Origin: Acidobacteriota bacterium
GTDB lineage: Bacteria > Acidobacteriota > Terriglobia > Terriglobales > Acidobacteriaceae
Direction: 5' to 3'
Length of the DNA stretch: 64,000 bases
Assembly: GCA_019351975.1 (NCBI GenBank)
Contig: JABBOG010000015.1
Location: 1,203-65,202 of the forward strand
Shown one piece after another: positions 1 through 64,000 of the stretch. Position 1 is the first letter of the stretch, and every line of letters begins with the position of its first letter. The position numbers and the translations under genes are program-made. The notes under the pieces are model-generated. The model saw only the letters and a program-made list of their open reading frames with translations, did no database searches and had not been told where the DNA came from.

Positions 1-23
1 GGCGATGACGCAACAATCCAAAG

Positions 24-293
24 TTATTCCTGGTGGGATGAACCTTTACTAATGAGTGTGCTCGTCACCTCGCTGACCTGCTGGGACCGAACCTCCAGCT
101 GACCAACGATCAACCTACCAATCGACAGTTTCTCGATGCGAGTCTCCATAATTTTCAAGCGCCTGATCGTCATGCTGCCTACCGCGAGTGCACCGATTGC
201 CATTGCCCCAAAAGCGACCGCCCCCACTGCGAGCGCGCCGGCCGCGAGGCTGCCTACCTTCACTTTGTCGATCTTGCTCTTTACCTGCTTCAT
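24..293 (-). CDS. Small hypothetical protein built from pentapeptide repeats (89 aa)
   Basis: ATG at 293 preceded by GGAG SD, 16 nt downstream of the SDR stop; repeats GSLAA-GALAV-GAVAF-GAMAI-GALAV-GSMTI-RRLKI. Confidence 0.7.
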   Translation of the reverse strand: MKQVKSKIDKVKVGSLAAGALAVGAVAFGAMAIGALAVGSMTIRRLKIMETRIEKLSIGRLIVGQLEVRSQQVSEVTSTLISKGSSHQE

Positions 294-309
294 TGTCTCT
301 CTCCAAACT

Positions 310-1095
310 CTAGTTCTGGTTGAGCTTCTTCGTCGTTGCGACTGCAAGGCGCAGGATCATGTTTCGGGGCAGAAACCTGGCGCCCCATGTGCCCAGGCGG
401 TTAGTCAGCTTGCCCGGGTACACCACCCGTTTGCGCTGCTCGAAGCCACGCAGTATGTCACTAACGACGTGTGCGGGCTGGTCCATTTCTCTAGCCTGCA
501 GCCTGGGATTCATCCTGGCAAAAAATCTCGTCGCCACAGGTCCGGGACAGGCTGCGGTGACTGTAACTCCGGTCTTGTCCAGTTCCAGCGAAAGCGCCTC
601 GCTGAAGAACAGGACAAACGCTTTCGATGCAGCATACACCGCCGCACCGGCCAGCGGCTGGAAGGCGGCGGTCGAGGCGATATTGATGACGCCGCCACGG
701 TGCATCTCGACCATGCCGGGAGCAAAGGCGTGGGTCAGTGCGATCAGAGCGCGTACATTCACATCCACCTGCTCCACTTGCTCGGTGAGTTGTGTATCGA
801 GAAAGTTTTCGAACACGCCAAGTCCGGCATTGTTGATCAGAATATCTATTCTGAGAGCGCGGTTCTGGATCTCGGCGATCAGGCGGTCAACCTCCGCAGC
901 CGAAGAAAGGTCTGTCGGTAGAACCGTTATCTGCACCCGGGTCTCGCCCCGCAGCGTCTCTGCGAGCCTGTTCAGAGTGTCTTCCGAACGAGCTACAAGG
1001 ACGAGGTTGGCTCCTTGTGCAGCCAGTTGCCTCGCGAAGGCTTCGCCCAAACCGGACGAAGCGCCTGTAATCAGAGCAGTCATATCTTGATACAT
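310..1095 (-). CDS. Short-chain dehydrogenase/reductase (SDR)
   Basis: TGASSGLG NAD(P)-binding motif, NNAG, catalytic YAASK, 261 aa. Confidence 0.95.
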   Translation of the reverse strand: MYQDMTALITGASSGLGEAFARQLAAQGANLVLVARSEDTLNRLAETLRGETRVQITVLPTDLSSAAEVDRLIAEIQNRALRIDILINNAGLGVFENFLDTQLTEQVEQVDVNVRALIALTHAFAPGMVEMHRGGVINIASTAAFQPLAGAAVYAASKAFVLFFSEALSLELDKTGVTVTAACPGPVATRFFARMNPRLQAREMDQPAHVVSDILRGFEQRKRVVYPGKLTNRLGTWGARFLPRNMILRLAVATTKKLNQN

Positions 1096-1471
1096 CGTTC
1101 GTCACCTGTGAATTGGAGTATCTAGAGGGTCGGCAATTACAACTGAAATCTGAGCTTTTCACGAACGCGGTGCGTATTAGATGGTGAGAATTAGTTTGAA
1201 GTCCCGGTCTCTGGGATGCGTACTAAGGCAGTCGAAGCATCCTCACGGGATGATGATGAGGGCATCGGCTATTGTGCGCCCATCAGAGCGGTGCTTTTCC
1301 GGGCCGTGTGTTGATCGTCAACAACGTTCATCGCGAAATAGTGGAATCAGTAACGGCAAGTCGACTTATGTCTAAGCAGCACAGCGCTTCTGAAAGCTCA
1401 ACTAGCGATATCAGGCCGAGTCACTCTCTAAGCGCCCCTCGAGGATGAATCGTTACTTAGGGCGGCGAATC

Positions 1472-1477
1472 TATAAT
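1472..1477 (+). promoter_or_regulatory. Perfect -10 box TATAAT 5 nt upstream of ribA ATG (possible leaderless transcript)
   Basis: TATAAT at 1472-1477, ATG at 1483, no strong SD, no recognisable -35. Confidence 0.45.
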
Positions 1478-1482
1478 GGGGT

Positions 1483-2100
1483 ATGCCGTACAGCAGTGTT
1501 CGCAAGGTTGCCGATGCAGACTTCCCTACCCGTTGGGGGCACTTTCGCATTCTCGGATTTGAGGGTGTAGCCGAGCGCGGCGGAGCTTCGCTGGCGCGCG
1601 TGGACAGCGCCGTTGCGCTGACGATGGGCGACCTGACGGCGGGGCCGCCGATTGTGCGCATTCACTCCCAATGCCTCACCGGCGACGTATTTCATTCGCT
1701 GCGCTGCGACTGCCACGACCAACTGCACCTCGCGCTTGGAAAGATCGCCGAAGAGGGCGCGGGGATCCTGCTCTACGAGCAGCAGGAGGGGCGCGGCATC
1801 GGCCTGATGGCCAAGCTGCGCGCGTATGAACTGCAGGACCAGGGGCGCGATACGATCGAGGCCAATCTCGAGCTGGGCTTCCGCGTGGACTACCGCGAGT
1901 TCGAGCTTCCGGCCGAGATCCTGAAGGCGCTGCATATCCCCGCAGTGCGGCTGATTACAAACAATCCCGAGAAGGTTGCGGCGATGGAGGCGGCGGGCAT
2001 TCGCGTGGTCGAGCGCATCTCTGCGGCGATCCCTTCGGAGCCCACGTTTGAGCGCTATCTGGAGACCAAGCGCGACAAGATGGGCCACCTCGTAGGCTGA
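1483..2100 (+). CDS. ribA: GTP cyclohydrolase II
   Basis: RIHSQCLTGDVFHSLRCDC zinc motif, QEGRGIGL, RLITNNPEK. Confidence 0.96.
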   Translation: MPYSSVRKVADADFPTRWGHFRILGFEGVAERGGASLARVDSAVALTMGDLTAGPPIVRIHSQCLTGDVFHSLRCDCHDQLHLALGKIAEEGAGILLYEQQEGRGIGLMAKLRAYELQDQGRDTIEANLELGFRVDYREFELPAEILKALHIPAVRLITNNPEKVAAMEAAGIRVVERISAAIPSEPTFERYLETKRDKMGHLVG

Positions 2101-2191
2101 CACCCTCTGCCCTGCGCTTGCCTCACATCAACATCGGATTCGAATTGAATCGCGAGATTTTCGTGCCGCATCCAACGCAGCAGGAGAAACT

Positions 2192-2800
2192 ATGGCACAG
2201 GATTTGGATTCGCTGAAGCATGGCCCGAAAGAGACAGGCGTCGAAGAGCTCATCTTGAAGCGGTGGAGCCCGCGATCGTACGCGGACAAGCCCGTATCGA
2301 GCGAGGACCTGACCAAGGTGTTTACAGCAGCCGCGTGGGCGGCATCGAGTTACAACGAGCAGCCGTGGCGCTTCATCGTCGGCAAGAAGGGCGACGAGAC
2401 CTATGCGAAGATTCTGGATGCTCTGATCGAGTTCAATCAGACGTGGGCGAAGACCGCACCCGTGCTGATTCTGTCCGTTGCGAAGAAGACGTTCACGCAG
2501 AACGGCCAGCCCAATGCCTATGGCCTGCACGATACCGGCGCTGCATCCGCCAACCTGAGCCTGCAGGCAACCGCACTTGGCATGCACACACACGGCATGG
2601 GCGGCGTGGATAAAGACAAGGCGCGCGCGAACTTCGCTATCCCCGACGAGTACGAGGTAGGAGCAGCGTGGGCGCTCGGATATCTCGGCGAACCCACAGC
2701 CCTGCCCGAGCCCTACGCAGGCATGGAGGTCGCGCCGCGCACTCGCAAACCGCTGCAGGAGATCGTCTTCAGCGCGTGGGAAAAGCCTGCGACGCTGTAG
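2192..2800 (+). CDS. Nitroreductase family protein
   Basis: RWSPR FMN-binding motif, WAASSYNEQPWRF, YDTGAA-like motif; AGGAG SD. Confidence 0.92.
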   Translation: MAQDLDSLKHGPKETGVEELILKRWSPRSYADKPVSSEDLTKVFTAAAWAASSYNEQPWRFIVGKKGDETYAKILDALIEFNQTWAKTAPVLILSVAKKTFTQNGQPNAYGLHDTGAASANLSLQATALGMHTHGMGGVDKDKARANFAIPDEYEVGAAWALGYLGEPTALPEPYAGMEVAPRTRKPLQEIVFSAWEKPATL

Positions 2801-2815
2801 TTTGCGCAGGCGCAG

Positions 2816-3319
2816 CTAGGTTGCGGCGGTTACGACCTTCGCGGTGGTAACCGCCTGCCCGGCGTGCCGTTGTGTGTGGTCCGCGCAGTGGATGATCAAC
2901 CCAGCGACGGTGGTAGGAAGCTGCTTTCGGCCTACCGCGCGGCCTTCGGCGAAGTCCTTCGGCGCGATCCGCCGTATGCGTTCCGATGCCGCCGCCAGAC
3001 CTTCGCGAAATTCGGCCCGCACGTCTGCGGCGTTCGTCACATCCATCTCCGTCTTCAGCAGCGCGATCTGCGCTTCACTGAGCTGCGCGCCTTCAGCGTA
3101 GGTCAGCAGGCGGTCGAGCGAGCGAACGATATGACGCAGATGAAACGCCACCGGCGGAAGCCCCGCGGGGCGCGCAAACATCTGCTCCTCCGAGAGCACG
3201 TCACACCATCGCGCAGCATCTTCAGCCGCTAGCTCCAATGCATGCAGCACAGCGCGGCGGATCGGTTCGATCTCCGTGCCCGTCCCGCGCAGCCAGGGCT
3301 CAGGTGATGTCTGCATCAT
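2816..3319 (-). CDS. DinB/YfiT family protein
   Basis: HLRHI and HCADHTQRHAGQ His motifs typical of DinB four-helix metalloproteins; AAGGAG SD. Confidence 0.85.
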   Translation of the reverse strand: MMQTSPEPWLRGTGTEIEPIRRAVLHALELAAEDAARWCDVLSEEQMFARPAGLPPVAFHLRHIVRSLDRLLTYAEGAQLSEAQIALLKTEMDVTNAADVRAEFREGLAAASERIRRIAPKDFAEGRAVGRKQLPTTVAGLIIHCADHTQRHAGQAVTTAKVVTAAT

Positions 3320-3392
3320 GCTCCTTCTTCGCCGTTTTCTTCGCCGTTCAAGCGTACCTGAACCGTCGCAACTCGTACTTCCTTACCCCGTT

Positions 3393-4865
3393 CTACTCAG
3401 CGCTTGCAGTCATCTTCCGCACAAGGTTCGTCGTCGAAAACCCCTCTACCGTCGGCACAATCTCCACGCGCCCGCCCGCCGCGATCACCTCCTCGTGCCC
3501 CACCACCGTCTCCACGGAGTAGTCGCCGCCCTTCACCAACACATCCGGACGCACCGCCCGAATCAGCTCCATCGGCGTGTCCTCCTCAAACAACACCACC
3601 GCGTCCACCGATGCGAGCGCAGCCATCACCCGCGCTCGTTCGCGCTCTCCCACCACCGGCCGCGTCGGCCCCTTCAGCCGGCTCACGCTCGCATCCGAGT
3701 TCAATCCCAGCACCAGCTTCGACCCAAACCTCCTGCAGTCCTCCAACAGCGTCACATGCCCCACATGCAGCAGGTCAAAGCACCCATTCGTAAACACAAT
3801 CGTCTCACCCGCCGCACGCCACTCTTCGATCCGCCGCGCCAGCCGTTCGCCGTCCAGAACCTTCTCCGCACCGCGAACACCGCTCGAAGGCGTCAGCGCC
3901 GCCACTAGCTCATGCGCCGCAATCGCCACCGTTCCAACCTTCCCCACGACGACTCCCGCAGCCAGATTTGCCAGGTCAACCGCCGTCTCCACCTTCAGCC
4001 CGCCCGCCATCGCAGCCGCCACCGTCGCAATCACCGTATCGCCCGCGCCGGAGACATCGAACACCTCCCGCGCCCGCGCCGGCGAGTGGTAGGCTCCGCT
4101 CTCCGACAGCAGCCGAATTCCCTTCTCGCTCATCGTCACCGCCAGATACCGCAGCTCGAACGCCACCCGCTGCGCCTCCCCCGCATGCAACAGCGCCTCG
4201 GTCTCGTGCGTCTCCACGCCCGTCGCCACCGCCAACTCCTGCAGGTTCGGGCACACCATCGTCGCACCTGCGTACTTGCCAAAGTCCGCCGTCTTCGGAT
4301 CCACCAGCACCGGCACGCCCGCCACCTTCGCCGCCGCGATCACCGCCGCGCACAGCTCCGTCGTCACCGCGCCCTTCGCGTAATCCGACACCACCACCGC
4401 GTGCACCTTGCTCACCAACTGCTCCGCACTCTCACGCAGCCGCCGCTCATCCTCCACGCCGTGCCGCTCTCTGCTCTCGATGTCCAGCCGCAGCAGCTGC
4501 TGCCTTCCCCCCACAATCCTCGTCTTCGAGATCGTCGGCAGCGGCGTCGTCACCACGCCTACGGCGTCCACCTTAGCCGCCTCCAGCATGGCCGCTAGCT
4601 CGCCCCTGTCCTCATCCTCGCCCCAGAACCCCGCCAGCAGCGCCTGGCATCCCAGCCCCGCCAGGTTCATCGCCACATTCGCCGCTCCGCCCGCGCGCGC
4701 ATATCGCCGCGCATGCCGCAGCACCGGCACCGGAGCCTCCGGCGAGATCCGGTCCACCTCCCCCAGAATGTACCGGTCCAGCATCAGGTCTCCAACCACC
4801 AGCACCTTTACGCGCCCAAACCCGCCCTCCAGCAAACCCAGTACCGCATGTGTCTCAGCCAGCAT
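3393..4865 (-). CDS. hldE: Bifunctional heptose-7-phosphate kinase / heptose-1-phosphate adenylyltransferase
   Basis: GDLMLDRY, ISPEAPVPV, DVSGAGDTV (PfkB kinase) plus VFTNGCFDLLHVGH (cytidylyltransferase-like); start set at 4865 after GGAG SD. Confidence 0.95.
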   Translation of the reverse strand: MLAETHAVLGLLEGGFGRVKVLVVGDLMLDRYILGEVDRISPEAPVPVLRHARRYARAGGAANVAMNLAGLGCQALLAGFWGEDEDRGELAAMLEAAKVDAVGVVTTPLPTISKTRIVGGRQQLLRLDIESRERHGVEDERRLRESAEQLVSKVHAVVVSDYAKGAVTTELCAAVIAAAKVAGVPVLVDPKTADFGKYAGATMVCPNLQELAVATGVETHETEALLHAGEAQRVAFELRYLAVTMSEKGIRLLSESGAYHSPARAREVFDVSGAGDTVIATVAAAMAGGLKVETAVDLANLAAGVVVGKVGTVAIAAHELVAALTPSSGVRGAEKVLDGERLARRIEEWRAAGETIVFTNGCFDLLHVGHVTLLEDCRRFGSKLVLGLNSDASVSRLKGPTRPVVGERERARVMAALASVDAVVLFEEDTPMELIRAVRPDVLVKGGDYSVETVVGHEEVIAAGGRVEIVPTVEGFSTTNLVRKMTASAE

Positions 4866-4951
4866 CGTTTCACTCCCCAACCATCATCGCATTCTCACAA
4901 CGTCCACGGCTTCAATCCCCCATCTGCCTGCCGCACCTCACAGCTCACGCC

Positions 4952-6070
4952 TCACAGCCTCTCCCGCACCGCCACCATCACCTCATCCACCGTAATCGAC
5001 ATCAGGCACTTCTTCTGCTGCTCCACGCACGTCTCCAAGCCGCAGCCCCAGCACTCCACCCGGTGATACACCACACTGTGCTTCTTCCCATACGGAAACC
5101 ACTGCCGCGGGATATTCCGCGCCGCGAAGATCGCCACCACCGGCGTCCCCACCGCTGCCGCAAGATGCATCGGGCCGCTGTCGTGCCCCACAAACAACCG
5201 CGCTCGCGCAAACGCCGCAGCGCTCTCTCGCGGCGTCAGCCGACCGCACAGGTTCACCACCAGGCCACCGCCGCGCTCGCGCCAACCCTCGGCGGCATAT
5301 TCACTCGCCTCGTTCTCCTCCGCCACGCCCGCAAGCAGCAGCGCGCGCCCCGGAAACGCCCCCGCCATCCGCCCCAGCAGACCACGCCAATTCTCCTTGC
5401 CCCAATCCTTCGCCTGCACCTTCGTTCCCACACTCACGGCGATGATCTCCATCCCCTGCGCCTCGTCCCCGATCGCCCGCGCCGCCGCTGCATGTTCCGC
5501 CGCGCTCAGTCGCAAGTCCCAGCTAGCCGTTTGCTGCATCCGCCCGGGATCCGCAACCTCACCCACCGCTCCCAGTTCGCCGATGCACCGCACCAGCCGC
5601 TCCGCCTCCGGCTCCAGATTTCCGTCGCCCATTGCGTGGTCCTTGCCGCCCGTAGCCGCGCCATAAAAGTTCCGCTGCATCCCTTCCGTCACCGGAACGC
5701 CCACCATCCGCCGCACGCCGCACAGCCGGAAGAACGCCGCATCCCGCCGCGCCACCTCCACGCCCCGCGACGCCGCCAGATACACCAGCACCTGCGGCCG
5801 CCAACGCGCAATCCGCCACCACAGCCGCGCCAGCTCCCCCACGCTCCGCGTCCCCGCCGCATACCGCATATATCCCTGCACCAGCCCCGACCCCTCCAGC
5901 ACCGCCGCCGCCGCCGGTGCCTTTACGCTCACCGGAAGATTCGTCAGCAGCCGCCGCTCCGCCGCCGGAAACGCCCTTGCTACCAGATGCAGCGCCGGCA
6001 GCGCCACCACCATGTCGCCCAGGCTCCCCAGCCGGTACACCAGCACCCTCCGCGTCGTCGTCTTTCCCAT
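4952..6070 (-). CDS. Glycosyltransferase family 9 (LPS heptosyltransferase-like)
   Basis: RLGSLGDMVV and GHDSGPMHLAAAVGTPVVAIF motifs; GGAGG SD before ATG 6070. Confidence 0.92.
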   Translation of the reverse strand: MGKTTTRRVLVYRLGSLGDMVVALPALHLVARAFPAAERRLLTNLPVSVKAPAAAAVLEGSGLVQGYMRYAAGTRSVGELARLWWRIARWRPQVLVYLAASRGVEVARRDAAFFRLCGVRRMVGVPVTEGMQRNFYGAATGGKDHAMGDGNLEPEAERLVRCIGELGAVGEVADPGRMQQTASWDLRLSAAEHAAAARAIGDEAQGMEIIAVSVGTKVQAKDWGKENWRGLLGRMAGAFPGRALLLAGVAEENEASEYAAEGWRERGGGLVVNLCGRLTPRESAAAFARARLFVGHDSGPMHLAAAVGTPVVAIFAARNIPRQWFPYGKKHSVVYHRVECWGCGLETCVEQQKKCLMSITVDEVMVAVRERL

Positions 6071-6154
6071 GCCTCCAGTGTCGCATTCACACCTCTCCCG
6101 CACCACCCCTCTACCCTCAACCTTCAGACTCCGCTATCCTTACCATACGCACCC

Positions 6155-6739
6155 ATGCTCGACGCCCACCGCATCGTCGCCCTGCACGACCAATCCACCC
6201 TCCACGGTCACGACGCCTCCACACCCGCCCCCATCGCCGCCTCCGCCTTCGACCAGATCGTCCTCGACCAGCACCGCGCCAACTTCGACCTCTGGCACCG
6301 CGAAGACGAAGCCCGCGACCCCAGCGCCTCCGACGCCTCCATCGCCCACGTCAAGCACGAGATCGACCGCCTCAACCAGCTCCGCAACAACCTCGCCGAG
6401 CAGATCGATACCGCCCTCCTCCAGCTCGCTCCCATCCATCCCGCCGCGCCTCTCCACTCCGAGTCTCCCGGCCTCATCATCGACCGCCTCTCCATCCTCG
6501 CCCTCAAGATCTTCCACACCGAGCAGCAGCTCCACCGCTCCACCCCCGAGCACCAGCGGCGCAACCACCAGCGCCTCCTCGTCCTCACCGAACAGCGCTC
6601 CGATCTCGCCGCCTGCCTCGCCACTCTCTGGTCCGATGTCGTCGCCGGCCAGCGCCGCTTCAAGCTGTATCAGCAGCTAAAGATGTACAATGACCCCACA
6701 CTCAATCCAATCCTCTATGCCCATTCGTCATCCAAATAG
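6155..6739 (+). CDS. DUF4254 family protein
   Basis: LWHREDEAR, IDRLNQLRN, SESPGLIIDRLSILALKIFH, QLKMYND motifs; only the 3' 194 codons of track ORF 4850..6739 look coding. Confidence 0.8.
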   Translation: MLDAHRIVALHDQSTLHGHDASTPAPIAASAFDQIVLDQHRANFDLWHREDEARDPSASDASIAHVKHEIDRLNQLRNNLAEQIDTALLQLAPIHPAAPLHSESPGLIIDRLSILALKIFHTEQQLHRSTPEHQRRNHQRLLVLTEQRSDLAACLATLWSDVVAGQRRFKLYQQLKMYNDPTLNPILYAHSSSK

Positions 6740-6853
6740 CAGTACCACCGTAACCCGCATTTGACGTCATCACCCTTACGCCCGTATAAACCGATACGAG
6801 CTATCATCGTAGAATCGCTGCACCAGAAACCGTAACCGAACACCGAGAACATC

Positions 6854-7441
6854 ATGCCCACGAAGCCGGCCGCATCCACCCCCGTCACCTCTGCTTCAAA
6901 GTCCCACGGCACCCACAAGGCTCCGCGCACCCTCGCCGGAAACGCCCAGCACGCCACCGACGCCGCGCGTAAGTCCACGCTCGCGCTCTACGAGCAGGCC
7001 CTCAAGCTCATGCAGTCCGGTAAATACGAGAAGGCCCACGAAGCCTTCACCAAAATGCTCGAGTCCGCGCCGCAAGACCTCGCCGACCGCATCCGCATGT
7101 ACATCGCCGCCTGCGTCGCCCAGCTCCACAAAGGCACCACCAGCTTCCAGACCCACGAAGAGCACTACGACTACGCCATCTCCCTGCTCAACCAGGGCAA
7201 CTACGAAGACGCCCGCCACCACCTGCAGGCCATCCTCCTCAACGAGAAGTCTGCCGACTACGCCTTCTACGGCCTCGCCCTGCTCGCCAGCATGACCGGC
7301 GAAACCGACACCTGCATCGACCACCTCACCCAGGCCATCCGCCTCAACAACCAGAACCGCCTCCAGGCACGCCTCGACTCCGACTTCGAGCGCGTCGCCG
7401 ACGACCCCCGCTTCACCGAACTCCTCTACCCCGAAGCCTGA
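6854..7441 (+). CDS. Tetratricopeptide repeat protein
   Basis: TPR-like helical pairs (YEQALKLMQSGKYEKA; YDYAISLLNQGNYEDA); strong C-ending codon bias. Confidence 0.8.
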   Translation: MPTKPAASTPVTSASKSHGTHKAPRTLAGNAQHATDAARKSTLALYEQALKLMQSGKYEKAHEAFTKMLESAPQDLADRIRMYIAACVAQLHKGTTSFQTHEEHYDYAISLLNQGNYEDARHHLQAILLNEKSADYAFYGLALLASMTGETDTCIDHLTQAIRLNNQNRLQARLDSDFERVADDPRFTELLYPEA

Positions 7442-7443
7442 CC

Positions 7444-8379
7444 CTACCGCAGGAACACGCCCAGCTCCGCCGCGGCCGCTCGCAGCGGCGGCAGAAACTT
7501 CGTCTGCATCTCCAGCATCGGCATCCGCGGCGCATGCCCGCTCAGGTTCACCACCGCCACCACGCGCCCGTTCCCCGCATACACCGGCACCGCAATCGAC
7601 CGCAGCCCGATCTCATACTCCTGGTCGCACAGCGCATACCCGTTCCGCCTTACATTCCGCAGCGACAGCCGCAGTTTGTCCACCGAGTTGATCGTTCGCG
7701 GCGTGTACTGCGTCAGAATCACCCGCGACAGATACGCCTCCAGCTGGTCCTGCGGCAGATACGCCAGCAGCACCCGCCCCATGCTCGTGCAGAACGCCGG
7801 CAGCCGCGACCCAATATGCAGGTCCACAGACATCACCCGCGTCACGCTCGTCCGCGCGATGTACACAATCTGCTCCCCGTCCAGCGTCGCCACCGAAAAG
7901 CTCTCGCCATACACCGCCGACATCCGCTCCAGAATCGGCTGCGCCGCATTGGCCAGCGTGCTCGACGCCGTATACGTATTCGCCAGCGACAGCATCTTCG
8001 GCCGCAGCGAGTACCGCTGCGACTCGTCCGCCCCCGCAAACCCCAGCTTCACCAGCGTGTACAAACACCGCCGCACCGCTGCCCGCGACAGCCCCGTCCG
8101 CACGCTCAACTGCGAGATCGTCATCTGCGGCGTCTGCGGCGTAAACGCCTCAATCACCACCAGCCCGCGCGCCAGCGACGCCATGAAATTCGGGTCGCCC
8201 GTATACGCATCCAGCGCCGTCCCCGGCAGCACCCTCGTCTTCACCTGCGCCCCATGGGCAGCAGCGTGAGCCGATGCCGGACGAACCGTATCGTGGGAAG
8301 GTGCACCATGAGTCGCTGTATGTGTCGCTGCATGCGCAGCAGCAATGGCAGGTGTGAGCGTGGCAGCCGTCGATGACAA
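7444..8379 (-). CDS. IclR family transcriptional regulator (PcaR/PobR-like) with His/Ala-rich N-terminal extension
   Basis: SLARGL...ISQLSVRTGLSRAAVRRCL HTH, GSRLPAFCTSMGRVLLA, EYEIGLRSIAVPV; TTG start at 8379 after GAGGAGG SD. Confidence 0.9.
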   Translation of the reverse strand: MSSTAATLTPAIAAAHAATHTATHGAPSHDTVRPASAHAAAHGAQVKTRVLPGTALDAYTGDPNFMASLARGLVVIEAFTPQTPQMTISQLSVRTGLSRAAVRRCLYTLVKLGFAGADESQRYSLRPKMLSLANTYTASSTLANAAQPILERMSAVYGESFSVATLDGEQIVYIARTSVTRVMSVDLHIGSRLPAFCTSMGRVLLAYLPQDQLEAYLSRVILTQYTPRTINSVDKLRLSLRNVRRNGYALCDQEYEIGLRSIAVPVYAGNGRVVAVVNLSGHAPRMPMLEMQTKFLPPLRAAAAELGVFLR

Positions 8380-8529
8380 AGCAGTACCTCCTCTGGGGAG
8401 GCGAAAAGCAATGAGTGCGATTGCCGCCCTGTCTCTACGATAAACGCACGGCCCTTCCGCGCGCAAGTCGACGTCGCCCAAAGCCCGCAGTCCCAACGCC
8501 CGCACTCCAAAGGATGCGAGCCCTCTACC

Positions 8530-8547
8530 CCCGCGAGCCGTCGCGGG
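8530..8547. terminator. GC hairpin downstream of pgi (possible terminator without U-tract)
   Basis: CCCGCGA-GCCG-TCGCGGG, 7-bp stem; no poly-U. Confidence 0.3.
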
Positions 8548-8593
8548 CGGATGTGGGTTAAACCTTCCCCTCATCTCGCCCGCTATCCCAGCG

Positions 8594-10225
8594 CTACTTG
8601 TGTTCCCGATACATCCGGATCAAATTCGCCGTCGACGTGTCATGCATCACCTGCGGCTCGTCCTTCGACTCAATCTCGCCCAGAATCTTCGTCGCCAGCA
8701 CCTTCCCCAGCTCCACGCCCCACTGGTCAAACGAGTCGATCCCCCACATCACTCCCTGCGTAAACACCGAGTGCTCATACAGCGCAATCAGCGATCCCAG
8801 CAGCTTCGGCGTCAACTCCTCCGCAAGGATCGTGTTCGATGGCCGGTTGCCCTCGAACACCTTGTGCGGCACCAGCGCCTCCGGCACGCCCTCGGCCTTC
8901 ACCTCTTCCGCTGTCTTGCCAAACGCCAGCGCCTCGGCCTGCGCAAACACGTTCGCCATCAGCATGTCATGGTGCCGCCCCAGCGGATTCAGCGTCTTGT
9001 AAAACCCGATAAAATCGCACGGAATCAGCCGCGTTCCCTGGTGGATCAGCTGATAAAAACTGTGCTGCCCGTTCGTCCCCGGCTCGCCCCAGTAAATCGG
9101 CCCCGTCTGCGTCTCCACAGGCTTACCGTCCAGCGTTACATGCTTCCCGTTCGACTCCATCGTCAACTGCTGCAGGTACGCCGGAAACCGCTTCAAATAC
9201 TGCTCATACGGCAGAATCGCCTGCGTCTGCGCATCGAAGAAGTCCGTATACCACACCGTCAGCAGACCCATCAGCACCGGCAGATTCTTCTCCAGCGGCG
9301 TCGTCCGGAAGTGCACATCCATCGCGTGGAACCCATCCAGCATCGCGCGGAAGTTCTCCGGCCCGATCGCGATCATCGTGCTCAGTCCAATCGCCGAGTC
9401 CATCGAGTACCGGCCGCCGACCCAATCCCAGAAACCAAACATATTCTCCGTATCGATCCCGAACTTCGCAACCGCCTCCGCGTTCGTCGAGATCGCCACA
9501 AAGTGCTTCGCAATCGCTCGCTCATCTCGCATCGACGTCATCGCCCAATCTCGTGCCGAGTGCGCATTCGTCATCGTCTCCAGCGTCGTGAACGTCTTCG
9601 ACGCGACCAGAAACAGCGTCTCCTCCGCCGACAATCCGCGCACGGCCTCCGCAAAGTCCGTCCCATCTACATTGCTCACGAACACGAAGTTCATATCGCG
9701 CTGCGCATAGTGCTTCAGCGCCTCATACGCCATCACCGGTCCCAGGTCCGACCCGCCGATCCCGATGTTCACCACATTCCGGATGCGCTTGCCCGTATAC
9801 CCCTTCCAGGCACCCGACCGCACGCGGTCTGCAAACTTAGCCATCTTGTCCAGCACCTTGTGCACCTCTGGCACAACGTCCTCACCGTCCACCTTGATCG
9901 ACTCCGACTGCGGCGCACGCAGCGCCACATGGAGCACCGCACGGTTCTCCGTCGTATTGATCTTCTGTCCCGTAAACATCGCCTCGCGATGCTGCTCCAG
10001 CCCTGACTGCTTCGCCAGCTCCACCAGCAGCTTCAGCGTCTCATCCGTCACCCGGTTCTTGGAGTAGTCCAGGAACAGGCCGCAAGCCTCCGCCGTCAAC
10101 CGCGTCCCCCGCTCCGGATCGCTCTTGAACATCTCCTTCATCTGCTGCGGACGGATCGTCGCAACATGTTTTTGGAGGCCCTCCCAGGCCGCGCGCGAAC
10201 TCAGTGCTGCAATCGTTTCACTCAT
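8594..10225 (-). CDS. pgi: Glucose-6-phosphate isomerase
   Basis: [46 protein letters not shown]. Confidence 0.98.
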
Positions 10226-10463
10226 GGGTCTAATCTCCTCAACGTGGCGGAGCCGCCCTCAACCTCCAGCAGCCCCTTACACCTCAATTAGACCACCACC
10301 CGCAGCACGACCTATTGGCAATTCCCACAAGCCTCATAACGTCCCTGGAACCCAACTTGGACGCGAAGCCCCCCTTCCGACCGGCACGCAAGCGCTCAAA
10401 ACCACTAAGCCCGCGTTATAAGCCACTAACTCCGCCCGCAAAGCCACTTCATGCGACCAGAAC

Positions 10464-11567
10464 TTACCAGATTCCCTTGTCGCTGCCGGTAATCTTGTAC
10501 CCAATCGCCGCCGCTGTAGCCAGCATCGGCAGCAGCCCCAACCGCGCACTGCTCTCCAGCTCGCGCCGTTGTACCAGCCCATTCAACTGCGAACGGTACA
10601 GCCCCACAGCCTGCGGCATGATCGGAACCCTCAAAAACCCTCCGCCCACATGCATCACACTGCCTCCGAAGCGCGCCATATCTCTAACAAACGAAGGCAG
10701 TTCCAACCCAAACCCACGGTACTGCTGGACATAGTCCGACACCAGCACCATGTACGTCGCAACGCCATCCCAGATGCCCGCCTCCTGCGCCGAACGCCGC
10801 AAATCCTCATAATCAATCACGCCAGAATCGGCCAATCCCGCCGAATCCAGAATGTCGCACAGCCGGAAATAAAAGTGCCGATACATCCGCTGCAACGTCG
10901 AAATCATAATCCTGTCCGACACCGAAGCCACCCAGAACGCCTGCCCTCCAAACTCCAGAAAACGCGCCCTTTCCGGGATCCGCGCTGCAAGCAATAGGTG
11001 TTCGCCGGTCTGTCCCAGTCTGCCCGTGTGCACCTCAACCGGATCAGCCAATCCCGGGATCTCGAAGTTCCACTTCGATGCGAGCCTGTCCCCCCAGCTG
11101 CGCGGCTCAATCTTCGCGCCGAACCTCCGCTGCATCAACGAACATACAGTCTGCGCAGGAGTATTCGTATACAGATCGATATCGCTACCAAAGTCCGGCC
11201 AATGGTCCAACGACTTTATCACCGTCAGGTCCAGCTTCTCTTCTTCAAACGCGTCGCAAATGATACGCAAGAACCCAGTTGCATTCAGGATTCGTGCATT
11301 TTCCTCAACCATCGCCGTCTGCGCCCACTGCGCCCGCTCGTCATTCTGCGCTGCCAACATGAGATTACGAAACAGCTCCATGCCTCGGATTACAACGTGA
11401 TTCCGCTGGGCCATGACCAACAACGCATCGAACTGCACGCGATCCGCACTCCTCAGCGCCGACACCAGCGCAGGCCGCTGCAGCGACACATCGTCGCACA
11501 GAAGCAGTTCGGAAAGGGTGTTCATCATTTCTTTTTGAGACGCTTGCACATCAGACGGGTTTGCCAT
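10464..11567 (-). CDS. Uncharacterised nucleotidyltransferase family protein
   Basis: VIKSLDHWPDFGSDIDL (GS-DxD Pol-beta superfamily motif), VEVH, RLCDILD; start uncertain (11567 or 11648). Confidence 0.75.
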   Translation of the reverse strand: MANPSDVQASQKEMMNTLSELLLCDDVSLQRPALVSALRSADRVQFDALLVMAQRNHVVIRGMELFRNLMLAAQNDERAQWAQTAMVEENARILNATGFLRIICDAFEEEKLDLTVIKSLDHWPDFGSDIDLYTNTPAQTVCSLMQRRFGAKIEPRSWGDRLASKWNFEIPGLADPVEVHTGRLGQTGEHLLLAARIPERARFLEFGGQAFWVASVSDRIMISTLQRMYRHFYFRLCDILDSAGLADSGVIDYEDLRRSAQEAGIWDGVATYMVLVSDYVQQYRGFGLELPSFVRDMARFGGSVMHVGGGFLRVPIMPQAVGLYRSQLNGLVQRRELESSARLGLLPMLATAAAIGYKITGSDKGIW

Positions 11568-11592
11568 TGCGAACTCTTGATTCCTTCCTAAA

Positions 11593-12864
11593 TTACTGCG
11601 GTGTTGTCGAAGTTGTGGACGGGTTAGCTGCAGCAGGTGCTTGCGCATCCGGTTGAGTCGGAGGCGCGGCAGCAGGAGCAGCCTTCGGTGCCGTATCAGT
11701 GTTCACGATTGACCCATCCCTACGCCTCAGATGGTACGCACCCTGTTTTCCACGCTGCTCCTGGCTGTATGCGTCCAGATTCGTATCCATATCGCTATGG
11801 CTCTCTTCCGCAACGGTCGCCAAAGGCAGCCCCTCAGCGGATGGCTTCGTCGCCAGACCGATCTTTGCTCCCGCGTCGTAGGCCAGCTTTGCCCTTTCAT
11901 AGTAAGCTTTCGCTGTTTCGTAATCACCATCGTGCTCAGCAACATAACCCAGATTATTCAGCGTGAAAGCACTCGACGGGTTCAGTGAGTACGCTTCCTG
12001 GAAATCTTTCTTCGCTGTAGCCCAGTCATTCTGGTTCAGCGCCTGAACGCCGCGTATGGAGAGCATGGCGGAGCGAATCTGTCCGAGGTCCATTGTCTTC
12101 ATGCGCTTACGGAGACTCTTCGCACTTGCAGCAGCCATCTGACTCACCGGTTTACCGCGCCATGCCTTGTCCAGCGTGACGACGACCGGCTGGTTTGATC
12201 GCAAGGAGGCCGCTTCGTCGTAGTACTTCAGCGCGCTTTCGAGATCACCCGTAGATTCCTCATCGACACCTAGATTATTCAGCGTAAAGGGATTCTGCGG
12301 CTCGATCGCCAAAGCGTCTTTCAGGATCGCCTCCGCTTCAAAGCCACGATCCTGAGAGAGCAGCTCCATCGCCAGAACGTTCATACGATTGACACGCATG
12401 GGGCTATTCTTCAGCGTACCGAGAGCGTCGTTCATTGGCCTGCCGTCGAGTTCCTTCACATTGCTGCGGTCAATCGTAGCCGTACATGCCTGCTCTTCTG
12501 CGAGCTTGTAGAACTTCTCAGCTTTATCGACCTGCCCTTGCAACTCCGCGGAATAACCGAGATTGGTCAACGTAAATGGATCGCCTGGATCGTACAGATA
12601 CGCTTTGTAGAAATAGTTCTGCGCACTCTCGTAATGATGCCTCAGCAGCGCGTCCACTCCGTCGCGGTTCAACCGCTGTACAGGCGTCATCTCCGTATAA
12701 CGTGGGATCGTAATCTTCAGCATCTTCGCAGCAAAAGACGGTAACGCAACTAGAAAGGACGAGGCGGATACAGCCGCTATCAGCAGGGATCGCGACGATA
12801 CGATCGCGCTAGAACGCCCTGCGCGACGCTGATGCCGAACCTGTTGAAACAAAATGTTGTGCAT
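11593..12864 (-). CDS. Secreted TPR protein with three internal modules
   Basis: Hydrophobic signal ending PSFA; three FTL[TN]NLG TPR units; Pro/Ala-rich tail. Confidence 0.85.
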   Translation of the reverse strand: MHNILFQQVRHQRRAGRSSAIVSSRSLLIAAVSASSFLVALPSFAAKMLKITIPRYTEMTPVQRLNRDGVDALLRHHYESAQNYFYKAYLYDPGDPFTLTNLGYSAELQGQVDKAEKFYKLAEEQACTATIDRSNVKELDGRPMNDALGTLKNSPMRVNRMNVLAMELLSQDRGFEAEAILKDALAIEPQNPFTLNNLGVDEESTGDLESALKYYDEAASLRSNQPVVVTLDKAWRGKPVSQMAAASAKSLRKRMKTMDLGQIRSAMLSIRGVQALNQNDWATAKKDFQEAYSLNPSSAFTLNNLGYVAEHDGDYETAKAYYERAKLAYDAGAKIGLATKPSAEGLPLATVAEESHSDMDTNLDAYSQEQRGKQGAYHLRRRDGSIVNTDTAPKAAPAAAPPTQPDAQAPAAANPSTTSTTPQ

Positions 12865-12882
12865 ACCTTTATGAGTGTTTTT

Positions 12883-12911
12883 GTGACGGATTGGTTTTCT
12901 CGCAATACACT
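12883..12911 (+). promoter_or_regulatory. Putative sigma70 promoter for the DUF5666-like / multicopper oxidase operon
   Basis: GTGACG-N17-TACACT. Confidence 0.4.
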
Positions 12912-12932
12912 TATTTCATTACACGAAAAAAT

Positions 12933-13817
12933 ATGAGCCTCTTACGTCCTAAATCGTCCGTCAGGCATCACATAAAAATGCTTTCTCTCCTTTTGGTTGC
13001 ACTGCTTGGCTGCACAGCTGTGTCTCAGTCTCCTTCGCCCTCAGCAAGTGCCAGCGCCTCAGTTTCACACCCAGCATCCGCACTCCCCAAAATACCCTCA
13101 GGCAAGACGACCGTAATGGGTGGCGTGATTCGCAATGTCGATCCAGTGCGCGACCAATTTACGCTGAAGGTATTTGGTGGTCACCCAGTAAAAATACTCT
13201 TCGACGAGCGCACGCAGGTATATAAGAACGGCAAGAAGATTCCGACGCTCGATCTTCGCGCAGACGATCACGCCTCCGTCCAGACTGCGTCCGATGGCTC
13301 GTCGATCTTTGCTGTCCGCATCAACATGCTGTCTCATCTGCCGACCAGCGACTTTCGGGGCCGAGTCTCTGCATTCAATCCGACAACCCATGCGCTCACG
13401 GTGGTAACGACTCCCGGTAACCAGTCCATGATCATCGAAGTTCCGACGGACACACCGGTATCGAATGTTGGACAGGACGGCTTAGCGAGTCCCGAGCAAG
13501 GATCGATCAGCTTCGTCAATGGATCTCTGGTCGATGTAGAAGTGATGGGTGGTCGCGGAAAAAACGGGGTCGCTTCGCACGTCAACATCCTTGCCGTTCC
13601 CGGCGCTACCTTTGTATTTGCAGGCAAACTCTCCGCGCTGGATGTGCCTGCTGGAAAGCTTTCCGTTCTCGACCCGCGCGACGGCCAATCCTACCCAATC
13701 AAGTTCGGGTCTTCACTACTTGCCACTGCACGCACACTCCATCTAGGTGCTTCCGTCAAGATATCAACCACGTTCGACGGGAAACAGTATGTGGCTAACG
13801 AGATTACGATGGAGTAA
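12933..13817 (+). CDS. Secreted protein with three OB-fold-like (DUF5666-like) repeats
   Basis: Signal peptide, Ser/Pro linker, three units G.V..vd......tv (GVIRNVD, GRVSAFN, GKLSALD); start 12933 or 12978. Confidence 0.7.
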   Translation: MSLLRPKSSVRHHIKMLSLLLVALLGCTAVSQSPSPSASASASVSHPASALPKIPSGKTTVMGGVIRNVDPVRDQFTLKVFGGHPVKILFDERTQVYKNGKKIPTLDLRADDHASVQTASDGSSIFAVRINMLSHLPTSDFRGRVSAFNPTTHALTVVTTPGNQSMIIEVPTDTPVSNVGQDGLASPEQGSISFVNGSLVDVEVMGGRGKNGVASHVNILAVPGATFVFAGKLSALDVPAGKLSVLDPRDGQSYPIKFGSSLLATARTLHLGASVKISTTFDGKQYVANEITME

Positions 13818-15488
13818 ATGCGTTCAAACGATAGGCGCCATTTTCTCAAGCTCTGCATGGCTTCGGTACCAATGCTTGGTCTCACCGATCGGGCATTTGC
13901 CTTTCGGACTTTCGGTGTTCCATCGTCACAAGCACCCGTGCTTCCATCAAATGCGCTCCCGCCATTTGTCGATCCGCTCCCTGTGCTCAAAAAGCACACG
14001 CCTTTCGCGATGCATGGCAAGACTTCCCTCTATCGCATGCGGATGACAGAGTTCCATCAGCAACTGCACTCGCATCTGCCGGCCACAAAGCTGTGGGGTT
14101 ATGAAGCTCAGTATCCGGGCCCGGTCATCGAAGCTATGCGAGGCGAGCCGGTAGAGATTCATTGGGAGAATCATCTCCCCACGACGCACATCTTCAATGT
14201 CGATCCACGTATTCACGGAGCCATGCCGCCCGCGCCTGTAGTCCGAACGGTTCCGCACCTGCACGGATCGAGAACCGCCTCCTACAGCGACGGACTTCCT
14301 GAGAACTGGTTTGTTCCCGGTCAGGCTGTAACCTACTACTATCCGAACGATCAGCAGGCTGCTCCGCTTTGGTATCACGACCATGCAGTTGGCATTACGC
14401 GCCTGAACGTGTATGCGGGCATGTCGGGATTTTACCTGCTCCGCGATGCGCAGGAGCTAGCTATGAACCTTCCCTCCGGTAAGTATGAGGTGCCACTCAT
14501 TCTTCAGGATCGAAATCTCGACGAAGGAGGGCAACTGGTCTATGATCCAACGAACGATGACGGAAAGCACCTTCCGGGCGGCGTCTGGGGACCAGAGTTT
14601 TTTGGCAATCAAGCTGTTGTCAATGGCGCCGTGTGTCCGTACTTCAGCGTCGAACCAACGCAGTATCGTCTCCGCATGCTCAACGCGGCGAACTCACGCT
14701 TCTTCCATCTGTACTTCAATCTCGCGGAACACCCAACCGATATTCCGTCTCTCCACAAGTTTCATCAGATTGGCAGCGACGGCGGTCTGCTTTCCAGCCC
14801 TGTCGTCATGGAAAAAGTATTGCTCGCGCCCGCCGAGCGCGCCGACGTTATCATTGACTTTGCGGGTCTAGAAGGCAAGACCGTAACGCTATCCAATAAC
14901 GCGACGTCGCCCTTTCCTGGATGGGCGAACCTCACCTCTGAATATGCACCGCTCAGTAGCCTGATGCAGTTCAAGGTAACTGTCCCAGCCTCCTCAAACA
15001 GAACCTTCAGCCTGCCACCCTCAATATCTGTGCCGCGTATCGACCCCTCGCAAGCGGTTGTAACGCGCGATTTTGTGCTCGTCGAACGCATGGATGCGCA
15101 GGGCCGATCGCAAGGCGTGCGCATCAATAATCGTGGATATGACGACCCCGTCACTGAGTTTCCAAAGCTCGGCACCATCGAGAAGTGGCGCTTCATCAAT
15201 ACCACCGAAGACGCACACCCGATGCATCTCCATCTCGTGCAATACCAGATCGTTGAACGACAGGGCTTTAATCCTGTCGCCTACGCTCTTGGAAAGTTAC
15301 AGATGGTTGGGCCACCCAGGCCTCCGGCAGCGAATGAAGCCGGCTGGAAAGATACCGCCGTCGTCAACCCCGCAGAGACCCTCACAATAGCCATCAAATT
15401 CGAAGGCTTCACGGGGCGCTACGTGTATCACTGTCATATGCTGGAGCACGAAGACAACGATATGATGCGTCCATTCGAAGTCACCTAA
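13818..15488 (+). CDS. Three-domain multicopper oxidase (CotA/bilirubin oxidase-like), Tat-exported
   Basis: RRHFLK twin-arginine signal; HLHG, WYHDH, HPMHLH, HCHMLEHEDNDMM copper motifs. Confidence 0.96.
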   Translation: MRSNDRRHFLKLCMASVPMLGLTDRAFAFRTFGVPSSQAPVLPSNALPPFVDPLPVLKKHTPFAMHGKTSLYRMRMTEFHQQLHSHLPATKLWGYEAQYPGPVIEAMRGEPVEIHWENHLPTTHIFNVDPRIHGAMPPAPVVRTVPHLHGSRTASYSDGLPENWFVPGQAVTYYYPNDQQAAPLWYHDHAVGITRLNVYAGMSGFYLLRDAQELAMNLPSGKYEVPLILQDRNLDEGGQLVYDPTNDDGKHLPGGVWGPEFFGNQAVVNGAVCPYFSVEPTQYRLRMLNAANSRFFHLYFNLAEHPTDIPSLHKFHQIGSDGGLLSSPVVMEKVLLAPAERADVIIDFAGLEGKTVTLSNNATSPFPGWANLTSEYAPLSSLMQFKVTVPASSNRTFSLPPSISVPRIDPSQAVVTRDFVLVERMDAQGRSQGVRINNRGYDDPVTEFPKLGTIEKWRFINTTEDAHPMHLHLVQYQIVERQGFNPVAYALGKLQMVGPPRPPAANEAGWKDTAVVNPAETLTIAIKFEGFTGRYVYHCHMLEHEDNDMMRPFEVT

Positions 15489-15517
15489 AGCTGATCCGAG
15501 GCTGCCATAAAGAAAAT

Positions 15518-18280
15518 TTATGGAGCGAAGCTCGCAGGCGTGCAGGAACTCGGGCCGCTCGGGGGATCCGTCATCGCAGCAGGAGGCGTCGGCGGGGTCG
15601 ACCAAGGGACGTTATTGAAGTCGAAGAAATCGAGCAGGTTCGGCTGAGCAGCATCACGATTGGTCAAATGCGCCGTCGGGCCGATAAATCTATTTTCCAC
15701 AAACTTCAAGATTGCCGTATGGTCCATCGGAATATGGGAGACGTAATGCGCCCTGGTAAAGGGCGAGATCACCATATTCGGAACTCTGAAACCAAGTTGT
15801 GCAGCAAATCCATGCACTGCCGCTGCATCTGTCGGCTGAGCGCCGGGGTCGTTGTACTGTAGGTCGCAATGTGTCGTCGGAACTCCAGTCGTCGACAGCG
15901 TTGCACCGGTCGACAGGCACGGAGGATACGTATCCGGATTGACTGCAATCGCTGAAATGTCAGGAATTGACGACACAGGCTCGCTACCCACCATCGCATC
16001 TGTATTTTTGTTCGAAGATCCGGGAACGGGCGGGACGTGATCGTAGGGTCCGCCGCCCTCGTCGTACGCGAGGAAGAAGACAGAATCCTTCCAGGCGCTG
16101 CTAGCCATAAGCTTATTCACAATCGTCGAGACTTCAACCTGACCGTTCAGAATTGACTGTCCTGATCCAGGATGCTCATCGTTATTTCCATAGCCGGCTT
16201 CGATGAATGCAAAGCTCGGCAACGTACCATTCTGTAGGTCCGAGTAGTACGTCGACAGTGGCGCGATATGGTTTGTGTCAATGCAGAAGGAATTCGTCGT
16301 ATCGCCCACTGCACTCGATGCTACCGTCGGAGCAACGCAAGCAGGTGCTGAAGTGGCGCCTGCGGGAATAGGATTCTCGTAGAGATACTGATACGAGTAG
16401 GCTAGATATCCAAAGTTTGTCGCCGGATACTCGGAAGAAGCCCCTCCCGCGCAGTCGTCTTCCGAAAGGCAAGCACCCTGCGTGACGGTGTAATAGATCT
16501 TCCAACTGACGTTATTCTGGTCCAACTCCTGAAAGATGTTCGAGATGTTGAGCTGCGGAAGATGGTCATCTCCGCCCGGATCGAACACCAGACCCTGCGT
16601 TGTGCCTCCGGTAAACGTCGCGATACGATTCGGTATGCTCTTGCTGGACAGCGGCGAAAACCAGCGGTCCGAAACGGCAAACTGGGAAGCCATGTAGTAG
16701 TAGTAGTTCAGGAAGCCTTGATCGTAGTATCCCATCGCATGCTGCCCGGTAAGATCCGTAAAAGTTCCAGCGCAACCTACACCATTCGCAGCGTTACAGT
16801 TCTTGGCGTAATTCTCTGCGGTGTGGACAAAACCGTCCATATTGATCGAGCGAGTTGTGCTGAAATCGTAGCGACTCACATCACCATAGCTCTCCAGCCA
16901 GGATGACGTCTCATCGTCAATGCAGGTACTGGTAAATTTGAACAGCGGATACGATGTGCCTTCGTCGCTCTCGTTACTGATCGTCGTCAGCTTGTCGTCA
17001 ATTCCATCGACGCTGTAGTTATTCCCATCGGCGCCCACGTTCCATCCGTTTTTCACACGATACGGATTGAGCATGCCGAAGTAGTTATCGAACGTGTGAT
17101 TCTCCTGCAGCATGAAAATGACGTGATCAATCGACATCAGACTACCTGGAGGTGTCACAGTAACAGTTGCCGCAGCTGTTGCGGACGCTCCAGTACCCGA
17201 AGCTGTAGCTGTGTATACAGTCGTCGCCGTTGGACTCACCGACTCCGTTCCGCCCGTTGCAGATAAGGTATAGCTGGTTCCACCGCCACTCAGAATGACC
17301 TGTGTTGCGTTCGTGGCAACCACGGTAAGGGTTGATGCATTTCCAGTCGTAATCGACGTTGGGCTTGCAACAATCGACACTGTGGCCGCTGGCGCTGCGG
17401 TAACTGTCACAGTCGCTGAGGCCGTTCGCGTTCCTCCAGCACCTGTCGCCGTCGCCGTGTACGTCGAAGTACTCGTGGGGCTAACCTGCATGGTGCCTCC
17501 AGCCGGTTGCAGCGTGAATGTCCCGCTTGGCCCAGTAACCGTCACCTGTGTGGCATTCGTTGCCGTAACGGTCAGGGTGGAACTCGAACCGGAAGCAATT
17601 GAGGTCGGACTCGCGACGATCGTGACAATGGGCACAGCGACGACGTTAATTTGTACGGTCGCGGTGGCTTTGCCTCCCAGCCCCGTCGCGGTTGCAGTAT
17701 AGGTTGTCGTCGCCGATGGACTCACCGACTGCTGGCCGCCGGTCGGAGCAATCGTATAGCTGCTGCCATCGGTACCCGTCACTACAACTTGTGTCGCATT
17801 CGCAGCGACGATCGTCAGTACGGACGAGCTGCCCGCCGAGATTGACGTTGGGTTCGCTGCGATCGTAATCGTAGGTGCAGCAACCGGAGCTGAAACCGTA
17901 ATCGTAGCTGCGGCCGTGGCTGAGGCCTTCCCTGCCGTACCTGTTGCAGTCGCAGTATACGTTGCCGTCGCTGTCGGCGTGACGACATGGGTGCCTCCAC
18001 CAGAAGCGAGCGAGAAACTCGAACCATCCGTTCCCGTCACGCTAACTTGAGTTGCATTTGTCGCAGCCACGGTAAGCGTGGAGCTTGCCCCAACGACAAG
18101 CGACGTCGGATTGGCTGCGATAGTGACCGCTGGCGAAGGAAGTGAACTGGTAGTGACGCTCGCATTCGAGCCGCATCCCGCAAGAAAGCATAGAAACGCA
18201 ATGCAGCCAAATAGAACCACATACTTGCGAAGTTGCGCTGCGCCGGAGGGGTCGCTGCTATGGGGGATCATACATTTCAT
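15518..18280 (-). CDS. Phosphoesterase (phospholipase C/AcpA family) lipoprotein with four Ig-like repeats
   Basis: Lipobox LAGC; HVIFMLQENHTFDNYFG, DEHP, YDEGGGPYDHVPP, GFRVP, DHTAILKFVE. Confidence 0.9.
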   Translation of the reverse strand: MKCMIPHSSDPSGAAQLRKYVVLFGCIAFLCFLAGCGSNASVTTSSLPSPAVTIAANPTSLVVGASSTLTVAATNATQVSVTGTDGSSFSLASGGGTHVVTPTATATYTATATGTAGKASATAAATITVSAPVAAPTITIAANPTSISAGSSSVLTIVAANATQVVVTGTDGSSYTIAPTGGQQSVSPSATTTYTATATGLGGKATATVQINVVAVPIVTIVASPTSIASGSSSTLTVTATNATQVTVTGPSGTFTLQPAGGTMQVSPTSTSTYTATATGAGGTRTASATVTVTAAPAATVSIVASPTSITTGNASTLTVVATNATQVILSGGGTSYTLSATGGTESVSPTATTVYTATASGTGASATAAATVTVTPPGSLMSIDHVIFMLQENHTFDNYFGMLNPYRVKNGWNVGADGNNYSVDGIDDKLTTISNESDEGTSYPLFKFTSTCIDDETSSWLESYGDVSRYDFSTTRSINMDGFVHTAENYAKNCNAANGVGCAGTFTDLTGQHAMGYYDQGFLNYYYYMASQFAVSDRWFSPLSSKSIPNRIATFTGGTTQGLVFDPGGDDHLPQLNISNIFQELDQNNVSWKIYYTVTQGACLSEDDCAGGASSEYPATNFGYLAYSYQYLYENPIPAGATSAPACVAPTVASSAVGDTTNSFCIDTNHIAPLSTYYSDLQNGTLPSFAFIEAGYGNNDEHPGSGQSILNGQVEVSTIVNKLMASSAWKDSVFFLAYDEGGGPYDHVPPVPGSSNKNTDAMVGSEPVSSIPDISAIAVNPDTYPPCLSTGATLSTTGVPTTHCDLQYNDPGAQPTDAAAVHGFAAQLGFRVPNMVISPFTRAHYVSHIPMDHTAILKFVENRFIGPTAHLTNRDAAQPNLLDFFDFNNVPWSTPPTPPAAMTDPPSGPSSCTPASFAP
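17150..18127 (-). repeat. Four tandem ~80-aa Thr/Ala-rich Ig/PKD-like repeats within the phosphoesterase
   Basis: Consensus V.I.A.PTSI..G.SS.LTV.ATNATQV.vtG....ytl...GG...VSPt.TttYTATAtG...A seen four times. Confidence 0.9.
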
Positions 18281-18396
18281 AATGCCCTATTCCGGCACAT
18301 AAAGCTCAGAAAAGGCTAATAAATCCGAAGAGATGTTGATTCGATAAACGAAACAGCGACTATCCCTCACCTCGATGCATATCCTCGGCGCAGGGC

Positions 18397-19749
18397 TTAA
18401 CGCGTCTCGCTGACCGACCCCTCTGGAAGGCACTCTGAAGAAAGCCATGGATCTTCCACTTTCGTTGGGACCTTGACGGCGCGTGCATCCATTGCGCCGA
18501 TACTTCTTCGCCTAAAGCGCCCGAATAGTCCTTTGCCTGCAATCTGGCGCTTCATCTGGTGCAACTCGAACCAGCGCAGATAGTTCCTCGCCACCGTTGC
18601 CATCGTCATCTGCACGCCCGCCGAGTAGTTATAGTCTGACATCTGGCGCTGCATCTCAGGGGACTCCAGGATGGCACAGATCTTCCCTGCAAGGTCCTCG
18701 ATATCGCCACGTTTGTAAAATGAAATTGCCATGTCGTCGTCGGCTGCCATGCATCGAAAGTCGGCAATGTCGGCACAAACGATTGGAATACCATACTCGC
18801 ATGCTTGATGGGCAGGACCGCTGGAACCAGTGGAAGAGTCGTAGGGCATTACGAGTAACGAGCTCGTGCTAAACAACTTTGGAACGTCTTTCTGCTGCAC
18901 ATATCCAAGGAATTCGATGGGAAGATTTGCTGGTTGAGCATCGCGAATCGACTCCCAATACCCTGGCGCAGCCGAATGATTTCCTCCCGCGACAATCAAT
19001 CGCGCGTTTGGAAACCGCTTCAGGATAAGCGGGAAGGCCTCCATGAGTGCCTCGAGCCGCTTGTACGTACCCCAGTTGCCAAAGGCCAGAATTCGCATAT
19101 CAGGATTTCCGCGCTTGCTCAAATCCGGTGGACTTGAGATAGTTGCAAACGTTCCGTGCGTGCCCACCAGAATATTCTGCGCGGCGTATTTTGTCTTCAA
19201 CGTGCGGCGATAATCAGAGAGCAGCACCGAGACCGAATTCGCCTTCAGCAGCGACCACGTTGCTAAATCGGTGCCCTTCCTGTAAAGTCGCTCGCGCGGA
19301 ACACCAGCACTCGCAAAATCAACATGCTCGATAATGTGGTGCAGCGTTATGTGTGTATAAAAACCGGCAGCGCGTGTGAGCGCCGGGGCCGACAGGCCTG
19401 CAAACGCAGCAACAGGGCTCTCAGGAGATCCGAAGCTTGAGAAGACGAGGTTGTACCACACCACGTCTGGCTTCAATTGGCGAATTGTGTTCAGCAAACG
19501 TATCGGAGTGGCAATGCTGCCGAACTTCCAACAACGGATGATTTTTACACCCGGAAGCTTGATCGAATGCTGCGGATCTACCGGCTTGCCAGCCGCATCC
19601 AGCGCCAACATCCCTTCCTCCAGCTCATCCGCAAGAATCGTCAGTTCCACTTCTTTGTGGCGCTGCAGCTCGCGGGCAATATGATACGAGTACTCGTTCA
19701 GCGGCCCTATGCTGGGAGGAAATGCAGCTACTAAGCAAATCTTAATCAT
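18397..19749 (-). CDS. Glycosyltransferase family 4 (GT-B)
   Basis: ILAFGNWGTYKRLEAL, FLGYV, LVMPY...SGPAHQACEYGIPIVCAD typical of Glycos_transf_1. Confidence 0.9.
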   Translation of the reverse strand: MIKICLVAAFPPSIGPLNEYSYHIARELQRHKEVELTILADELEEGMLALDAAGKPVDPQHSIKLPGVKIIRCWKFGSIATPIRLLNTIRQLKPDVVWYNLVFSSFGSPESPVAAFAGLSAPALTRAAGFYTHITLHHIIEHVDFASAGVPRERLYRKGTDLATWSLLKANSVSVLLSDYRRTLKTKYAAQNILVGTHGTFATISSPPDLSKRGNPDMRILAFGNWGTYKRLEALMEAFPLILKRFPNARLIVAGGNHSAAPGYWESIRDAQPANLPIEFLGYVQQKDVPKLFSTSSLLVMPYDSSTGSSGPAHQACEYGIPIVCADIADFRCMAADDDMAISFYKRGDIEDLAGKICAILESPEMQRQMSDYNYSAGVQMTMATVARNYLRWFELHQMKRQIAGKGLFGRFRRRSIGAMDARAVKVPTKVEDPWLSSECLPEGSVSETR

Positions 19750-19887
19750 AATGTTATTATGATGCGTTCTAAGTAGGATTGATATCTATATCTGCTGATT
19801 TATCTTTGAAGATTTGCACTGTAATTGCAGCGTTTCAATCCACTAGAAGATCGACACTAAGCTCACCCCAAGGCATAAGAACACTGG

Positions 19888-22800
19888 TTAGAAGATAGTG
19901 ATGCTTACATACGGAATGAACTTCTGGTTCGGATATTTCTGCGTACTTTGAAAGTTGATAAAGGTTTCTTCCTGTAAGCCCGCAGAAAACTTGAGTGGAT
20001 ACTTCAAGCGTGTCTTTCCGGAGGTATCATCGAAATCGCGGTGAATCGGATGCGTGTATGATACCGCGAAGCCATTCTGAAGCATGTCGTAGACATGGAA
20101 GCTGCGCGTACTCTCATAGGAGCTAGTCGCCTGAAAGTCCCAGCTTGCATTAGGCGAGAAATCAATGGTGCCTGCTGGCCGGATGGCTTGAGAGATACCT
20201 GAGTATTCAGGGAAGGGTGGATTCGCAACGGCTGGCGGAACGGGCGCGAACGAGACAAGCCTCCAGGCGCGCACATCATCCATAACCGCTTCTGCGCTAA
20301 ACTTGGGTCCGAACCGGTGCGTTAGCCCTATGTAAGAGGTCGTAAAGTAATCTTCGTTGTTGCCCAATTGTACCGACGGGAACTTCTGATCATTAATGTT
20401 CCAGCCTGTAATCAACGCAGTCTTCGACCATGGAGCTCCAACACGGAAATTGATTTCGCCAACGAGGTACTTCCCATAGATTGGCGTCTCGGTAAACGGT
20501 CCGAATTCATACGTAAAGAAGCCGTTTGCCGATACCGCGTTGAAGAAGGATGTCGTTGTGAAATAGGTGAACACCCGAAACATGTTTTCGTTGAGTTGCA
20601 CAGGTGACAGCGAGTCCCGTTGTAGTGTTCCCTGAATGCCGCTGTTCAACGTAATGAGATTGGAGCCGACATGAAATGACGGATCGAGTCCAAAGTTAAA
20701 GATGTAGTCGGTTGTATTGCGATTCTGAACGGTGTGTGTCGCAGGTACCGAGATAGCACCTTGCGAATTTCTCACTTGGAAGAAGCCACTGTTCGTCGGG
20801 AACTTCGCGAAATGCAGATGAAATGCATTGATTGAATCTGTCTCGATGGAAGATCGGGGAGGCGGTAGCTGGCTGAAATTTGTACTCGCTACAGGTGACG
20901 GGCCTGTGAATGTGGTACCGGCATCGAGTTTGGCATCAAGCACATACACTGTGCTGTCTTCGAAGATGGGCTGAACAATAACGTTTGCTAGAAAGCTGAA
21001 GTGAGGTGTAACACGCAACCCCTCGTTGGCCCCTGCTGCAAGGAGCTGAAGCTCCGCGGTCTGATCTTCACCCGAGTCAGTCGAAGCTTGTGCGAACGTA
21101 GAAAGCGCCTCTGTTCCATGATGTTCCTGCTGCGCTACTGCGGCCTCCGCCAACAAGAATTCGTAGTCTCCCTCGTTGTCGTCCGTCTGTTTTACAGCAG
21201 CAAGTTCAGCAGCAGCCCGCGTTGTCTCTCCCAACGCTAGATAACTGTTTGCAAGCGCGATGCGCACCGACGTGTCGGGTGCGCCTGCCTCCTGTGCGCG
21301 CTGGAGATATTTCTCCGATAGCTCATACTCGTGCAACTGCTGCAGGATTCCGGCAGCCTGGATGTCCTGCTCACCGGTTGGAGGAGCTGTATCTCCGGCG
21401 TCCGCCTCCATCTGCGCCAACGCTATCTGCCGTTCAGCATCCGAGGTCTGCCCCTGCTGTGCCATAAGTCCGGCAATGGCGTAGCGAACACTCACACGGT
21501 TACCGTCAGGAACAGCCAGGGCCCTGCTGAAACGGTCCATCGCCGCCTTTTGGTCGCCGAGCGTGCTTAGTGCCTCACCCGTCGCTACATAGATGTCGCT
21601 CAGCGTCGCTTTGTCGGTGTCACTCTTTGAAACCGATTGTTCTGTTTGGGTCGCAACAGTCCTTTGCGGTGAAGCCGGCTTCTGCTGTGCATACGTTTCA
21701 GCAAGTTGAATGTCATGCAACGTCTGCTCGCGGTTCTTTAGATTAGCGTTAGAGCGTGCCATCAGCGCATAAACCGAAGCATCTTCCGGCAAATACGTTG
21801 CAGCGTCGTTCAACTCATCCAGAGCGTCGTGATATCTGCGTTCGGCGAAGAAAATGTTGCCGAGTGCCAGGTACAAAGATCCATCCTTTGGATCAAACTT
21901 CAGAGCAGCCCTGTACTCTTCTGCCGACTTTGTAAGCATACCTTCGCGTCCATAGGCAGTCGCGCGGATCGTATGAACCAACTCCGAATCTCCACCGATA
22001 GCCTCGGCGATTCTTGTCTCCCGTATGGCCTCTTGAAGATGATTCATATTTAGTGATGCAAACGCCAGCCCCATATGGGCTTCAAGATTCTTCGGTTCGC
22101 GCTTCAAAGCCTGCTCGAAGTCTGCTGCTGCTTCCTTGGGCTGGTGCAGGTCGTCAAGCAAATAACCACGATTGGTATACGCCGTGACTACATTGGGGTC
22201 GCGACGTAATGCCTCAGTAAATGCTGCAACTGATTTCTCTAAGTCGCCATCATGCTTGTAGACATAACCTGCAAGCATTGGAATATCAGGATCTTTAGGA
22301 AAGGTATCTTCATACTTCGTCGTCAAGTCTTTGAGCTGCGTGAACTCATCCAAATGTAAAAAGTCATATCCCAGATAAACTACGACATCTCGCTCGTTGG
22401 GCAGAAGTTTGATTGCCTCCTCACCGTAGGTCGCAGACCGTCTACTATCGCCCTGAAAGCTAAAATAGCGTTCCTGCTCACTCAATACCTGCGGTACTGA
22501 TTCCATCTTTGGCGTAACCCGCTCCTGCCATACGGCAGCAAGTTTCAGGTCGTGCGACTCGATACCCGCGTTCATTCCACCAGCTACCAGTAACGCCTGT
22601 TGCGGTGCAAGTGCATAGCCGCGGCTGTACGCTCTTTCTGCCTTATCGTATTGCGCGCGCGCCGTGTATAAGTCACCAAGCGCAAGGTACGGTATATATG
22701 ACTTAGAGTAATCTGCAGCTAGCTCCGTGAAATACTTCTCCGCGGCTGCATCATCACCTACAGCCCTGGACGCATATCCAAGCGATGTCAGCGCAGATTG

Positions 22801-24237
22801 GCTCTTCGGTTGAAGTGCAAGAGCTTTTTTGAAATCGACAATAGCTTCCGTCGTATGACCCATTTTCATTAATAGGTCGCCGTCCAACTGGAGACTATTC
22901 GGATCATTCGGATTGATCGCTAACGCTTCTTTCATGTCGGTCAACGCCGCATCTAACTGCCCTGCATCCATCCGGATCAACGCCCGAAGCCTTAAGAACT
23001 CCGCACGATTCGGTCCGCGCACATCTAGTGCCGCGATCTGCGACTCAGCGAGGGTAAGTTGTTGATGTGAGGCATCCGGGTCATCCAACCCTTGATACAG
23101 AGCGACCAGATTCATGCGCAATTGAATCGGATAAAGATTGCCCTCAACCGGCGACGCTGGAAGATTCGAGATCGCTGCCGTGTACTCCTTCACGGCTTCC
23201 TCGTTGCGGTCTTCCAACTGTGCAACTTCAGCGCGAATCGCATGCAAGCGATAGTAGTTTGCGTCAATTGCCGAGGCGCGCGCTAGAAATCGATCCGCGC
23301 GCTCGATCGCACCGATTGCAACCTGCGATTGTGCCGCCGAAAGTTGCAGTCCAAGATCCTTCGGCATGGCATCCGCTGCGAGCACATAGTAGTGCGCCGA
23401 ATCTTCAAGCTTTCCATCCAATGCGTACGTGTAGCCCAGTTCGGCCAACACGTCTGGACGGGGATTCCGAATCGTGTTCAGTGCATCGACGGCCTTTTGA
23501 TACTCGCCGGTCTCGCGATAAAACTCAGCCAATGAGCGCTCAATGTCTGGATTGTTAGGCGCCTTGCTCTTAGCCAGAGCCAGGTAATGGCTCGCCTGGT
23601 CCATTTGCTTGAGGTGTTCGTATGCCACAGCCAGCAATAACTCGGTCTGTGCCGTCGGGTCGATGCGCTCAGCACGGTTCAGCCACTCGATGGCCCCAGT
23701 GTAATCGCCCGAACGAACATATAAATTTCCCAGGGCCGCGAGATCATTCGCGCGTCCCGGATCTGCAGCGATCACCTGCTTGAACAACCTGACCGCTTCA
23801 TCTGTCCTGCCCATCATGCCATAGGTCTGAGCCAACCCTGACACGCCATCAATCGACGATGGCTTGAGATGAAGACCTCGCTGATATCCATCGATAGCAG
23901 CTCCGTACTTGCCGTCCAGGCGCGCAGCGTATCCCAGAAGAAACCACAACTGCGGATCGTTCGGCGCAGCTTTCGCAGCCCGCTCCGCGTAATCCAGCGC
24001 AACCGCATGATCTCCGCGCTGTAACGCCAGCTCGGCTGCCCTTGCCAGGCGCGCGTTCTGAATACTCGATCCCCAACCAAGCGGCTGGTCCGAAGACTGG
24101 CTTTGATTCGGCTGTGCAGGGTTAGCAGCGCCTCCCGACCCCAATTGATAGGTCTGGGACAGACCCGAGCCTGCAAACAAGAGCACCACACCCAAAATTG
24201 AGCACGAGATTTTTAAACAGTTAGATCGAACTATCAA
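19888..24237 (-). CDS. Giant TPR protein with probable C-terminal outer-membrane beta-barrel (BcsC/PgaA/PelB-like architecture)
   Basis: Signal peptide, about 1000 aa of continuous TPR repeats, about 380 aa aromatic alternating beta-strand region ending IPYVSITIF; TTG start. Confidence 0.85.
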   Translation of the reverse strand: MIVRSNCLKISCSILGVVLLFAGSGLSQTYQLGSGGAANPAQPNQSQSSDQPLGWGSSIQNARLARAAELALQRGDHAVALDYAERAAKAAPNDPQLWFLLGYAARLDGKYGAAIDGYQRGLHLKPSSIDGVSGLAQTYGMMGRTDEAVRLFKQVIAADPGRANDLAALGNLYVRSGDYTGAIEWLNRAERIDPTAQTELLLAVAYEHLKQMDQASHYLALAKSKAPNNPDIERSLAEFYRETGEYQKAVDALNTIRNPRPDVLAELGYTYALDGKLEDSAHYYVLAADAMPKDLGLQLSAAQSQVAIGAIERADRFLARASAIDANYYRLHAIRAEVAQLEDRNEEAVKEYTAAISNLPASPVEGNLYPIQLRMNLVALYQGLDDPDASHQQLTLAESQIAALDVRGPNRAEFLRLRALIRMDAGQLDAALTDMKEALAINPNDPNSLQLDGDLLMKMGHTTEAIVDFKKALALQPKSQSALTSLGYASRAVGDDAAAEKYFTELAADYSKSYIPYLALGDLYTARAQYDKAERAYSRGYALAPQQALLVAGGMNAGIESHDLKLAAVWQERVTPKMESVPQVLSEQERYFSFQGDSRRSATYGEEAIKLLPNERDVVVYLGYDFLHLDEFTQLKDLTTKYEDTFPKDPDIPMLAGYVYKHDGDLEKSVAAFTEALRRDPNVVTAYTNRGYLLDDLHQPKEAAADFEQALKREPKNLEAHMGLAFASLNMNHLQEAIRETRIAEAIGGDSELVHTIRATAYGREGMLTKSAEEYRAALKFDPKDGSLYLALGNIFFAERRYHDALDELNDAATYLPEDASVYALMARSNANLKNREQTLHDIQLAETYAQQKPASPQRTVATQTEQSVSKSDTDKATLSDIYVATGEALSTLGDQKAAMDRFSRALAVPDGNRVSVRYAIAGLMAQQGQTSDAERQIALAQMEADAGDTAPPTGEQDIQAAGILQQLHEYELSEKYLQRAQEAGAPDTSVRIALANSYLALGETTRAAAELAAVKQTDDNEGDYEFLLAEAAVAQQEHHGTEALSTFAQASTDSGEDQTAELQLLAAGANEGLRVTPHFSFLANVIVQPIFEDSTVYVLDAKLDAGTTFTGPSPVASTNFSQLPPPRSSIETDSINAFHLHFAKFPTNSGFFQVRNSQGAISVPATHTVQNRNTTDYIFNFGLDPSFHVGSNLITLNSGIQGTLQRDSLSPVQLNENMFRVFTYFTTTSFFNAVSANGFFTYEFGPFTETPIYGKYLVGEINFRVGAPWSKTALITGWNINDQKFPSVQLGNNEDYFTTSYIGLTHRFGPKFSAEAVMDDVRAWRLVSFAPVPPAVANPPFPEYSGISQAIRPAGTIDFSPNASWDFQATSSYESTRSFHVYDMLQNGFAVSYTHPIHRDFDDTSGKTRLKYPLKFSAGLQEETFINFQSTQKYPNQKFIPYVSITIF

Positions 24238-24356
24238 GGGTCACCGAACTTATATCGAGTATATAGATACTTTAGACTCAAAATTGGTAAAGAATGTCTC
24301 CTGCGATTCGATAGATTTATCCTAGATTGCTGTCCTATTTTGCGCGGTGATACATC

Positions 24357-24372
24357 GTCTACAATTGTGGAC
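24357..24372. promoter_or_regulatory. Near-perfect 16-bp palindrome in the divergent promoter region
   Basis: GTCTACAATTGTGGAC, 7 of 8 pairs. Confidence 0.35.
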
Positions 24373-24441
24373 AACAGGTCATCAAAGTTCATGCATCTCA
24401 GTGATTCTGACCAAGAGGATACTTTGCAAACATCTGCGTCC

Positions 24442-26199
24442 ATGGCACCGTCGTCGAAACCGATACCTTTGACCTATATCCTGCTGGCGGCGGTGGCAAT
24501 CCATCTCCCCCTGATGCTGATGCAGCTACCTCTGAAATCGTACGACACGAACTTCCACATCTTTTTCGCCTCTCACTACGTTCACCACTGGTTCGATCCC
24601 TGGAACACGAAGTGGTTTGCTGGATTCTCGCAGACAACCTACCCTCCAATGCCACAGCAGTGGGTGGCTCTGCTCTCCTGGATTCTGGGTCTCAACATGG
24701 CCTACATGGCGGTTCAACTGGCTGCCATTCTCCTGTTAGTTGTTGGCATGTATCGGTTTGCTCGGCTTTGGGTAGGCCCGCGAGCAGCCTCGTTCGCCGC
24801 CCTTGCAACGGTCCTCCTGGGGTCTGAGAGCTTTCTGGTTTATTCCGCGGGCCAGCTAAGCACGACGGTAGCCGCGCCGCTCTATCTGAACGCCCTTCCC
24901 TTCTTCTTCGATTGGCTCAGATACGGCAACTGGCGGTCATTCCTCAAAGCTGCCGTCCTCCTCGTCGCAGCAGCCGCCGCTCATCACGCAACCTTACTCT
25001 TCGGATCGGCCTTCTTCGCCCTCCCAGTCGTCGCGCTGGTATTGTTCGATTCGAAGGAGGACGCTGAGTCACCGGCTACATCGACCAGCGCACTCGTGAT
25101 ACGCCTCGTCAGCATCGCGGTTGTCGTAGGTCTCGCTATCGCAGTCACGCTGCTTCCTTACTGGATCGGCCTGATTCGCTACCCAATCACGCAGACACCG
25201 ATTCCGCACGCAAGTCGCGCAAATTATTTACTCAGCCCTGAGATCGGAATCAATTACTTTATAGTTCCGTATGGTGCCTTGATTCTCGCGCTCCCGTTTG
25301 TAGTCATTCGCGGTGCAAGGATACCCCGCCTGCGTCCCCTTCTTCTAGGGTTTTGGCTCTGCTTCCTCGTTGGCCTTGGCGGTACAACGCAGGTAGGCAG
25401 TATCCTGCTTGGCCGCGCCTTTGAGGTGCTCACCTTCGAACGGTTCAGCTATTGGGCGACGCTGCTTGCTCTGCCCATCGTTGGGCTCATCATCTCCGAA
25501 GCGATCAACCGCTTCCGGTTGAAGGCAGTCATACCCATCGCTTTAGTGGCAGCCTCCGGTTGCGCCCTCGCTATGGCGTGGTCCACGATTCACCCACCAG
25601 ATGCTGCCAACTTCGACGTGACCAACGTCGCCCTTTGGCTCAATCGGGACGGCCATGACAAATATCGATATGTGACCTTGGGATTCGGTAGTAAGCTGTC
25701 GCGTCTGGCTATATTGACGGATGCCGATAGCGTCGATGGCGAATCAAACTCTTCCCGTATGCTTCCCGAACTCACGAAGTATGGTGGGGCTGCACTTACA
25801 AGCTCGAAATATTTCGCCAAACCTGGCCTCGATTCTCTGCGAGCCATTCTGAACCACGCGGATCGCTACGGACTGAAATGGGTTCTCGTCAAAGACTCCT
25901 ACTACGACCCGCTACTGTATTTCGCGGGCTGGCGGCCGGTGGATCAACTCGACGACAAGACCATCACCATCTGGGGTAAAGATGGAGTTCCACCTGCCGT
26001 TCCAATGAACGCCGCACAGAAACCTGCTGCATGGCAAGGACTTCTGTGGGGTACTCTCCCCATCGGCTTCAGCTTCCTGGCAATCCTCGTAATCTTCATC
26101 CCAGAGCGTCGACCTCGCGGGTTCCGCGACGATGTCACACGCGAGGATTACGCTGGCTCCTTCAATGACCCAGCGGTTTCAGGGGAGGTGATTTCGTGA
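24442..26199 (+). CDS. Polytopic membrane protein, GT-C superfamily (PTPS-related/YfhO-like glycosyltransferase)
   Basis: First loop YDTNFHIFF...W.PWNTKWFAG...YPP; about 11 hydrophobic segments, periplasmic domain, final TM helix; start 24442 or 24340. Confidence 0.75.
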   Translation: MAPSSKPIPLTYILLAAVAIHLPLMLMQLPLKSYDTNFHIFFASHYVHHWFDPWNTKWFAGFSQTTYPPMPQQWVALLSWILGLNMAYMAVQLAAILLLVVGMYRFARLWVGPRAASFAALATVLLGSESFLVYSAGQLSTTVAAPLYLNALPFFFDWLRYGNWRSFLKAAVLLVAAAAAHHATLLFGSAFFALPVVALVLFDSKEDAESPATSTSALVIRLVSIAVVVGLAIAVTLLPYWIGLIRYPITQTPIPHASRANYLLSPEIGINYFIVPYGALILALPFVVIRGARIPRLRPLLLGFWLCFLVGLGGTTQVGSILLGRAFEVLTFERFSYWATLLALPIVGLIISEAINRFRLKAVIPIALVAASGCALAMAWSTIHPPDAANFDVTNVALWLNRDGHDKYRYVTLGFGSKLSRLAILTDADSVDGESNSSRMLPELTKYGGAALTSSKYFAKPGLDSLRAILNHADRYGLKWVLVKDSYYDPLLYFAGWRPVDQLDDKTITIWGKDGVPPAVPMNAAQKPAAWQGLLWGTLPIGFSFLAILVIFIPERRPRGFRDDVTREDYAGSFNDPAVSGEVIS

Positions 26200-27329
26200 A
26201 CAAAGGCACCCTACTCGCTCTATCGATAACAGTCCTAACCATTCTTCTCATTGCTAGCGGTACCATCTGGCCCGTGCCCGCTGCCGTCGCCTTCGCGGGA
26301 GGAGCAAAAAAGGATATGATCGGAGCCTCATCCACACCCCAACGCGCGGTGGACGATCTTGGAACCGAGATCCGTCTGCGTGACTGGAACAAGGCATATT
26401 CAAGCCTCGCGAACAAGGCTGAATTTACACAGGATCAGTTCCTTCACGACCTGTCAGGACATTCTCTCAGCTTGCGCACCTATGCAACATTGGATGGCTT
26501 CGAAGTTCAACCACTCCATCAATCGGCAGACGCCGCCGAAGTCAACATGAAACTACGCTGGTCCACCGTCGTTGGAACCTTTGTAGACACGCGCGATCTG
26601 CACGTCGTCAAAACCTCCGGCCATTGGGCGGTGGAGTGGCCCATCGTCCAGGAGCAGCACGTTCCGCCACAAGTCATTGCGGTAAACTACCTGCGCTGGG
26701 ATGTTATCTCCAGCGGCTCCGGCGATGATTGGGGAGCACAGGACGTTGAGTCTCCCCACGTTCGCATCGTCGACATGCACCCAGTCAATCGCGCCGACGG
26801 CGTTGTTATCTTAGGCGAACTGCTCAATGAGGACATCATTCCTGCGTACGTCTCTGTGCGCGCAGCCCTAGTCGGAAAAAATGGTGCTACGTTAGACAGC
26901 GAAGGCAGCTTCGACATGATCGACCATACGCTGCTTCCCAAACAGGTAACTCCCTTTGTTATCAACTTTCCGGGGATTGACTTGACGCAAGTGGCCAGCA
27001 TCCGTATGGATCCGGTCTCGGTTCTCGTATCCGCCTCTGCCGACCCGGTCGTGGAAGTCCAAAACCAGACTTACAATCCCGCGCCGAACGCCTCACTCAC
27101 CGGTCAATTGTCGAATCAAAGCGGTCAGACCGTCAATGTCGCGCACGTGATCTCGTCTTTCTACGATAAAAATGGCCAGCTGGTCTGGGTCGCCGGTCAA
27201 TATATTGACCGAGCGCTGCATCCCCAGACGCCTGTTCCCTTCCGCATTCCTGTCCCTGAAGACCTGGCAAAAAATATCAACAGTGAACGCACAGTTATCG
27301 CGACCTATAGCACCGGGAGTTCCCTGTGA
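26196..27329 (+). CDS. Exported protein: NTF2-like N-domain plus two FxLYD-like domains
   Basis: N-terminal TM/signal; HWAVEWP; GELLNE...LVGKNG and GQLSNQSG...FYDKNGQLV; GTGA overlap with upstream stop. Confidence 0.7.
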   Translation: MNKGTLLALSITVLTILLIASGTIWPVPAAVAFAGGAKKDMIGASSTPQRAVDDLGTEIRLRDWNKAYSSLANKAEFTQDQFLHDLSGHSLSLRTYATLDGFEVQPLHQSADAAEVNMKLRWSTVVGTFVDTRDLHVVKTSGHWAVEWPIVQEQHVPPQVIAVNYLRWDVISSGSGDDWGAQDVESPHVRIVDMHPVNRADGVVILGELLNEDIIPAYVSVRAALVGKNGATLDSEGSFDMIDHTLLPKQVTPFVINFPGIDLTQVASIRMDPVSVLVSASADPVVEVQNQTYNPAPNASLTGQLSNQSGQTVNVAHVISSFYDKNGQLVWVAGQYIDRALHPQTPVPFRIPVPEDLAKNINSERTVIATYSTGSSL

Positions 27330-28198
27330 AGGTGGTTTTAGCATCCCTTATCGCTGTCTTGGCTGTGCTGCCAACTTCAGCGCGCAGCCAGTCAGGGTCT
27401 ATGACACTGCCTCCTAGCGTCCCTGCAGGAAGCGCGTTTTCCATCCCCACCTCAGGCAATGGAGATGGTTACTTGTACATCGTGGGCCCAACTCAGGCAA
27501 TCAAACAGTCAGTACACCTCGGCAACCCTATCTCATTCTCCGCCGGAGATCTCTATAGTGCGGGGGCGTATCTGGCCATCCTCGTCACAGGATCCTCGAC
27601 GGAAACGCAACAACTCGTCGTCACACCCGCCGACAAAACCTCGACGCTGGGCTTTATCGCGAAACCTTCACGTCTTCCCGTCGGGCTTCACAACGGTATT
27701 AGCGGCACCGTCTACCTATTTGATGCCTATCACAACCTGATTCTCCAACCTACGCCCGTTACCCTTCAACTCTCGAACGCCACAGGTGTGGTTCAAAGCC
27801 GCACAGTCGAGACGAGGAACGGATTAGCCTGGTCCGAGATGGATTCCTCCGCCAAGGAAGGCGCAGCGAAGTTCATCGCAAAGGTGGGCGACGTTACGAG
27901 CACTCGCATCATTGAGCAGGTTCCGGGCGACCCTTGCTCCATCTCCATTACCGCCCAACCTGACGGCGGTAAAGTCAAGGTCCAGACAGCCCCGATCCAC
28001 GATTGCAGCGGCAATGCAATCCCGGATGGAACGATCGTCACCTTCACTGAGACGATCGGAGATAAGCAATCCACCGTGGACGTCCCCCTCAAACAAGGCA
28101 TCGCTCGAGTTGATATGCCCGCGTATAAAGGCTCAAAGATATCCGTCGCAAGCGGGGTGGTCGCTGGGAACGAAATTTTGTGGGAGGGTGGCCGATGA
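27326..28198 (+). CDS. Exported Ig-like (Big_1/invasin-like) protein
   Basis: Signal peptide; DAYHNLI and DCSGNAIPDGTIVTF Big_1-like motifs; GTGA overlap. Confidence 0.7.
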   Translation: MKVVLASLIAVLAVLPTSARSQSGSMTLPPSVPAGSAFSIPTSGNGDGYLYIVGPTQAIKQSVHLGNPISFSAGDLYSAGAYLAILVTGSSTETQQLVVTPADKTSTLGFIAKPSRLPVGLHNGISGTVYLFDAYHNLILQPTPVTLQLSNATGVVQSRTVETRNGLAWSEMDSSAKEGAAKFIAKVGDVTSTRIIEQVPGDPCSISITAQPDGGKVKVQTAPIHDCSGNAIPDGTIVTFTETIGDKQSTVDVPLKQGIARVDMPAYKGSKISVASGVVAGNEILWEGGR

Positions 28199-28698
28199 TG
28201 AATCGACTATTTGCCGCAAGTTTCGCTCTGACCGCTCCCTTCACCCTATTGGCAGCAGCACAACAGCCATCCGTTCGCGTCGAGCCACCACAGCTACAAG
28301 GCTCCCGTCCCGTAGAGAAGCAGACCGAAGTTTCGGTCATCCGTGATTATCTGCAATCCTGGAAGACATTGGATACAGCGCTCAACCAGAACGACGCATC
28401 GGCGCTGGATGCGAGTTTCGTTGGTACAGCCAGGGATAAACTCGCCAGCACGATAGAGGAACAGACAGCGCTCGGCCTGCATACGCGTTATACAGCAGAG
28501 TCACATGATCTCCAGATCGTTTTCTACTCCCCCGAAGGATCGTCCATTGAACTCATCGACACCGTCGAATACCATGAACAAGTGATGGATCACGACAAGG
28601 TTTTGGCGGATAAACCAATGCATCAACGGTTCGTGGTCGTTCTCACTCCGTCGCAGGTGAGTTGGAGAGTTCGCATCTTTCAGGCCTCGTCGCAGTAG
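28195..28698 (+). CDS. Exported hypothetical protein (possibly NTF2-like)
   Basis: Signal peptide; ATGA overlap with the previous stop; GGGAGG SD. Confidence 0.7.
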   Translation: MMNRLFAASFALTAPFTLLAAAQQPSVRVEPPQLQGSRPVEKQTEVSVIRDYLQSWKTLDTALNQNDASALDASFVGTARDKLASTIEEQTALGLHTRYTAESHDLQIVFYSPEGSSIELIDTVEYHEQVMDHDKVLADKPMHQRFVVVLTPSQVSWRVRIFQASSQ

Positions 28699-28734
28699 CG
28701 GTACACCAATCGCACCCGCACGACACAACCAGGT

Positions 28735-29745
28735 CTACGGCTTCTTTATCGCTGTTTCACCGCCAGCGTTGTTCGCACCAGAGGGCGTCGCCGCTGGGCA
28801 GGTCGGCAGTCCCTGCTCAATGTCGGAACCCTCTTCATAGTCGTTCCATGTTTCGATCATCATGAACGGAATGACCTGTCCCGCCGGAAAGAACTGTTTC
28901 CAATAATTGAAAGTCTTCTCGTACGTTTGACCGCACTGCCCCGAGATATGCCGATTCAGGCTCCAGGATGCCTTGCTGTCGTTGAGTTGCGGCCATGCCC
29001 CGCCCACGATGATCATGTCCGCATACTTTGTGGCCATCGTCTTATAGAAATCAGCCAAATACCGCTCACCCCAATTGCTTCCGTCCGCTGCCCATCCAAG
29101 AGGTCCCGGGTTGATCCACGGATAAAATCCGTCAAACGCTTCCGGGTGAGGCCCAGGCAAATTTTCCTGAATCAACAGGGGTGGCGTGTCCCACTTGTTG
29201 ACGACCGACCGTACCTTGGCCCAATCCGTGTGATTTCCGTTGGGAAAGACGAAGATGATGGGCCTTCCCTCATACGTTAGATAGGCTTGATGGCCCTTCG
29301 ACTTCGAAGCAAGATAGGTGTCATGGAACATGGTAAAGTCGGCGATGGCTTCATCCGTGGCACCGTCTTCCTGATTGCTCTCTTCATACATCATCGCAAC
29401 ATGGAACTTGTTCTTATCAGCCGCAGCCTGCATCAACGCGTACGTTTGATCCACATAGGCATCTCTATCGCCATACCAATCCATTACAAACGCGGAAATC
29501 CCCATCGATTTTGCTCTTCGAATCTGGCTTCGGAGCACATCTTCATCGTGCGACGAGTATCCCACCGAGATGTGCCTCGATTCACCAAACCACCCTTCAT
29601 ACACCGCAATCACCGCAGGCGAAGGTCCCGTCGCTTTGTACTTGAGTTGCACCGGCGGTGTCTGTCCAAAGCACCCGTGGATCAGAAGAAGAAATGAAAG
29701 GATTGTGGCACACGACGCAGCCTGCATACACGTATTATCTAACAA
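28735..29745 (-). CDS. Glycoside hydrolase family 71/99-like protein, exported
   Basis: AVYEGWF, GYSSHD..VLRSQIRRAKSMGISAFVMDWYG, YEGRPIIFVF, IETWNDYEEGSDIE. Confidence 0.8.
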   Translation of the reverse strand: MLDNTCMQAASCATILSFLLLIHGCFGQTPPVQLKYKATGPSPAVIAVYEGWFGESRHISVGYSSHDEDVLRSQIRRAKSMGISAFVMDWYGDRDAYVDQTYALMQAAADKNKFHVAMMYEESNQEDGATDEAIADFTMFHDTYLASKSKGHQAYLTYEGRPIIFVFPNGNHTDWAKVRSVVNKWDTPPLLIQENLPGPHPEAFDGFYPWINPGPLGWAADGSNWGERYLADFYKTMATKYADMIIVGGAWPQLNDSKASWSLNRHISGQCGQTYEKTFNYWKQFFPAGQVIPFMMIETWNDYEEGSDIEQGLPTCPAATPSGANNAGGETAIKKP

Positions 29746-29900
29746 ACATCGCCGATGCAGAAACTACACGACCGAACCAACTGAAGCAAAGAAATGGGTC
29801 CCGCCGCGAACTCCTGCGTACGCTGCGAACATCCACTTCCATGGCTTTCGCATCCGTACTAGCAAGCCTTTAAATTAATACGTAAGCACAGGATATAAAA

Positions 29901-31868
29901 GTGTCCATTGGATCCTCAGATAAATCAAAGGAACTAAAAGCGAAAATTATCTCCGGAAGTCTCGTCTTGCTCTCCGGATCGAGCTTCGCAACGGCTGTCA
30001 ATCTGGCCTACAACGTGGCTGTCGCACGTTTTCTCGGACCGATAGGATTTGGCCGCGCTACAGCCGTCTATACTTTGTTGACCTTGGCCTCCGCCGCTAC
30101 CCTGTCCTTCCAGATCACTTCCGCTAAAGTGGTCGCAAAAAAGGGATCGCAGGAGAGCAAAGATGCGGGATACCGCGACCTCCATCGCATCGCATGGGCA
30201 TGCGGAATTGCTGTGGCCCTGCTGCTCATCCTCTTTCGCCAGGCCATCACATCGTATCTAAATCTCCCGACGACGTCTTTGGTCGCTCTCATCGCAATCG
30301 GCGTCGCGTTCTACGTTCCGCTTGGCAGCCGACGTGGCTACATCCAGGGCGCATATGGATTCAGCAGCCTGGCTAAAAATCTGGTCCTCGAAGGTATCGT
30401 CCGGCTCGGCGGCTCGCTGCTCATGATTGGCCTCGGTTTCGGCGTCACCGGCGTGATTGCCGCCAACTCAGCCGCTATTGCCATCGCGTACTTTGCCATT
30501 ATTCCGAAGCTGTCCAAGCGGATCGCCAATCCAATGGAATTTGCGCACACGCTCAGGGAAATCACGCAAGGAGTAGTGTTCTACTCTGGGCAGGTCCTGA
30601 TCAATAACTGCGACATCATGCTGGTTAAGCATTTTTTTGCCTCAGAAGAGGCCGGCTTGTACGCTGCCATCGCCATGGTAGGCCGCGTCACATTCTCTTT
30701 TTCCACAGCCATCACCAACAGTATGTTTCCAGTGGTCGCAGGCTCGGGTGAAGCCGAAAGGAAGAATTTATCTCTCATCACGACGTCCCTGCTACTGGTT
30801 CTTGGAGTTGGTGCGGTCTTCGCCGCCGGTCTGCTTCTGACGCCTTCATGGATCTGGACAAAATTCTTCGGTGCCAGCTTCGAGATCGCCGGCCCGCATG
30901 GATTTCCCTATCTCCTCGCGCTTTATGCGATCACAACCGTCATCTATTCACTCAGCGTTGTCGTCATCACGTATGAGATGTCCTACAAGATCGCCAATAC
31001 CAGCTGGATGCAGCTGCTCTTCAGCGGCTTCGTTATTGTCGGCATCTGCCGGTTCCACGAGTCGCTCCGTGAAGTAATCCTCGTACAGCTCGTTCTCATG
31101 GTCGTCCTGTTTGTCCTTGTTGGTCTTCCCTTTCTCGCGGATGCGCTGCGCAACGCAAATGCGAGCGACGAAGTCGCAGTCCACACGCTCCGTCTGATGC
31201 GGCAAATTTCTGAAGACGAGGTTATCGCCGAATTCATACGAAGCGAATTCGAAAACGTCGCTTACAGCCGCTATCACGGCACGCTACGCGACATCGTCTT
31301 CCAGCCCAACCTCCATGACCCCGAGGAGAATGCCAAACGCAAAGCGCTCCTCCTGCTCAGGCATCGGTCTCTGTGGCGCGAGCTGCCACCGGATACGCAA
31401 TGGTATGAGATCACGATGACGGAGGCGGACCTGGCCCAAATACGGGTCTTCCCGCGGGCTCACTGGATTCATATCGCTCGTGGGAACTTTTCCTTGCCTC
31501 AGATCATGAAGCGAATGCGCACCTGGCATAAGACAAACGATGACCCTTTCGTCCGGAAGATCACAAGCATCCGCAGCGGTCTGGCCAGCGAAAAGTTGAA
31601 GACCGGATCCGTGCTGCTCATCGGAATCAACGAAGTGGAACCAATGACGATACTCGATGGCAATCACAGATTCGTTGCTGCCGCGCTCGAAGGAAAAATG
31701 GATAAACTACGCTTTCTCTGTGGTTTATCCCCGAACATGACACGCTGTTGCTGGTACAGAACCAATCTTTCGAACCTCACCCGCTACAGCGGTAATCTTA
31801 TTCGGCATGTTGCCAGGCATCCCGAAGCTGATCTTAAGCGTCTCTTTGAAGTGTCGGGACAGTTATAA
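29901..31868 (+). CDS. Oligosaccharide flippase (Wzx/MOP family) fused to a C-terminal soluble DGNHR domain
   Basis: About 12 TM segments with ARFLGPIGFG, CDIMLVKHFF..EEAGLYAA; then about 225 aa soluble domain with TILDGNHRFVAAAL. Confidence 0.88.
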   Translation: MSIGSSDKSKELKAKIISGSLVLLSGSSFATAVNLAYNVAVARFLGPIGFGRATAVYTLLTLASAATLSFQITSAKVVAKKGSQESKDAGYRDLHRIAWACGIAVALLLILFRQAITSYLNLPTTSLVALIAIGVAFYVPLGSRRGYIQGAYGFSSLAKNLVLEGIVRLGGSLLMIGLGFGVTGVIAANSAAIAIAYFAIIPKLSKRIANPMEFAHTLREITQGVVFYSGQVLINNCDIMLVKHFFASEEAGLYAAIAMVGRVTFSFSTAITNSMFPVVAGSGEAERKNLSLITTSLLLVLGVGAVFAAGLLLTPSWIWTKFFGASFEIAGPHGFPYLLALYAITTVIYSLSVVVITYEMSYKIANTSWMQLLFSGFVIVGICRFHESLREVILVQLVLMVVLFVLVGLPFLADALRNANASDEVAVHTLRLMRQISEDEVIAEFIRSEFENVAYSRYHGTLRDIVFQPNLHDPEENAKRKALLLLRHRSLWRELPPDTQWYEITMTEADLAQIRVFPRAHWIHIARGNFSLPQIMKRMRTWHKTNDDPFVRKITSIRSGLASEKLKTGSVLLIGINEVEPMTILDGNHRFVAAALEGKMDKLRFLCGLSPNMTRCCWYRTNLSNLTRYSGNLIRHVARHPEADLKRLFEVSGQL

Positions 31869-31948
31869 GCAGTACGCAACAATTGGAAACACTTGTACCA
31901 CTTGCTCAAAACAACCAGGGGAAAGGCCCCAGAAAGAAGGAAATTCAG

Positions 31949-32347
31949 ATGTCAATGATCAAACGCGAGGTACGGGTTCATCAGGTTCCGGATCAAGTCA
32001 ATGCAACCGCAGAGCGTACTTTTCTCCAGGAATTACAGAAATGCAGCGAGTCAGAGCGTCCCCGCTTCGTGCTCGACTGCTCCCGCGTTAGAGAGATGGA
32101 CATCGCCACAATTCACCTTCTGCTTTCGAGCCTTGAGGAAGTAATGAAGTGCAACGGAGATGTGAGGCTTGCTTCGCTCCACCCAGCTGCTGAAGAGATG
32201 CTGAGCCTAGCCGGTGTGAATCGCCTCTTTGAGATCTATCCCACCGTTGACGGAGCCGTTCGCAGCTACCACCAGCGCCCCACAAGCATCGCTCCCATGG
32301 ACTTTGGCACCGAGCAATTCGACCGGAGCATAGAACTTGCGGCGTAG
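31949..32347 (+). CDS. STAS domain protein (anti-sigma antagonist-like)
   Basis: FVLDCSRVREMD, GDVRLASL, LSLAGVNRLFEIYPTVDGA; AAGGA SD. Confidence 0.88.
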   Translation: MSMIKREVRVHQVPDQVNATAERTFLQELQKCSESERPRFVLDCSRVREMDIATIHLLLSSLEEVMKCNGDVRLASLHPAAEEMLSLAGVNRLFEIYPTVDGAVRSYHQRPTSIAPMDFGTEQFDRSIELAA

Positions 32348-32413
32348 TTCTACAGAGTTACGGTCACTCTCGATGTTGGGCCCCGTTATAATCAAACTGC
32401 CTTGGGAGTAACG

Positions 32414-32863
32414 ATGAGTCACCGTAATTTGTTGCTGGACCGTGCTCTGGCAGTAGTTGTAGCTGCAGCAACATTCGTTCCTATGTGCGCACATGCGGCA
32501 CCGGTGCAAGATCAGGTGCCGCAAAGCACGCCTTCCCAGACAGTGGCCAACCCTCAACCTGATGCCCCAGCATCTGCCAAGCCATCCAGTCTCGCTGAAC
32601 CCGATTCGGCCACTCAGTCTTCTTCCTCAGCAACGAACTCCCCCTCGCAGGCGAGTCAGCCTCCCGCAACCGGTACGGCGTTGGCGCCATACGAAAAGCA
32701 GGACGGCATTACAGGCTCCAAGCCAGCCGGCGCTGCCATCGCACCCGGGAAACAACACCGTTCGCGCACCCTCGCAATTCGCGTAGGCCTCATCGTAGGA
32801 GCTGTCATTGCGGTTGGCGTCGTCGCTGGTGCCTCCATGGCAAGCCCCGCTCGAGCAAATTGA
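32414..32863 (+). CDS. Small exported Ser/Pro/Gln-rich protein with C-terminal hydrophobic anchor
   Basis: Signal ending AHA; low-complexity linker; RSRTLAIRVGLIVGAVIAVGVVAGA TM segment; GGGAG SD. Confidence 0.7.
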   Translation: MSHRNLLLDRALAVVVAAATFVPMCAHAAPVQDQVPQSTPSQTVANPQPDAPASAKPSSLAEPDSATQSSSSATNSPSQASQPPATGTALAPYEKQDGITGSKPAGAAIAPGKQHRSRTLAIRVGLIVGAVIAVGVVAGASMASPARAN

Positions 32864-33561
32864 TGTTAGAGCCACAACACAATGTGAATGACCGCATGCT
32901 TCCCTCTCACCCCATGGTCATCAGCTTCTCCGGGATCGACGGTGCTGGCAAGAGCACGCAAATAGACAATCTAATAACGCATCTCACAGCTGCAGGTCTC
33001 AGCATCACCCTGATCACCTTTTGGGATAACGTCGTCATGCTTAAGGCCCTTCGCGAAGGTGCCGGGCACAAGGTCTTCAAAGGAGATAAAGGGGTCGGAA
33101 GCCCGGACGCCCCTATTCAGCGACGCGACAAGAATGTCCGTTCCCCCATCATCACCGTCTTCCGCATGGCGTTTTACCTGCTGGACGCATTCGCTCTTCG
33201 AAAGATCATGCGGCGCGTAAAGCAGTCGAATGTGGATGTCGTCATCTTTGACCGTTATCTCCTGGATGAAGTCGCCAACCTGAACTTCGACAACGCTTTC
33301 GTCAGAGCCTACGCACATCTGCTGCTCAAACTGATGCCCAAGCCATCCATCAGCTTCGTGCTCGACGCTGATCCGATCCAGGCCTTCGCAAGAAAGCCCG
33401 AGTATCCCCTCGATTTCCTGCATATCAATCGCAACGCCTACCTGCGACTGGCGCGCGAGGTGGGTGCAACGATCATTCCACCGTCTACCATCGAAGCGGC
33501 AAAGGCTGCAGTCGTCGAATCTGTCGCCCAACGACAGAGAAGTCTCCAGCTCCACCCGTAA
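32860..33561 (+). CDS. Thymidylate kinase-like P-loop kinase
   Basis: ISFSGIDGAGKSTQI, VIFDRYLLD, PKPSISFVLDADP; overlaps the upstream stop. Confidence 0.82.
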   Translation: MMLEPQHNVNDRMLPSHPMVISFSGIDGAGKSTQIDNLITHLTAAGLSITLITFWDNVVMLKALREGAGHKVFKGDKGVGSPDAPIQRRDKNVRSPIITVFRMAFYLLDAFALRKIMRRVKQSNVDVVIFDRYLLDEVANLNFDNAFVRAYAHLLLKLMPKPSISFVLDADPIQAFARKPEYPLDFLHINRNAYLRLAREVGATIIPPSTIEAAKAAVVESVAQRQRSLQLHP

Positions 33562-33589
33562 CCAGCAACTGAAAGCATTCCTAACAAGA

Positions 33590-33631
33590 AAGGCGCATGC
33601 AGCCGGTTCGTTTCCCGACTCCATGCGCCTT
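33590..33631. terminator. Probable intrinsic, possibly bidirectional, terminator between convergent genes
   Basis: AAGGCGCATG...CATGCGCCTT 10-bp stem with partially paired interior; U-rich tail on the minus strand. Confidence 0.55.
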
Positions 33632-33650
33632 GACGTTTGTGTTCAGAGCT

Positions 33651-34943
33651 TCAGTAATACGTAAAGGTCATCTTATCTACGTACGTAGTGTTCGACGCCT
33701 GATTGTGGTTGCCGTCCATTTGATAGTTGACTGTCATACCCCACCACTCGCCCGGCACCGCAAATGGAGCGACCGTCTGGTTGATCGTATGCGTCACTCC
33801 ATTGACAGTGATCGTCTGATACAGCAGATCATTGTTCGATTCCCGCTGCACTTGAAGCGTGATGTGATTCCACGCCCCGTTGTTCAACTGGCAAGGTACC
33901 GACGTTGGCATCCAATGGGCACTTACGTTGTTCCAGATGTCCCACACGCCGTCTCCCAAGTGATTACACTGCGTCCCCCACTCCATTCCAACGCTGTCTA
34001 AATACATATTGATGTCGTACTCAAGCGATTGCGTAATGCCGAGATTGGTGACATATGTATAGCTATCGAGCGTAAAGTTGTGCAATGTAGGCAAGAGTTT
34101 ATGGTTTTGATCTGCAAGCCCTTCAACGTTCCCCTGTCCCATCACCGGATTCGAGAACAGCGCGTCTGAGTAAGGTGTGGAACCTCCCAGGGTGAAACGT
34201 GTCGCGTTGCCGGTCAGCGAGATGTAGCCCTGATGTTGGAGCATGGACCAGTTGACGCCATTGCACGGCGAGCAGATATTATCGGACGGCGGCAACTCTC
34301 CCCACTGATGCCAACCGTTCAGGGCCTGCAGGTTAGATACCGTACTTCCGCCTCCTCCCGCAACCGTCACGGGAACAGCTTTCGTCGTGCTTCCTCCGCA
34401 GTAATCCCAGGCCTGCACTACGGTATTGTGGTTTCCTGCGCTCATCGTGACCTGTGTGTTCAGCTTAGAGCCCTGCGACACTGTATTCAGCTGTCCGTCG
34501 ACATAAACCCCCATCGAGGCTACGCCCTTGTTGCAACTTGAATTCGCGGATGCCACATATGGCGTTACCGAGGGAACCGTGCTGTTTACCGATGGTGTTG
34601 TCACTACGACGCCCGCCGCCGTGCTGGAATTGATACTCAGCTGCGCGGAAGTTGAGCCTCCGCAGTAATCCCACTCTTGAATGACGAGCTTGTGTGTGCC
34701 CTCAGAAACGGCAACAGTTCTATTAAGGCTGACCCCATTCTCAACAGCGTCAAGACCGTTATCGATATACACACCCATCGAAGCGACGCCTCGTGAACAA
34801 GTCGTCGTATTGGCACTGGCCACAATGTTTATGCTCGATCCAACTGTTTCTCCGTTTGAAGGACTGTTAACCACGACGGTTGCGAATGCAGGTAACGCAA
34901 AAGCAAAGGTCAGCATCAGAGGTGCGTAGGGGAGTTTCTTCAT
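33651..34943 (-). CDS. Exported protein with two Ig-like repeats and a C-terminal beta-sandwich (lectin/ConA-like) domain
   Basis: Signal ending PAFA at ATG 34943; duplicated C.[RK]GVASMGVY.D...WDYCGG; Trp/Asn-rich C-domain. Confidence 0.8.
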   Translation of the reverse strand: MKKLPYAPLMLTFAFALPAFATVVVNSPSNGETVGSSINIVASANTTTCSRGVASMGVYIDNGLDAVENGVSLNRTVAVSEGTHKLVIQEWDYCGGSTSAQLSINSSTAAGVVVTTPSVNSTVPSVTPYVASANSSCNKGVASMGVYVDGQLNTVSQGSKLNTQVTMSAGNHNTVVQAWDYCGGSTTKAVPVTVAGGGGSTVSNLQALNGWHQWGELPPSDNICSPCNGVNWSMLQHQGYISLTGNATRFTLGGSTPYSDALFSNPVMGQGNVEGLADQNHKLLPTLHNFTLDSYTYVTNLGITQSLEYDINMYLDSVGMEWGTQCNHLGDGVWDIWNNVSAHWMPTSVPCQLNNGAWNHITLQVQRESNNDLLYQTITVNGVTHTINQTVAPFAVPGEWWGMTVNYQMDGNHNQASNTTYVDKMTFTYY

Positions 34944-35147
34944 GTAAATCTGCCTTAGAGTAAAATGGGCGTGCAAGATGCAGGTGCTACAGTTTGGCGC
35001 TCCACAAAGTCCAACAAGTGATGCAGCTACCGTTCGACTGGCTCCGTTTCTATCAGCCATCAAAAGTTTTCTCTCATCCCAAAGATGGAGAATTCATCTA
35101 CTTTGCCTGTACAACACCGGCATAAGTAGCCATCACATCAAACCTCT

Positions 35148-35295
35148 CGTATTACGACTTCATAATACGGCCACGTACTAGATTTGACAATTGAAGTAAA
35201 GCAACTTTTTCGGTTGCAAGATCATCATACATTTATAAAGCCGTAGAGCAACACGGCGCAAAATTAGCTCGTCGAGCTCCAAAAATATTATTTTT
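35148..35295. promoter_or_regulatory. Cluster of five inverted repeats in an AT-rich divergent promoter region
   Basis: CGTATTA-N8-TAATACG, GCAAC-N7-GTTGC, GCCGT-N8-ACGGC, AGCTCG-T-CGAGCT, AAAAATA-T-TATTTTT. Confidence 0.5.
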
Positions 35296-35370
35296 AGAAG
35301 TATTTGCATTGAAATCATAGATTTAAGCTTGCATGAACCGTCAGCGCACTCATCTCATCCCAGGGGCGCT

Positions 35371-36075
35371 ATGAAATTTCTTGTTGAAAAGTTTTATTTT
35401 GTCTCTGCTTTGTCGCTCCTAATGCTGGTTTTCATCCCCGCGAGCCAAAAATGCGCTCTTGCACAGCAGCAGACCCCTTCCCAATCTGGCCAGCCCAACC
35501 TTAAAACACCCATCAAAACCTCAGCACTGCGATCCGTAACACAGCGGAGAACCTCGCGCATCAAGAATCCTCCTGCACAGCCACCCGTATCTGCTGCTGC
35601 GACGGTTCTTCTCTCAAACGGAAGCCTACAGGTCAAAGCCAACAACTCGGATCTATCTCAGATCCTCACCCAGGTTGCTGCCGACGGAGGCATGACCATC
35701 GACGGCTCTGTTCCTAACGTCAAAGTCTACGGAACCTATGGTCCGGCGGACTCAAGACAGGTCCTCACGGATCTGCTCACAGGTCTCGGTTACAACTTCG
35801 TGATGGTTGGCACGACATCCTCTGGGGTACCCAGCAAATTGCTGCTTACAGCACGGTCGAATCAGATCTCTCCATCACCGCCCACCGTATATGTCCCACC
35901 GTCGCGAAACATTACCCCGCCCGAAACTTCAGCCAGCGAAGATCAACCTGGGCCGGGCGCAATCGTCAACGTCCCTCCCGCAGGCTCCGACGACCCGCAG
36001 GAACGTGCACAACAGAATCTCCAGCGACTCCAGCAAATGCACGATCAACAAAGCAAACCAATGCAGCCGCAGTAG
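35371..36075 (+). CDS. Exported hypothetical protein with STN/secretin-N0-like domain
   Basis: Signal peptide; LQVKANNSDLSQILTQVAADGGMTIDG...VYGTYGP...VLTDLL; Pro/Gln-rich flanks. Confidence 0.65.
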   Translation: MKFLVEKFYFVSALSLLMLVFIPASQKCALAQQQTPSQSGQPNLKTPIKTSALRSVTQRRTSRIKNPPAQPPVSAAATVLLSNGSLQVKANNSDLSQILTQVAADGGMTIDGSVPNVKVYGTYGPADSRQVLTDLLTGLGYNFVMVGTTSSGVPSKLLLTARSNQISPSPPTVYVPPSRNITPPETSASEDQPGPGAIVNVPPAGSDDPQERAQQNLQRLQQMHDQQSKPMQPQ

Positions 36076-36297
36076 CCATCTGCACTGCTTAATCAATCAG
36101 CTATCTGACGTTGAGTCTGCCGCGCCCCTCGTCTCCGATTACCGACCATACGCCGCAGGCCACCCTGACCGAAGCGCGCCACATATACCGTAGATTGCGT
36201 AAGCTTACTAGCGTCGCCATTCTGGCGCACAAGCGTATCTGCACGATGGATCTCGGGGACAATCGTCCCCCAGCTCCACAACAATCTGGAGAGATGC

Positions 36298-38145
36298 ATG
36301 GCCACCCCCACGAAGACACCTGCCGTCAACACGAGCGCAACGCGCGTTCTCACGACCAACAAGCATCTCATCCGTTGGGTCGAGAAGATGGCAGAGCTCA
36401 CGCAGCCCGCATCCATCCACTGGATCGACGGCTCCGAAGAAGAGAATCAATACCTCTGCGATCAGCTCGTCCAGGCAGGAACCTTTACCAAACTCAACCA
36501 GACGCTCTGGCCCGGCTGCTACTACGCACGTTCTTCTCCCAACGACGTCGCCCGCGTCGAAGACCGCACCTTCATCTGCTCGCTCTCGAAAGACAGCGCC
36601 GGTCCAACCAACAACTGGGAAGACCCCTTCGTCATGCGCAAAAGACTCAAAGCTCTCTTCCGCGGCTCCATGCGCGGGCGAACCATGTATGTCCTCGCCT
36701 ACTCCATGGGCCCCGTCGGATCACCCCTGTCACAGATCGGTGTCCAGCTCACCGACTCCGCCTACGCCGTCGTAAATATGCGTATCATGGCCCGCGTCGG
36801 TGCACCTGTGCTCGCTGAAATTGACAAAGACATCAAGCGCGTCGTCCCCTGCATGCACTCCGTCGGCGCACCTCTGGCACCCGGCGAAGAAGACGTCCCA
36901 TGGCCGCAAAACGATACCAAATACATCGTTCACTTCCCGGAGACGCGAGAGATCTGGAGTTACGGCTCCGGCTACGGCGGCAACGCTCTCCTGGGTAAAA
37001 AGTGTTTTGCGCTGCGCATCGCCTCCAATATCGCGCGTGACGAAGGCTGGATGGCCGAGCACATGCTCATCGTCGGCGTAGAATCTCCCTCCGGCGAAAA
37101 AACCTACGTCGCAGCAGCGTTCCCTTCGGCCTGTGGCAAAACAAACTTTGCGATGATGATCCCGCCAAAGGCGTTTGCAGGCTGGAAGATCTGGACCGTC
37201 GGCGACGACATCGCATGGATCAAGCCCGACAAGTCCGGCCAGCTACGCGCCATCAATCCAGAGGCCGGATTCTTCGGCGTCGCTCCCGGAACCAGCGCCA
37301 AAACCAACCCCAACGCAATGGCAACGCTCCGCCGCAACACCATCTTCACCAACGTCGCCCTCACCCCCGAAGGCGGCGTCTGGTGGGAAGGTATGACCGA
37401 TGAACCGCCCGCCGAGTGCGTCGATTGGCGCGGCGAACGCTGGACACCCGAGATCGGCCGCACCACCGGCAAACCCGCCGCGCATCCCAACGGCCGCTTC
37501 ACATCGCCCGTCTCCCAGTGCCCCTCCATCGATATGGAGGCGTGGGAGTCACCCGAAGGCGTACCCATCTCCGCATTTCTCTTCGGCGGTCGGCGCGCCT
37601 CCACCATTCCTCTCGTCTTTCAGGCCTTCAACTGGTCCTCAGGCGTCTACATCGGTGCGACCATGGGCTCAGAGACAACCGCTGCCGCCGCCGGTGCCCT
37701 TGGCAAAGTCCGCCGCGACCCCATGGCGATGCTTCCCTTCTGTGGTTACCACATGGGCGACTACTTCCGTCACTGGCTGCGCATGCAGCGCAATCTCTCC
37801 GCAACGCCACGTATCTTCCACGTCAACTGGTTTCTCAAAGACGACTCCGGGCACTTCCTATGGCCGGGCTTCAGCGACAACATGCGCGTCCTCATGTGGA
37901 TCGTGGATCGCGTGCGTGGCCGCGCCCAGGCCAAAGAAACCCCAATCGGCTGGACCCCGCACTACGAAGACATGAACTGGCAAGATCTTGATATGCCGCG
38001 CGAACGCTTCGATCAACTGCAAAAAGTCGACCGTACCGCCTGGCGTCAAGAAGTGATGAACCACGAAGAGCTCTTCCTCCTGCTCCACGATCACCTCCCA
38101 CCCGAGATGATCTACGAGCGCGAACTCCTCATCTGCAGACTATAG
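36298..38145 (+). CDS. pckG: Phosphoenolpyruvate carboxykinase (GTP)
   Basis: [57 protein letters not shown]. Confidence 0.97.
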
Positions 38146-38170
38146 TGCAGCGCACCACCGCCATAAGCTG

Positions 38171-38755
38171 TCAGCGAGGAAAGATCGTCGCGAAGATCTT
38201 CGGAACAATCATCTCAAGCTGAGCACACGTCAGAACGTGAGGACTGAACCGCGCATTCAGCGAAAACCCCTCCAGCACAGCCTCAATTGCCAGCGTGGTT
38301 TGCTGCGTTTCCAGCAGACTTTCATTCTTCTCCGGAAATAAATCTGAGAACTCCTGCCGGTGTACCGACGTGCTCGCATCGAGATGCTTCGCAGACAAAT
38401 CATCCAGCATCTCAGGATGCCGCAGCGCGAAGAGTTTGAACTCAATCTGCAAGATCTGAGCCTGCGGATCGCAGATACGCTCGATAAGGTAGCGCGTCAC
38501 GGCGGCATACCGCGCCTCATCTCCCGTAATGCTCTCCAGCCGCTCGCGAATCTCCCGCGCATGACGTCGCGCGATGACACCGCGCAGCGCTAGAAAGACC
38601 TCTGCCTTCGAATCGAAGTTCGCATAAAAAGCTCCGCGGCTGCGTCCCGCCTCCCCCGCGATATCCTCAATCCTCGAAGCCTCAAAACCATCGCGCGCAA
38701 ACACTGCCTCAGCCGCACGCAGCAAATCGCTCCGCGTACGCTCTGATTTGAGCAT
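38171..38755 (-). CDS. TetR/AcrR family transcriptional regulator
   Basis: LLRAAEAVFARDGFEASRIEDIAGEAGRSRGAFYANFDSK HTH; divergent from the RND operon; start uncertain. Confidence 0.92.
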   Translation of the reverse strand: MLKSERTRSDLLRAAEAVFARDGFEASRIEDIAGEAGRSRGAFYANFDSKAEVFLALRGVIARRHAREIRERLESITGDEARYAAVTRYLIERICDPQAQILQIEFKLFALRHPEMLDDLSAKHLDASTSVHRQEFSDLFPEKNESLLETQQTTLAIEAVLEGFSLNARFSPHVLTCAQLEMIVPKIFATIFPR

Positions 38756-38850
38756 TCGGCCCGCAGACCGCGCGCGAAATGCTCCTTCTTCCTCAACCAA
38801 CGGTCTGCACCAGATTATTTTGCATCGAACAACCTCGCTCAAGCATATAT

Positions 38851-38864
38851 ACATACACGTATGT
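38851..38864. promoter_or_regulatory. Putative TetR operator
   Basis: Perfect ACATAC-AC-GTATGT palindrome between tetR and the RND operon; half-site resembles the E. coli AcrR TACATAC half-site. Confidence 0.6.
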
Positions 38865-38909
38865 TTTCAACAGACGCTCCTGCTCTTGACTGACACCTCA
38901 GAGGTATTC

Positions 38910-40112
38910 ATGCTCCTTCGTACAGATCTGCGATCTGCAGCCCGTCCCATCATCCTCTTCTCGGTGGTAGCTCTCTGCTCCATCGCCGGATGCAAAACTG
39001 CAGGCGCCCCACCACGCACAGCCGGGCCCCAGGGAGCTCTACCCGTGCAGGTTGTTACATCCGTTCAGCAGAACGTCCCGCTCATGGGCAACTGGGTTGC
39101 GACCACCGACGGGTACATCAACGCGCAGATTCAACCCCAGGTCTCCGGCTACCTCATCCGCCAGAACTACAAAGAAGGCAGCGAGGTCCACAAAGGCCAG
39201 GTCCTCTTCGAGATCGATCCACGGCCACTCCAGGCCGTCCTCGACCAGACCAAAGCTGCCGTCGCGCAAGCAGAGGCGCAACTCCAGTTAGCCACCATCA
39301 ACGTCAAGCGCGATACCCCTCTGGCCGAAGCCCACGCCATCGCGCAAAGCCAGCTCGACAACGACGTCCAGACGCAGGCCGCCGATAAAGCCGCCGTCGC
39401 CAGTGCACAGGCTTCCATGGCCTCCGCGCAGCTCAACGTCGGCTTCACGCAGGTCCGTTCGCTCATCGACGGCGTCGCAGGCCAGGCCATGTTACAGGTC
39501 GGCAGCCTCGTCAATCCGTCCTCGGTTCTCACTTCGGTCTCGCAACTCAAACCCATCAAGGTCTACTTCTATATCAGCGAGCAGGAGTATCTCGAACTCT
39601 CCGCCCAGGCCAAATCCCGAGGCAAGGCCGACCTCCTCTCCTCCGGCAACGCGATCCCGCTCAAGCTCACTCTGTCCAACAATCAGGTATTCCCCCAGAC
39701 CGGCCACATCATCTTCATCGACCGCTCCGTCAGCGCGCAAACCGGCAGCCTCCGGCTCGCAGCAGAGTTCGCAAACCCCGGAAACCTCCTTCGCCCCGGC
39801 CAGTTCGGTCGCGTCTCCGCCGAAACCAGCATCCTGCACAATGCCATTATCGTGCCTCAGCAGGCTGTCTCAGAACTGCAAGGCTTGAACCAGATCATCG
39901 TCGTCGGCGCAGACAACATCGCGCACATCCGAACGGTGCAGCTTGGTCCGCAGATCGGCCAAAACATCGTCATCAACAGCGGCCTTAATGCCGGCGAGCA
40001 AGTCGTCACCGAAGGCAACGAGAAGGTAAAGGATGGGATGAAGCTGATGCCCCAGCCCGAGCCATTCCCCACCGCCGCGCCCTCCACCCCTACAACCACG
40101 CAGGGGAACTAA
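38910..40112 (+). CDS. RND efflux periplasmic adaptor (membrane fusion protein)
   Basis: IAGC lipobox-like, IQPQVSGYL, EGSEVHKGQVLFEID, VRSLIDG, LLRPGQF; GAGGT SD. Confidence 0.93.
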   Translation: MLLRTDLRSAARPIILFSVVALCSIAGCKTAGAPPRTAGPQGALPVQVVTSVQQNVPLMGNWVATTDGYINAQIQPQVSGYLIRQNYKEGSEVHKGQVLFEIDPRPLQAVLDQTKAAVAQAEAQLQLATINVKRDTPLAEAHAIAQSQLDNDVQTQAADKAAVASAQASMASAQLNVGFTQVRSLIDGVAGQAMLQVGSLVNPSSVLTSVSQLKPIKVYFYISEQEYLELSAQAKSRGKADLLSSGNAIPLKLTLSNNQVFPQTGHIIFIDRSVSAQTGSLRLAAEFANPGNLLRPGQFGRVSAETSILHNAIIVPQQAVSELQGLNQIIVVGADNIAHIRTVQLGPQIGQNIVINSGLNAGEQVVTEGNEKVKDGMKLMPQPEPFPTAAPSTPTTTQGN

Positions 40113-40115
40113 TTC

Positions 40116-43100
40116 ATGATCTCGAAGTTCTTCATTCGTCGTCCCATCGTCGCTATCGTCATCGCCATCCTGATGGTCATCGGCGGCCTTGTCTCCATGC
40201 TGACGCTGCCCACCGCGCAGTTCCCCAACATCGTTCCTCCAGAGATCCTCGTCCAGGCCACCTACCCCGGTGCCGACGCCAAAACCCTCGAAGAAGCGGT
40301 TGCCACGCCCATCGAGCAGCAGATGAACGGTGTCGACAACATGAACTACATGGAGTCCACCAACGCCAGCAACGGTCTCACCCAGCTCACCGTTGATTTC
40401 GGCGTCGGCACCAACTCGGACACCGACCAGATCCTCTCACAGCTTCGCGTCTCGCAGGCCCAGAGCCAGCTGCCCGCTGAGGTCAGCGTCGCCGGCCTCA
40501 CCGTACTCAAGTCGCTCAGCTCACCCCTGATGCTGCTCGCCGTATCGTCCCCCAACTCCACCTACGACGGCACCTTCCTCGCCAACTACGCCTACATCAA
40601 CCTCGTCGACGACATCACCCGCGTCAAAGGCGTCGCCCGCGTCCAGGTCTTCGGCGCAGGCCAGTACGCCCTGCGCGTCTGGGTCAAGCCCGACCAGCTC
40701 GCCAAACTTGGCGTCACCATTCCCCAGATCACGGCCGCACTGCAGGCACAAAACACCGTCAATCCCGCCGGCCAGATCGGTGGCGAGCCCGTTCCCAACG
40801 GCCAGCAGTTCACATACACCGTCCGCACGCAGGGCCGCCTCGTCAGCGCAAAGCAGTTCGGCGACATCATCCTGCGCTCCAATCCCGATGGCTCCGTGCT
40901 CCACCTCCGCGACGTCGCCCGCATCGACCTCGGCGCACAGACCTACAACCTCGCTGGCCGATTCAACAGCAAACCCGGCGCCATCATGGCCGTCTATCAG
41001 CTCCCCGGATCCAACGCCGTGCAGACTGCAAAAGACGTTCGCGCGCGCATGGACCAGCTCGTCCCGACCTTCCCTCCGGATATGCGTTATGACGTTGCGC
41101 TCGACACCACAGCCGCCGTCAACGCAGGCATCCACGAGATCCTCGTCACCCTCCTGATCGCCCTTGTTCTCGTCATCCTCGTCGTCTACATCTTCCTTCA
41201 GGGCTGGCGCGCAACACTCATCCCTCTGCTCGCCGTGCCTGTCTCTCTCATCGGCACCTTCATGGTGTTCCCGCTCCTAGGCTTCTCCATCAACACGCTT
41301 TCGCTCTTCGGCTTGGTCCTCGCCATCGGCCTCGTTGTCGACGACGCCATCGTCGTCGTCGAAGCCGTCGAGCACCACATCGAAGAAGGCATGACGCCGC
41401 TCGAAGCCTCCTACGCCGCCATGGAGCAGGTCGCCAGCCCCGTCATCGCCATCGCCCTCATCCTCACCGCCGTCTTCGTTCCGACAGCGTTCATCCCCGG
41501 CATCACCGGCCGCCTGTATCAGCAGTTTGCTGTGACCATCGCAATCTCGGTCATCTTCTCTGCCTTCAATGCACTCACCCTCAGCCCGGCCCTTTGTGCC
41601 ATGCTCCTCAAGCCAAAGAAAGAATCCAAAGGTCCTCTGGCCCGCTTCTTCCGCTCTTTCAACCGAGGCTTCGCGCGCGTCACCAACGGCTACGTCAGCA
41701 CCTCCGGTTGGCTCGTTCGTAAATCCATCGTCGGCATCCTGATCATCGCCGTCCTCAGTGTCTTCGTTCTCCTGCTCGGATCGAAGATCCCCGGCGGCTT
41801 CCTCCCCACAGAAGACCAGGGCTACGCCTTCGTCAACCTCCAACTTCCTCAAGCCGCCTCCCTGCAGCGCACATCGCAGGCCGCAACCTCCGTCGAAAAC
41901 GCGCTGCATCAAGTTCCTGGCGTCGAGAGCGTCACCTCCGTCGTCGGCTTCAGTCTCCTCAGCCAGACCCAAAGCACCTACAACGCATTCTTCTTCGTCA
42001 CGCTCAAGAACTGGGATCAACGCAAGAGTAAAGATGAGCAGTTCGCCGCCGTTCAGGCCAATCTGGCAAAGGCTCTCGGCGGCGTCAAGCAAGGCATCGC
42101 ATTCTCCTTCCCGCCACCGGCCATCCCCGGCCTGGGCAGCTCCGGCGGCGTCAGCCTCGTTCTCGAAGACCGCTCTGGCGGCAGCGATCCCAACTTCCTC
42201 ACGACGAACCTCTACAAGTTCCTTGGCGCTGCCTCCAAACGCCCCGAGATCGCAGCCGCCATCCCCACCTACTACCCCGCCGTTCCGCAGCTTTACGTCG
42301 ATGTCGACCGCGAGAAGGTAGCGCAGCAGCAAGTCAATCTCGCCGACGTCTACACCACGATGCAGGCCTTCATGGGTGGATCGCTCGTCAACTACTTCAA
42401 CCGCTTCGGCCGCCAGTGGCAGACCTATGTCGAGGCCGAAGGCGATTCCCGCACCAACATCGACAACATCGGCCAGTTCTACGTCACCGCCGCCAACGGC
42501 AACCGCGTCCCACTCAGCGCACTCGCCACCGTTCGCCGCGTCACAGGACCCGAATTCACCACACGCTTCAACGAGCACGAAGCCGCACAGATCACCATCG
42601 TCGGCGCGCCCGGATACAGTTCCGGCCAGGTCATGGCTGCGCTCGAACAAACCTTCGCCAAGACCATGCCCCCTGGCATGGGATACGACTACCAGGGCAT
42701 GAGCTATCAGGAAAAGAAGGCGCAGGAGAGCATCCCAGCGTGGGTCGTCTACTCCCTCTCCATCCTCTTCTGCTTCCTCATCCTTGCGGCCCAATATGAG
42801 AGCTGGTCGCTTCCCTTCGGCGTTCTGCTCAGCACACCCGTTGCCATCTTCGGTGCCTATCTCGCGCTCACCCTGCGACGCCTCGAGAATGATGTCTACG
42901 CGCAGATCGGTCTCGTCATGCTCATCGGCCTCTCCGCGAAAAACGCTATCCTCATCGTCGAATTCGCAAAGGACGAATACGCCAAAGGAGAAACCATCTT
43001 CAACGCGGCCATGAACGGTGCTAGGCTGCGCTTTCGTCCCATCCTCATGACGGCCTTTGCCTTCATCCTTGGCTGCGTGCCCCTGTGGGTCGCAACCGGT

Positions 43101-43340
43101 GCTGGCGGCGTCTCACGCCAGATCCTCGGCACCGTCGTCATCGGCGGCATGCTCGCCGCCACGCTCATCGCCATCTTCCTGATCCCCGTCACCTTCTCGC
43201 TTGCCGAACGAGTTGCCAGCCGCTTCGGCGCAGACCACTCCGGCAGTCTCGACGCAAAGGGACACCCCGACGACGCCCTACCTCCACCCCACTCCATCGC
43301 CGCCGATCACAACGATCCCTCGCACGGAGGAAACGTATGA
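40116..43340 (+). CDS. RND efflux permease, HAE1 family
   Basis: MISKFFIRRP, GLVLAIGLVVDDAIVVVE, GLSAKNAILIVEFA, RFRPILMT; 1074 aa. Confidence 0.97.
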   Translation: MISKFFIRRPIVAIVIAILMVIGGLVSMLTLPTAQFPNIVPPEILVQATYPGADAKTLEEAVATPIEQQMNGVDNMNYMESTNASNGLTQLTVDFGVGTNSDTDQILSQLRVSQAQSQLPAEVSVAGLTVLKSLSSPLMLLAVSSPNSTYDGTFLANYAYINLVDDITRVKGVARVQVFGAGQYALRVWVKPDQLAKLGVTIPQITAALQAQNTVNPAGQIGGEPVPNGQQFTYTVRTQGRLVSAKQFGDIILRSNPDGSVLHLRDVARIDLGAQTYNLAGRFNSKPGAIMAVYQLPGSNAVQTAKDVRARMDQLVPTFPPDMRYDVALDTTAAVNAGIHEILVTLLIALVLVILVVYIFLQGWRATLIPLLAVPVSLIGTFMVFPLLGFSINTLSLFGLVLAIGLVVDDAIVVVEAVEHHIEEGMTPLEASYAAMEQVASPVIAIALILTAVFVPTAFIPGITGRLYQQFAVTIAISVIFSAFNALTLSPALCAMLLKPKKESKGPLARFFRSFNRGFARVTNGYVSTSGWLVRKSIVGILIIAVLSVFVLLLGSKIPGGFLPTEDQGYAFVNLQLPQAASLQRTSQAATSVENALHQVPGVESVTSVVGFSLLSQTQSTYNAFFFVTLKNWDQRKSKDEQFAAVQANLAKALGGVKQGIAFSFPPPAIPGLGSSGGVSLVLEDRSGGSDPNFLTTNLYKFLGAASKRPEIAAAIPTYYPAVPQLYVDVDREKVAQQQVNLADVYTTMQAFMGGSLVNYFNRFGRQWQTYVEAEGDSRTNIDNIGQFYVTAANGNRVPLSALATVRRVTGPEFTTRFNEHEAAQITIVGAPGYSSGQVMAALEQTFAKTMPPGMGYDYQGMSYQEKKAQESIPAWVVYSLSILFCFLILAAQYESWSLPFGVLLSTPVAIFGAYLALTLRRLENDVYAQIGLVMLIGLSAKNAILIVEFAKDEYAKGETIFNAAMNGARLRFRPILMTAFAFILGCVPLWVATGAGGVSRQILGTVVIGGMLAATLIAIFLIPVTFSLAERVASRFGADHSGSLDAKGHPDDALPPPHSIAADHNDPSHGGNV

Positions 43341-44785
43341 ACCACCCCGCACGCACACTATCCGCTCTCGCCGTTCTGATCGTCGTCTCCGGCTGCAAGG
43401 TCGGCCCCAACTACAAGCGTCCCGTCGTCAGTACACCCGCCAGCTACCGCGGTGCTCTCGCTCCCGACATCGCCGTCAACAGCACCGCGCCACCGCTCGG
43501 CGCGCAAAAGTGGAACACCGTCTTCACCGACCCCGTTCTCCAACAACTCATCACGGAAGCCCTCAAAAACAACTACGACGTGAAGATCGCCGCGGACCGA
43601 GTGCTCGAAGAGCAAGCCCAGGTAGGCGTCACCAAAGCGGGCCAGTACCCCACGCTCAGCGTCGGCGGAACCTATGACGCCCTCGGCCTGCCCAGTAGCC
43701 TCCTCAACGGCCTCAACAATAACTCCAGCTCTGGCAACAGTTCCAAGAGCAACACCTCATCCACACACTACTACGCCGGTGGCCTCACCGCCTCCGCTGC
43801 CTGGAACCTCGACTTCTGGGGCTACTACCGTCGCCAGACCGAAGCCGCGCAAGCCTATCTCCGCGCCACAGAGTGGGCCCAGCAAACCACGTACAGCACC
43901 CTCATCGAAAGCGTCGCCACGGCCTACTACCAGCTCCGCACCCTCGACGCCGAACTCGCCGTCACCCAAAGCACCCTCGACGCACGCAAGCAGTCGCTCG
44001 ATCTCACCCAGAAGCTCGAGCAGGGCGGCTCCAACTCCCTCGCCGACGTTCGTCAGGCGCAAGAGCTTTACTACACCGCTCAGGCCCAAATCCCTGACCT
44101 CGAACGCCAGATTGCCCAGCAGGAAAACAACCTTCGTCTTCTCCTCGGCAAGTCTCCCGGTGACATCCCCCGCGGCAACAACATCGCCGATCAGCCTCAC
44201 CCCGTAGACGTTCCCGTCGGCCTTCCCTCCGACCTTCTCGAGCGCCGCCCCGACATCCGCCGCGCCGAGCAGCTGCTCGTCCAGGCCAACGCGAACATCG
44301 GCGTCGCCCGTGCGCTTTACTTTCCGCAGCTCTCCATCTCAGGCTCCGGAGGAACCTCCAGCAGTCAACTCAAAGGTCTCGTAGATTCCGGCAACTTCTA
44401 CTACTACGCCATCGGCAGCCTCTCCCAACCCATCTTCGACGGAGGCAAAATCCGCAGCAACTACCACCTTGCCCAGGCGCAGGATAAAGAGCTCCTCGAC
44501 ACCTACCAGCAGACCATCGCCGGTGCCCTCCGCGACGTCTCCAACGCCCTGATCGCCTACAACAAATCACGCGAGTACCGCGAGCAGCAGCAAAAAGAAA
44601 CCGACGCCTCCGCCGACGCCGTACGCCTCGCGCGCATGCGCTTCGACAGCGGCTACACCAGCTACCTCGAAGTCCTCACCACCGACACCAACCTGTATAA
44701 CGCGCAGCTGACGCTCCAGGCCGCCGACCAACAGGAAGCCCAATCACTCGTGCAGCTCTACAACGCGCTCGGAGGCGGCTGGTAG
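43337..44785 (+). CDS. Outer membrane efflux lipoprotein (NodT/OprM family)
   Basis: VSGCKVGPNY lipoprotein start, PSDLLERRPDIRRAE, SYLEVL, LYNALGGGW; ATGA overlap at 43337. Confidence 0.95.
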   Translation: MNHPARTLSALAVLIVVSGCKVGPNYKRPVVSTPASYRGALAPDIAVNSTAPPLGAQKWNTVFTDPVLQQLITEALKNNYDVKIAADRVLEEQAQVGVTKAGQYPTLSVGGTYDALGLPSSLLNGLNNNSSSGNSSKSNTSSTHYYAGGLTASAAWNLDFWGYYRRQTEAAQAYLRATEWAQQTTYSTLIESVATAYYQLRTLDAELAVTQSTLDARKQSLDLTQKLEQGGSNSLADVRQAQELYYTAQAQIPDLERQIAQQENNLRLLLGKSPGDIPRGNNIADQPHPVDVPVGLPSDLLERRPDIRRAEQLLVQANANIGVARALYFPQLSISGSGGTSSSQLKGLVDSGNFYYYAIGSLSQPIFDGGKIRSNYHLAQAQDKELLDTYQQTIAGALRDVSNALIAYNKSREYREQQQKETDASADAVRLARMRFDSGYTSYLEVLTTDTNLYNAQLTLQAADQQEAQSLVQLYNALGGGW

Positions 44786-44786
44786 A

Positions 44787-45866
44787 CTACGCTTCCGCCT
44801 CCAGCCGCTGCCGCCAAACTTCAATCGACGCCACATCCTCCGCTGAAAATGTCAGGTGCCCAACCTTTCGCCCCGGTCGACCCTCCTTGCCATAATCATG
44901 CCGCGCCAATCCTGCGTACTTCGCCGTCTCCTCTTCGCGCGGCATCGACCCAATACAATTCAGCAGCACCGTAGGCCGGCTCTGCGTGCTCCCAAGCTCC
45001 ATCCCGCAGATCGCTCGCAGATGATTCGCAAACTGCGAGGTCGCCGCGCCCTCAATCGTCCAATGGCCCGAGTTATGCACCCGCGGCGCCATCTCATTCG
45101 CGAGCAGCACATCCTCTCTAACAAAAAATTCAATCGCCAGCACACCAATATACTCAAGCTTCTCCAACACCGATCGCATATACTGCTCGGCGAGTCGCTG
45201 CAGATCGCCGTCGACAAAAGGTGCCCTCGAGACACGAAGTATGCCATCCTCGTGAACGTTCTCCACCAGCGGATAAAAGACAATCTCCCCCCCACGCCCG
45301 CGCGCCGCAATCAGAGAAACCTCCGCCGAGAACGACACTCGACCCTCAAGGATGCACGGCACTCCGCCTACCTCGGTCCACGCCTCAGCAGCCTGTTCAA
45401 CACTGTGCAGACGCACTTGCCCCTTGCCGTCATAACCCATCCGCCGCGTCTTGAGAATCGCAGGCAGCCCAATACTCTCCGCCGCCCGCTGTAGATCCTC
45501 CAGGCTGTCCACTTGCGCAAACGGCGCCGTTCCAATACCGCACGCTTGAAAAAACTGCTTCTCTATCAGCCGGTCCTGGGCAATCCCCACCGCCCTTGCA
45601 TTCGGATATAGATTCAGCCCCTGCAATACCTCAGCGTGAATATTCTCGCTCTCAATCGTCACCAGATCCACGCTATCCGCGAAAGCCGCAACCTCCCGCG
45701 CATCATCCAGATCGACACGCACCACCTCCGCAACTTGCCCCGCACAATCCCCCGGCTGCCCCGCACAAACAACGGAAACACCCAGTGAATCCGCGGCTTC
45801 CGCCAGCATCAGCGCCAACTGGCCCGCACCAAGAACTCCAACGCGCTGCTTCTTCTCTGAAATCAT
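44787..45866 (-). CDS. purK: N5-carboxyaminoimidazole ribonucleotide synthase
   Basis: [53 protein letters not shown]. Confidence 0.96.
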
Positions 45867-46363
45867 TGGCGCGGGTCCGATCCCTTCATCACCGTCTCCG
45901 TCTGCGTCCTGCGAAAGCCTTCCAGCCGCTGCCCCAGCGCCTCATCTTCAAGCGCCAGAATCTGTGCCGCGAAGAGCCCAGCATTCTTCGCTCCGGCCTC
46001 ACCAATCGCAAACGTCGCCACCGGTATGCCCGCAGGCATCTGCACGATCGACAGCAGCGAGTCGATACCATTGAGCGCACTGCTCTTTACCGGCACACCG
46101 AGCACAGGTAAAGTCGTCTTCGCCGCCACCATCCCCGGCAGATGCGCCGCTCCTCCAGCTCCAGCAATGATGATCCTGATGCCGCGCCCCTTTGCCTGCG
46201 CCGCATACTGCATCATCCTGTCGGGCGTTCTGTGCGCAGACACCACCTCAACCTCGTAACCAACACCAACGTCGTCCAACATCTTCGCTGCGCCCTCCAT
46301 CGTGGCCCAGTCCGACCTCGAACCCATGATGATGCCAACCTGAACCAATCTCGCATGCGACAT
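45863..46363 (-). CDS. purE: N5-CAIR mutase
   Basis: [36 protein letters not shown]; TGATG overlap with purN puts the start at 46363. Confidence 0.97.
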
Positions 46364-46935
46364 CACGACCTCCATCCGCGTAACACCTCGACGAACGCAA
46401 CCTGCTCCAGCGCCTGCACACGCTCTTTCAACGTCTCAGCCGTATCTCCGGGCAGCACAGCGCAACGCCTCTGTAGCACAATCGTTCCACCATCCACCTC
46501 TTCTGTTACTTGATGGATCGTACATCCTGTCTCGCTCACTCTCGACTCCAGCACAGCCTCATGCACCTTGAGATTCATCAGTCCGCCAAACGCCGGCAGC
46601 AGAGACGGATGCACATTCAGCAGCCTTCCGCGCCACGTCTCCACAAACGCCGCGGACACAATCCGCATGTACCCGATCAGCAGCACAAGCTCAGTATCAG
46701 CGTCCATCAACGCCTGCGTTACGCGCTCGTCGTATGTCTCGCGCGTCAAACCCGCTGGATCAACAAACCTCGCAGGCACTCCATACTTCGCAGCACGCTC
46801 GAGAATCGGCGCACTCCGCTTGTCCGACGCAACCAACACAATATCAACGTCCAGTTGCCCCTGCGCCACCGCATCGAGTATCCCCTGCAGCGCAGTTCCG
46901 CGCGTTGACCCGAGAACCCCAACCTTCAATCGCAT
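46363..46935 (-). CDS. purN: Phosphoribosylglycinamide formyltransferase
   Basis: [41 protein letters not shown]. Confidence 0.95.
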
Positions 46936-48254
46936 GCCCGCCGCACCGCCTTCATGTGCTCTATCCTCTGCGCAACAGCCGCCGCTGTACCAATGTCCCT
47001 ACGATGGAAAAAAGGCCCTGGAATCTCGCCGATGACCCGCTCACACGCTGTCTCCGCCTCCGCAATACTCGCCGCCGTCGCAACCACTGCAACTGTACGC
47101 GAGCCAGTTGCAACAAGCACATCATCACTCACATTCACAGCACTCAGGAAGATCGAAACACCCGTCGGCACATCCGTCGGCAGCGTCACCACATCGCCTT
47201 TGCGCGGGCGGTCGGGATATCCCTCTGGCACCAGATACTTGCAAACACTCGCCCTCGGCGAAAAGACCACCGGCACACTCTCAAGCGTTCTATCTGCAAT
47301 CGCCCTGCAGATAGCAACAAAATCTGTCTCCAGCAACGAGAGCAAATTCAATGACTCCGGATCACCGAATCGTGCGTTGTATTCAATCAACTTAACGCCG
47401 GATCTCGTCGCCATGAACCCGCCATAGAGCACTCCCTGATACGGCATCCCGCACTCAGCTTCAAGGGCCGCTGCCACCTTCTCATTGATCGCTCGCGCCT
47501 CCGCAATATCCTCACCCGTCAGGAATGGCAGCTTGTGGTCTGCGTCTGTATACGTGCCCATACCCCCCGTGTTCGGTCCGCGATCGCCCTCGTACGCGCG
47601 CTTATGGTCCTGCACCGCAGGCATGTGCCGTAGCGTGCGCCCGTCACAAAAGCTCATCAGCGAAAACTCTTCGCCTTCGATCTTCTCTTCCACCACAAAC
47701 GGATGCCCCAGCATCTCCAACTCTTTACAAAAACGCCGGCTGTCCTCCACCGACAGCAGGTGGTCGCCACATACCTTCACGCCCTTGCCGCCCGCTAGCC
47801 CATCATCCTTGATCACATGCTGATGAGGATAGCGCTCAAGCACCGCTTCAAGCCCATCCAGCGAATCAAACCGCTGAAAAAACGGGTTCCCCGCTATGCA
47901 GTACTTCGCCAACAACTCCCGCGCAAACCCCTTGCTCGACTCAATCCGCGCCAGGCTCTGCCTCGGTCCCACTACGGCAATGCCGCGCTGCCACAAAGCA
48001 TCTGCCACTCCTGCCGCCAGCGGAGCCTCGGGGCCTACAATCGCCAGCGTCGCCCTGTAATCACTCGCAAACACTGTCACCGCCGTCGCATCCGTGATGC
48101 TCCCGATGCCATATGCGGAGCACAACTCAGCGATCCCCGGATTCAACGCACCGCTGAAGCAGATCAGCGTGGGCTGCTGCGCCGACCGCGCCAACGCAGC
48201 AGCAATCGCGTGCTCTCGAGCACCGGATCCAACAATCAGGATCGTCTCCATCAT
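46926..48254 (-). CDS. purD: Phosphoribosylamine-glycine ligase
   Basis: GSGAREHA, LESSKGFA-like motif, DGLAGGKGV, QDHKRAYEGDRGPNTGGMG, EYNARFGDPE. Confidence 0.96.
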   Translation of the reverse strand: MMETILIVGSGAREHAIAAALARSAQQPTLICFSGALNPGIAELCSAYGIGSITDATAVTVFASDYRATLAIVGPEAPLAAGVADALWQRGIAVVGPRQSLARIESSKGFARELLAKYCIAGNPFFQRFDSLDGLEAVLERYPHQHVIKDDGLAGGKGVKVCGDHLLSVEDSRRFCKELEMLGHPFVVEEKIEGEEFSLMSFCDGRTLRHMPAVQDHKRAYEGDRGPNTGGMGTYTDADHKLPFLTGEDIAEARAINEKVAAALEAECGMPYQGVLYGGFMATRSGVKLIEYNARFGDPESLNLLSLLETDFVAICRAIADRTLESVPVVFSPRASVCKYLVPEGYPDRPRKGDVVTLPTDVPTGVSIFLSAVNVSDDVLVATGSRTVAVVATAASIAEAETACERVIGEIPGPFFHRRDIGTAAAVAQRIEHMKAVRRACD

Positions 48255-49204
48255 CGCGCCAGGCTCTCCATGATCGTAGCCTCCAGCGGCCGCAGATCCG
48301 GCTCGAACGTCGTCCCTGTAATCTTCTCGAACAGTTGAATATACCGCCCCGCAAGCTCCGCAATCAGCTCATCCGGCGGCGTAGGCAGCACCGAATCCTT
48401 ATACGGGTCGCATCGTTCGCGAAACCACAACCGAAAAAACTCCTTGTCGATCATGTTCGGTTCCTGCCCCGCCGCAAGTCGATCCGCATAGCTGTCCGCC
48501 AGCCAGTAACGACTGGAGTCAGGCGTATGAATCTCATCGATCAGCAGAATCTCGCCCTCCGCCGAAACGCCAAACTCATACTTTGTATCCACCAGCATCA
48601 AGCCGCGTTCCGTTGCTAGCCTCTGCCCAAACTCGAACAACTCCAACGCCTTCGCAGACGCGAACTCCCACTGCTCGGCCGTGAGCCAGCCCTCCGCGAC
48701 GATCTCCTTCGCCGTGATCGGCCGGTCGTGCTCCTTCTCCTTCGTCGTTGGCGTCACAATATTGTGCGGCAGCGGCTCGTTCTTCTTCATCCCTTCCGGA
48801 AGATCGTGGCCGCAATAACGACGCACACCATTGTTGTACTGCGTCCACACAGATGTGTCCGTCGATCCCGTCATATACCCGCGCACCACAAACTCAATCG
48901 GCAACACCTTACACTCGCGCGCAATCACTGCATTCGCGTGCGGGCTCGAAAGCACGTGGTTGTCGATGATGCCGCGCGTCTGCTCGAACCAATAAAGTGA
49001 CGTTCGATTGAGCACCTGCCCCTTGAACGGAATCGCCCCAAGCAGCCGGTCAAAACCGCTCTGACGGTCTGTTGTCACCAGCAGCATTCGACCATCACCC
49101 ACGCGGTACGTATCCCGCACCTTGCCCGGATACTTCGCAGCCAGCGGCAGGTCCGTTCGCGTCAAACAATGCGGTATCGCATCCAGCAGCATCTGTCGCT
49201 CCAT
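48251..49204 (-). CDS. purC: SAICAR synthase (long, 317-aa form)
   Basis: GKVRD, TTDRQSGFD, PIEFVVRGY, LVDTKYEFG, DEIHTPDSSRYW, DKEFFR. Confidence 0.96.
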   Translation of the reverse strand: MERQMLLDAIPHCLTRTDLPLAAKYPGKVRDTYRVGDGRMLLVTTDRQSGFDRLLGAIPFKGQVLNRTSLYWFEQTRGIIDNHVLSSPHANAVIARECKVLPIEFVVRGYMTGSTDTSVWTQYNNGVRRYCGHDLPEGMKKNEPLPHNIVTPTTKEKEHDRPITAKEIVAEGWLTAEQWEFASAKALELFEFGQRLATERGLMLVDTKYEFGVSAEGEILLIDEIHTPDSSRYWLADSYADRLAAGQEPNMIDKEFFRLWFRERCDPYKDSVLPTPPDELIAELAGRYIQLFEKITGTTFEPDLRPLEATIMESLAR

Positions 49205-50262
49205 TACGACACCTCACCGAAACGCACGCCCGATGCACCCGCTTCAACCCGTCCAAGCTCCCACACGCGCAGTGCAGGAAACTCCTGAATCGCCGCAGCG
49301 ATCTTTCCCTGCAGCCCCGCAGGTCCAATCATCACGAGCCCTACGCCCATATTGAAGGTGCGATGCATCTCCAGATCGTCAATGTTTCCCAGCCGCTGCA
49401 TCAGCCCAAAGATCGGCTGCGGCATCCACGTCGTACGGTCAATCACCACTCCCAGACCTTCAGGCAACACACGCGGCACATTCTCCACCAGACCTCCGCC
49501 AGTAATATGCGCCATGCCCTTGATCGCGATCGTAGCGTCGAGAACCCGCTTCACCGGCGCAACATAATTCGCATGCGGCGCCAGCAGAACATCCGCAATC
49601 GACTTCCCCTCAAGCTCCTCCGGCGTCGCATCAATCGCGTAACCGCCCATCTCGAAGATCAGCTTGCGTGCCAGTGAAAACCCGTTCGTGTGCAGCCCGC
49701 TGGAGTTGATCGCATACAGCACATCCCCTGCAACAATATCTGCTCCCGTCAGCAGGCGCTCGCGGTCCACAACGCCTGTCACGAACCCGACCACATCCAG
49801 ATCGCCCTCAGCGTACACCGCCGGCATCTCCGCCGTCTCGCCACCTACCAGCGCAATACCCGCTTCCCGGCACGCATCGCTCATCCCACGCACCAGCGCC
49901 TCCACGATCTCCGGCTCAATCTTATGGAAGCCAAGATAATCCAGAAACGTCAGTGGCGTCGCTCCCATCACCACAATGTCTCCAGCGACAGCAGACACCA
50001 GATCGTGCCCCAGCGCCTCGTATCTCCCAGCCATCACCGTCACCTTGCTCTTGGTGCCAACGCCGTCCGTGCTCTGCACCATCACCGGGTCATTCATGCC
50101 CTTCAGTGCGTCCCCGAGTGCAAACAGCGTCCCAAACGATCCCAACCCCGTCAATACCGCAGCCGTATGTGTCTTGCTCACATGCGACTTCATCCGGCGC
50201 ACCGCTTCGTTCCCCGCTTCGATGTCAACGCCTGCAGCCTTGTAATCGATCTTCTCTATCAC
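49204..50262 (-). CDS. purM: Phosphoribosylformylglycinamidine cyclo-ligase
   Basis: YKAAGVDI, TDGVGTK, GGETAEMP, SSGLHTNGFS, AHITGGG, TFNMGVG; GTG start. Confidence 0.97.
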   Translation of the reverse strand: MIEKIDYKAAGVDIEAGNEAVRRMKSHVSKTHTAAVLTGLGSFGTLFALGDALKGMNDPVMVQSTDGVGTKSKVTVMAGRYEALGHDLVSAVAGDIVVMGATPLTFLDYLGFHKIEPEIVEALVRGMSDACREAGIALVGGETAEMPAVYAEGDLDVVGFVTGVVDRERLLTGADIVAGDVLYAINSSGLHTNGFSLARKLIFEMGGYAIDATPEELEGKSIADVLLAPHANYVAPVKRVLDATIAIKGMAHITGGGLVENVPRVLPEGLGVVIDRTTWMPQPIFGLMQRLGNIDDLEMHRTFNMGVGLVMIGPAGLQGKIAAAIQEFPALRVWELGRVEAGASGVRFGEVS

Positions 50263-50271
50263 GCTCGCTCC

Positions 50272-53200
50272 CTAACCAACCCACTTGCGTGCGTTGTCAA
50301 ACATTCGTTGCCACGGGCTGTCCTTCAGCTCGCGCGTCCATGTGTGTTGCACGCCTAAAAACACACGCTCCGGATGCGGCATCACAATCAACGCTCGTCC
50401 ATCCGCACTCGTCAATCCCGCAACTCCCCGCACCGATCCATTCGGATTCAACGGATACCGCTCCGTTACGTCGCCGCCTGTATCAATGTACCGCAGCGGT
50501 GCGTTCACATCTGCCGCCACATCACGCACATACCCTTCGCCGTGCGCGACAACAATCGGCATCCTGGATCCCGCCATTCCATCGAAGAACAACGATGGCG
50601 AGGCTTGAATCTCAACCATGCACACGCGCGCCTCAAACCGCGCCGAAACGTTACGCTCGAACTTCGGCCAACTGGCCGCTCCAGGAATCATCTCCCGCAG
50701 TTGCGACATCATCTGGCATCCATTGCATACACCCAAAGCAAAACTGTCTGTCCGCGCGAAAAAAGCTGCGAACATCTCCTTCAGCCGATCGTTGAACAGA
50801 ATCGTCTTCGCCCACCCACTGCCCGCGCCCAGCACATCTCCGTACGAAAACCCGCCGCACGCAGCCAGCCCACGAAAGTCTGCAAGCTCGGCTCTCCCGG
50901 CAAGCAGATCGCTCATCGTTACATCCACCGCCTCAAAGCTCGCGCGATCAAACGCCGCCGCCATCTCTACCTGACCATTCACCCCCTGCTCGCGCAACAC
51001 CGCAACGCGCGGCCGCGCCGCATGTACAAACGGAGCACTCACCCGCTCCCCTAAATCAAACGGCACATTCACCGATAACCCCGGCCGCTGCGCATCCTCC
51101 AGCAGCGAAAACTCCTGCAACGCCGTCGCCGGATTGTCCCGCAGCGACTGAATATGAAAGCTCGTCTCGGACCACATTGTCTGCAGCGCGTTGCGCGTGT
51201 TGCGATACACCACCTCGTTGCCGCTGCGAATCACAATCTCATTGCCAGCCGCAGACCTGCCCACAGCCCGCGCACTCACTCCAGCCTCGACAAATCTCCT
51301 GACCACCGCCGCAGCGTCCTCCGCACGCACCTGCACCACAGCGCCCAACTCCTCGCTGAACAGCGTCCCCAACGTTCCCTCGCCAAGCTCTACATCGAGA
51401 CCAACGCAACCCGCAAACGCCATCTCCACCAGCGTCACAAACACGCCGCCATCGCTGCGATCGTGATACGCCAGCAGCCTGCCCTCGCGATTCAACTGCT
51501 GCACCGTATCGAAAAACGCGCGCACTACCTCAGGCGCAGGCGCATCCGGCGCCTCATCTCCAACCTGCCCATACACCTGCGCAAGGCACGACCCGCCGAA
51601 CCTCTGCCTGCCTTCGCCAAGATCAATCAGGATCAGCGCATTCTCCACATCCCGCAACTGTGGCGTCAGCGTCCTCCGCACATCGGTCACCGGAGCGAAC
51701 CCCGACGCAATCAGCGACAGCGGCGAAACCACAGCCTTCGCTTCATCGCCATCGCTCCACTTCGTCTTCATCGACATCGAATCCTTGCCCACCGGTATCG
51801 TCATACCCAGCGCCGGGCAGAACTCCATCCCCACCGCATGAACCGCGTCGAAGAGCTTCTGGTCCTCACCACGCTCCCCCGCCGCTGCCATCCAGTTCGC
51901 AGACAGCTTAATGTCGCCAAGCTTCTCAATCGCCGTTCCAGCAAGGTTCGTAATCACCTCACCCACAGCCATGCGCGCAGATGCCGCAGCATTCAAGACG
52001 GCCAGCGGCGTGCGCTCACCCACAGCCATCGCCTCACCGCAGAAGCCGTCATACGCCCGCAGCGTCACCGCACAATCTGCCACCGGAACCTGCCACGGCC
52101 CCACCATCTGATCCTGCACCACCATACCCGTGATGCTTCGGTCGCCGATGGTGATCAAAAACGACTTCGACGCAATCGCAGGCAAGCGCAGCAGCCGCTC
52201 CACTGCGTCCTCAATCGTCACACTCGAAAGATCAAGCGCTGCATGAACTGATTCCGTGCGTGTAAATGCTCGCTCCATCTTCGGCGGTTTGCCGAACAGA
52301 ACCTGTAGCGGCAAATCGATGGCCACCCCCTCTGCGCCCGATGCACTCTCATCGCGCAGACTCAAATGCGGCTGCTCTTCCGCCACTCCCACCACCGCAA
52401 ACGGACAACGCTCGCGCTCACAGATGCTCGCAAATGCCTCCATCTGCTCCGGCGCAATCGCCAGCACATATCGCTCCTGCGACTCGTTACACCACGCTTC
52501 CAGCGGACTTAACCCCGCCTCGCCCAGCGGAATCGCATTCAGGTCGAACCTGCCGCCGCATCCGCCATCCTTGATCAACTCCGGAAACGCGTTCGACAAT
52601 CCACCCGCGCCCACATCGTGGATAAACGCAATCGGATTGGCCGCTCCACGCTGCCAGCACCTGTCGATCACCTCCTGCGCCCGCCGCTCCATCTCCGCGT
52701 TGTCCCGCTGCACCGACGCAAAATCCAGCTCCGCATTCCCGCTGCCCGCACTGCTCGACGCCGCACCTCCGCCCAGTCCAATCAGCATCGCAGGCCCGCC
52801 CAGCGCCACCAGCGCATAGCCCGGCTTCATCGCACCCTTCTCCACATGTTCCGCGCGAATATTGCCAAGCCCTCCAGCCAGCATGATGGGCTTGTGATAC
52901 CCATACATCGTGCCTTCGCTCATCTGCTCATACGTTCGAAAGTAGCCGCACAGCGCGGGCCTTCCAAACTCATTATTAAACGCCGCCGCACCCAGCGGCC
53001 CTTCGATCATGATGTCCAGCGCTGAAGCAATATGCGCCGGCCGGCCATAGTCCGTCTCCCACATCTGCGGTGCCTGCGGCAGATGCAAATTCGACACCGT
53101 AAATCCCGTCAATCCTGCCTTCGGCTTCGCACCGCATCCCGTCGCGCCTTCGTCCCGTATCTCGCCGCCGGACCCCGTCGCCGCACCCGGCCACGGCGAA

Positions 53201-54111
53201 ATCGCCGTCGGATGATTGTGCGTCTCCACCTTCAATAAAATGTGGATCTCTTCCGCGTGATACGCATAAACGTTCCCCGCAGCATCAGGAAAAAATCTAC
53301 CCCCGGGCCCCCCGCGAATCACCGCCGCATTGTCCCGGTACGCCGACAGCACATTCTCGCCCGAGACCTCATTCGTATTGCGGATCATCTGAAACAGCGA
53401 CCGCTGCTGCTTCGCCCCATCCACCGTCCACGACGCGTTGAAGATCTTATGCCGACAATGCTCACTGTTCGCCTGCGCAAACATGTACAGTTCCACATCC
53501 GTCGGATTACGCCCCAACCGCGTAAACTCCTCCACAAGATACGCAATCTCATCCGGAGCAAGCGACAGCCCAAGCTGCCTGTCTGCCGCCTCTATCGCTG
53601 CAGCCCCGCGTGCCAGCACGTCGATATGCCCCAGAGCCCTTCGCTCTCGCGGTGCAAACAATGCTGCCAACTCCATAGCACCTTCAAAGAACACGCTCTC
53701 CGTCATCCTGTCGTGCAGCACGCCAGCCATGGCATGCAACGCACGCGATGGCACGCCGTCAGGTGAAGCAATGCGCACCACGCGCGCCCGCTCAATCCGC
53801 TCAATCCCCCCAAATCCCGTATTGCGCAAAATATCGGTTGCCTTGGTCGACCACGGAGACTGCGTTCCCACCCGCGGCGCAATCCATATCCTGCCGCTTC
53901 CGCTGATCGACTCGCCCGCACCCAGCAACTCCGCCAGCCGCGCCTCATCCACCGACCGCTCCGCGCCCTCCTGCAACAGCAGCAGATACAGATACGAAGC
54001 CTCCACACCGCGCACCTTCGCTGCCAATGCTGGAAAGCTCGCACGCAGCTTCTCCGCCGCACGCGCAGCCTCGAACGCGCTAAGGGCCGAAGGCCCCGCG
54101 ACCCACCGCAC
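50272..54111 (-). CDS. purL: Large-type (single-chain) FGAM synthase with fused glutaminase domain
   Basis: [61 protein letters not shown]; GTG start at 54111 gives [13 protein letters not shown], matching the N-terminus style of E. coli PurL. Confidence 0.97.
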
Positions 54112-54121
54112 CGTCGTTCCG

Positions 54122-55657
54122 TTAGAGATGGGCAGACAGGTTTCTTGTAATGTGGCTTGCGACATCTTCTGTATGTTTGGCAGCGTCGTTCCGCTTTCGT
54201 TCCAGTCTATCGAGATACTCTTCCGTAATGTCCCCAGTGACGTACACACCATCGAACACCGATGCATCGAACTCCGTCAGCCACGGCGCAGCGTCTGTAA
54301 CCGCCTGCTTAAGATCGTCCAGATCTTGAAAGATCAGATCATCTGCACCGATATTCTTCGCCAACTCCTGCACATCGCGCCCACTCGCAATCAGCTCTGA
54401 CCGCGACGGCATATCGATCCCATACACATTCGGGAAGCGCACCGGTGGCGCCGCCGAGCAGACAAACACCTTCTTCGCCCCCTGCTCCCGCACCATCGCA
54501 ATAATCTCCCGGATCGTCGTTCCGCGCACAATCGAATCATCCACCAGCAGCACATTTTTGCCCTGAAACACCTGCGGAATCGGGTTCAATTTGCGGCGGA
54601 TTGACTGCTTCCGCTGCGCTTGTCCCGGCATGATAAACGTACGCCCAACATACCGGTTCCGCACCAGCGCGTCCCTGTACGGCAGATTCAATCGCGTCGC
54701 AATCTCCTGCGCCGCCACCCGGCTCGTCGAAGGAATCGGGATCACCACATCGATCGGCACATGCGCCCACTCTCGCTTGATCTTCTCCGCCAGCTTCGTA
54801 CCCATATTAATCCGGCACTGATACACCGAAGCTCCATCCAGCACAGAGTCCGGCCGCGCCAGATACACAAACTCAAACAGACACGGCGTCTTCTTCCGCG
54901 CCTGTAGGCTCTCGTGCCGGTACACCATTCCTTCCATGTCGATGAAGACGACCTCGCCCGGCGCAAGATCATGGTCAAGGTCAAATCCACCCACTTGCAG
55001 CGCCACGCTCTCTGACGCGATCATGTACTCCATTTCATTCGCGCCTGCAACGTTCATCTGCTTGCTCACCGGCTTGGTTCCGAACACCAGCGGACGAATC
55101 CCATGCAGATCGCGGAACGCAATCATCCCCACGCCCGCAACCATCGCAATCACTGCATAGCCACCCTTGCAGCGCCGATGCACCTCTTCCACCGCCGCAA
55201 ACACGTCGAACTCGTTCGGCTTCACCGCACCCCGGCGAGTCAACGCATGCGCGAAAACATTCAGCATCACCTCGGAGTCCGAACTCGTATTCAAGTGCCG
55301 CATGTCCGTCTCGAACAGGCTATCCACAATCTCGCCGACGTTCGTTAAGTTCCCGTTATGCGCAAAGATTATCCCGTACGGCGAGTTCACATAGAAAGGC
55401 TGCGCCTCCGCTACCGACGCACATCCAGCCGTCGGATATCGCACATGGCCTACGCCCATGTCCCCCAGCAGCCGCGCCATATTCCCCGCAGAAAATACGT
55501 CCGTTATCAGCCCATTCCCCTTCTCAAGGTAGAACCGGTCATGAAAACACGTAGCTATACCCGCAGCATCCTGGCCACGGTGCTGAAGCATCGACAAACT
55601 TTCGTACAGAACTGAACTTACTGGACTACGTCCGAAGACGCCTACAATACCGCACAT
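54122..55657 (-). CDS. purF: Amidophosphoribosyltransferase
   Basis: MCGIVG N-terminal Cys nucleophile, [27 protein letters not shown]; GAGGA SD. Confidence 0.98.
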
Positions 55658-55916
55658 GGTTCCTCGCTGCCTGGACTGCTACCGCATATACCTTTGAAAG
55701 CTGCGCAAATCGCACCGGATAGTAGACGTATCGACAAATACCCTCACTCAGTTTAGATTCAACGAAAATTCAAAGGGTTCAGCCTGTCATCCGCAACAAA
55801 CCTCGCGTCATCTCTTCATAAGTACGGACTCACTTATCATCTCCCACCCGGATGAGGAAAATCGGTCCTACTGCCCCAAACCAACCGCAACCCACCGCAT
55901 CTCCCGCTCTCCCTCC

Positions 55917-57659
55917 CTAAAAGTTGAACGAGAGCCCTCCCTGCACAACCTGCGGCGCCTCCGCCAGCACAAGCATCGCTCCATCGGGTGCCTGCACCGG
56001 CTGATATCCCTGCTTCAACAGATTCGTCCCCAGCACAAACGCATCCAGGCCGTCCGGTAAGAGCCGCCCACACCACAGCCGCTGCCGCACGTAAAACGTC
56101 AGATAAGCCTCCTGCGGCAGTACATTGTAGGCATTCACCTGCGTCAGCGTCCGCAACGGCTGCCAGCGATACTCCACACGCAACCACGTATCCGACCGCA
56201 AAACCCTCCCCCGCAGCGCCACAGTAAACGCTGGCGCCATCGTAGGATGTACGCCGGTCGCCAGCCGCGTCAGATCCAATCCGCCCTCGCGCTCCAGCGC
56301 GGTTCCATCGTCAACCTCCGCCCATACCCCCAACGCCGTCGTCAGCGGCTGCATCAACGAAACCCCCACACCGTGACCCCCATATCCCGGGGCCGCGACC
56401 TCAAACGTGTCCGTCATCGTGTCTGCCACCGCATCCGACTGCCGTATCGTCTCCGCACGCATCACGCCTGTTCCGCTCATCGCACCGTACGGAAACCGGT
56501 CGATATACGCCTCAGCCGTCGCCACCGTGCTTCCAAGCTTTCGGCTGATCGACACCTCCTGGTGCATTCCGCGCTCCACCAGCGGCCTTCCCCTATCATC
56601 CACAACGGCCGTAACCACCGGCTGCAACTGGTCCAGATCCTCCGAGCTCTGTAGCTCCCGCCCGCTGGCGTATCTGTACTCCAGCACCACATCGTCCGTC
56701 GGCCGCGCCATCACCCTCACATACGGCTCCACATCGACCTGCGTCCCCGACATCCTCTCCGCCTGCAACAACGCGCCCACGTCGATCAGAAAGGTGTCTC
56801 CAAGTGAAAACTCCTGCGTGCTCGCCAGACGCATCACCTGGTATCCGTCCGTATCCCGCCCGTCCGTCAGCTCCGGATGAGACTGCACGCTCGCCACCAC
56901 CCGCGTACTCCCGCCCATCGGTGTCCTCCGCTCATAGCCCGCAAACACCTCCACCGAAGGCCCCGGCGCATACGCCTCATCGACCTCTCCTACGTCCGCC
57001 CGGAGCACCGCACCGTCCCCATCCTCCATCATGCGATCCAGCAGCAACGCCTGATGCATCCCTCCATCGCCGAAAGACCCATCCCCATTCATGACAACCA
57101 CTTGCCCCTGCGACGTTACCGGTTGCGTCTGCCCCGCGCTCGTCGACAACTCGCTTCCATCCTCAGGATCCACCAGCCGCAACAGCGGCCGATTTGCCAT
57201 CGAACGCAGCGCCCACTTCCAGTCGTCAGCCGGTTCATCCGCCTTGCGCCGCTGCGTCGGCAGCCAGTTGTCCGCCTCAAACAGGGTCGTCATCGTCAAA
57301 TTGATTACGGCCCTCGCTCCCGCTTGCAGCCGCACGTCATCTTTGGAGATAGGAAGAAAGAACGCCGCCGTCGCTCGCATCCGATACTGCCCCGGCATAA
57401 CCGGGGGTAACACATACTTGCCCCGGTCATCGCTCAGGCAGCTCGCCGCCGTACTCGCATCCGGACGCAGCAACTGAACCAGTGTGCCCATCTGCGGCAC
57501 GCCGTGTGCATCTCGTACTGTGCCTGAGATCACCGCAGGTGCTTGCAGGGCCCAACAGCCACCCGTGCACCCACCCAGCAATAGCAACAGGAACAAACCT
57601 GGTACGACTCGACTCACCGCGCTCACACCCTCATCTGCGCGTCTGCTCTCCGAAGTCAT
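55917..57659 (-). CDS. Carboxypeptidase-regulatory-like domain protein with probable C-terminal beta-barrel
   Basis: ISGTVRDAHG...SDDRGKY...PGQY (CarboxypepD_reg-like); C-terminus GGLSFNF; AGGAGAGG SD. Confidence 0.75.
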   Translation of the reverse strand: MTSESRRADEGVSAVSRVVPGLFLLLLLGGCTGGCWALQAPAVISGTVRDAHGVPQMGTLVQLLRPDASTAASCLSDDRGKYVLPPVMPGQYRMRATAAFFLPISKDDVRLQAGARAVINLTMTTLFEADNWLPTQRRKADEPADDWKWALRSMANRPLLRLVDPEDGSELSTSAGQTQPVTSQGQVVVMNGDGSFGDGGMHQALLLDRMMEDGDGAVLRADVGEVDEAYAPGPSVEVFAGYERRTPMGGSTRVVASVQSHPELTDGRDTDGYQVMRLASTQEFSLGDTFLIDVGALLQAERMSGTQVDVEPYVRVMARPTDDVVLEYRYASGRELQSSEDLDQLQPVVTAVVDDRGRPLVERGMHQEVSISRKLGSTVATAEAYIDRFPYGAMSGTGVMRAETIRQSDAVADTMTDTFEVAAPGYGGHGVGVSLMQPLTTALGVWAEVDDGTALEREGGLDLTRLATGVHPTMAPAFTVALRGRVLRSDTWLRVEYRWQPLRTLTQVNAYNVLPQEAYLTFYVRQRLWCGRLLPDGLDAFVLGTNLLKQGYQPVQAPDGAMLVLAEAPQVVQGGLSFNF

Positions 57660-57779
57660 CCTCTCCTGTTCAAGAGGCGGCTTGCTGTAGGGTGGCCCGC
57701 CGTCCTGTCCTGCGCGGCCTTATCCCTTGCTTCGTGTCGGGCGACGTACCTCCGCCCGAAACATCTCAGCGATACCGGT

Positions 57780-59540
57780 CTACTGCTCCACAGTAAACGG
57801 TGCGCTCTGCGCAATCTTCTGCTTGGAAACACCATCGTCTACCTTGATCGTTACCGAATACTGGCCCGGCTGCAGACTCGCCAGAGACATCGTCTTCTCC
57901 AGCGTCAACTGATCCGCATTCGGGTTCAGCTTGGCCGCCGTCTCCTGCAAATCCAGAATCGGCTTGTTGTTCGCCAGATCCATCACCTGGTACTCGATCT
58001 TCGCGTCATTCCGCTTATTCTCGCCAATGCCGAGGTTATATACCTGCATCCAGAAATTCAAATTCTGCGCGCGATGGAACGTCACAGGCGTCGACACCGT
58101 TGGTGCAACCCGCGGAATCACCTTCGTATTCCCGATCACAAAGCTACCCGCTCCAACATCCTTCGACGGCACCCGCTCCATCTGGCTCGCAAGAATCAGC
58201 GACGACGACGCCAACCGGTCATCATCGAACTTCGGCACATCCACACTGCGCCGCCACACACCCATGTGGTCCGGATTGTTCACATCCTTGATCGCAATCT
58301 CCAGCTTGTACATCCCCGGAGGCAGCGGAATCGCATTCCAGTACACCGACATATTGTTCTTCTCACGCTGCAGCAGATCGCTCGGCGTCTCTACCTTCAC
58401 CGTATCCTCAAACGAGTACACAATGTGGTGCGTGATATTGCTGACGCGCCCAAGGATATTGACCGTACCCGTCGAATCTCCCTCCTTCGTCGTATACGTG
58501 ATATCCCCATTGCGAATCTGCAGCGTCACCGGAACCATCACGGTTTCGTTGGTCAACTTCACATAGTCCGTGCGCACATCGAACAGAAAGGGTGGCCCGG
58601 TCAGCACCTTCGACGTCGCCAGGAAATTATCCAGATCCGCAAACTTTACCGGCGGAGGAGCAAACAGCTTTGCAAACTGATCCAGCCGGTCAAACTCCTT
58701 GCTCTGCTGCGACGTTGCATTCGGTCCCGCGCCCAGCTGCTCCAGCCCGCCGCCCGAGAAGCGGTCAGCCTTCTTCGATTGCCCCATCTCTTCATACTGC
58801 GTCAAACCCGCTCCAGGAACATGCTTGAGAGCATCCTTCTCCGACCGGTCCATCGTCGCGTGATAGTCCCCGCACATGCACGTATCGACAAACTCCACAT
58901 CGACGTTATCTCCAATGCCCTCCAGATAACGGTAGTGCCACACCTCAAACGGGAACGTCGACGTCTCACCGCCGCCCTCATCCATCGGCCTGTCGTAGGT
59001 TCCGCCAGAGGGGTGCGAATCAATGCTGTCCGGCTTTCCGTAGGCAATATAGATATGCCCGCGGTCCGTCATCCAGCCCGGCTTGCCCGCCGCAAAGTGC
59101 TCATTCGCATACGCAATCCGGGCGTAATACTCATCCCGATATTCGTTGTCCACCGAGTCAGGATTGGGGTTGCGCCGCAACCAGAACTGCTCGATGAAGG
59201 CGTCGCGCTCCTCGTCATTCGCCAGGCTCTTGAACGTCTTCGCTTCCTGATCGGTAATAATCCAGCGGACGTCCTGATCCAGCCACGTCTTATACGTACC
59301 CTTCAACTCCTGCACCGTCGCCTTGCGGCGTTGCCGTTCTTCCCGGTCGGTCAACCGCCGTTTCAACGGGTCCGGCTTCTCCGCAACCGGAGGCGTCTTC
59401 GTCACCCCGCCATCATCCTGCTGCATCTGGCTCGCAGGCGCACTGCCTGTGTCCGTCTGCGCATACGCCGCCGCGCTTGCGCAGGACAGTGTCAGCAGTG
59501 CAATACCGGAAAGAACAAAACGCGTTTGAGAGAATTTCAT
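57780..59540 (-). CDS. GWxTD domain-containing exported protein
   Basis: FWLRRNP, RIAYANEHF, PGWMTDRGHIYIAYGKPD; C-terminal Ig-like strands. Confidence 0.9.
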   Translation of the reverse strand: MKFSQTRFVLSGIALLTLSCASAAAYAQTDTGSAPASQMQQDDGGVTKTPPVAEKPDPLKRRLTDREERQRRKATVQELKGTYKTWLDQDVRWIITDQEAKTFKSLANDEERDAFIEQFWLRRNPNPDSVDNEYRDEYYARIAYANEHFAAGKPGWMTDRGHIYIAYGKPDSIDSHPSGGTYDRPMDEGGGETSTFPFEVWHYRYLEGIGDNVDVEFVDTCMCGDYHATMDRSEKDALKHVPGAGLTQYEEMGQSKKADRFSGGGLEQLGAGPNATSQQSKEFDRLDQFAKLFAPPPVKFADLDNFLATSKVLTGPPFLFDVRTDYVKLTNETVMVPVTLQIRNGDITYTTKEGDSTGTVNILGRVSNITHHIVYSFEDTVKVETPSDLLQREKNNMSVYWNAIPLPPGMYKLEIAIKDVNNPDHMGVWRRSVDVPKFDDDRLASSSLILASQMERVPSKDVGAGSFVIGNTKVIPRVAPTVSTPVTFHRAQNLNFWMQVYNLGIGENKRNDAKIEYQVMDLANNKPILDLQETAAKLNPNADQLTLEKTMSLASLQPGQYSVTIKVDDGVSKQKIAQSAPFTVEQ

Positions 59541-59710
59541 AAAGGGGCCGAACTCCTAATGCAAGACATGGCTATTCTAGCTCCGGTTTGCAACTCGCAC
59601 AAGGCTTCCTGGCAACCCGCTGCTATCATAGTGACATCGAACAGCTTCTCCCTGGGATCAGGTATCCTCCAGTGCTCCATCCAAACCTTGCCCACGACGC
59701 CAAATCGTAC

Positions 59711-59736
59711 GGAACTCAATGCCGAACCTCTACGTA
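59711..59736 (+). promoter_or_regulatory. Possible ECF-sigma promoter upstream of the MacA-like gene
   Basis: GGAAC-N17-CGTA, one mismatch to the GGAAC/CGTT ECF consensus. Confidence 0.3.
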
Positions 59737-59816
59737 TACGTCTACAGATGCATCGATGAATCCCAGCAAACGCCTGTCGTCTCCCATCCAACGAGCCGCA
59801 CGGAAAGAAAGCGTCC

Positions 59817-61217
59817 ATGACCGGTAAGAAGATCTTGCTGATTGTAGCCATCCTGGCCCTCGTCGCCGGCGGAATCGTGGGGACCGTCCTCCACAGCCGC
59901 TCCGACGTTCCCGCCGTCACCACCGCAAAGGTCGTCCGCCAGGACCTCATCTCGACCGTCAGCGGCACAGGCCAGATCAAGCCAAAGACCTACGTCAACG
60001 TTGGCGCGACCTCCTTCGGTCGCATCACCCACCTCTACGTTAAAGAGGGTGACCACGTTAAAGCCGGCCAACTCCTGGCCACCGTCGAAAGCGAGCAGCC
60101 CGCCAGCGCCGTTGCCGCTCAGCAGGCGACCATAGCCTCCTCAAAGACCAACGTCGACTCCTACATCGCCGCCGAAAAGACCGCGGAAGCCAACGTCGAA
60201 GAGGCACAGGCCGATCTCGAGCAAAAGAAGTTCGACTATCAGCGCGCTCAGGCACTCTACAACGACAAACTCATCGCCAAGCAGGACTTCGACGCCAAGA
60301 AAGCAGCCTATGACGTCGACCTAGCCACCCTCTCTCAGCGCCAGGCTGCTGTCCTTCAGGCCAAAGCCCAGACGGCATCCGCACGCAGCCAGGTCGCTCA
60401 AGGCGTCGCCACCCTCAAAGGCAACGACTACTCCCTCGGCCTCACCCGCAGCCTCGCTCCCTTTGACGGCCTCGTCACCAACGTCCCCGTTCGCGCAGGC
60501 GAGACCGTCGTTGTCGGCATCCAGAACGCCGAGGGTTCCACCCTCATGACCCTCGCCGACATGTCCGTCATCACCGCAGAGGTCAAAGTCGATGAGACCG
60601 ACATCGTCAACGTCGCACTCGGTCAATCCGCCAGCGTCACCGTCGACGCCTTCCCCGGCCAGACCTTCACCGGCAAAGTCACCGAAGTTGGCGATCAGGC
60701 GCTCCTCCGCACCACCGGCGTTGCCACCCTGCAGTCCACCACCGGAACGGAAGAAGCCAAAGACTTCAAGGTTGTCGTCACCCTCGACCCCACCAAGGTT
60801 GACCTTCGCCCCGGCCTCTCCTGCACAGCCAAAATTACCACAGCCCACAAGCCGGACGTGCTCACCATTCCGATTCAGGCCCTCGTCGAGCGCGACCCGG
60901 TCGAAGAAGCGCAGCTCTTCAAAAACCACGGCAAACCCTCCGCCAACGCCTCCACCACACCTCCTGCCGGACAGACCGCCCTCGTTCAGGGTGTCTACCT
61001 CACCGTCATGGATGACAGCCGCCTCCGCGCCCGCTTCGTTCCCGTCACCACCGGCATTACCGGCACCACGGACATCGAAGTCCTTACCGGCCTCAAACAG
61101 GGCGACGAGATCGTTACCGGCCACTACAAGACCCTCCGAACGCTCAAGAGCGGCGTCGCCGTAAAACGCGATACCTCCATTGCCGCGCCCGTCTCCACCG
61201 ACGACAGCTCCAGCTAA
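59817..61217 (+). CDS. Periplasmic adaptor subunit (MacA/HlyD family)
   Basis: N-terminal TM, LYVKEGDHVKAGQLL, APFDGLV, VDETDI, LRPGLSC. Confidence 0.9.
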   Translation: MTGKKILLIVAILALVAGGIVGTVLHSRSDVPAVTTAKVVRQDLISTVSGTGQIKPKTYVNVGATSFGRITHLYVKEGDHVKAGQLLATVESEQPASAVAAQQATIASSKTNVDSYIAAEKTAEANVEEAQADLEQKKFDYQRAQALYNDKLIAKQDFDAKKAAYDVDLATLSQRQAAVLQAKAQTASARSQVAQGVATLKGNDYSLGLTRSLAPFDGLVTNVPVRAGETVVVGIQNAEGSTLMTLADMSVITAEVKVDETDIVNVALGQSASVTVDAFPGQTFTGKVTEVGDQALLRTTGVATLQSTTGTEEAKDFKVVVTLDPTKVDLRPGLSCTAKITTAHKPDVLTIPIQALVERDPVEEAQLFKNHGKPSANASTTPPAGQTALVQGVYLTVMDDSRLRARFVPVTTGITGTTDIEVLTGLKQGDEIVTGHYKTLRTLKSGVAVKRDTSIAAPVSTDDSSS

Positions 61218-61244
61218 CGAACACCTTTTGCACGGAGATCCTCA

Positions 61245-62018
61245 ATGACCATCGACACCTCCGAAGTCATCGCACCAGAACAAAATCGCGTCGGTGCCAA
61301 CGCCGACGGCCCAAAGTCCGGCGACGTCATCGTCACCGACAATCTCTGGAAGACCTATGAGATGGGTGACCAACTCGTTCACGCGCTCCGCGGCATCGAC
61401 ATCCGCATCCGCCACAACGAGTACGTCGCCATCATGGGTCCCTCCGGCTCAGGCAAATCCACCCTCATGAACCTGATCGGTTGTCTCGACAGCCCCTCCG
61501 AGGGCCGCTACTGGCTCAACGGCCACGACGTCTCCGAGCTCAACGACGACGAACTTGCCCGTATTCGCAACAAAGAAATCGGCTTCGTCTTCCAGACCTT
61601 CAATCTCCTTGCCCGCGCCACCGCTCTGCACAACGTCGAGCTTCCCCTCATCTACAACGGCACGCCTGCCGCCGAACGCATCGAGCGCGCCAAGTTCGTC
61701 CTCGAATCCGTCAACCTCGGCAGCCGCATGAACCACAAGCCAAACGAGCTCTCCGGCGGCCAGCGCCAGCGCGTCGCCATCGCCCGCGCCCTCGTCAACA
61801 AACCATCCATCATCCTCGCCGACGAGCCAACCGGAAACCTCGATTCCAAAACCTCCGTCGAGATCATGGCGCTCTTCGATAACCTCCACGAGCAGGGCAA
61901 CACCATCGTCCTCGTCACCCACGAGCCCGATATCGCCGAGTATGCCCACCGCGTCATCTCCATCCGTGACGGCTCCGTCGAATCCGACGGCCCCAGCACC
62001 CGCGCCCGCAGGAACTGA
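61245..62018 (+). CDS. ABC transporter ATP-binding protein (MacB/LolD-like)
   Basis: [39 protein letters not shown]. Confidence 0.96.
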
Positions 62019-62110
62019 CACATTCTTGCCGCCCCGCAATAGCAAACCCGGCACACGCTCGTTTATTTCTGAGCTCACCGCAACGTCGCCGCCGCATCTA
62101 AACTAGCAGT

Positions 62111-64000
62111 ATGGATAAGTGCGTTCGTTGCTTGCTGCTTCCCTTTCTTCTCCTGTGCTTGTGTACTCCCAGCTTTGCTGCCGATGCACGCTTTGACCTG
62201 ATCGGCCCCAAGATCGACGTGCGCGTTACCCGCAACGGCCAGATGCTCCCCATCGCCGCCGTTCCCAATCTCCAGCCAGGCGATAAGCTCTGGATCCATC
62301 CCGACCTTCCCTCCACGCAATCCGTCAAATACCTCCTCATCTGCGCCTTCCTTCGCGGCAATACCAACCCCCCTCCTGAAGACTGGTTCTATCGCATCGA
62401 AACCTGGGACCCCAAAGTCCGCCAGGAGGGTGCCTTCATCACCGTTCCCACCGAAGCCCAGCAGGCCGTCCTCTTCCTCGCGCCTGAAACCGGTGGCGAC
62501 TTCAAAACCCTCCGCTCCGCCGTCCGCGGACGCCCCGGAGCATTCGTCCGCGCCTCCCAGGACCTCATCGAAGCCGGCTTCGAAGAGGCGCGCATCGAGA
62601 AGTACATCGCATCCATCCGCCGCGTCCCTCCCACCGATACCGAAGGCCTTCAGAAGCACTCCGATCTGCTCGCCCTCACCCTCGCGCTCAAGCCAAACGA
62701 GATATGCTTCAAGCAGCCCGTCGACATGCAATTCGCCTGTCTCACCCAGTCCGGCACGCAGGTCGTCCTCGACGACGGCCACGGCAAGACCGTCGCCGAC
62801 GCGCTCAACGGAACCACCTCAGACCTCATCGCCCAGGCCAGCTACAGTCCCGCCGCAGCCGGCGGCCTTTACTCCGCCTACGTCGGCGCCGTCGTAGACG
62901 TCGTCCGCATCATGAGCAATCTCCACACCGCGCAATATCAATACATCCCCGCCATCAGCTTCCCGCAGGCCGACGCCCTGAATCTACGCCTCAACACCCC
63001 ACCCTCCTTCCACAACCCCAAGTCGGTCCTTGTCATCGCCCTCCCGGCCGTTCAGCCCGCCGTCGCTCCTCCGCTCCGCCCCGCTGACCCAAACGAGGTC
63101 ACCTGCCTCATCAAACCCTCCGTCGTCCTTCCCATCGACGGCGCTCCGCTCGTCTTCTCCACCGACTTCGCCCACGATCTCGTCCTTCACCTCAACATCC
63201 CTCCCGGCGCGCCCTCCGAGCACGACATTCCCCTCGCACCGGACGCCTACTACGGCGGCCTCGTCCTCCAGAAAGCCGTCACCCACCACATCCCCCTGCT
63301 CAGCGCCGCACTCGACGCATCCACACCCAGCACCACCCCCGCCACACCCGGCAAAAAGCCCGCGCACCCTAAACCCGAGCCCGAACCCGTCCAGATCACA
63401 GGAGTCATCAGCGGACGCTGGGGCTTCGACGCCTTCACCGGCCCCACCGTCAAGCTCCAGCAGCTCCCCGGCTCCAATTGGACCATCGTCTCCACCACAG
63501 CCGACTCCAAGGAAGCCTCCAACGGCATCATCGCCGGCCACAATGCCAACCTCATCCTCAACTCCACCGGCTCCGCCTGCGTCCACACCATCACAGCCCA
63601 TCCCGATCAGGACACCGAACTCACCATCCCCTTCAAGTCCGCCCCCAAACCCGACCAGCCCAATCTCCTCTCGCTCACCCTCCCCCTCGAACACGACCTC
63701 ACACCCGGCGACCTCCACCTCGCCATCCAGCAGTACGACCAGCCCAAGGCTGACGAGGTCTCCGCACGCACCTTCTCCGAACCGGCCACCGTCAGCTTCA
63801 TCGACCTCCACGCCGGCGACAAATCCCTCTCCCTCAAAGGCACGCGCCTCAACGAAATCGAATCGGTAAAGCTCGGCGATCTCGTCTTCTCACCCGCACC
63901 CAACGCGGCCTACGACAGCCAGCCCTCCGACCCCTCTGCCCCCGCCATCCTTCACTTCTCACTTCCCTCCGGCTCGCCCGCCCCGCCTACCCACGCCAAC
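62111..64000 (+). CDS. Large exported hypothetical protein, truncated by the window end (not in ORF track)
   Basis: ATG 62111 gives MDKCVRCLLLPFLLLCLCTPSFAADARFDL signal peptide; frame spot-checked open at 62.1-62.8, 63.0 and 63.9-64.0 kb; C-ending codon bias; TAAACT 6 nt upstream. Confidence 0.85.
   Translation, partial: MDKCVRCLLLPFLLLCLCTPSFAADARFDLIGPKIDVRVTRNGQMLPIAAVPNLQPGDKLWIHPDLPSTQSVKYLLICAFLRGNTNPPPEDWFYRIETWDPKVRQEGAFITVPTEAQQAVLFLAPETGGDFKTLRSAVRGRPGAFVRASQDLIEAGFEEARIEKYIASIRRVPPTDTEGLQKHSDLLALTLALKPNEICFKQPVDMQFACLTQSGTQVVLDDGHGKTVADALNGTTSDLIAQASYSPAAAGGLYSAYVGAVVDVVRIMSNLHTAQYQYIPAISFPQADALNLRLNTPPSFHNPKSVLVIALPAVQPAVAPPLRPADPNEVTCLIKPSVVLPIDGAPLVFSTDFAHDLVLHLNIPPGAPSEHDIPLAPDAYYGGLVLQKAVTHHIPLLSAALDASTPSTTPATPGKKPAHPKPEPEPVQITGVISGRWGFDAFTGPTVKLQQLPGSNWTIVSTTADSKEASNGIIAGHNANLILNSTGSACVHTITAHPDQDTELTIPFKSAPKPDQPNLLSLTLPLEHDLTPGDLHLAIQQYDQPKADEVSARTFSEPATVSFIDLHAGDKSLSLKGTRLNEIESVKLGDLVFSPAPNAAYDSQPSDPSAPAILHFSLPSGSPAPPTHAN

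Follow-up and report, generated by a model that had tools for sequence, protein, structure and literature searches.

A conserved GT-C-centred locus in a soil acidobacterium, with a predicted role in glycan assembly and export

Between the genes for pgi (8594-10225) and PEPCK (36298-38145), a soil acidobacterium of the Acidobacteriaceae carries a dense run of envelope-associated genes, and the question this raises is whether they constitute a single surface-glycan system and, if so, of what sort. To address this, we analysed a window of 64,000 nucleotides (GCA_019351975.1, contig JABBOG010000015.1, positions 1,203 to 65,202), for which an earlier note, based on the sequence alone, had proposed an undescribed 18-gene pathway for polysaccharide assembly, tailoring and export that was closest in outline to Pel. 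Here, we found that 18 tightly packed ORFs (g1 to g18) do lie between positions 10464 and 36075, with no unassigned gap longer than 265 nt, and that the observation in the note is confirmed. Its interpretation, however, is only partly supported. HMM or fold searches upheld the calls of a GT4, a GT-C, a Wzx/PST transporter with a fused C-terminal domain, a TPR plus beta-barrel protein, a GH99/71-like hydrolase, a STAS protein, a TMK-like protein, a phosphoesterase lipoprotein, a Tat multicopper oxidase, and a second TPR protein. Moreover, as the note had claimed, no Wzy, Wzc, Wza, or GT2 profile hits any of the 18 ORFs. In contrast, its nucleotidyltransferase call and the Ig, NTF2, and OB folds it gave to about seven exported proteins could not be confirmed.

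At the centre of the block is g8 (24340..26199, + strand), a 619-aa protein with about 12 transmembrane helices, a predicted GT-C fold, and an invariant aspartate (D69) in the first periplasmic loop. Its AlphaFold2 (AF2) model (pLDDT 72.5, pTM 0.74) gave 32 top Foldseek matches in the PDB that are all GT-C enzymes, including AftA (6e-6), STT3, PglB, AglB, and ArnT, though the AF2 models in this study are of medium confidence (pLDDT about 72) and the Foldseek TM-scores are only 0.4-0.5. While the window protein itself has no Pfam hit, distant members among the 884 cluster representatives of the family hit PF10131 and PF13231. The start of g9 (26196..27329, +) overlaps the end of g8 by 4 nt, and this 377-aa protein appears to be a membrane-anchored periplasmic partner of g8 with FxLYD-type beta domains (a weak hit, 1.8e-7). 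Fusions of g8 and g9 are common among the cluster representatives, as in P0138 (43% identity) and P0155 (E 9e-19), and are found in relatives from Actinomycetota and Chloroflexota, which are known here only by protein name. Following this, g10 (27326..28198, +; 290 aa) has a signal peptide, overlaps g9 by 4 nt, and shows a partial match (28%) to the protein that follows the GT-C gene in the distant contig L099 (see below), while g11 (28180..28698, +; 172 aa) is exported and gave no family hit. No fold could be given to either.

Upstream of g8, on the opposite strand, g6 (18397..19749, -) is a cytoplasmic GT4 glycosyltransferase (PF13692, 7e-17; PF00534, 5e-16) and a core member of the locus. 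Adjacent to it, the 1449-aa g7 (19888..24237, -) comprises a signal peptide, about 1000 aa of TPR (E 1e-52), and a predicted C-terminal outer-membrane beta-barrel of about 370 aa. All 63 of its homologues end in h-x-h-F, and the AF2 model of the last 420 aa is a beta-barrel of about 16 strands with AlgE as the best structural match (5.5e-6), though searches at the sequence level revealed no link of the barrel to AlgE, BcsC, PgaA, or PelB. The 920-aa lipoprotein g5 (15518..18280, -) joins repeated N-terminal domains (an internal 486-nt repeat) to a phosphoesterase of the PLC/acid-phosphatase family (PF04185, 9.4e-58), and has an LAGC lipobox.

Downstream, the 336-aa g12 (28735..29745, -) is a GH99/GH71-like protein, predicted to be an endo-alpha-glycanase (PF16317, 1.9e-8; PF03659, 4.8e-7), whose family profile matches GH99 (PDB ID: 4acz) at 3.5e-10 over residues 58-313. 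It has a conserved TWNDYEEG motif and is exported, possibly as a lipoprotein, given an invariant Gly-Cys after the signal. The 655-aa g13 (29901..31868, +) consists of a MOP/PST (Wzx-like) transporter of about 430 aa (17 of 31 homologues hit PF01943) and a cytoplasmic domain of about 225 aa with invariant DGNHR and CCWY motifs, for which no Pfam or PDB hit was found. There are more than 3398 homologues of g13, and 60 homologues of 649-693 aa keep the C-terminal domain, though in genome G443 it is a separate ORF. Located 14 nt downstream of g13, g14 (31883..32347, +) is a STAS-domain protein (PF01740, 6.3e-13), which is followed by g15 (32402..32863, +; 153 aa), a low-complexity Pro/Ser/Ala-rich protein with a C-terminal TM helix. 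Overlapping g15 by 4 nt, g16 (32860..33561, +; 233 aa) is a P-loop protein of predicted thymidylate-kinase fold (PF02223, 8.6e-8; profile against TMK 3hjn, 2e-14 in two stretches) with a conserved 70-aa insert.

The remaining ORFs are more peripheral. The 394-aa cytoplasmic g1 (10464..11648, -; GC3 of 0.68) has a GSDIDLY motif, but this is all that speaks for a nucleotidyltransferase, as searches of Pfam, NCBIfam, and the PDB gave no hit. The 423-aa g2 (11593..12864, -) has an N-terminal signal or anchor and TPR repeats (TPR_2, 1.5e-19), and the exported 308-aa g3 (12891..13817, +) has a hydrophobic N-terminus and an LLGC lipobox-like site, with one homologue giving a weak DUF5666 hit (8e-5), and is of unknown fold. 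The Tat-exported multicopper oxidase g4 (13818..15488, +) is PhsA/CueO-like (Cu-oxidase_2, 1e-23) and has an RRHFLK motif. Lastly, g17 (33651..35063, -; 470 aa) is exported, with Ig-like repeats that rest on a weak Big_7 hit (9.8e-6) and an internal 264-nt repeat, and g18 (35329..36075, +; 248 aa) is exported and of low complexity.

We next asked whether these genes co-occur in other genomes, since the note had named a failure to do so as grounds for refuting it. They do co-occur. In 53 full-length related loci, from Granulicella, Terriglobus albidus, Acidipila rosea, Edaphobacter, Terracidiphilus, and others, the order g5-g6-g7|g8-g9-g10-g11|g12|g13-g14-g15-g16 is kept, and it also survives rearrangement at 36-64% identity. 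Each of g6 to g13 is present in 49-53 of these loci, including g9, g10, and g11 in all 53, g6 and g7 in 52, and g12 in 50, while g14 is found in 48, g16 in 47, the poorly conserved g15 in 44, g5 in 42, and g17 in 27. Among all 80 related loci, g8 and g9 are present in each. Moreover, in a 401-genome sample of the phylum, g8, full-length g13, and the g7 barrel each hit exactly the same six genomes. In the family, g8 is carried by 151 of 301 genomes and by 84 of 142 genera, and at least 499 species genomes carry a relative.

By these comparisons, however, only about 13-15 of the 18 genes belong. The multicopper oxidase g4, g18, and g1 occur in 9, 5, and 3 of the 80 related loci, although the counts for g1 and g4 are lower bounds because these genes lie near or beyond the +/-10 kb reach of those loci. 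A homologue of g1 was next to the cluster only in genome G218 and loci L055 and L070, and g4 was in none of five divergent genomes. Of these, g4, g18, and probably g1 look like co-transferred passengers. In contrast, g2 and g3 are paired in genomes G218, G249, and G239 despite rearrangement, and in at least 16 of the 53 loci (a count again limited by the +/-10 kb range), and g2, like g17, appears to be a frequent accessory member. As for its origin, the block has a foreign codon composition (GC3 of 0.53-0.68 against 0.75-0.81 in the flanks) and is absent from the 36 other same-genus genomes searched, and was probably acquired by horizontal transfer.

Three findings go beyond the note. First, g9 is fused to g8 in the relatives described above. 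Second, the absence of a GT2 holds for the window only, since 48 of the 80 related loci (60%) carry a GT2 directly after g11 whose best matches are the polyprenyl-phosphate sugar synthases PgfS, ArnC, PpgS, and AglJ. In the genome of the window, only paralogues of 29-33% identity are found elsewhere. Third, GT4, PST, STAS, GT2, and GT-C/g9 recur together on two contigs of very different composition (L099 and L100; 75% and 53% GC) that carry no TPR-barrel gene, whereas a third, short contig of 36% GC shows only GT2 and GT-C/g9, together with a GH5. In L099 and L100, the GT4 is 33-36% identical to g6 over its full length, and the PST genes lack the C-terminal domain of g13. The STAS gene lies directly beside the PST gene in L100 and two genes from it, after the GT2, in L099, where an Exo_endo_phos gene not homologous to g5 sits next to the GT-C gene. 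It would seem, then, that the core can work without the barrel, and we regard g7 as core in Acidobacteriaceae. No initiating phosphoglycosyl transferase was found in any locus examined. Full-text literature searches found no description of the locus, and no profile of the Pel, Bcs, Pga, Alg, or Wzy/Wzc/Wza systems claims it.

How might these parts work together? While the parts and their co-inheritance are established by our analysis, the scheme that follows is inferred from sequence and predicted structure, including every catalytic, transport, and export step, and we hold it to be somewhat more likely than not. In this view, the cytoplasmic GT4 (g6) loads sugar onto a polyprenyl-phosphate carrier or a lipid primer, as would the in-cluster GT2 in most relatives, for which a GT2 encoded elsewhere would have to substitute in this genome. 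The Wzx-like g13 would then flip the lipid-linked donor, with the adjacent STAS protein and the cytoplasmic domain of g13 possibly gating this step. Thereafter, g8, together with g9 as its obligatory periplasmic partner (and g10 and g11), would transfer sugar from the flipped donor onto a growing or pre-formed glycan outside the inner membrane, though from sequence it cannot be told whether g8 polymerises or only decorates. The exported g12 would trim or release chains, g5 would handle a phosphate linkage, and the 1000-aa TPR scaffold of g7 would guide the polymer to its own AlgE-like barrel for export, with g2, g3, and g17 as accessory periplasmic parts. The roles of g5, g14, g15, g16, and the C-terminal domain of g13 are no more than conjecture. 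The outline given in the note, of a lipid-linked precursor that is flipped, subjected to a GT-C step in the periplasm, and exported through a TPR-barrel, fits the parts. As a precedent, a GT2-like synthase, a MOP-family flippase, and a GT-C with a fused carbohydrate-binding domain have been demonstrated to work together (PMC11127046), and a hydrolase plus a TPR-porin is the hallmark of Alg, Bcs, Pga, and Pel export.

The closest known logic is not that of Pel, as the note had it and which the locus resembles only in outline, but that of the three-component extracytoplasmic glycosylation systems, such as GtrA/B/C, ArnC/E/F/T, CsbB/GtcA/YfhO, and the polyprenyl-phosphoribose synthase, MATE flippase, and GT136 of Citrobacter youngae (PMC11127046). 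With these, the related loci share a GT2 of the polyprenyl-phosphate sugar synthase type (in 60%), a MOP-superfamily flippase, and a GT-C enzyme predicted to act in the periplasm, and the fusion of g9 to the GT-C in other phyla parallels the carbohydrate-binding domain fused to GT136. However, those systems mostly decorate a glycan made by a separate pathway and have no exporter, whereas the present locus adds a conserved GT4, a STAS protein, a GH99-like glycanase, a phosphoesterase, and its own TPR-porin. Its flippase is a large Wzx/PST type with an extra cytoplasmic domain, and its GT-C family is distinct, with distant members touching PF10131, a family of unknown function. The Pel system of Pseudomonas aeruginosa (PelA-G) likewise has a cytoplasmic GT4, a PST-like 12-TM protein, a single-chain TPR and beta-barrel exporter, and a periplasmic glycoside hydrolase, and no GT2 synthase. 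Yet PelA (GH114 plus deacetylase), PelC, PelD (c-di-GMP receptor), and PelE are absent from the locus, the PelG (PF16933) and PelF-specific models do not hit, and Pel has no counterpart of the GT-C/g9-g11 module, the STAS protein, or the TMK-like protein. With the synthase-dependent exporters AlgK/AlgE, BcsC, and PgaA, the locus shares a TPR scaffold plus a barrel of 16-18 strands, but its TPR array is much longer, and there is neither a processive GT2 synthase nor a c-di-GMP receptor. In mycobacterial arabinan and mannan assembly (AftA-D, EmbA-C, using decaprenyl-phosphate sugars), as in the scheme proposed here, GT-C enzymes extend a polymer outside the membrane from polyprenyl-phosphate monosaccharide donors, and AftA is the top match of g8. 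However, the lineage, donors, and gene sets differ, and that pathway has no TPR-porin and no Wzx-type flippase gene in cluster.

Alternatively, a Pel-like route remains a tentative possibility, in which g6 polymerises the chain in the cytoplasm from nucleotide sugars, g13 forms the inner-membrane channel with STAS, g15, and g16 as a PelD/PelE-like regulatory complex, g7 exports the polymer, and the GT-C module (g8-g11 plus GT2) only adds side-chain sugars afterwards. Indeed, the set of GT4, PST-like protein, TPR-porin, and periplasmic glycanase mirrors PelF, PelG, PelB, and PelA, and known bacterial three-component GT-C systems mostly decorate rather than polymerise (PMC11127046). Moreover, the GT2 can be lost from the cluster, as in the window and about 25 relatives, without loss of the other genes, which fits an optional decoration step. 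On the other hand, g8 and g9 are the most conserved and widespread parts, and the GT-C gene stays with GT4 and PST on contigs that lack the porin, which is odd for a mere decorating enzyme. The lack of PelG and PelF-specific hits also counts against this route, and if g13 were the polymer channel, no separate small flippase for the decoration donor is present.

Less likely still is protein or lipoprotein glycosylation and surface display, with g8 as an oligosaccharyltransferase-like enzyme acting on the exported g5, g10, and g17, and g7 as their Slam-like TPR-barrel translocon. In its favour, STT3, PglB, and AglB are among the best matches of g8, PgfS belongs to a protein-glycosylation pathway by its NCBIfam name, the locus encodes many exported Ig-like proteins and lipoproteins, and g7 has a weak TPR_Slam hit (3.9e-8, below the cut-off). 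However, the best match of the barrel is the polysaccharide porin AlgE, no Slam structure appears among the 50 matches listed, and a 1000-aa TPR array and a dedicated endo-glycanase are hallmarks of polymer export. In addition, the periplasmic domain of g8 is only about 150 aa, the top hit AftA has a polymer acceptor, and the exported proteins vary between genomes whereas the enzymes do not. That the genes are merely a chance or mosaic assemblage is very unlikely, for although g4, g18, and g1 are rarely linked to the rest and pgi and PEPCK are not neighbours in related genomes (so the region has been rearranged), this is contradicted for g5-g16 by the conserved gene order in 53 loci, the exact co-occurrence in six of 401 genomes, the gene fusions, and the 4-nt overlaps.

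On balance, this acidobacterium appears to carry one copy of a conserved block of about 15 genes, shared by half of the genomes sampled from its family, that most likely builds a sugar chain on a membrane lipid carrier, finishes it outside the inner membrane, and exports it through an outer-membrane pore.

Between pgi (8594-10225, minus strand; NF001211, E 1.5e-259) and the GTP-PEPCK gene (36298-38145, plus strand), we found 18 tightly packed ORFs, here called g1 to g18, with no unassigned gap longer than 265 nt and with 4-nt overlaps at g8/g9, g9/g10, and g15/g16. The earlier note had described this stretch as a single cluster of surface-polysaccharide genes, and as an observation this was confirmed. 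In composition, the block (10464-36075) differs from its flanks, with a GC content of 0.51-0.56 against about 0.60-0.64, and a GC3 of 0.53-0.68 against 0.81 for pgi and 0.75 for PEPCK. Moreover, the flanks (1-10000 and 36000-64000) show an unusually strong negative GC skew on the plus strand (-0.17 to -0.38 in 2-kb windows), which holds even over the plus-strand PEPCK gene, while the skew inside the block is near -0.05 to -0.12. Farther along, at 44787-55657, a compact purine operon is listed in a first-stage note.

Among the individual parts, g6 is a GT4 glycosyltransferase (PF13692, 7e-17; PF00534, 5e-16), whereas g7 carries TPR hits over about 1000 aa (TPR_2, 1.5e-52), and its 63 full-length homologues all end in a hydrophobic-x-hydrophobic-Phe outer-membrane signal. 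Profile searches with the g7 barrel region, the last 420 aa, against the PDB and Pfam gave no sequence-level link to AlgE, BcsC, PgaA, or PelB, nor to any other entry. In the AF2 model (pLDDT 71.6, pTM 0.74), however, this region is predicted to fold as a β-barrel of about 16 strands, for which the best structural matches are AlgE chains (5.5e-6), followed by generic porins and TonB-dependent barrels. No Slam structure is among the 50 matches listed, and thus a Slam-like reading of g7 is not supported by the fold search. For g8, which has about 12 TM helices, there was no Pfam, NCBIfam, or PDB sequence hit, and no sequence-level link to the solved GT-C enzymes could be found. Only the fold search was informative, in that its AF2 model (46-sequence alignment, pLDDT 72.5, pTM 0.74) matches only GT-C enzymes through rank 32 of the Foldseek PDB list, with E-values down to 6e-6 and probabilities up to 1.00, these being AftA, STT3, PglB, AglB, ArnT, AftD, DPY19, ALG9, Emb, PimE, and ALG3. 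Distant members of the g8 family hit PF10131 and PF13231 of the GT-C/PMT clan (PMC7801869). As regards the acidic catalytic residue of GT-C enzymes in the first extracytoplasmic loop, a candidate is Asp69, which is invariant in 46 sequences and lies just after TM1 (residues 44-60) in a SYDxNxH motif, as placed without superposition on a known active site.

The g12 protein is GH99/GH71-like, with PF16317 scoring 34.3 bits against a cut-off of 33, and its family profile hits the Bacteroides GH99 endo-α-mannosidase 4acz at 3.5e-10 over nearly the whole length. As regards the catalytic Glu pair of GH99, the conserved motif here is WNDYEEG, which may correspond to the GH99 motif NEWHEG. For g13, 17 of 31 homologues hit the Polysacc_synt family PF01943, though the window protein itself falls below threshold. 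Nearly all acidobacterial homologues of g13 also keep a C-terminal cytoplasmic domain of about 225 aa (31188-31865, residues 430-655) with invariant DGNHR, CCWY, and FPRAxW motifs. A ParB/sulfiredoxin-like assignment of this domain is not supported by sequence searches, as its 31 members gave no ParBc or other hit at E-values up to 10 and no PDB hit. In one same-family genome (G443), the PST part and the DGNHR domain are separate adjacent ORFs (C5:26328-28279), with g13 also on a different contig from g7 and g8, and the C-terminal domain is therefore an independent module. Of the remaining proteins, g14 is a STAS protein, g16 has a thymidylate-kinase fold at profile level (3hjn, 2e-14) with a conserved insert, g5 is a lipoprotein (LAGC lipobox) with a PF04185 phosphoesterase domain (9e-58), g4 is a Tat multicopper oxidase, and g2 is a TPR protein. 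Signal or anchor sequences are found in g3, g9, g10, g11, g12, g15, g17, and g18, but fold evidence for them is weak, and a search for family assignments of g3, g9, g10, g11, and the g5 N-terminus with divergent homologues returned only sub-threshold hits. Internal direct repeats at 486-nt spacing in the N-terminal half of g5 (17196-17771) and at 264-nt spacing in g17 (34393-34694) indicate tandem domains of about 162 aa and about 88 aa, consistent with Ig-like repeats. The nucleotidyltransferase proposed in the earlier note, presumably g1, has no HMM or PDB support. No Wzy, Wzc/Wzz, Wza, or GT2 profile hits any ORF of the block.

Most of these genes form a unit. A tblastn of all 18 proteins against the 20 kb on either side of the g13 homologue in five same-family genomes showed that g7 to g13 lie together in four of them (36-64% identity), with g6 alongside in three (no g6 match in one genome, G249), and with g2, g3, g5, g14, g15, and g16 present in two or three, despite rearrangements. 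A scan of species-representative genomes with a g8 alignment found at least 499 genomes with a relative, of which the 80 best are almost all Acidobacteriaceae and include the cultured Acidipila rosea DSM 103428, Terriglobus albidus DSM 26559, and Terriglobus sp. 2YAB30_2. Two short contigs (L018 and L046) carrying 76% and 67% identical g8 genes with acidobacterial synteny are labelled as Rhodanobacteraceae and Acetobacteraceae MAGs, and are probably mis-binned acidobacterial contigs. In the 53 loci with the full 10 kb on either side, g8, g9, g10, and g11 are each found in 53, g6 and g7 each in 52, g12 in 50, g13 in 49, g14 in 48, g16 in 47, g15 in 44, g5 in 42, g17 in 27, g3 in 22, g2 in 16, g4 in 9, g18 in 5, and g1 in 2, with the counts for g1 to g4 being lower bounds, since these genes lie near or beyond the 10-kb reach. 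The same order and strands recur almost everywhere. In an even sample of 401 genomes of the phylum, the g8 profile, full-length g13, and the g7 barrel profile each hit exactly the same six genomes, all in the window's family, while in an even sample of 301 genomes of the family, 151 carry g8, or 111 of 220 high-quality genomes and 84 of 142 genera.

In contrast, none of the 36 other same-genus genomes searched has g13, which, together with the deviant codon composition, indicates that the whole block, passengers included, probably entered this genome by horizontal transfer. At its edges, we found no tRNA, no integrase, and no convincing flanking repeat. An empty site between pgi and PEPCK in congeners was likewise rejected, as the two genes lie 0.16-3 Mb apart, or on different contigs, in seven same-genus genomes.

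Beyond what the window sequence alone could reveal, we observed that in 48 of 80 related loci a 342-aa GT2 directly follows g11 (39 of these lie between g11 and g12). This protein aligns over its full length with PgfS (1.8e-75) and with the undecaprenyl-phosphate Ara4FN transferase ArnC (1.8e-45), and is therefore of the polyprenyl-phosphate sugar synthase type. The window, in which the gap between g11 and g12 is only 36 nt, and its closest relatives (Granulicella, Acidisarcina, Acidipila, Terriglobus, and Edaphobacter) lack this gene, with the window's genome having only paralogues of 29-33% identity elsewhere. Moreover, the g8 profile finds 884 cluster representatives (445 at E ≤ 1e-30) among 1.8 billion proteins, many of them 1000-1160 aa long. 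The five that we read are g8-g9 fusions, as confirmed by BLASTP for two of them, P0138 (43% identical to g9 over 329 aa) and P0155 (E 9e-19). Close relatives of one such fusion carry names from Actinomycetota (Nakamurella, Cryobacterium, Microbacterium, and Actinoplanes) and Chloroflexota (Kouleothrix, Chloroploca, and Caldilineaceae), and a few hit PF10131, which is listed as of unknown function (PMC7801869), or PF13231.

We also read the gene neighbourhoods of three distant fusions. The first contig (L098, 36% GC) carries a GT2, the GT-C/g9 fusion, an unknown gene, and a GH5, and here the GH5/cellulase-family gene (7250-8740) occupies the place of the GH99-like glycanase, such that the glycanase role appears to be kept while the enzyme family differs. 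The second (L099, 75% GC) carries, in order, GT4, PST, GT2, STAS, SpoIIE, HATPase_c_2, STAS, response regulator, Exo_endo_phos, GT-C/g9, a g10-like protein, and an unknown gene, while the third (L100, 53% GC) has PST and STAS, and then GT4, GT2, and GT-C/g9. In these, g6 is 33-36% identical, g8 34-37%, and the g13 N-terminal part 28-33%, and their GT2s best match PgfS, ArnC, PpgS, AglJ, or dolichyl-phosphate hexose transferase. The ancient core is therefore GT4, PST, STAS, GT2, and GT-C/g9, whereas the TPR-barrel, the GH99-like enzyme, g10/g11, the phosphoesterase, and the TMK-like protein are additions seen in the acidobacterial (diderm) version.

When set against described pathways, the locus is not a member of the Pel, synthase-dependent, or Wzx/Wzy systems, since defining parts of each were looked for and are missing. 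For Pel, g13 and its 31 homologues hit PF01943 and PF13440 but never the PelG family (PF16933), and no Pfam or NCBIfam hit to PelA (GH114 and CE4), PelC, PelD (GAF/GGDEF c-di-GMP receptor), or PelE was found on any of the 18 ORFs. The GT4 and the TPR-plus-porin arrangement do correspond to PelF and PelB, though only at the level of fold and architecture, as no PelF- or PelB-specific model hits. With the synthase-dependent systems (Bcs, Pga, and Alg), the locus shares a TPR scaffold plus a predicted outer-membrane β-barrel (g7) and an exported glycanase-like protein (g12), but the processive membrane GT2 synthase, usually gated by c-di-GMP, is absent from the window, and the GT2 of relatives aligns with PgfS and ArnC and not with synthases. 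From the Wzx/Wzy-dependent pathway, a Wzx (PST/MOP) flippase is represented by g13, yet no Wzy polymerase, Wzc/Wzz co-polymerase, Wza OPX exporter, or initiating phosphoglycosyl transferase was found among the 18 ORFs or the recurrent extra genes of the 80 related loci. As for the three-component GT2/flippase/GT-C glycosylation systems, the flippase and the GT-C (g13 and g8) co-occur in six of six positive genomes out of 401, while a GT2 of the polyprenyl-phosphate sugar synthase type (GtrB/ArnC/PgfS) is encoded in the 48 related loci and on the three distant contigs, but not in the window cluster. In outline, the locus would work most like such a three-component system that has acquired its own GT4 and, in diderms, a synthase-type exporter. 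Full-text literature searches found no description of this locus, although this does not prove that none exists.

What the analysis itself establishes is the identity of the parts, their co-inheritance, and the g8-g9 fusion, whereas the pathway is inferred from these. In this view, sugars would be loaded in the cytoplasm by the GT2 and/or GT4 onto a polyprenyl-phosphate carrier or lipid primer and flipped by the PST protein, after which the GT-C/g9 complex would transfer them to a glycan in the periplasm, with this glycan being trimmed by the GH99-like enzyme and leaving through the TPR-guided barrel. That g8 uses a polyprenyl-phosphate-linked donor is itself inferred, and only indirectly, from the adjacent PgfS/ArnC-like GT2 of relatives, a gene that the window cluster lacks, and no phosphoglycosyl transferase that might prime synthesis is linked to the locus. 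A demonstrated precedent exists for a synthase, a MOP-family flippase, and a GT-C with a fused carbohydrate-binding domain (PMC11127046). A dedicated glycanase plus a TPR-porin is the hallmark of polymer export in Alg, Bcs, Pga, and Pel. The interpretation in the earlier note, of a hybrid pathway in which lipid-linked GT4 products are flipped, extended or decorated by the GT-C in the periplasm, and exported through a TPR-barrel, is partly supported. On present evidence, g8 may either polymerize or only decorate the glycan, with the latter case being a Pel-like alternative in which the GT4 polymerizes. The recurrence of the STAS gene next to or near the PST gene, along with the complete partner-switching set (STAS, SpoIIE phosphatase, HATPase_c_2 kinase, second STAS, and response regulator) between the GT2 and GT-C genes of the 75%-GC contig (L099:4742-7610), hints at regulation by a phosphorylation switch rather than by c-di-GMP, though this is speculation.

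A more far-reaching possibility, which we consider doubtful but not excluded, is that of a further general route of bacterial polysaccharide secretion. Here, g8, with g9 to g11, would act as the periplasmic polymerase working from flipped polyprenyl-phosphate sugars, would be coupled directly in diderms to a TPR and AlgE-like porin, and would be switched by a STAS protein acting on the Wzx-like flippase rather than by c-di-GMP or a tyrosine kinase. Such a route would be present in half of Acidobacteriaceae and, without the porin, in Actinomycetota and Chloroflexota. If the GT-C does prove to be the polymerase, this would add a new class to the catalogue of secretion routes (Wzx/Wzy, ABC, synthase, and OPX/barrel), and would also give a function to the PF10131-related GT-C families, a question that the culturable carriers (Terriglobus albidus and Acidipila rosea) make directly testable.

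The copy in the window is a GT2-less version of the locus, probably horizontally acquired, with a few passenger genes. Acidobacteriaceae are among the most abundant soil bacteria, and their extracellular polysaccharides are thought to matter for soil aggregation, desiccation tolerance, and carbon turnover, yet the pathways behind them are hardly known. As judged from the family sample, this locus is present in about half of the family's species, and its core, going by the names carried by relatives of one fusion protein, also occurs in two other phyla. It has no characterized member, and it combines modules that textbooks assign to separate pathways, namely a lipid-carrier/GT-C step and a synthase-type TPR-porin exporter, as inferred here from sequence and predicted fold.
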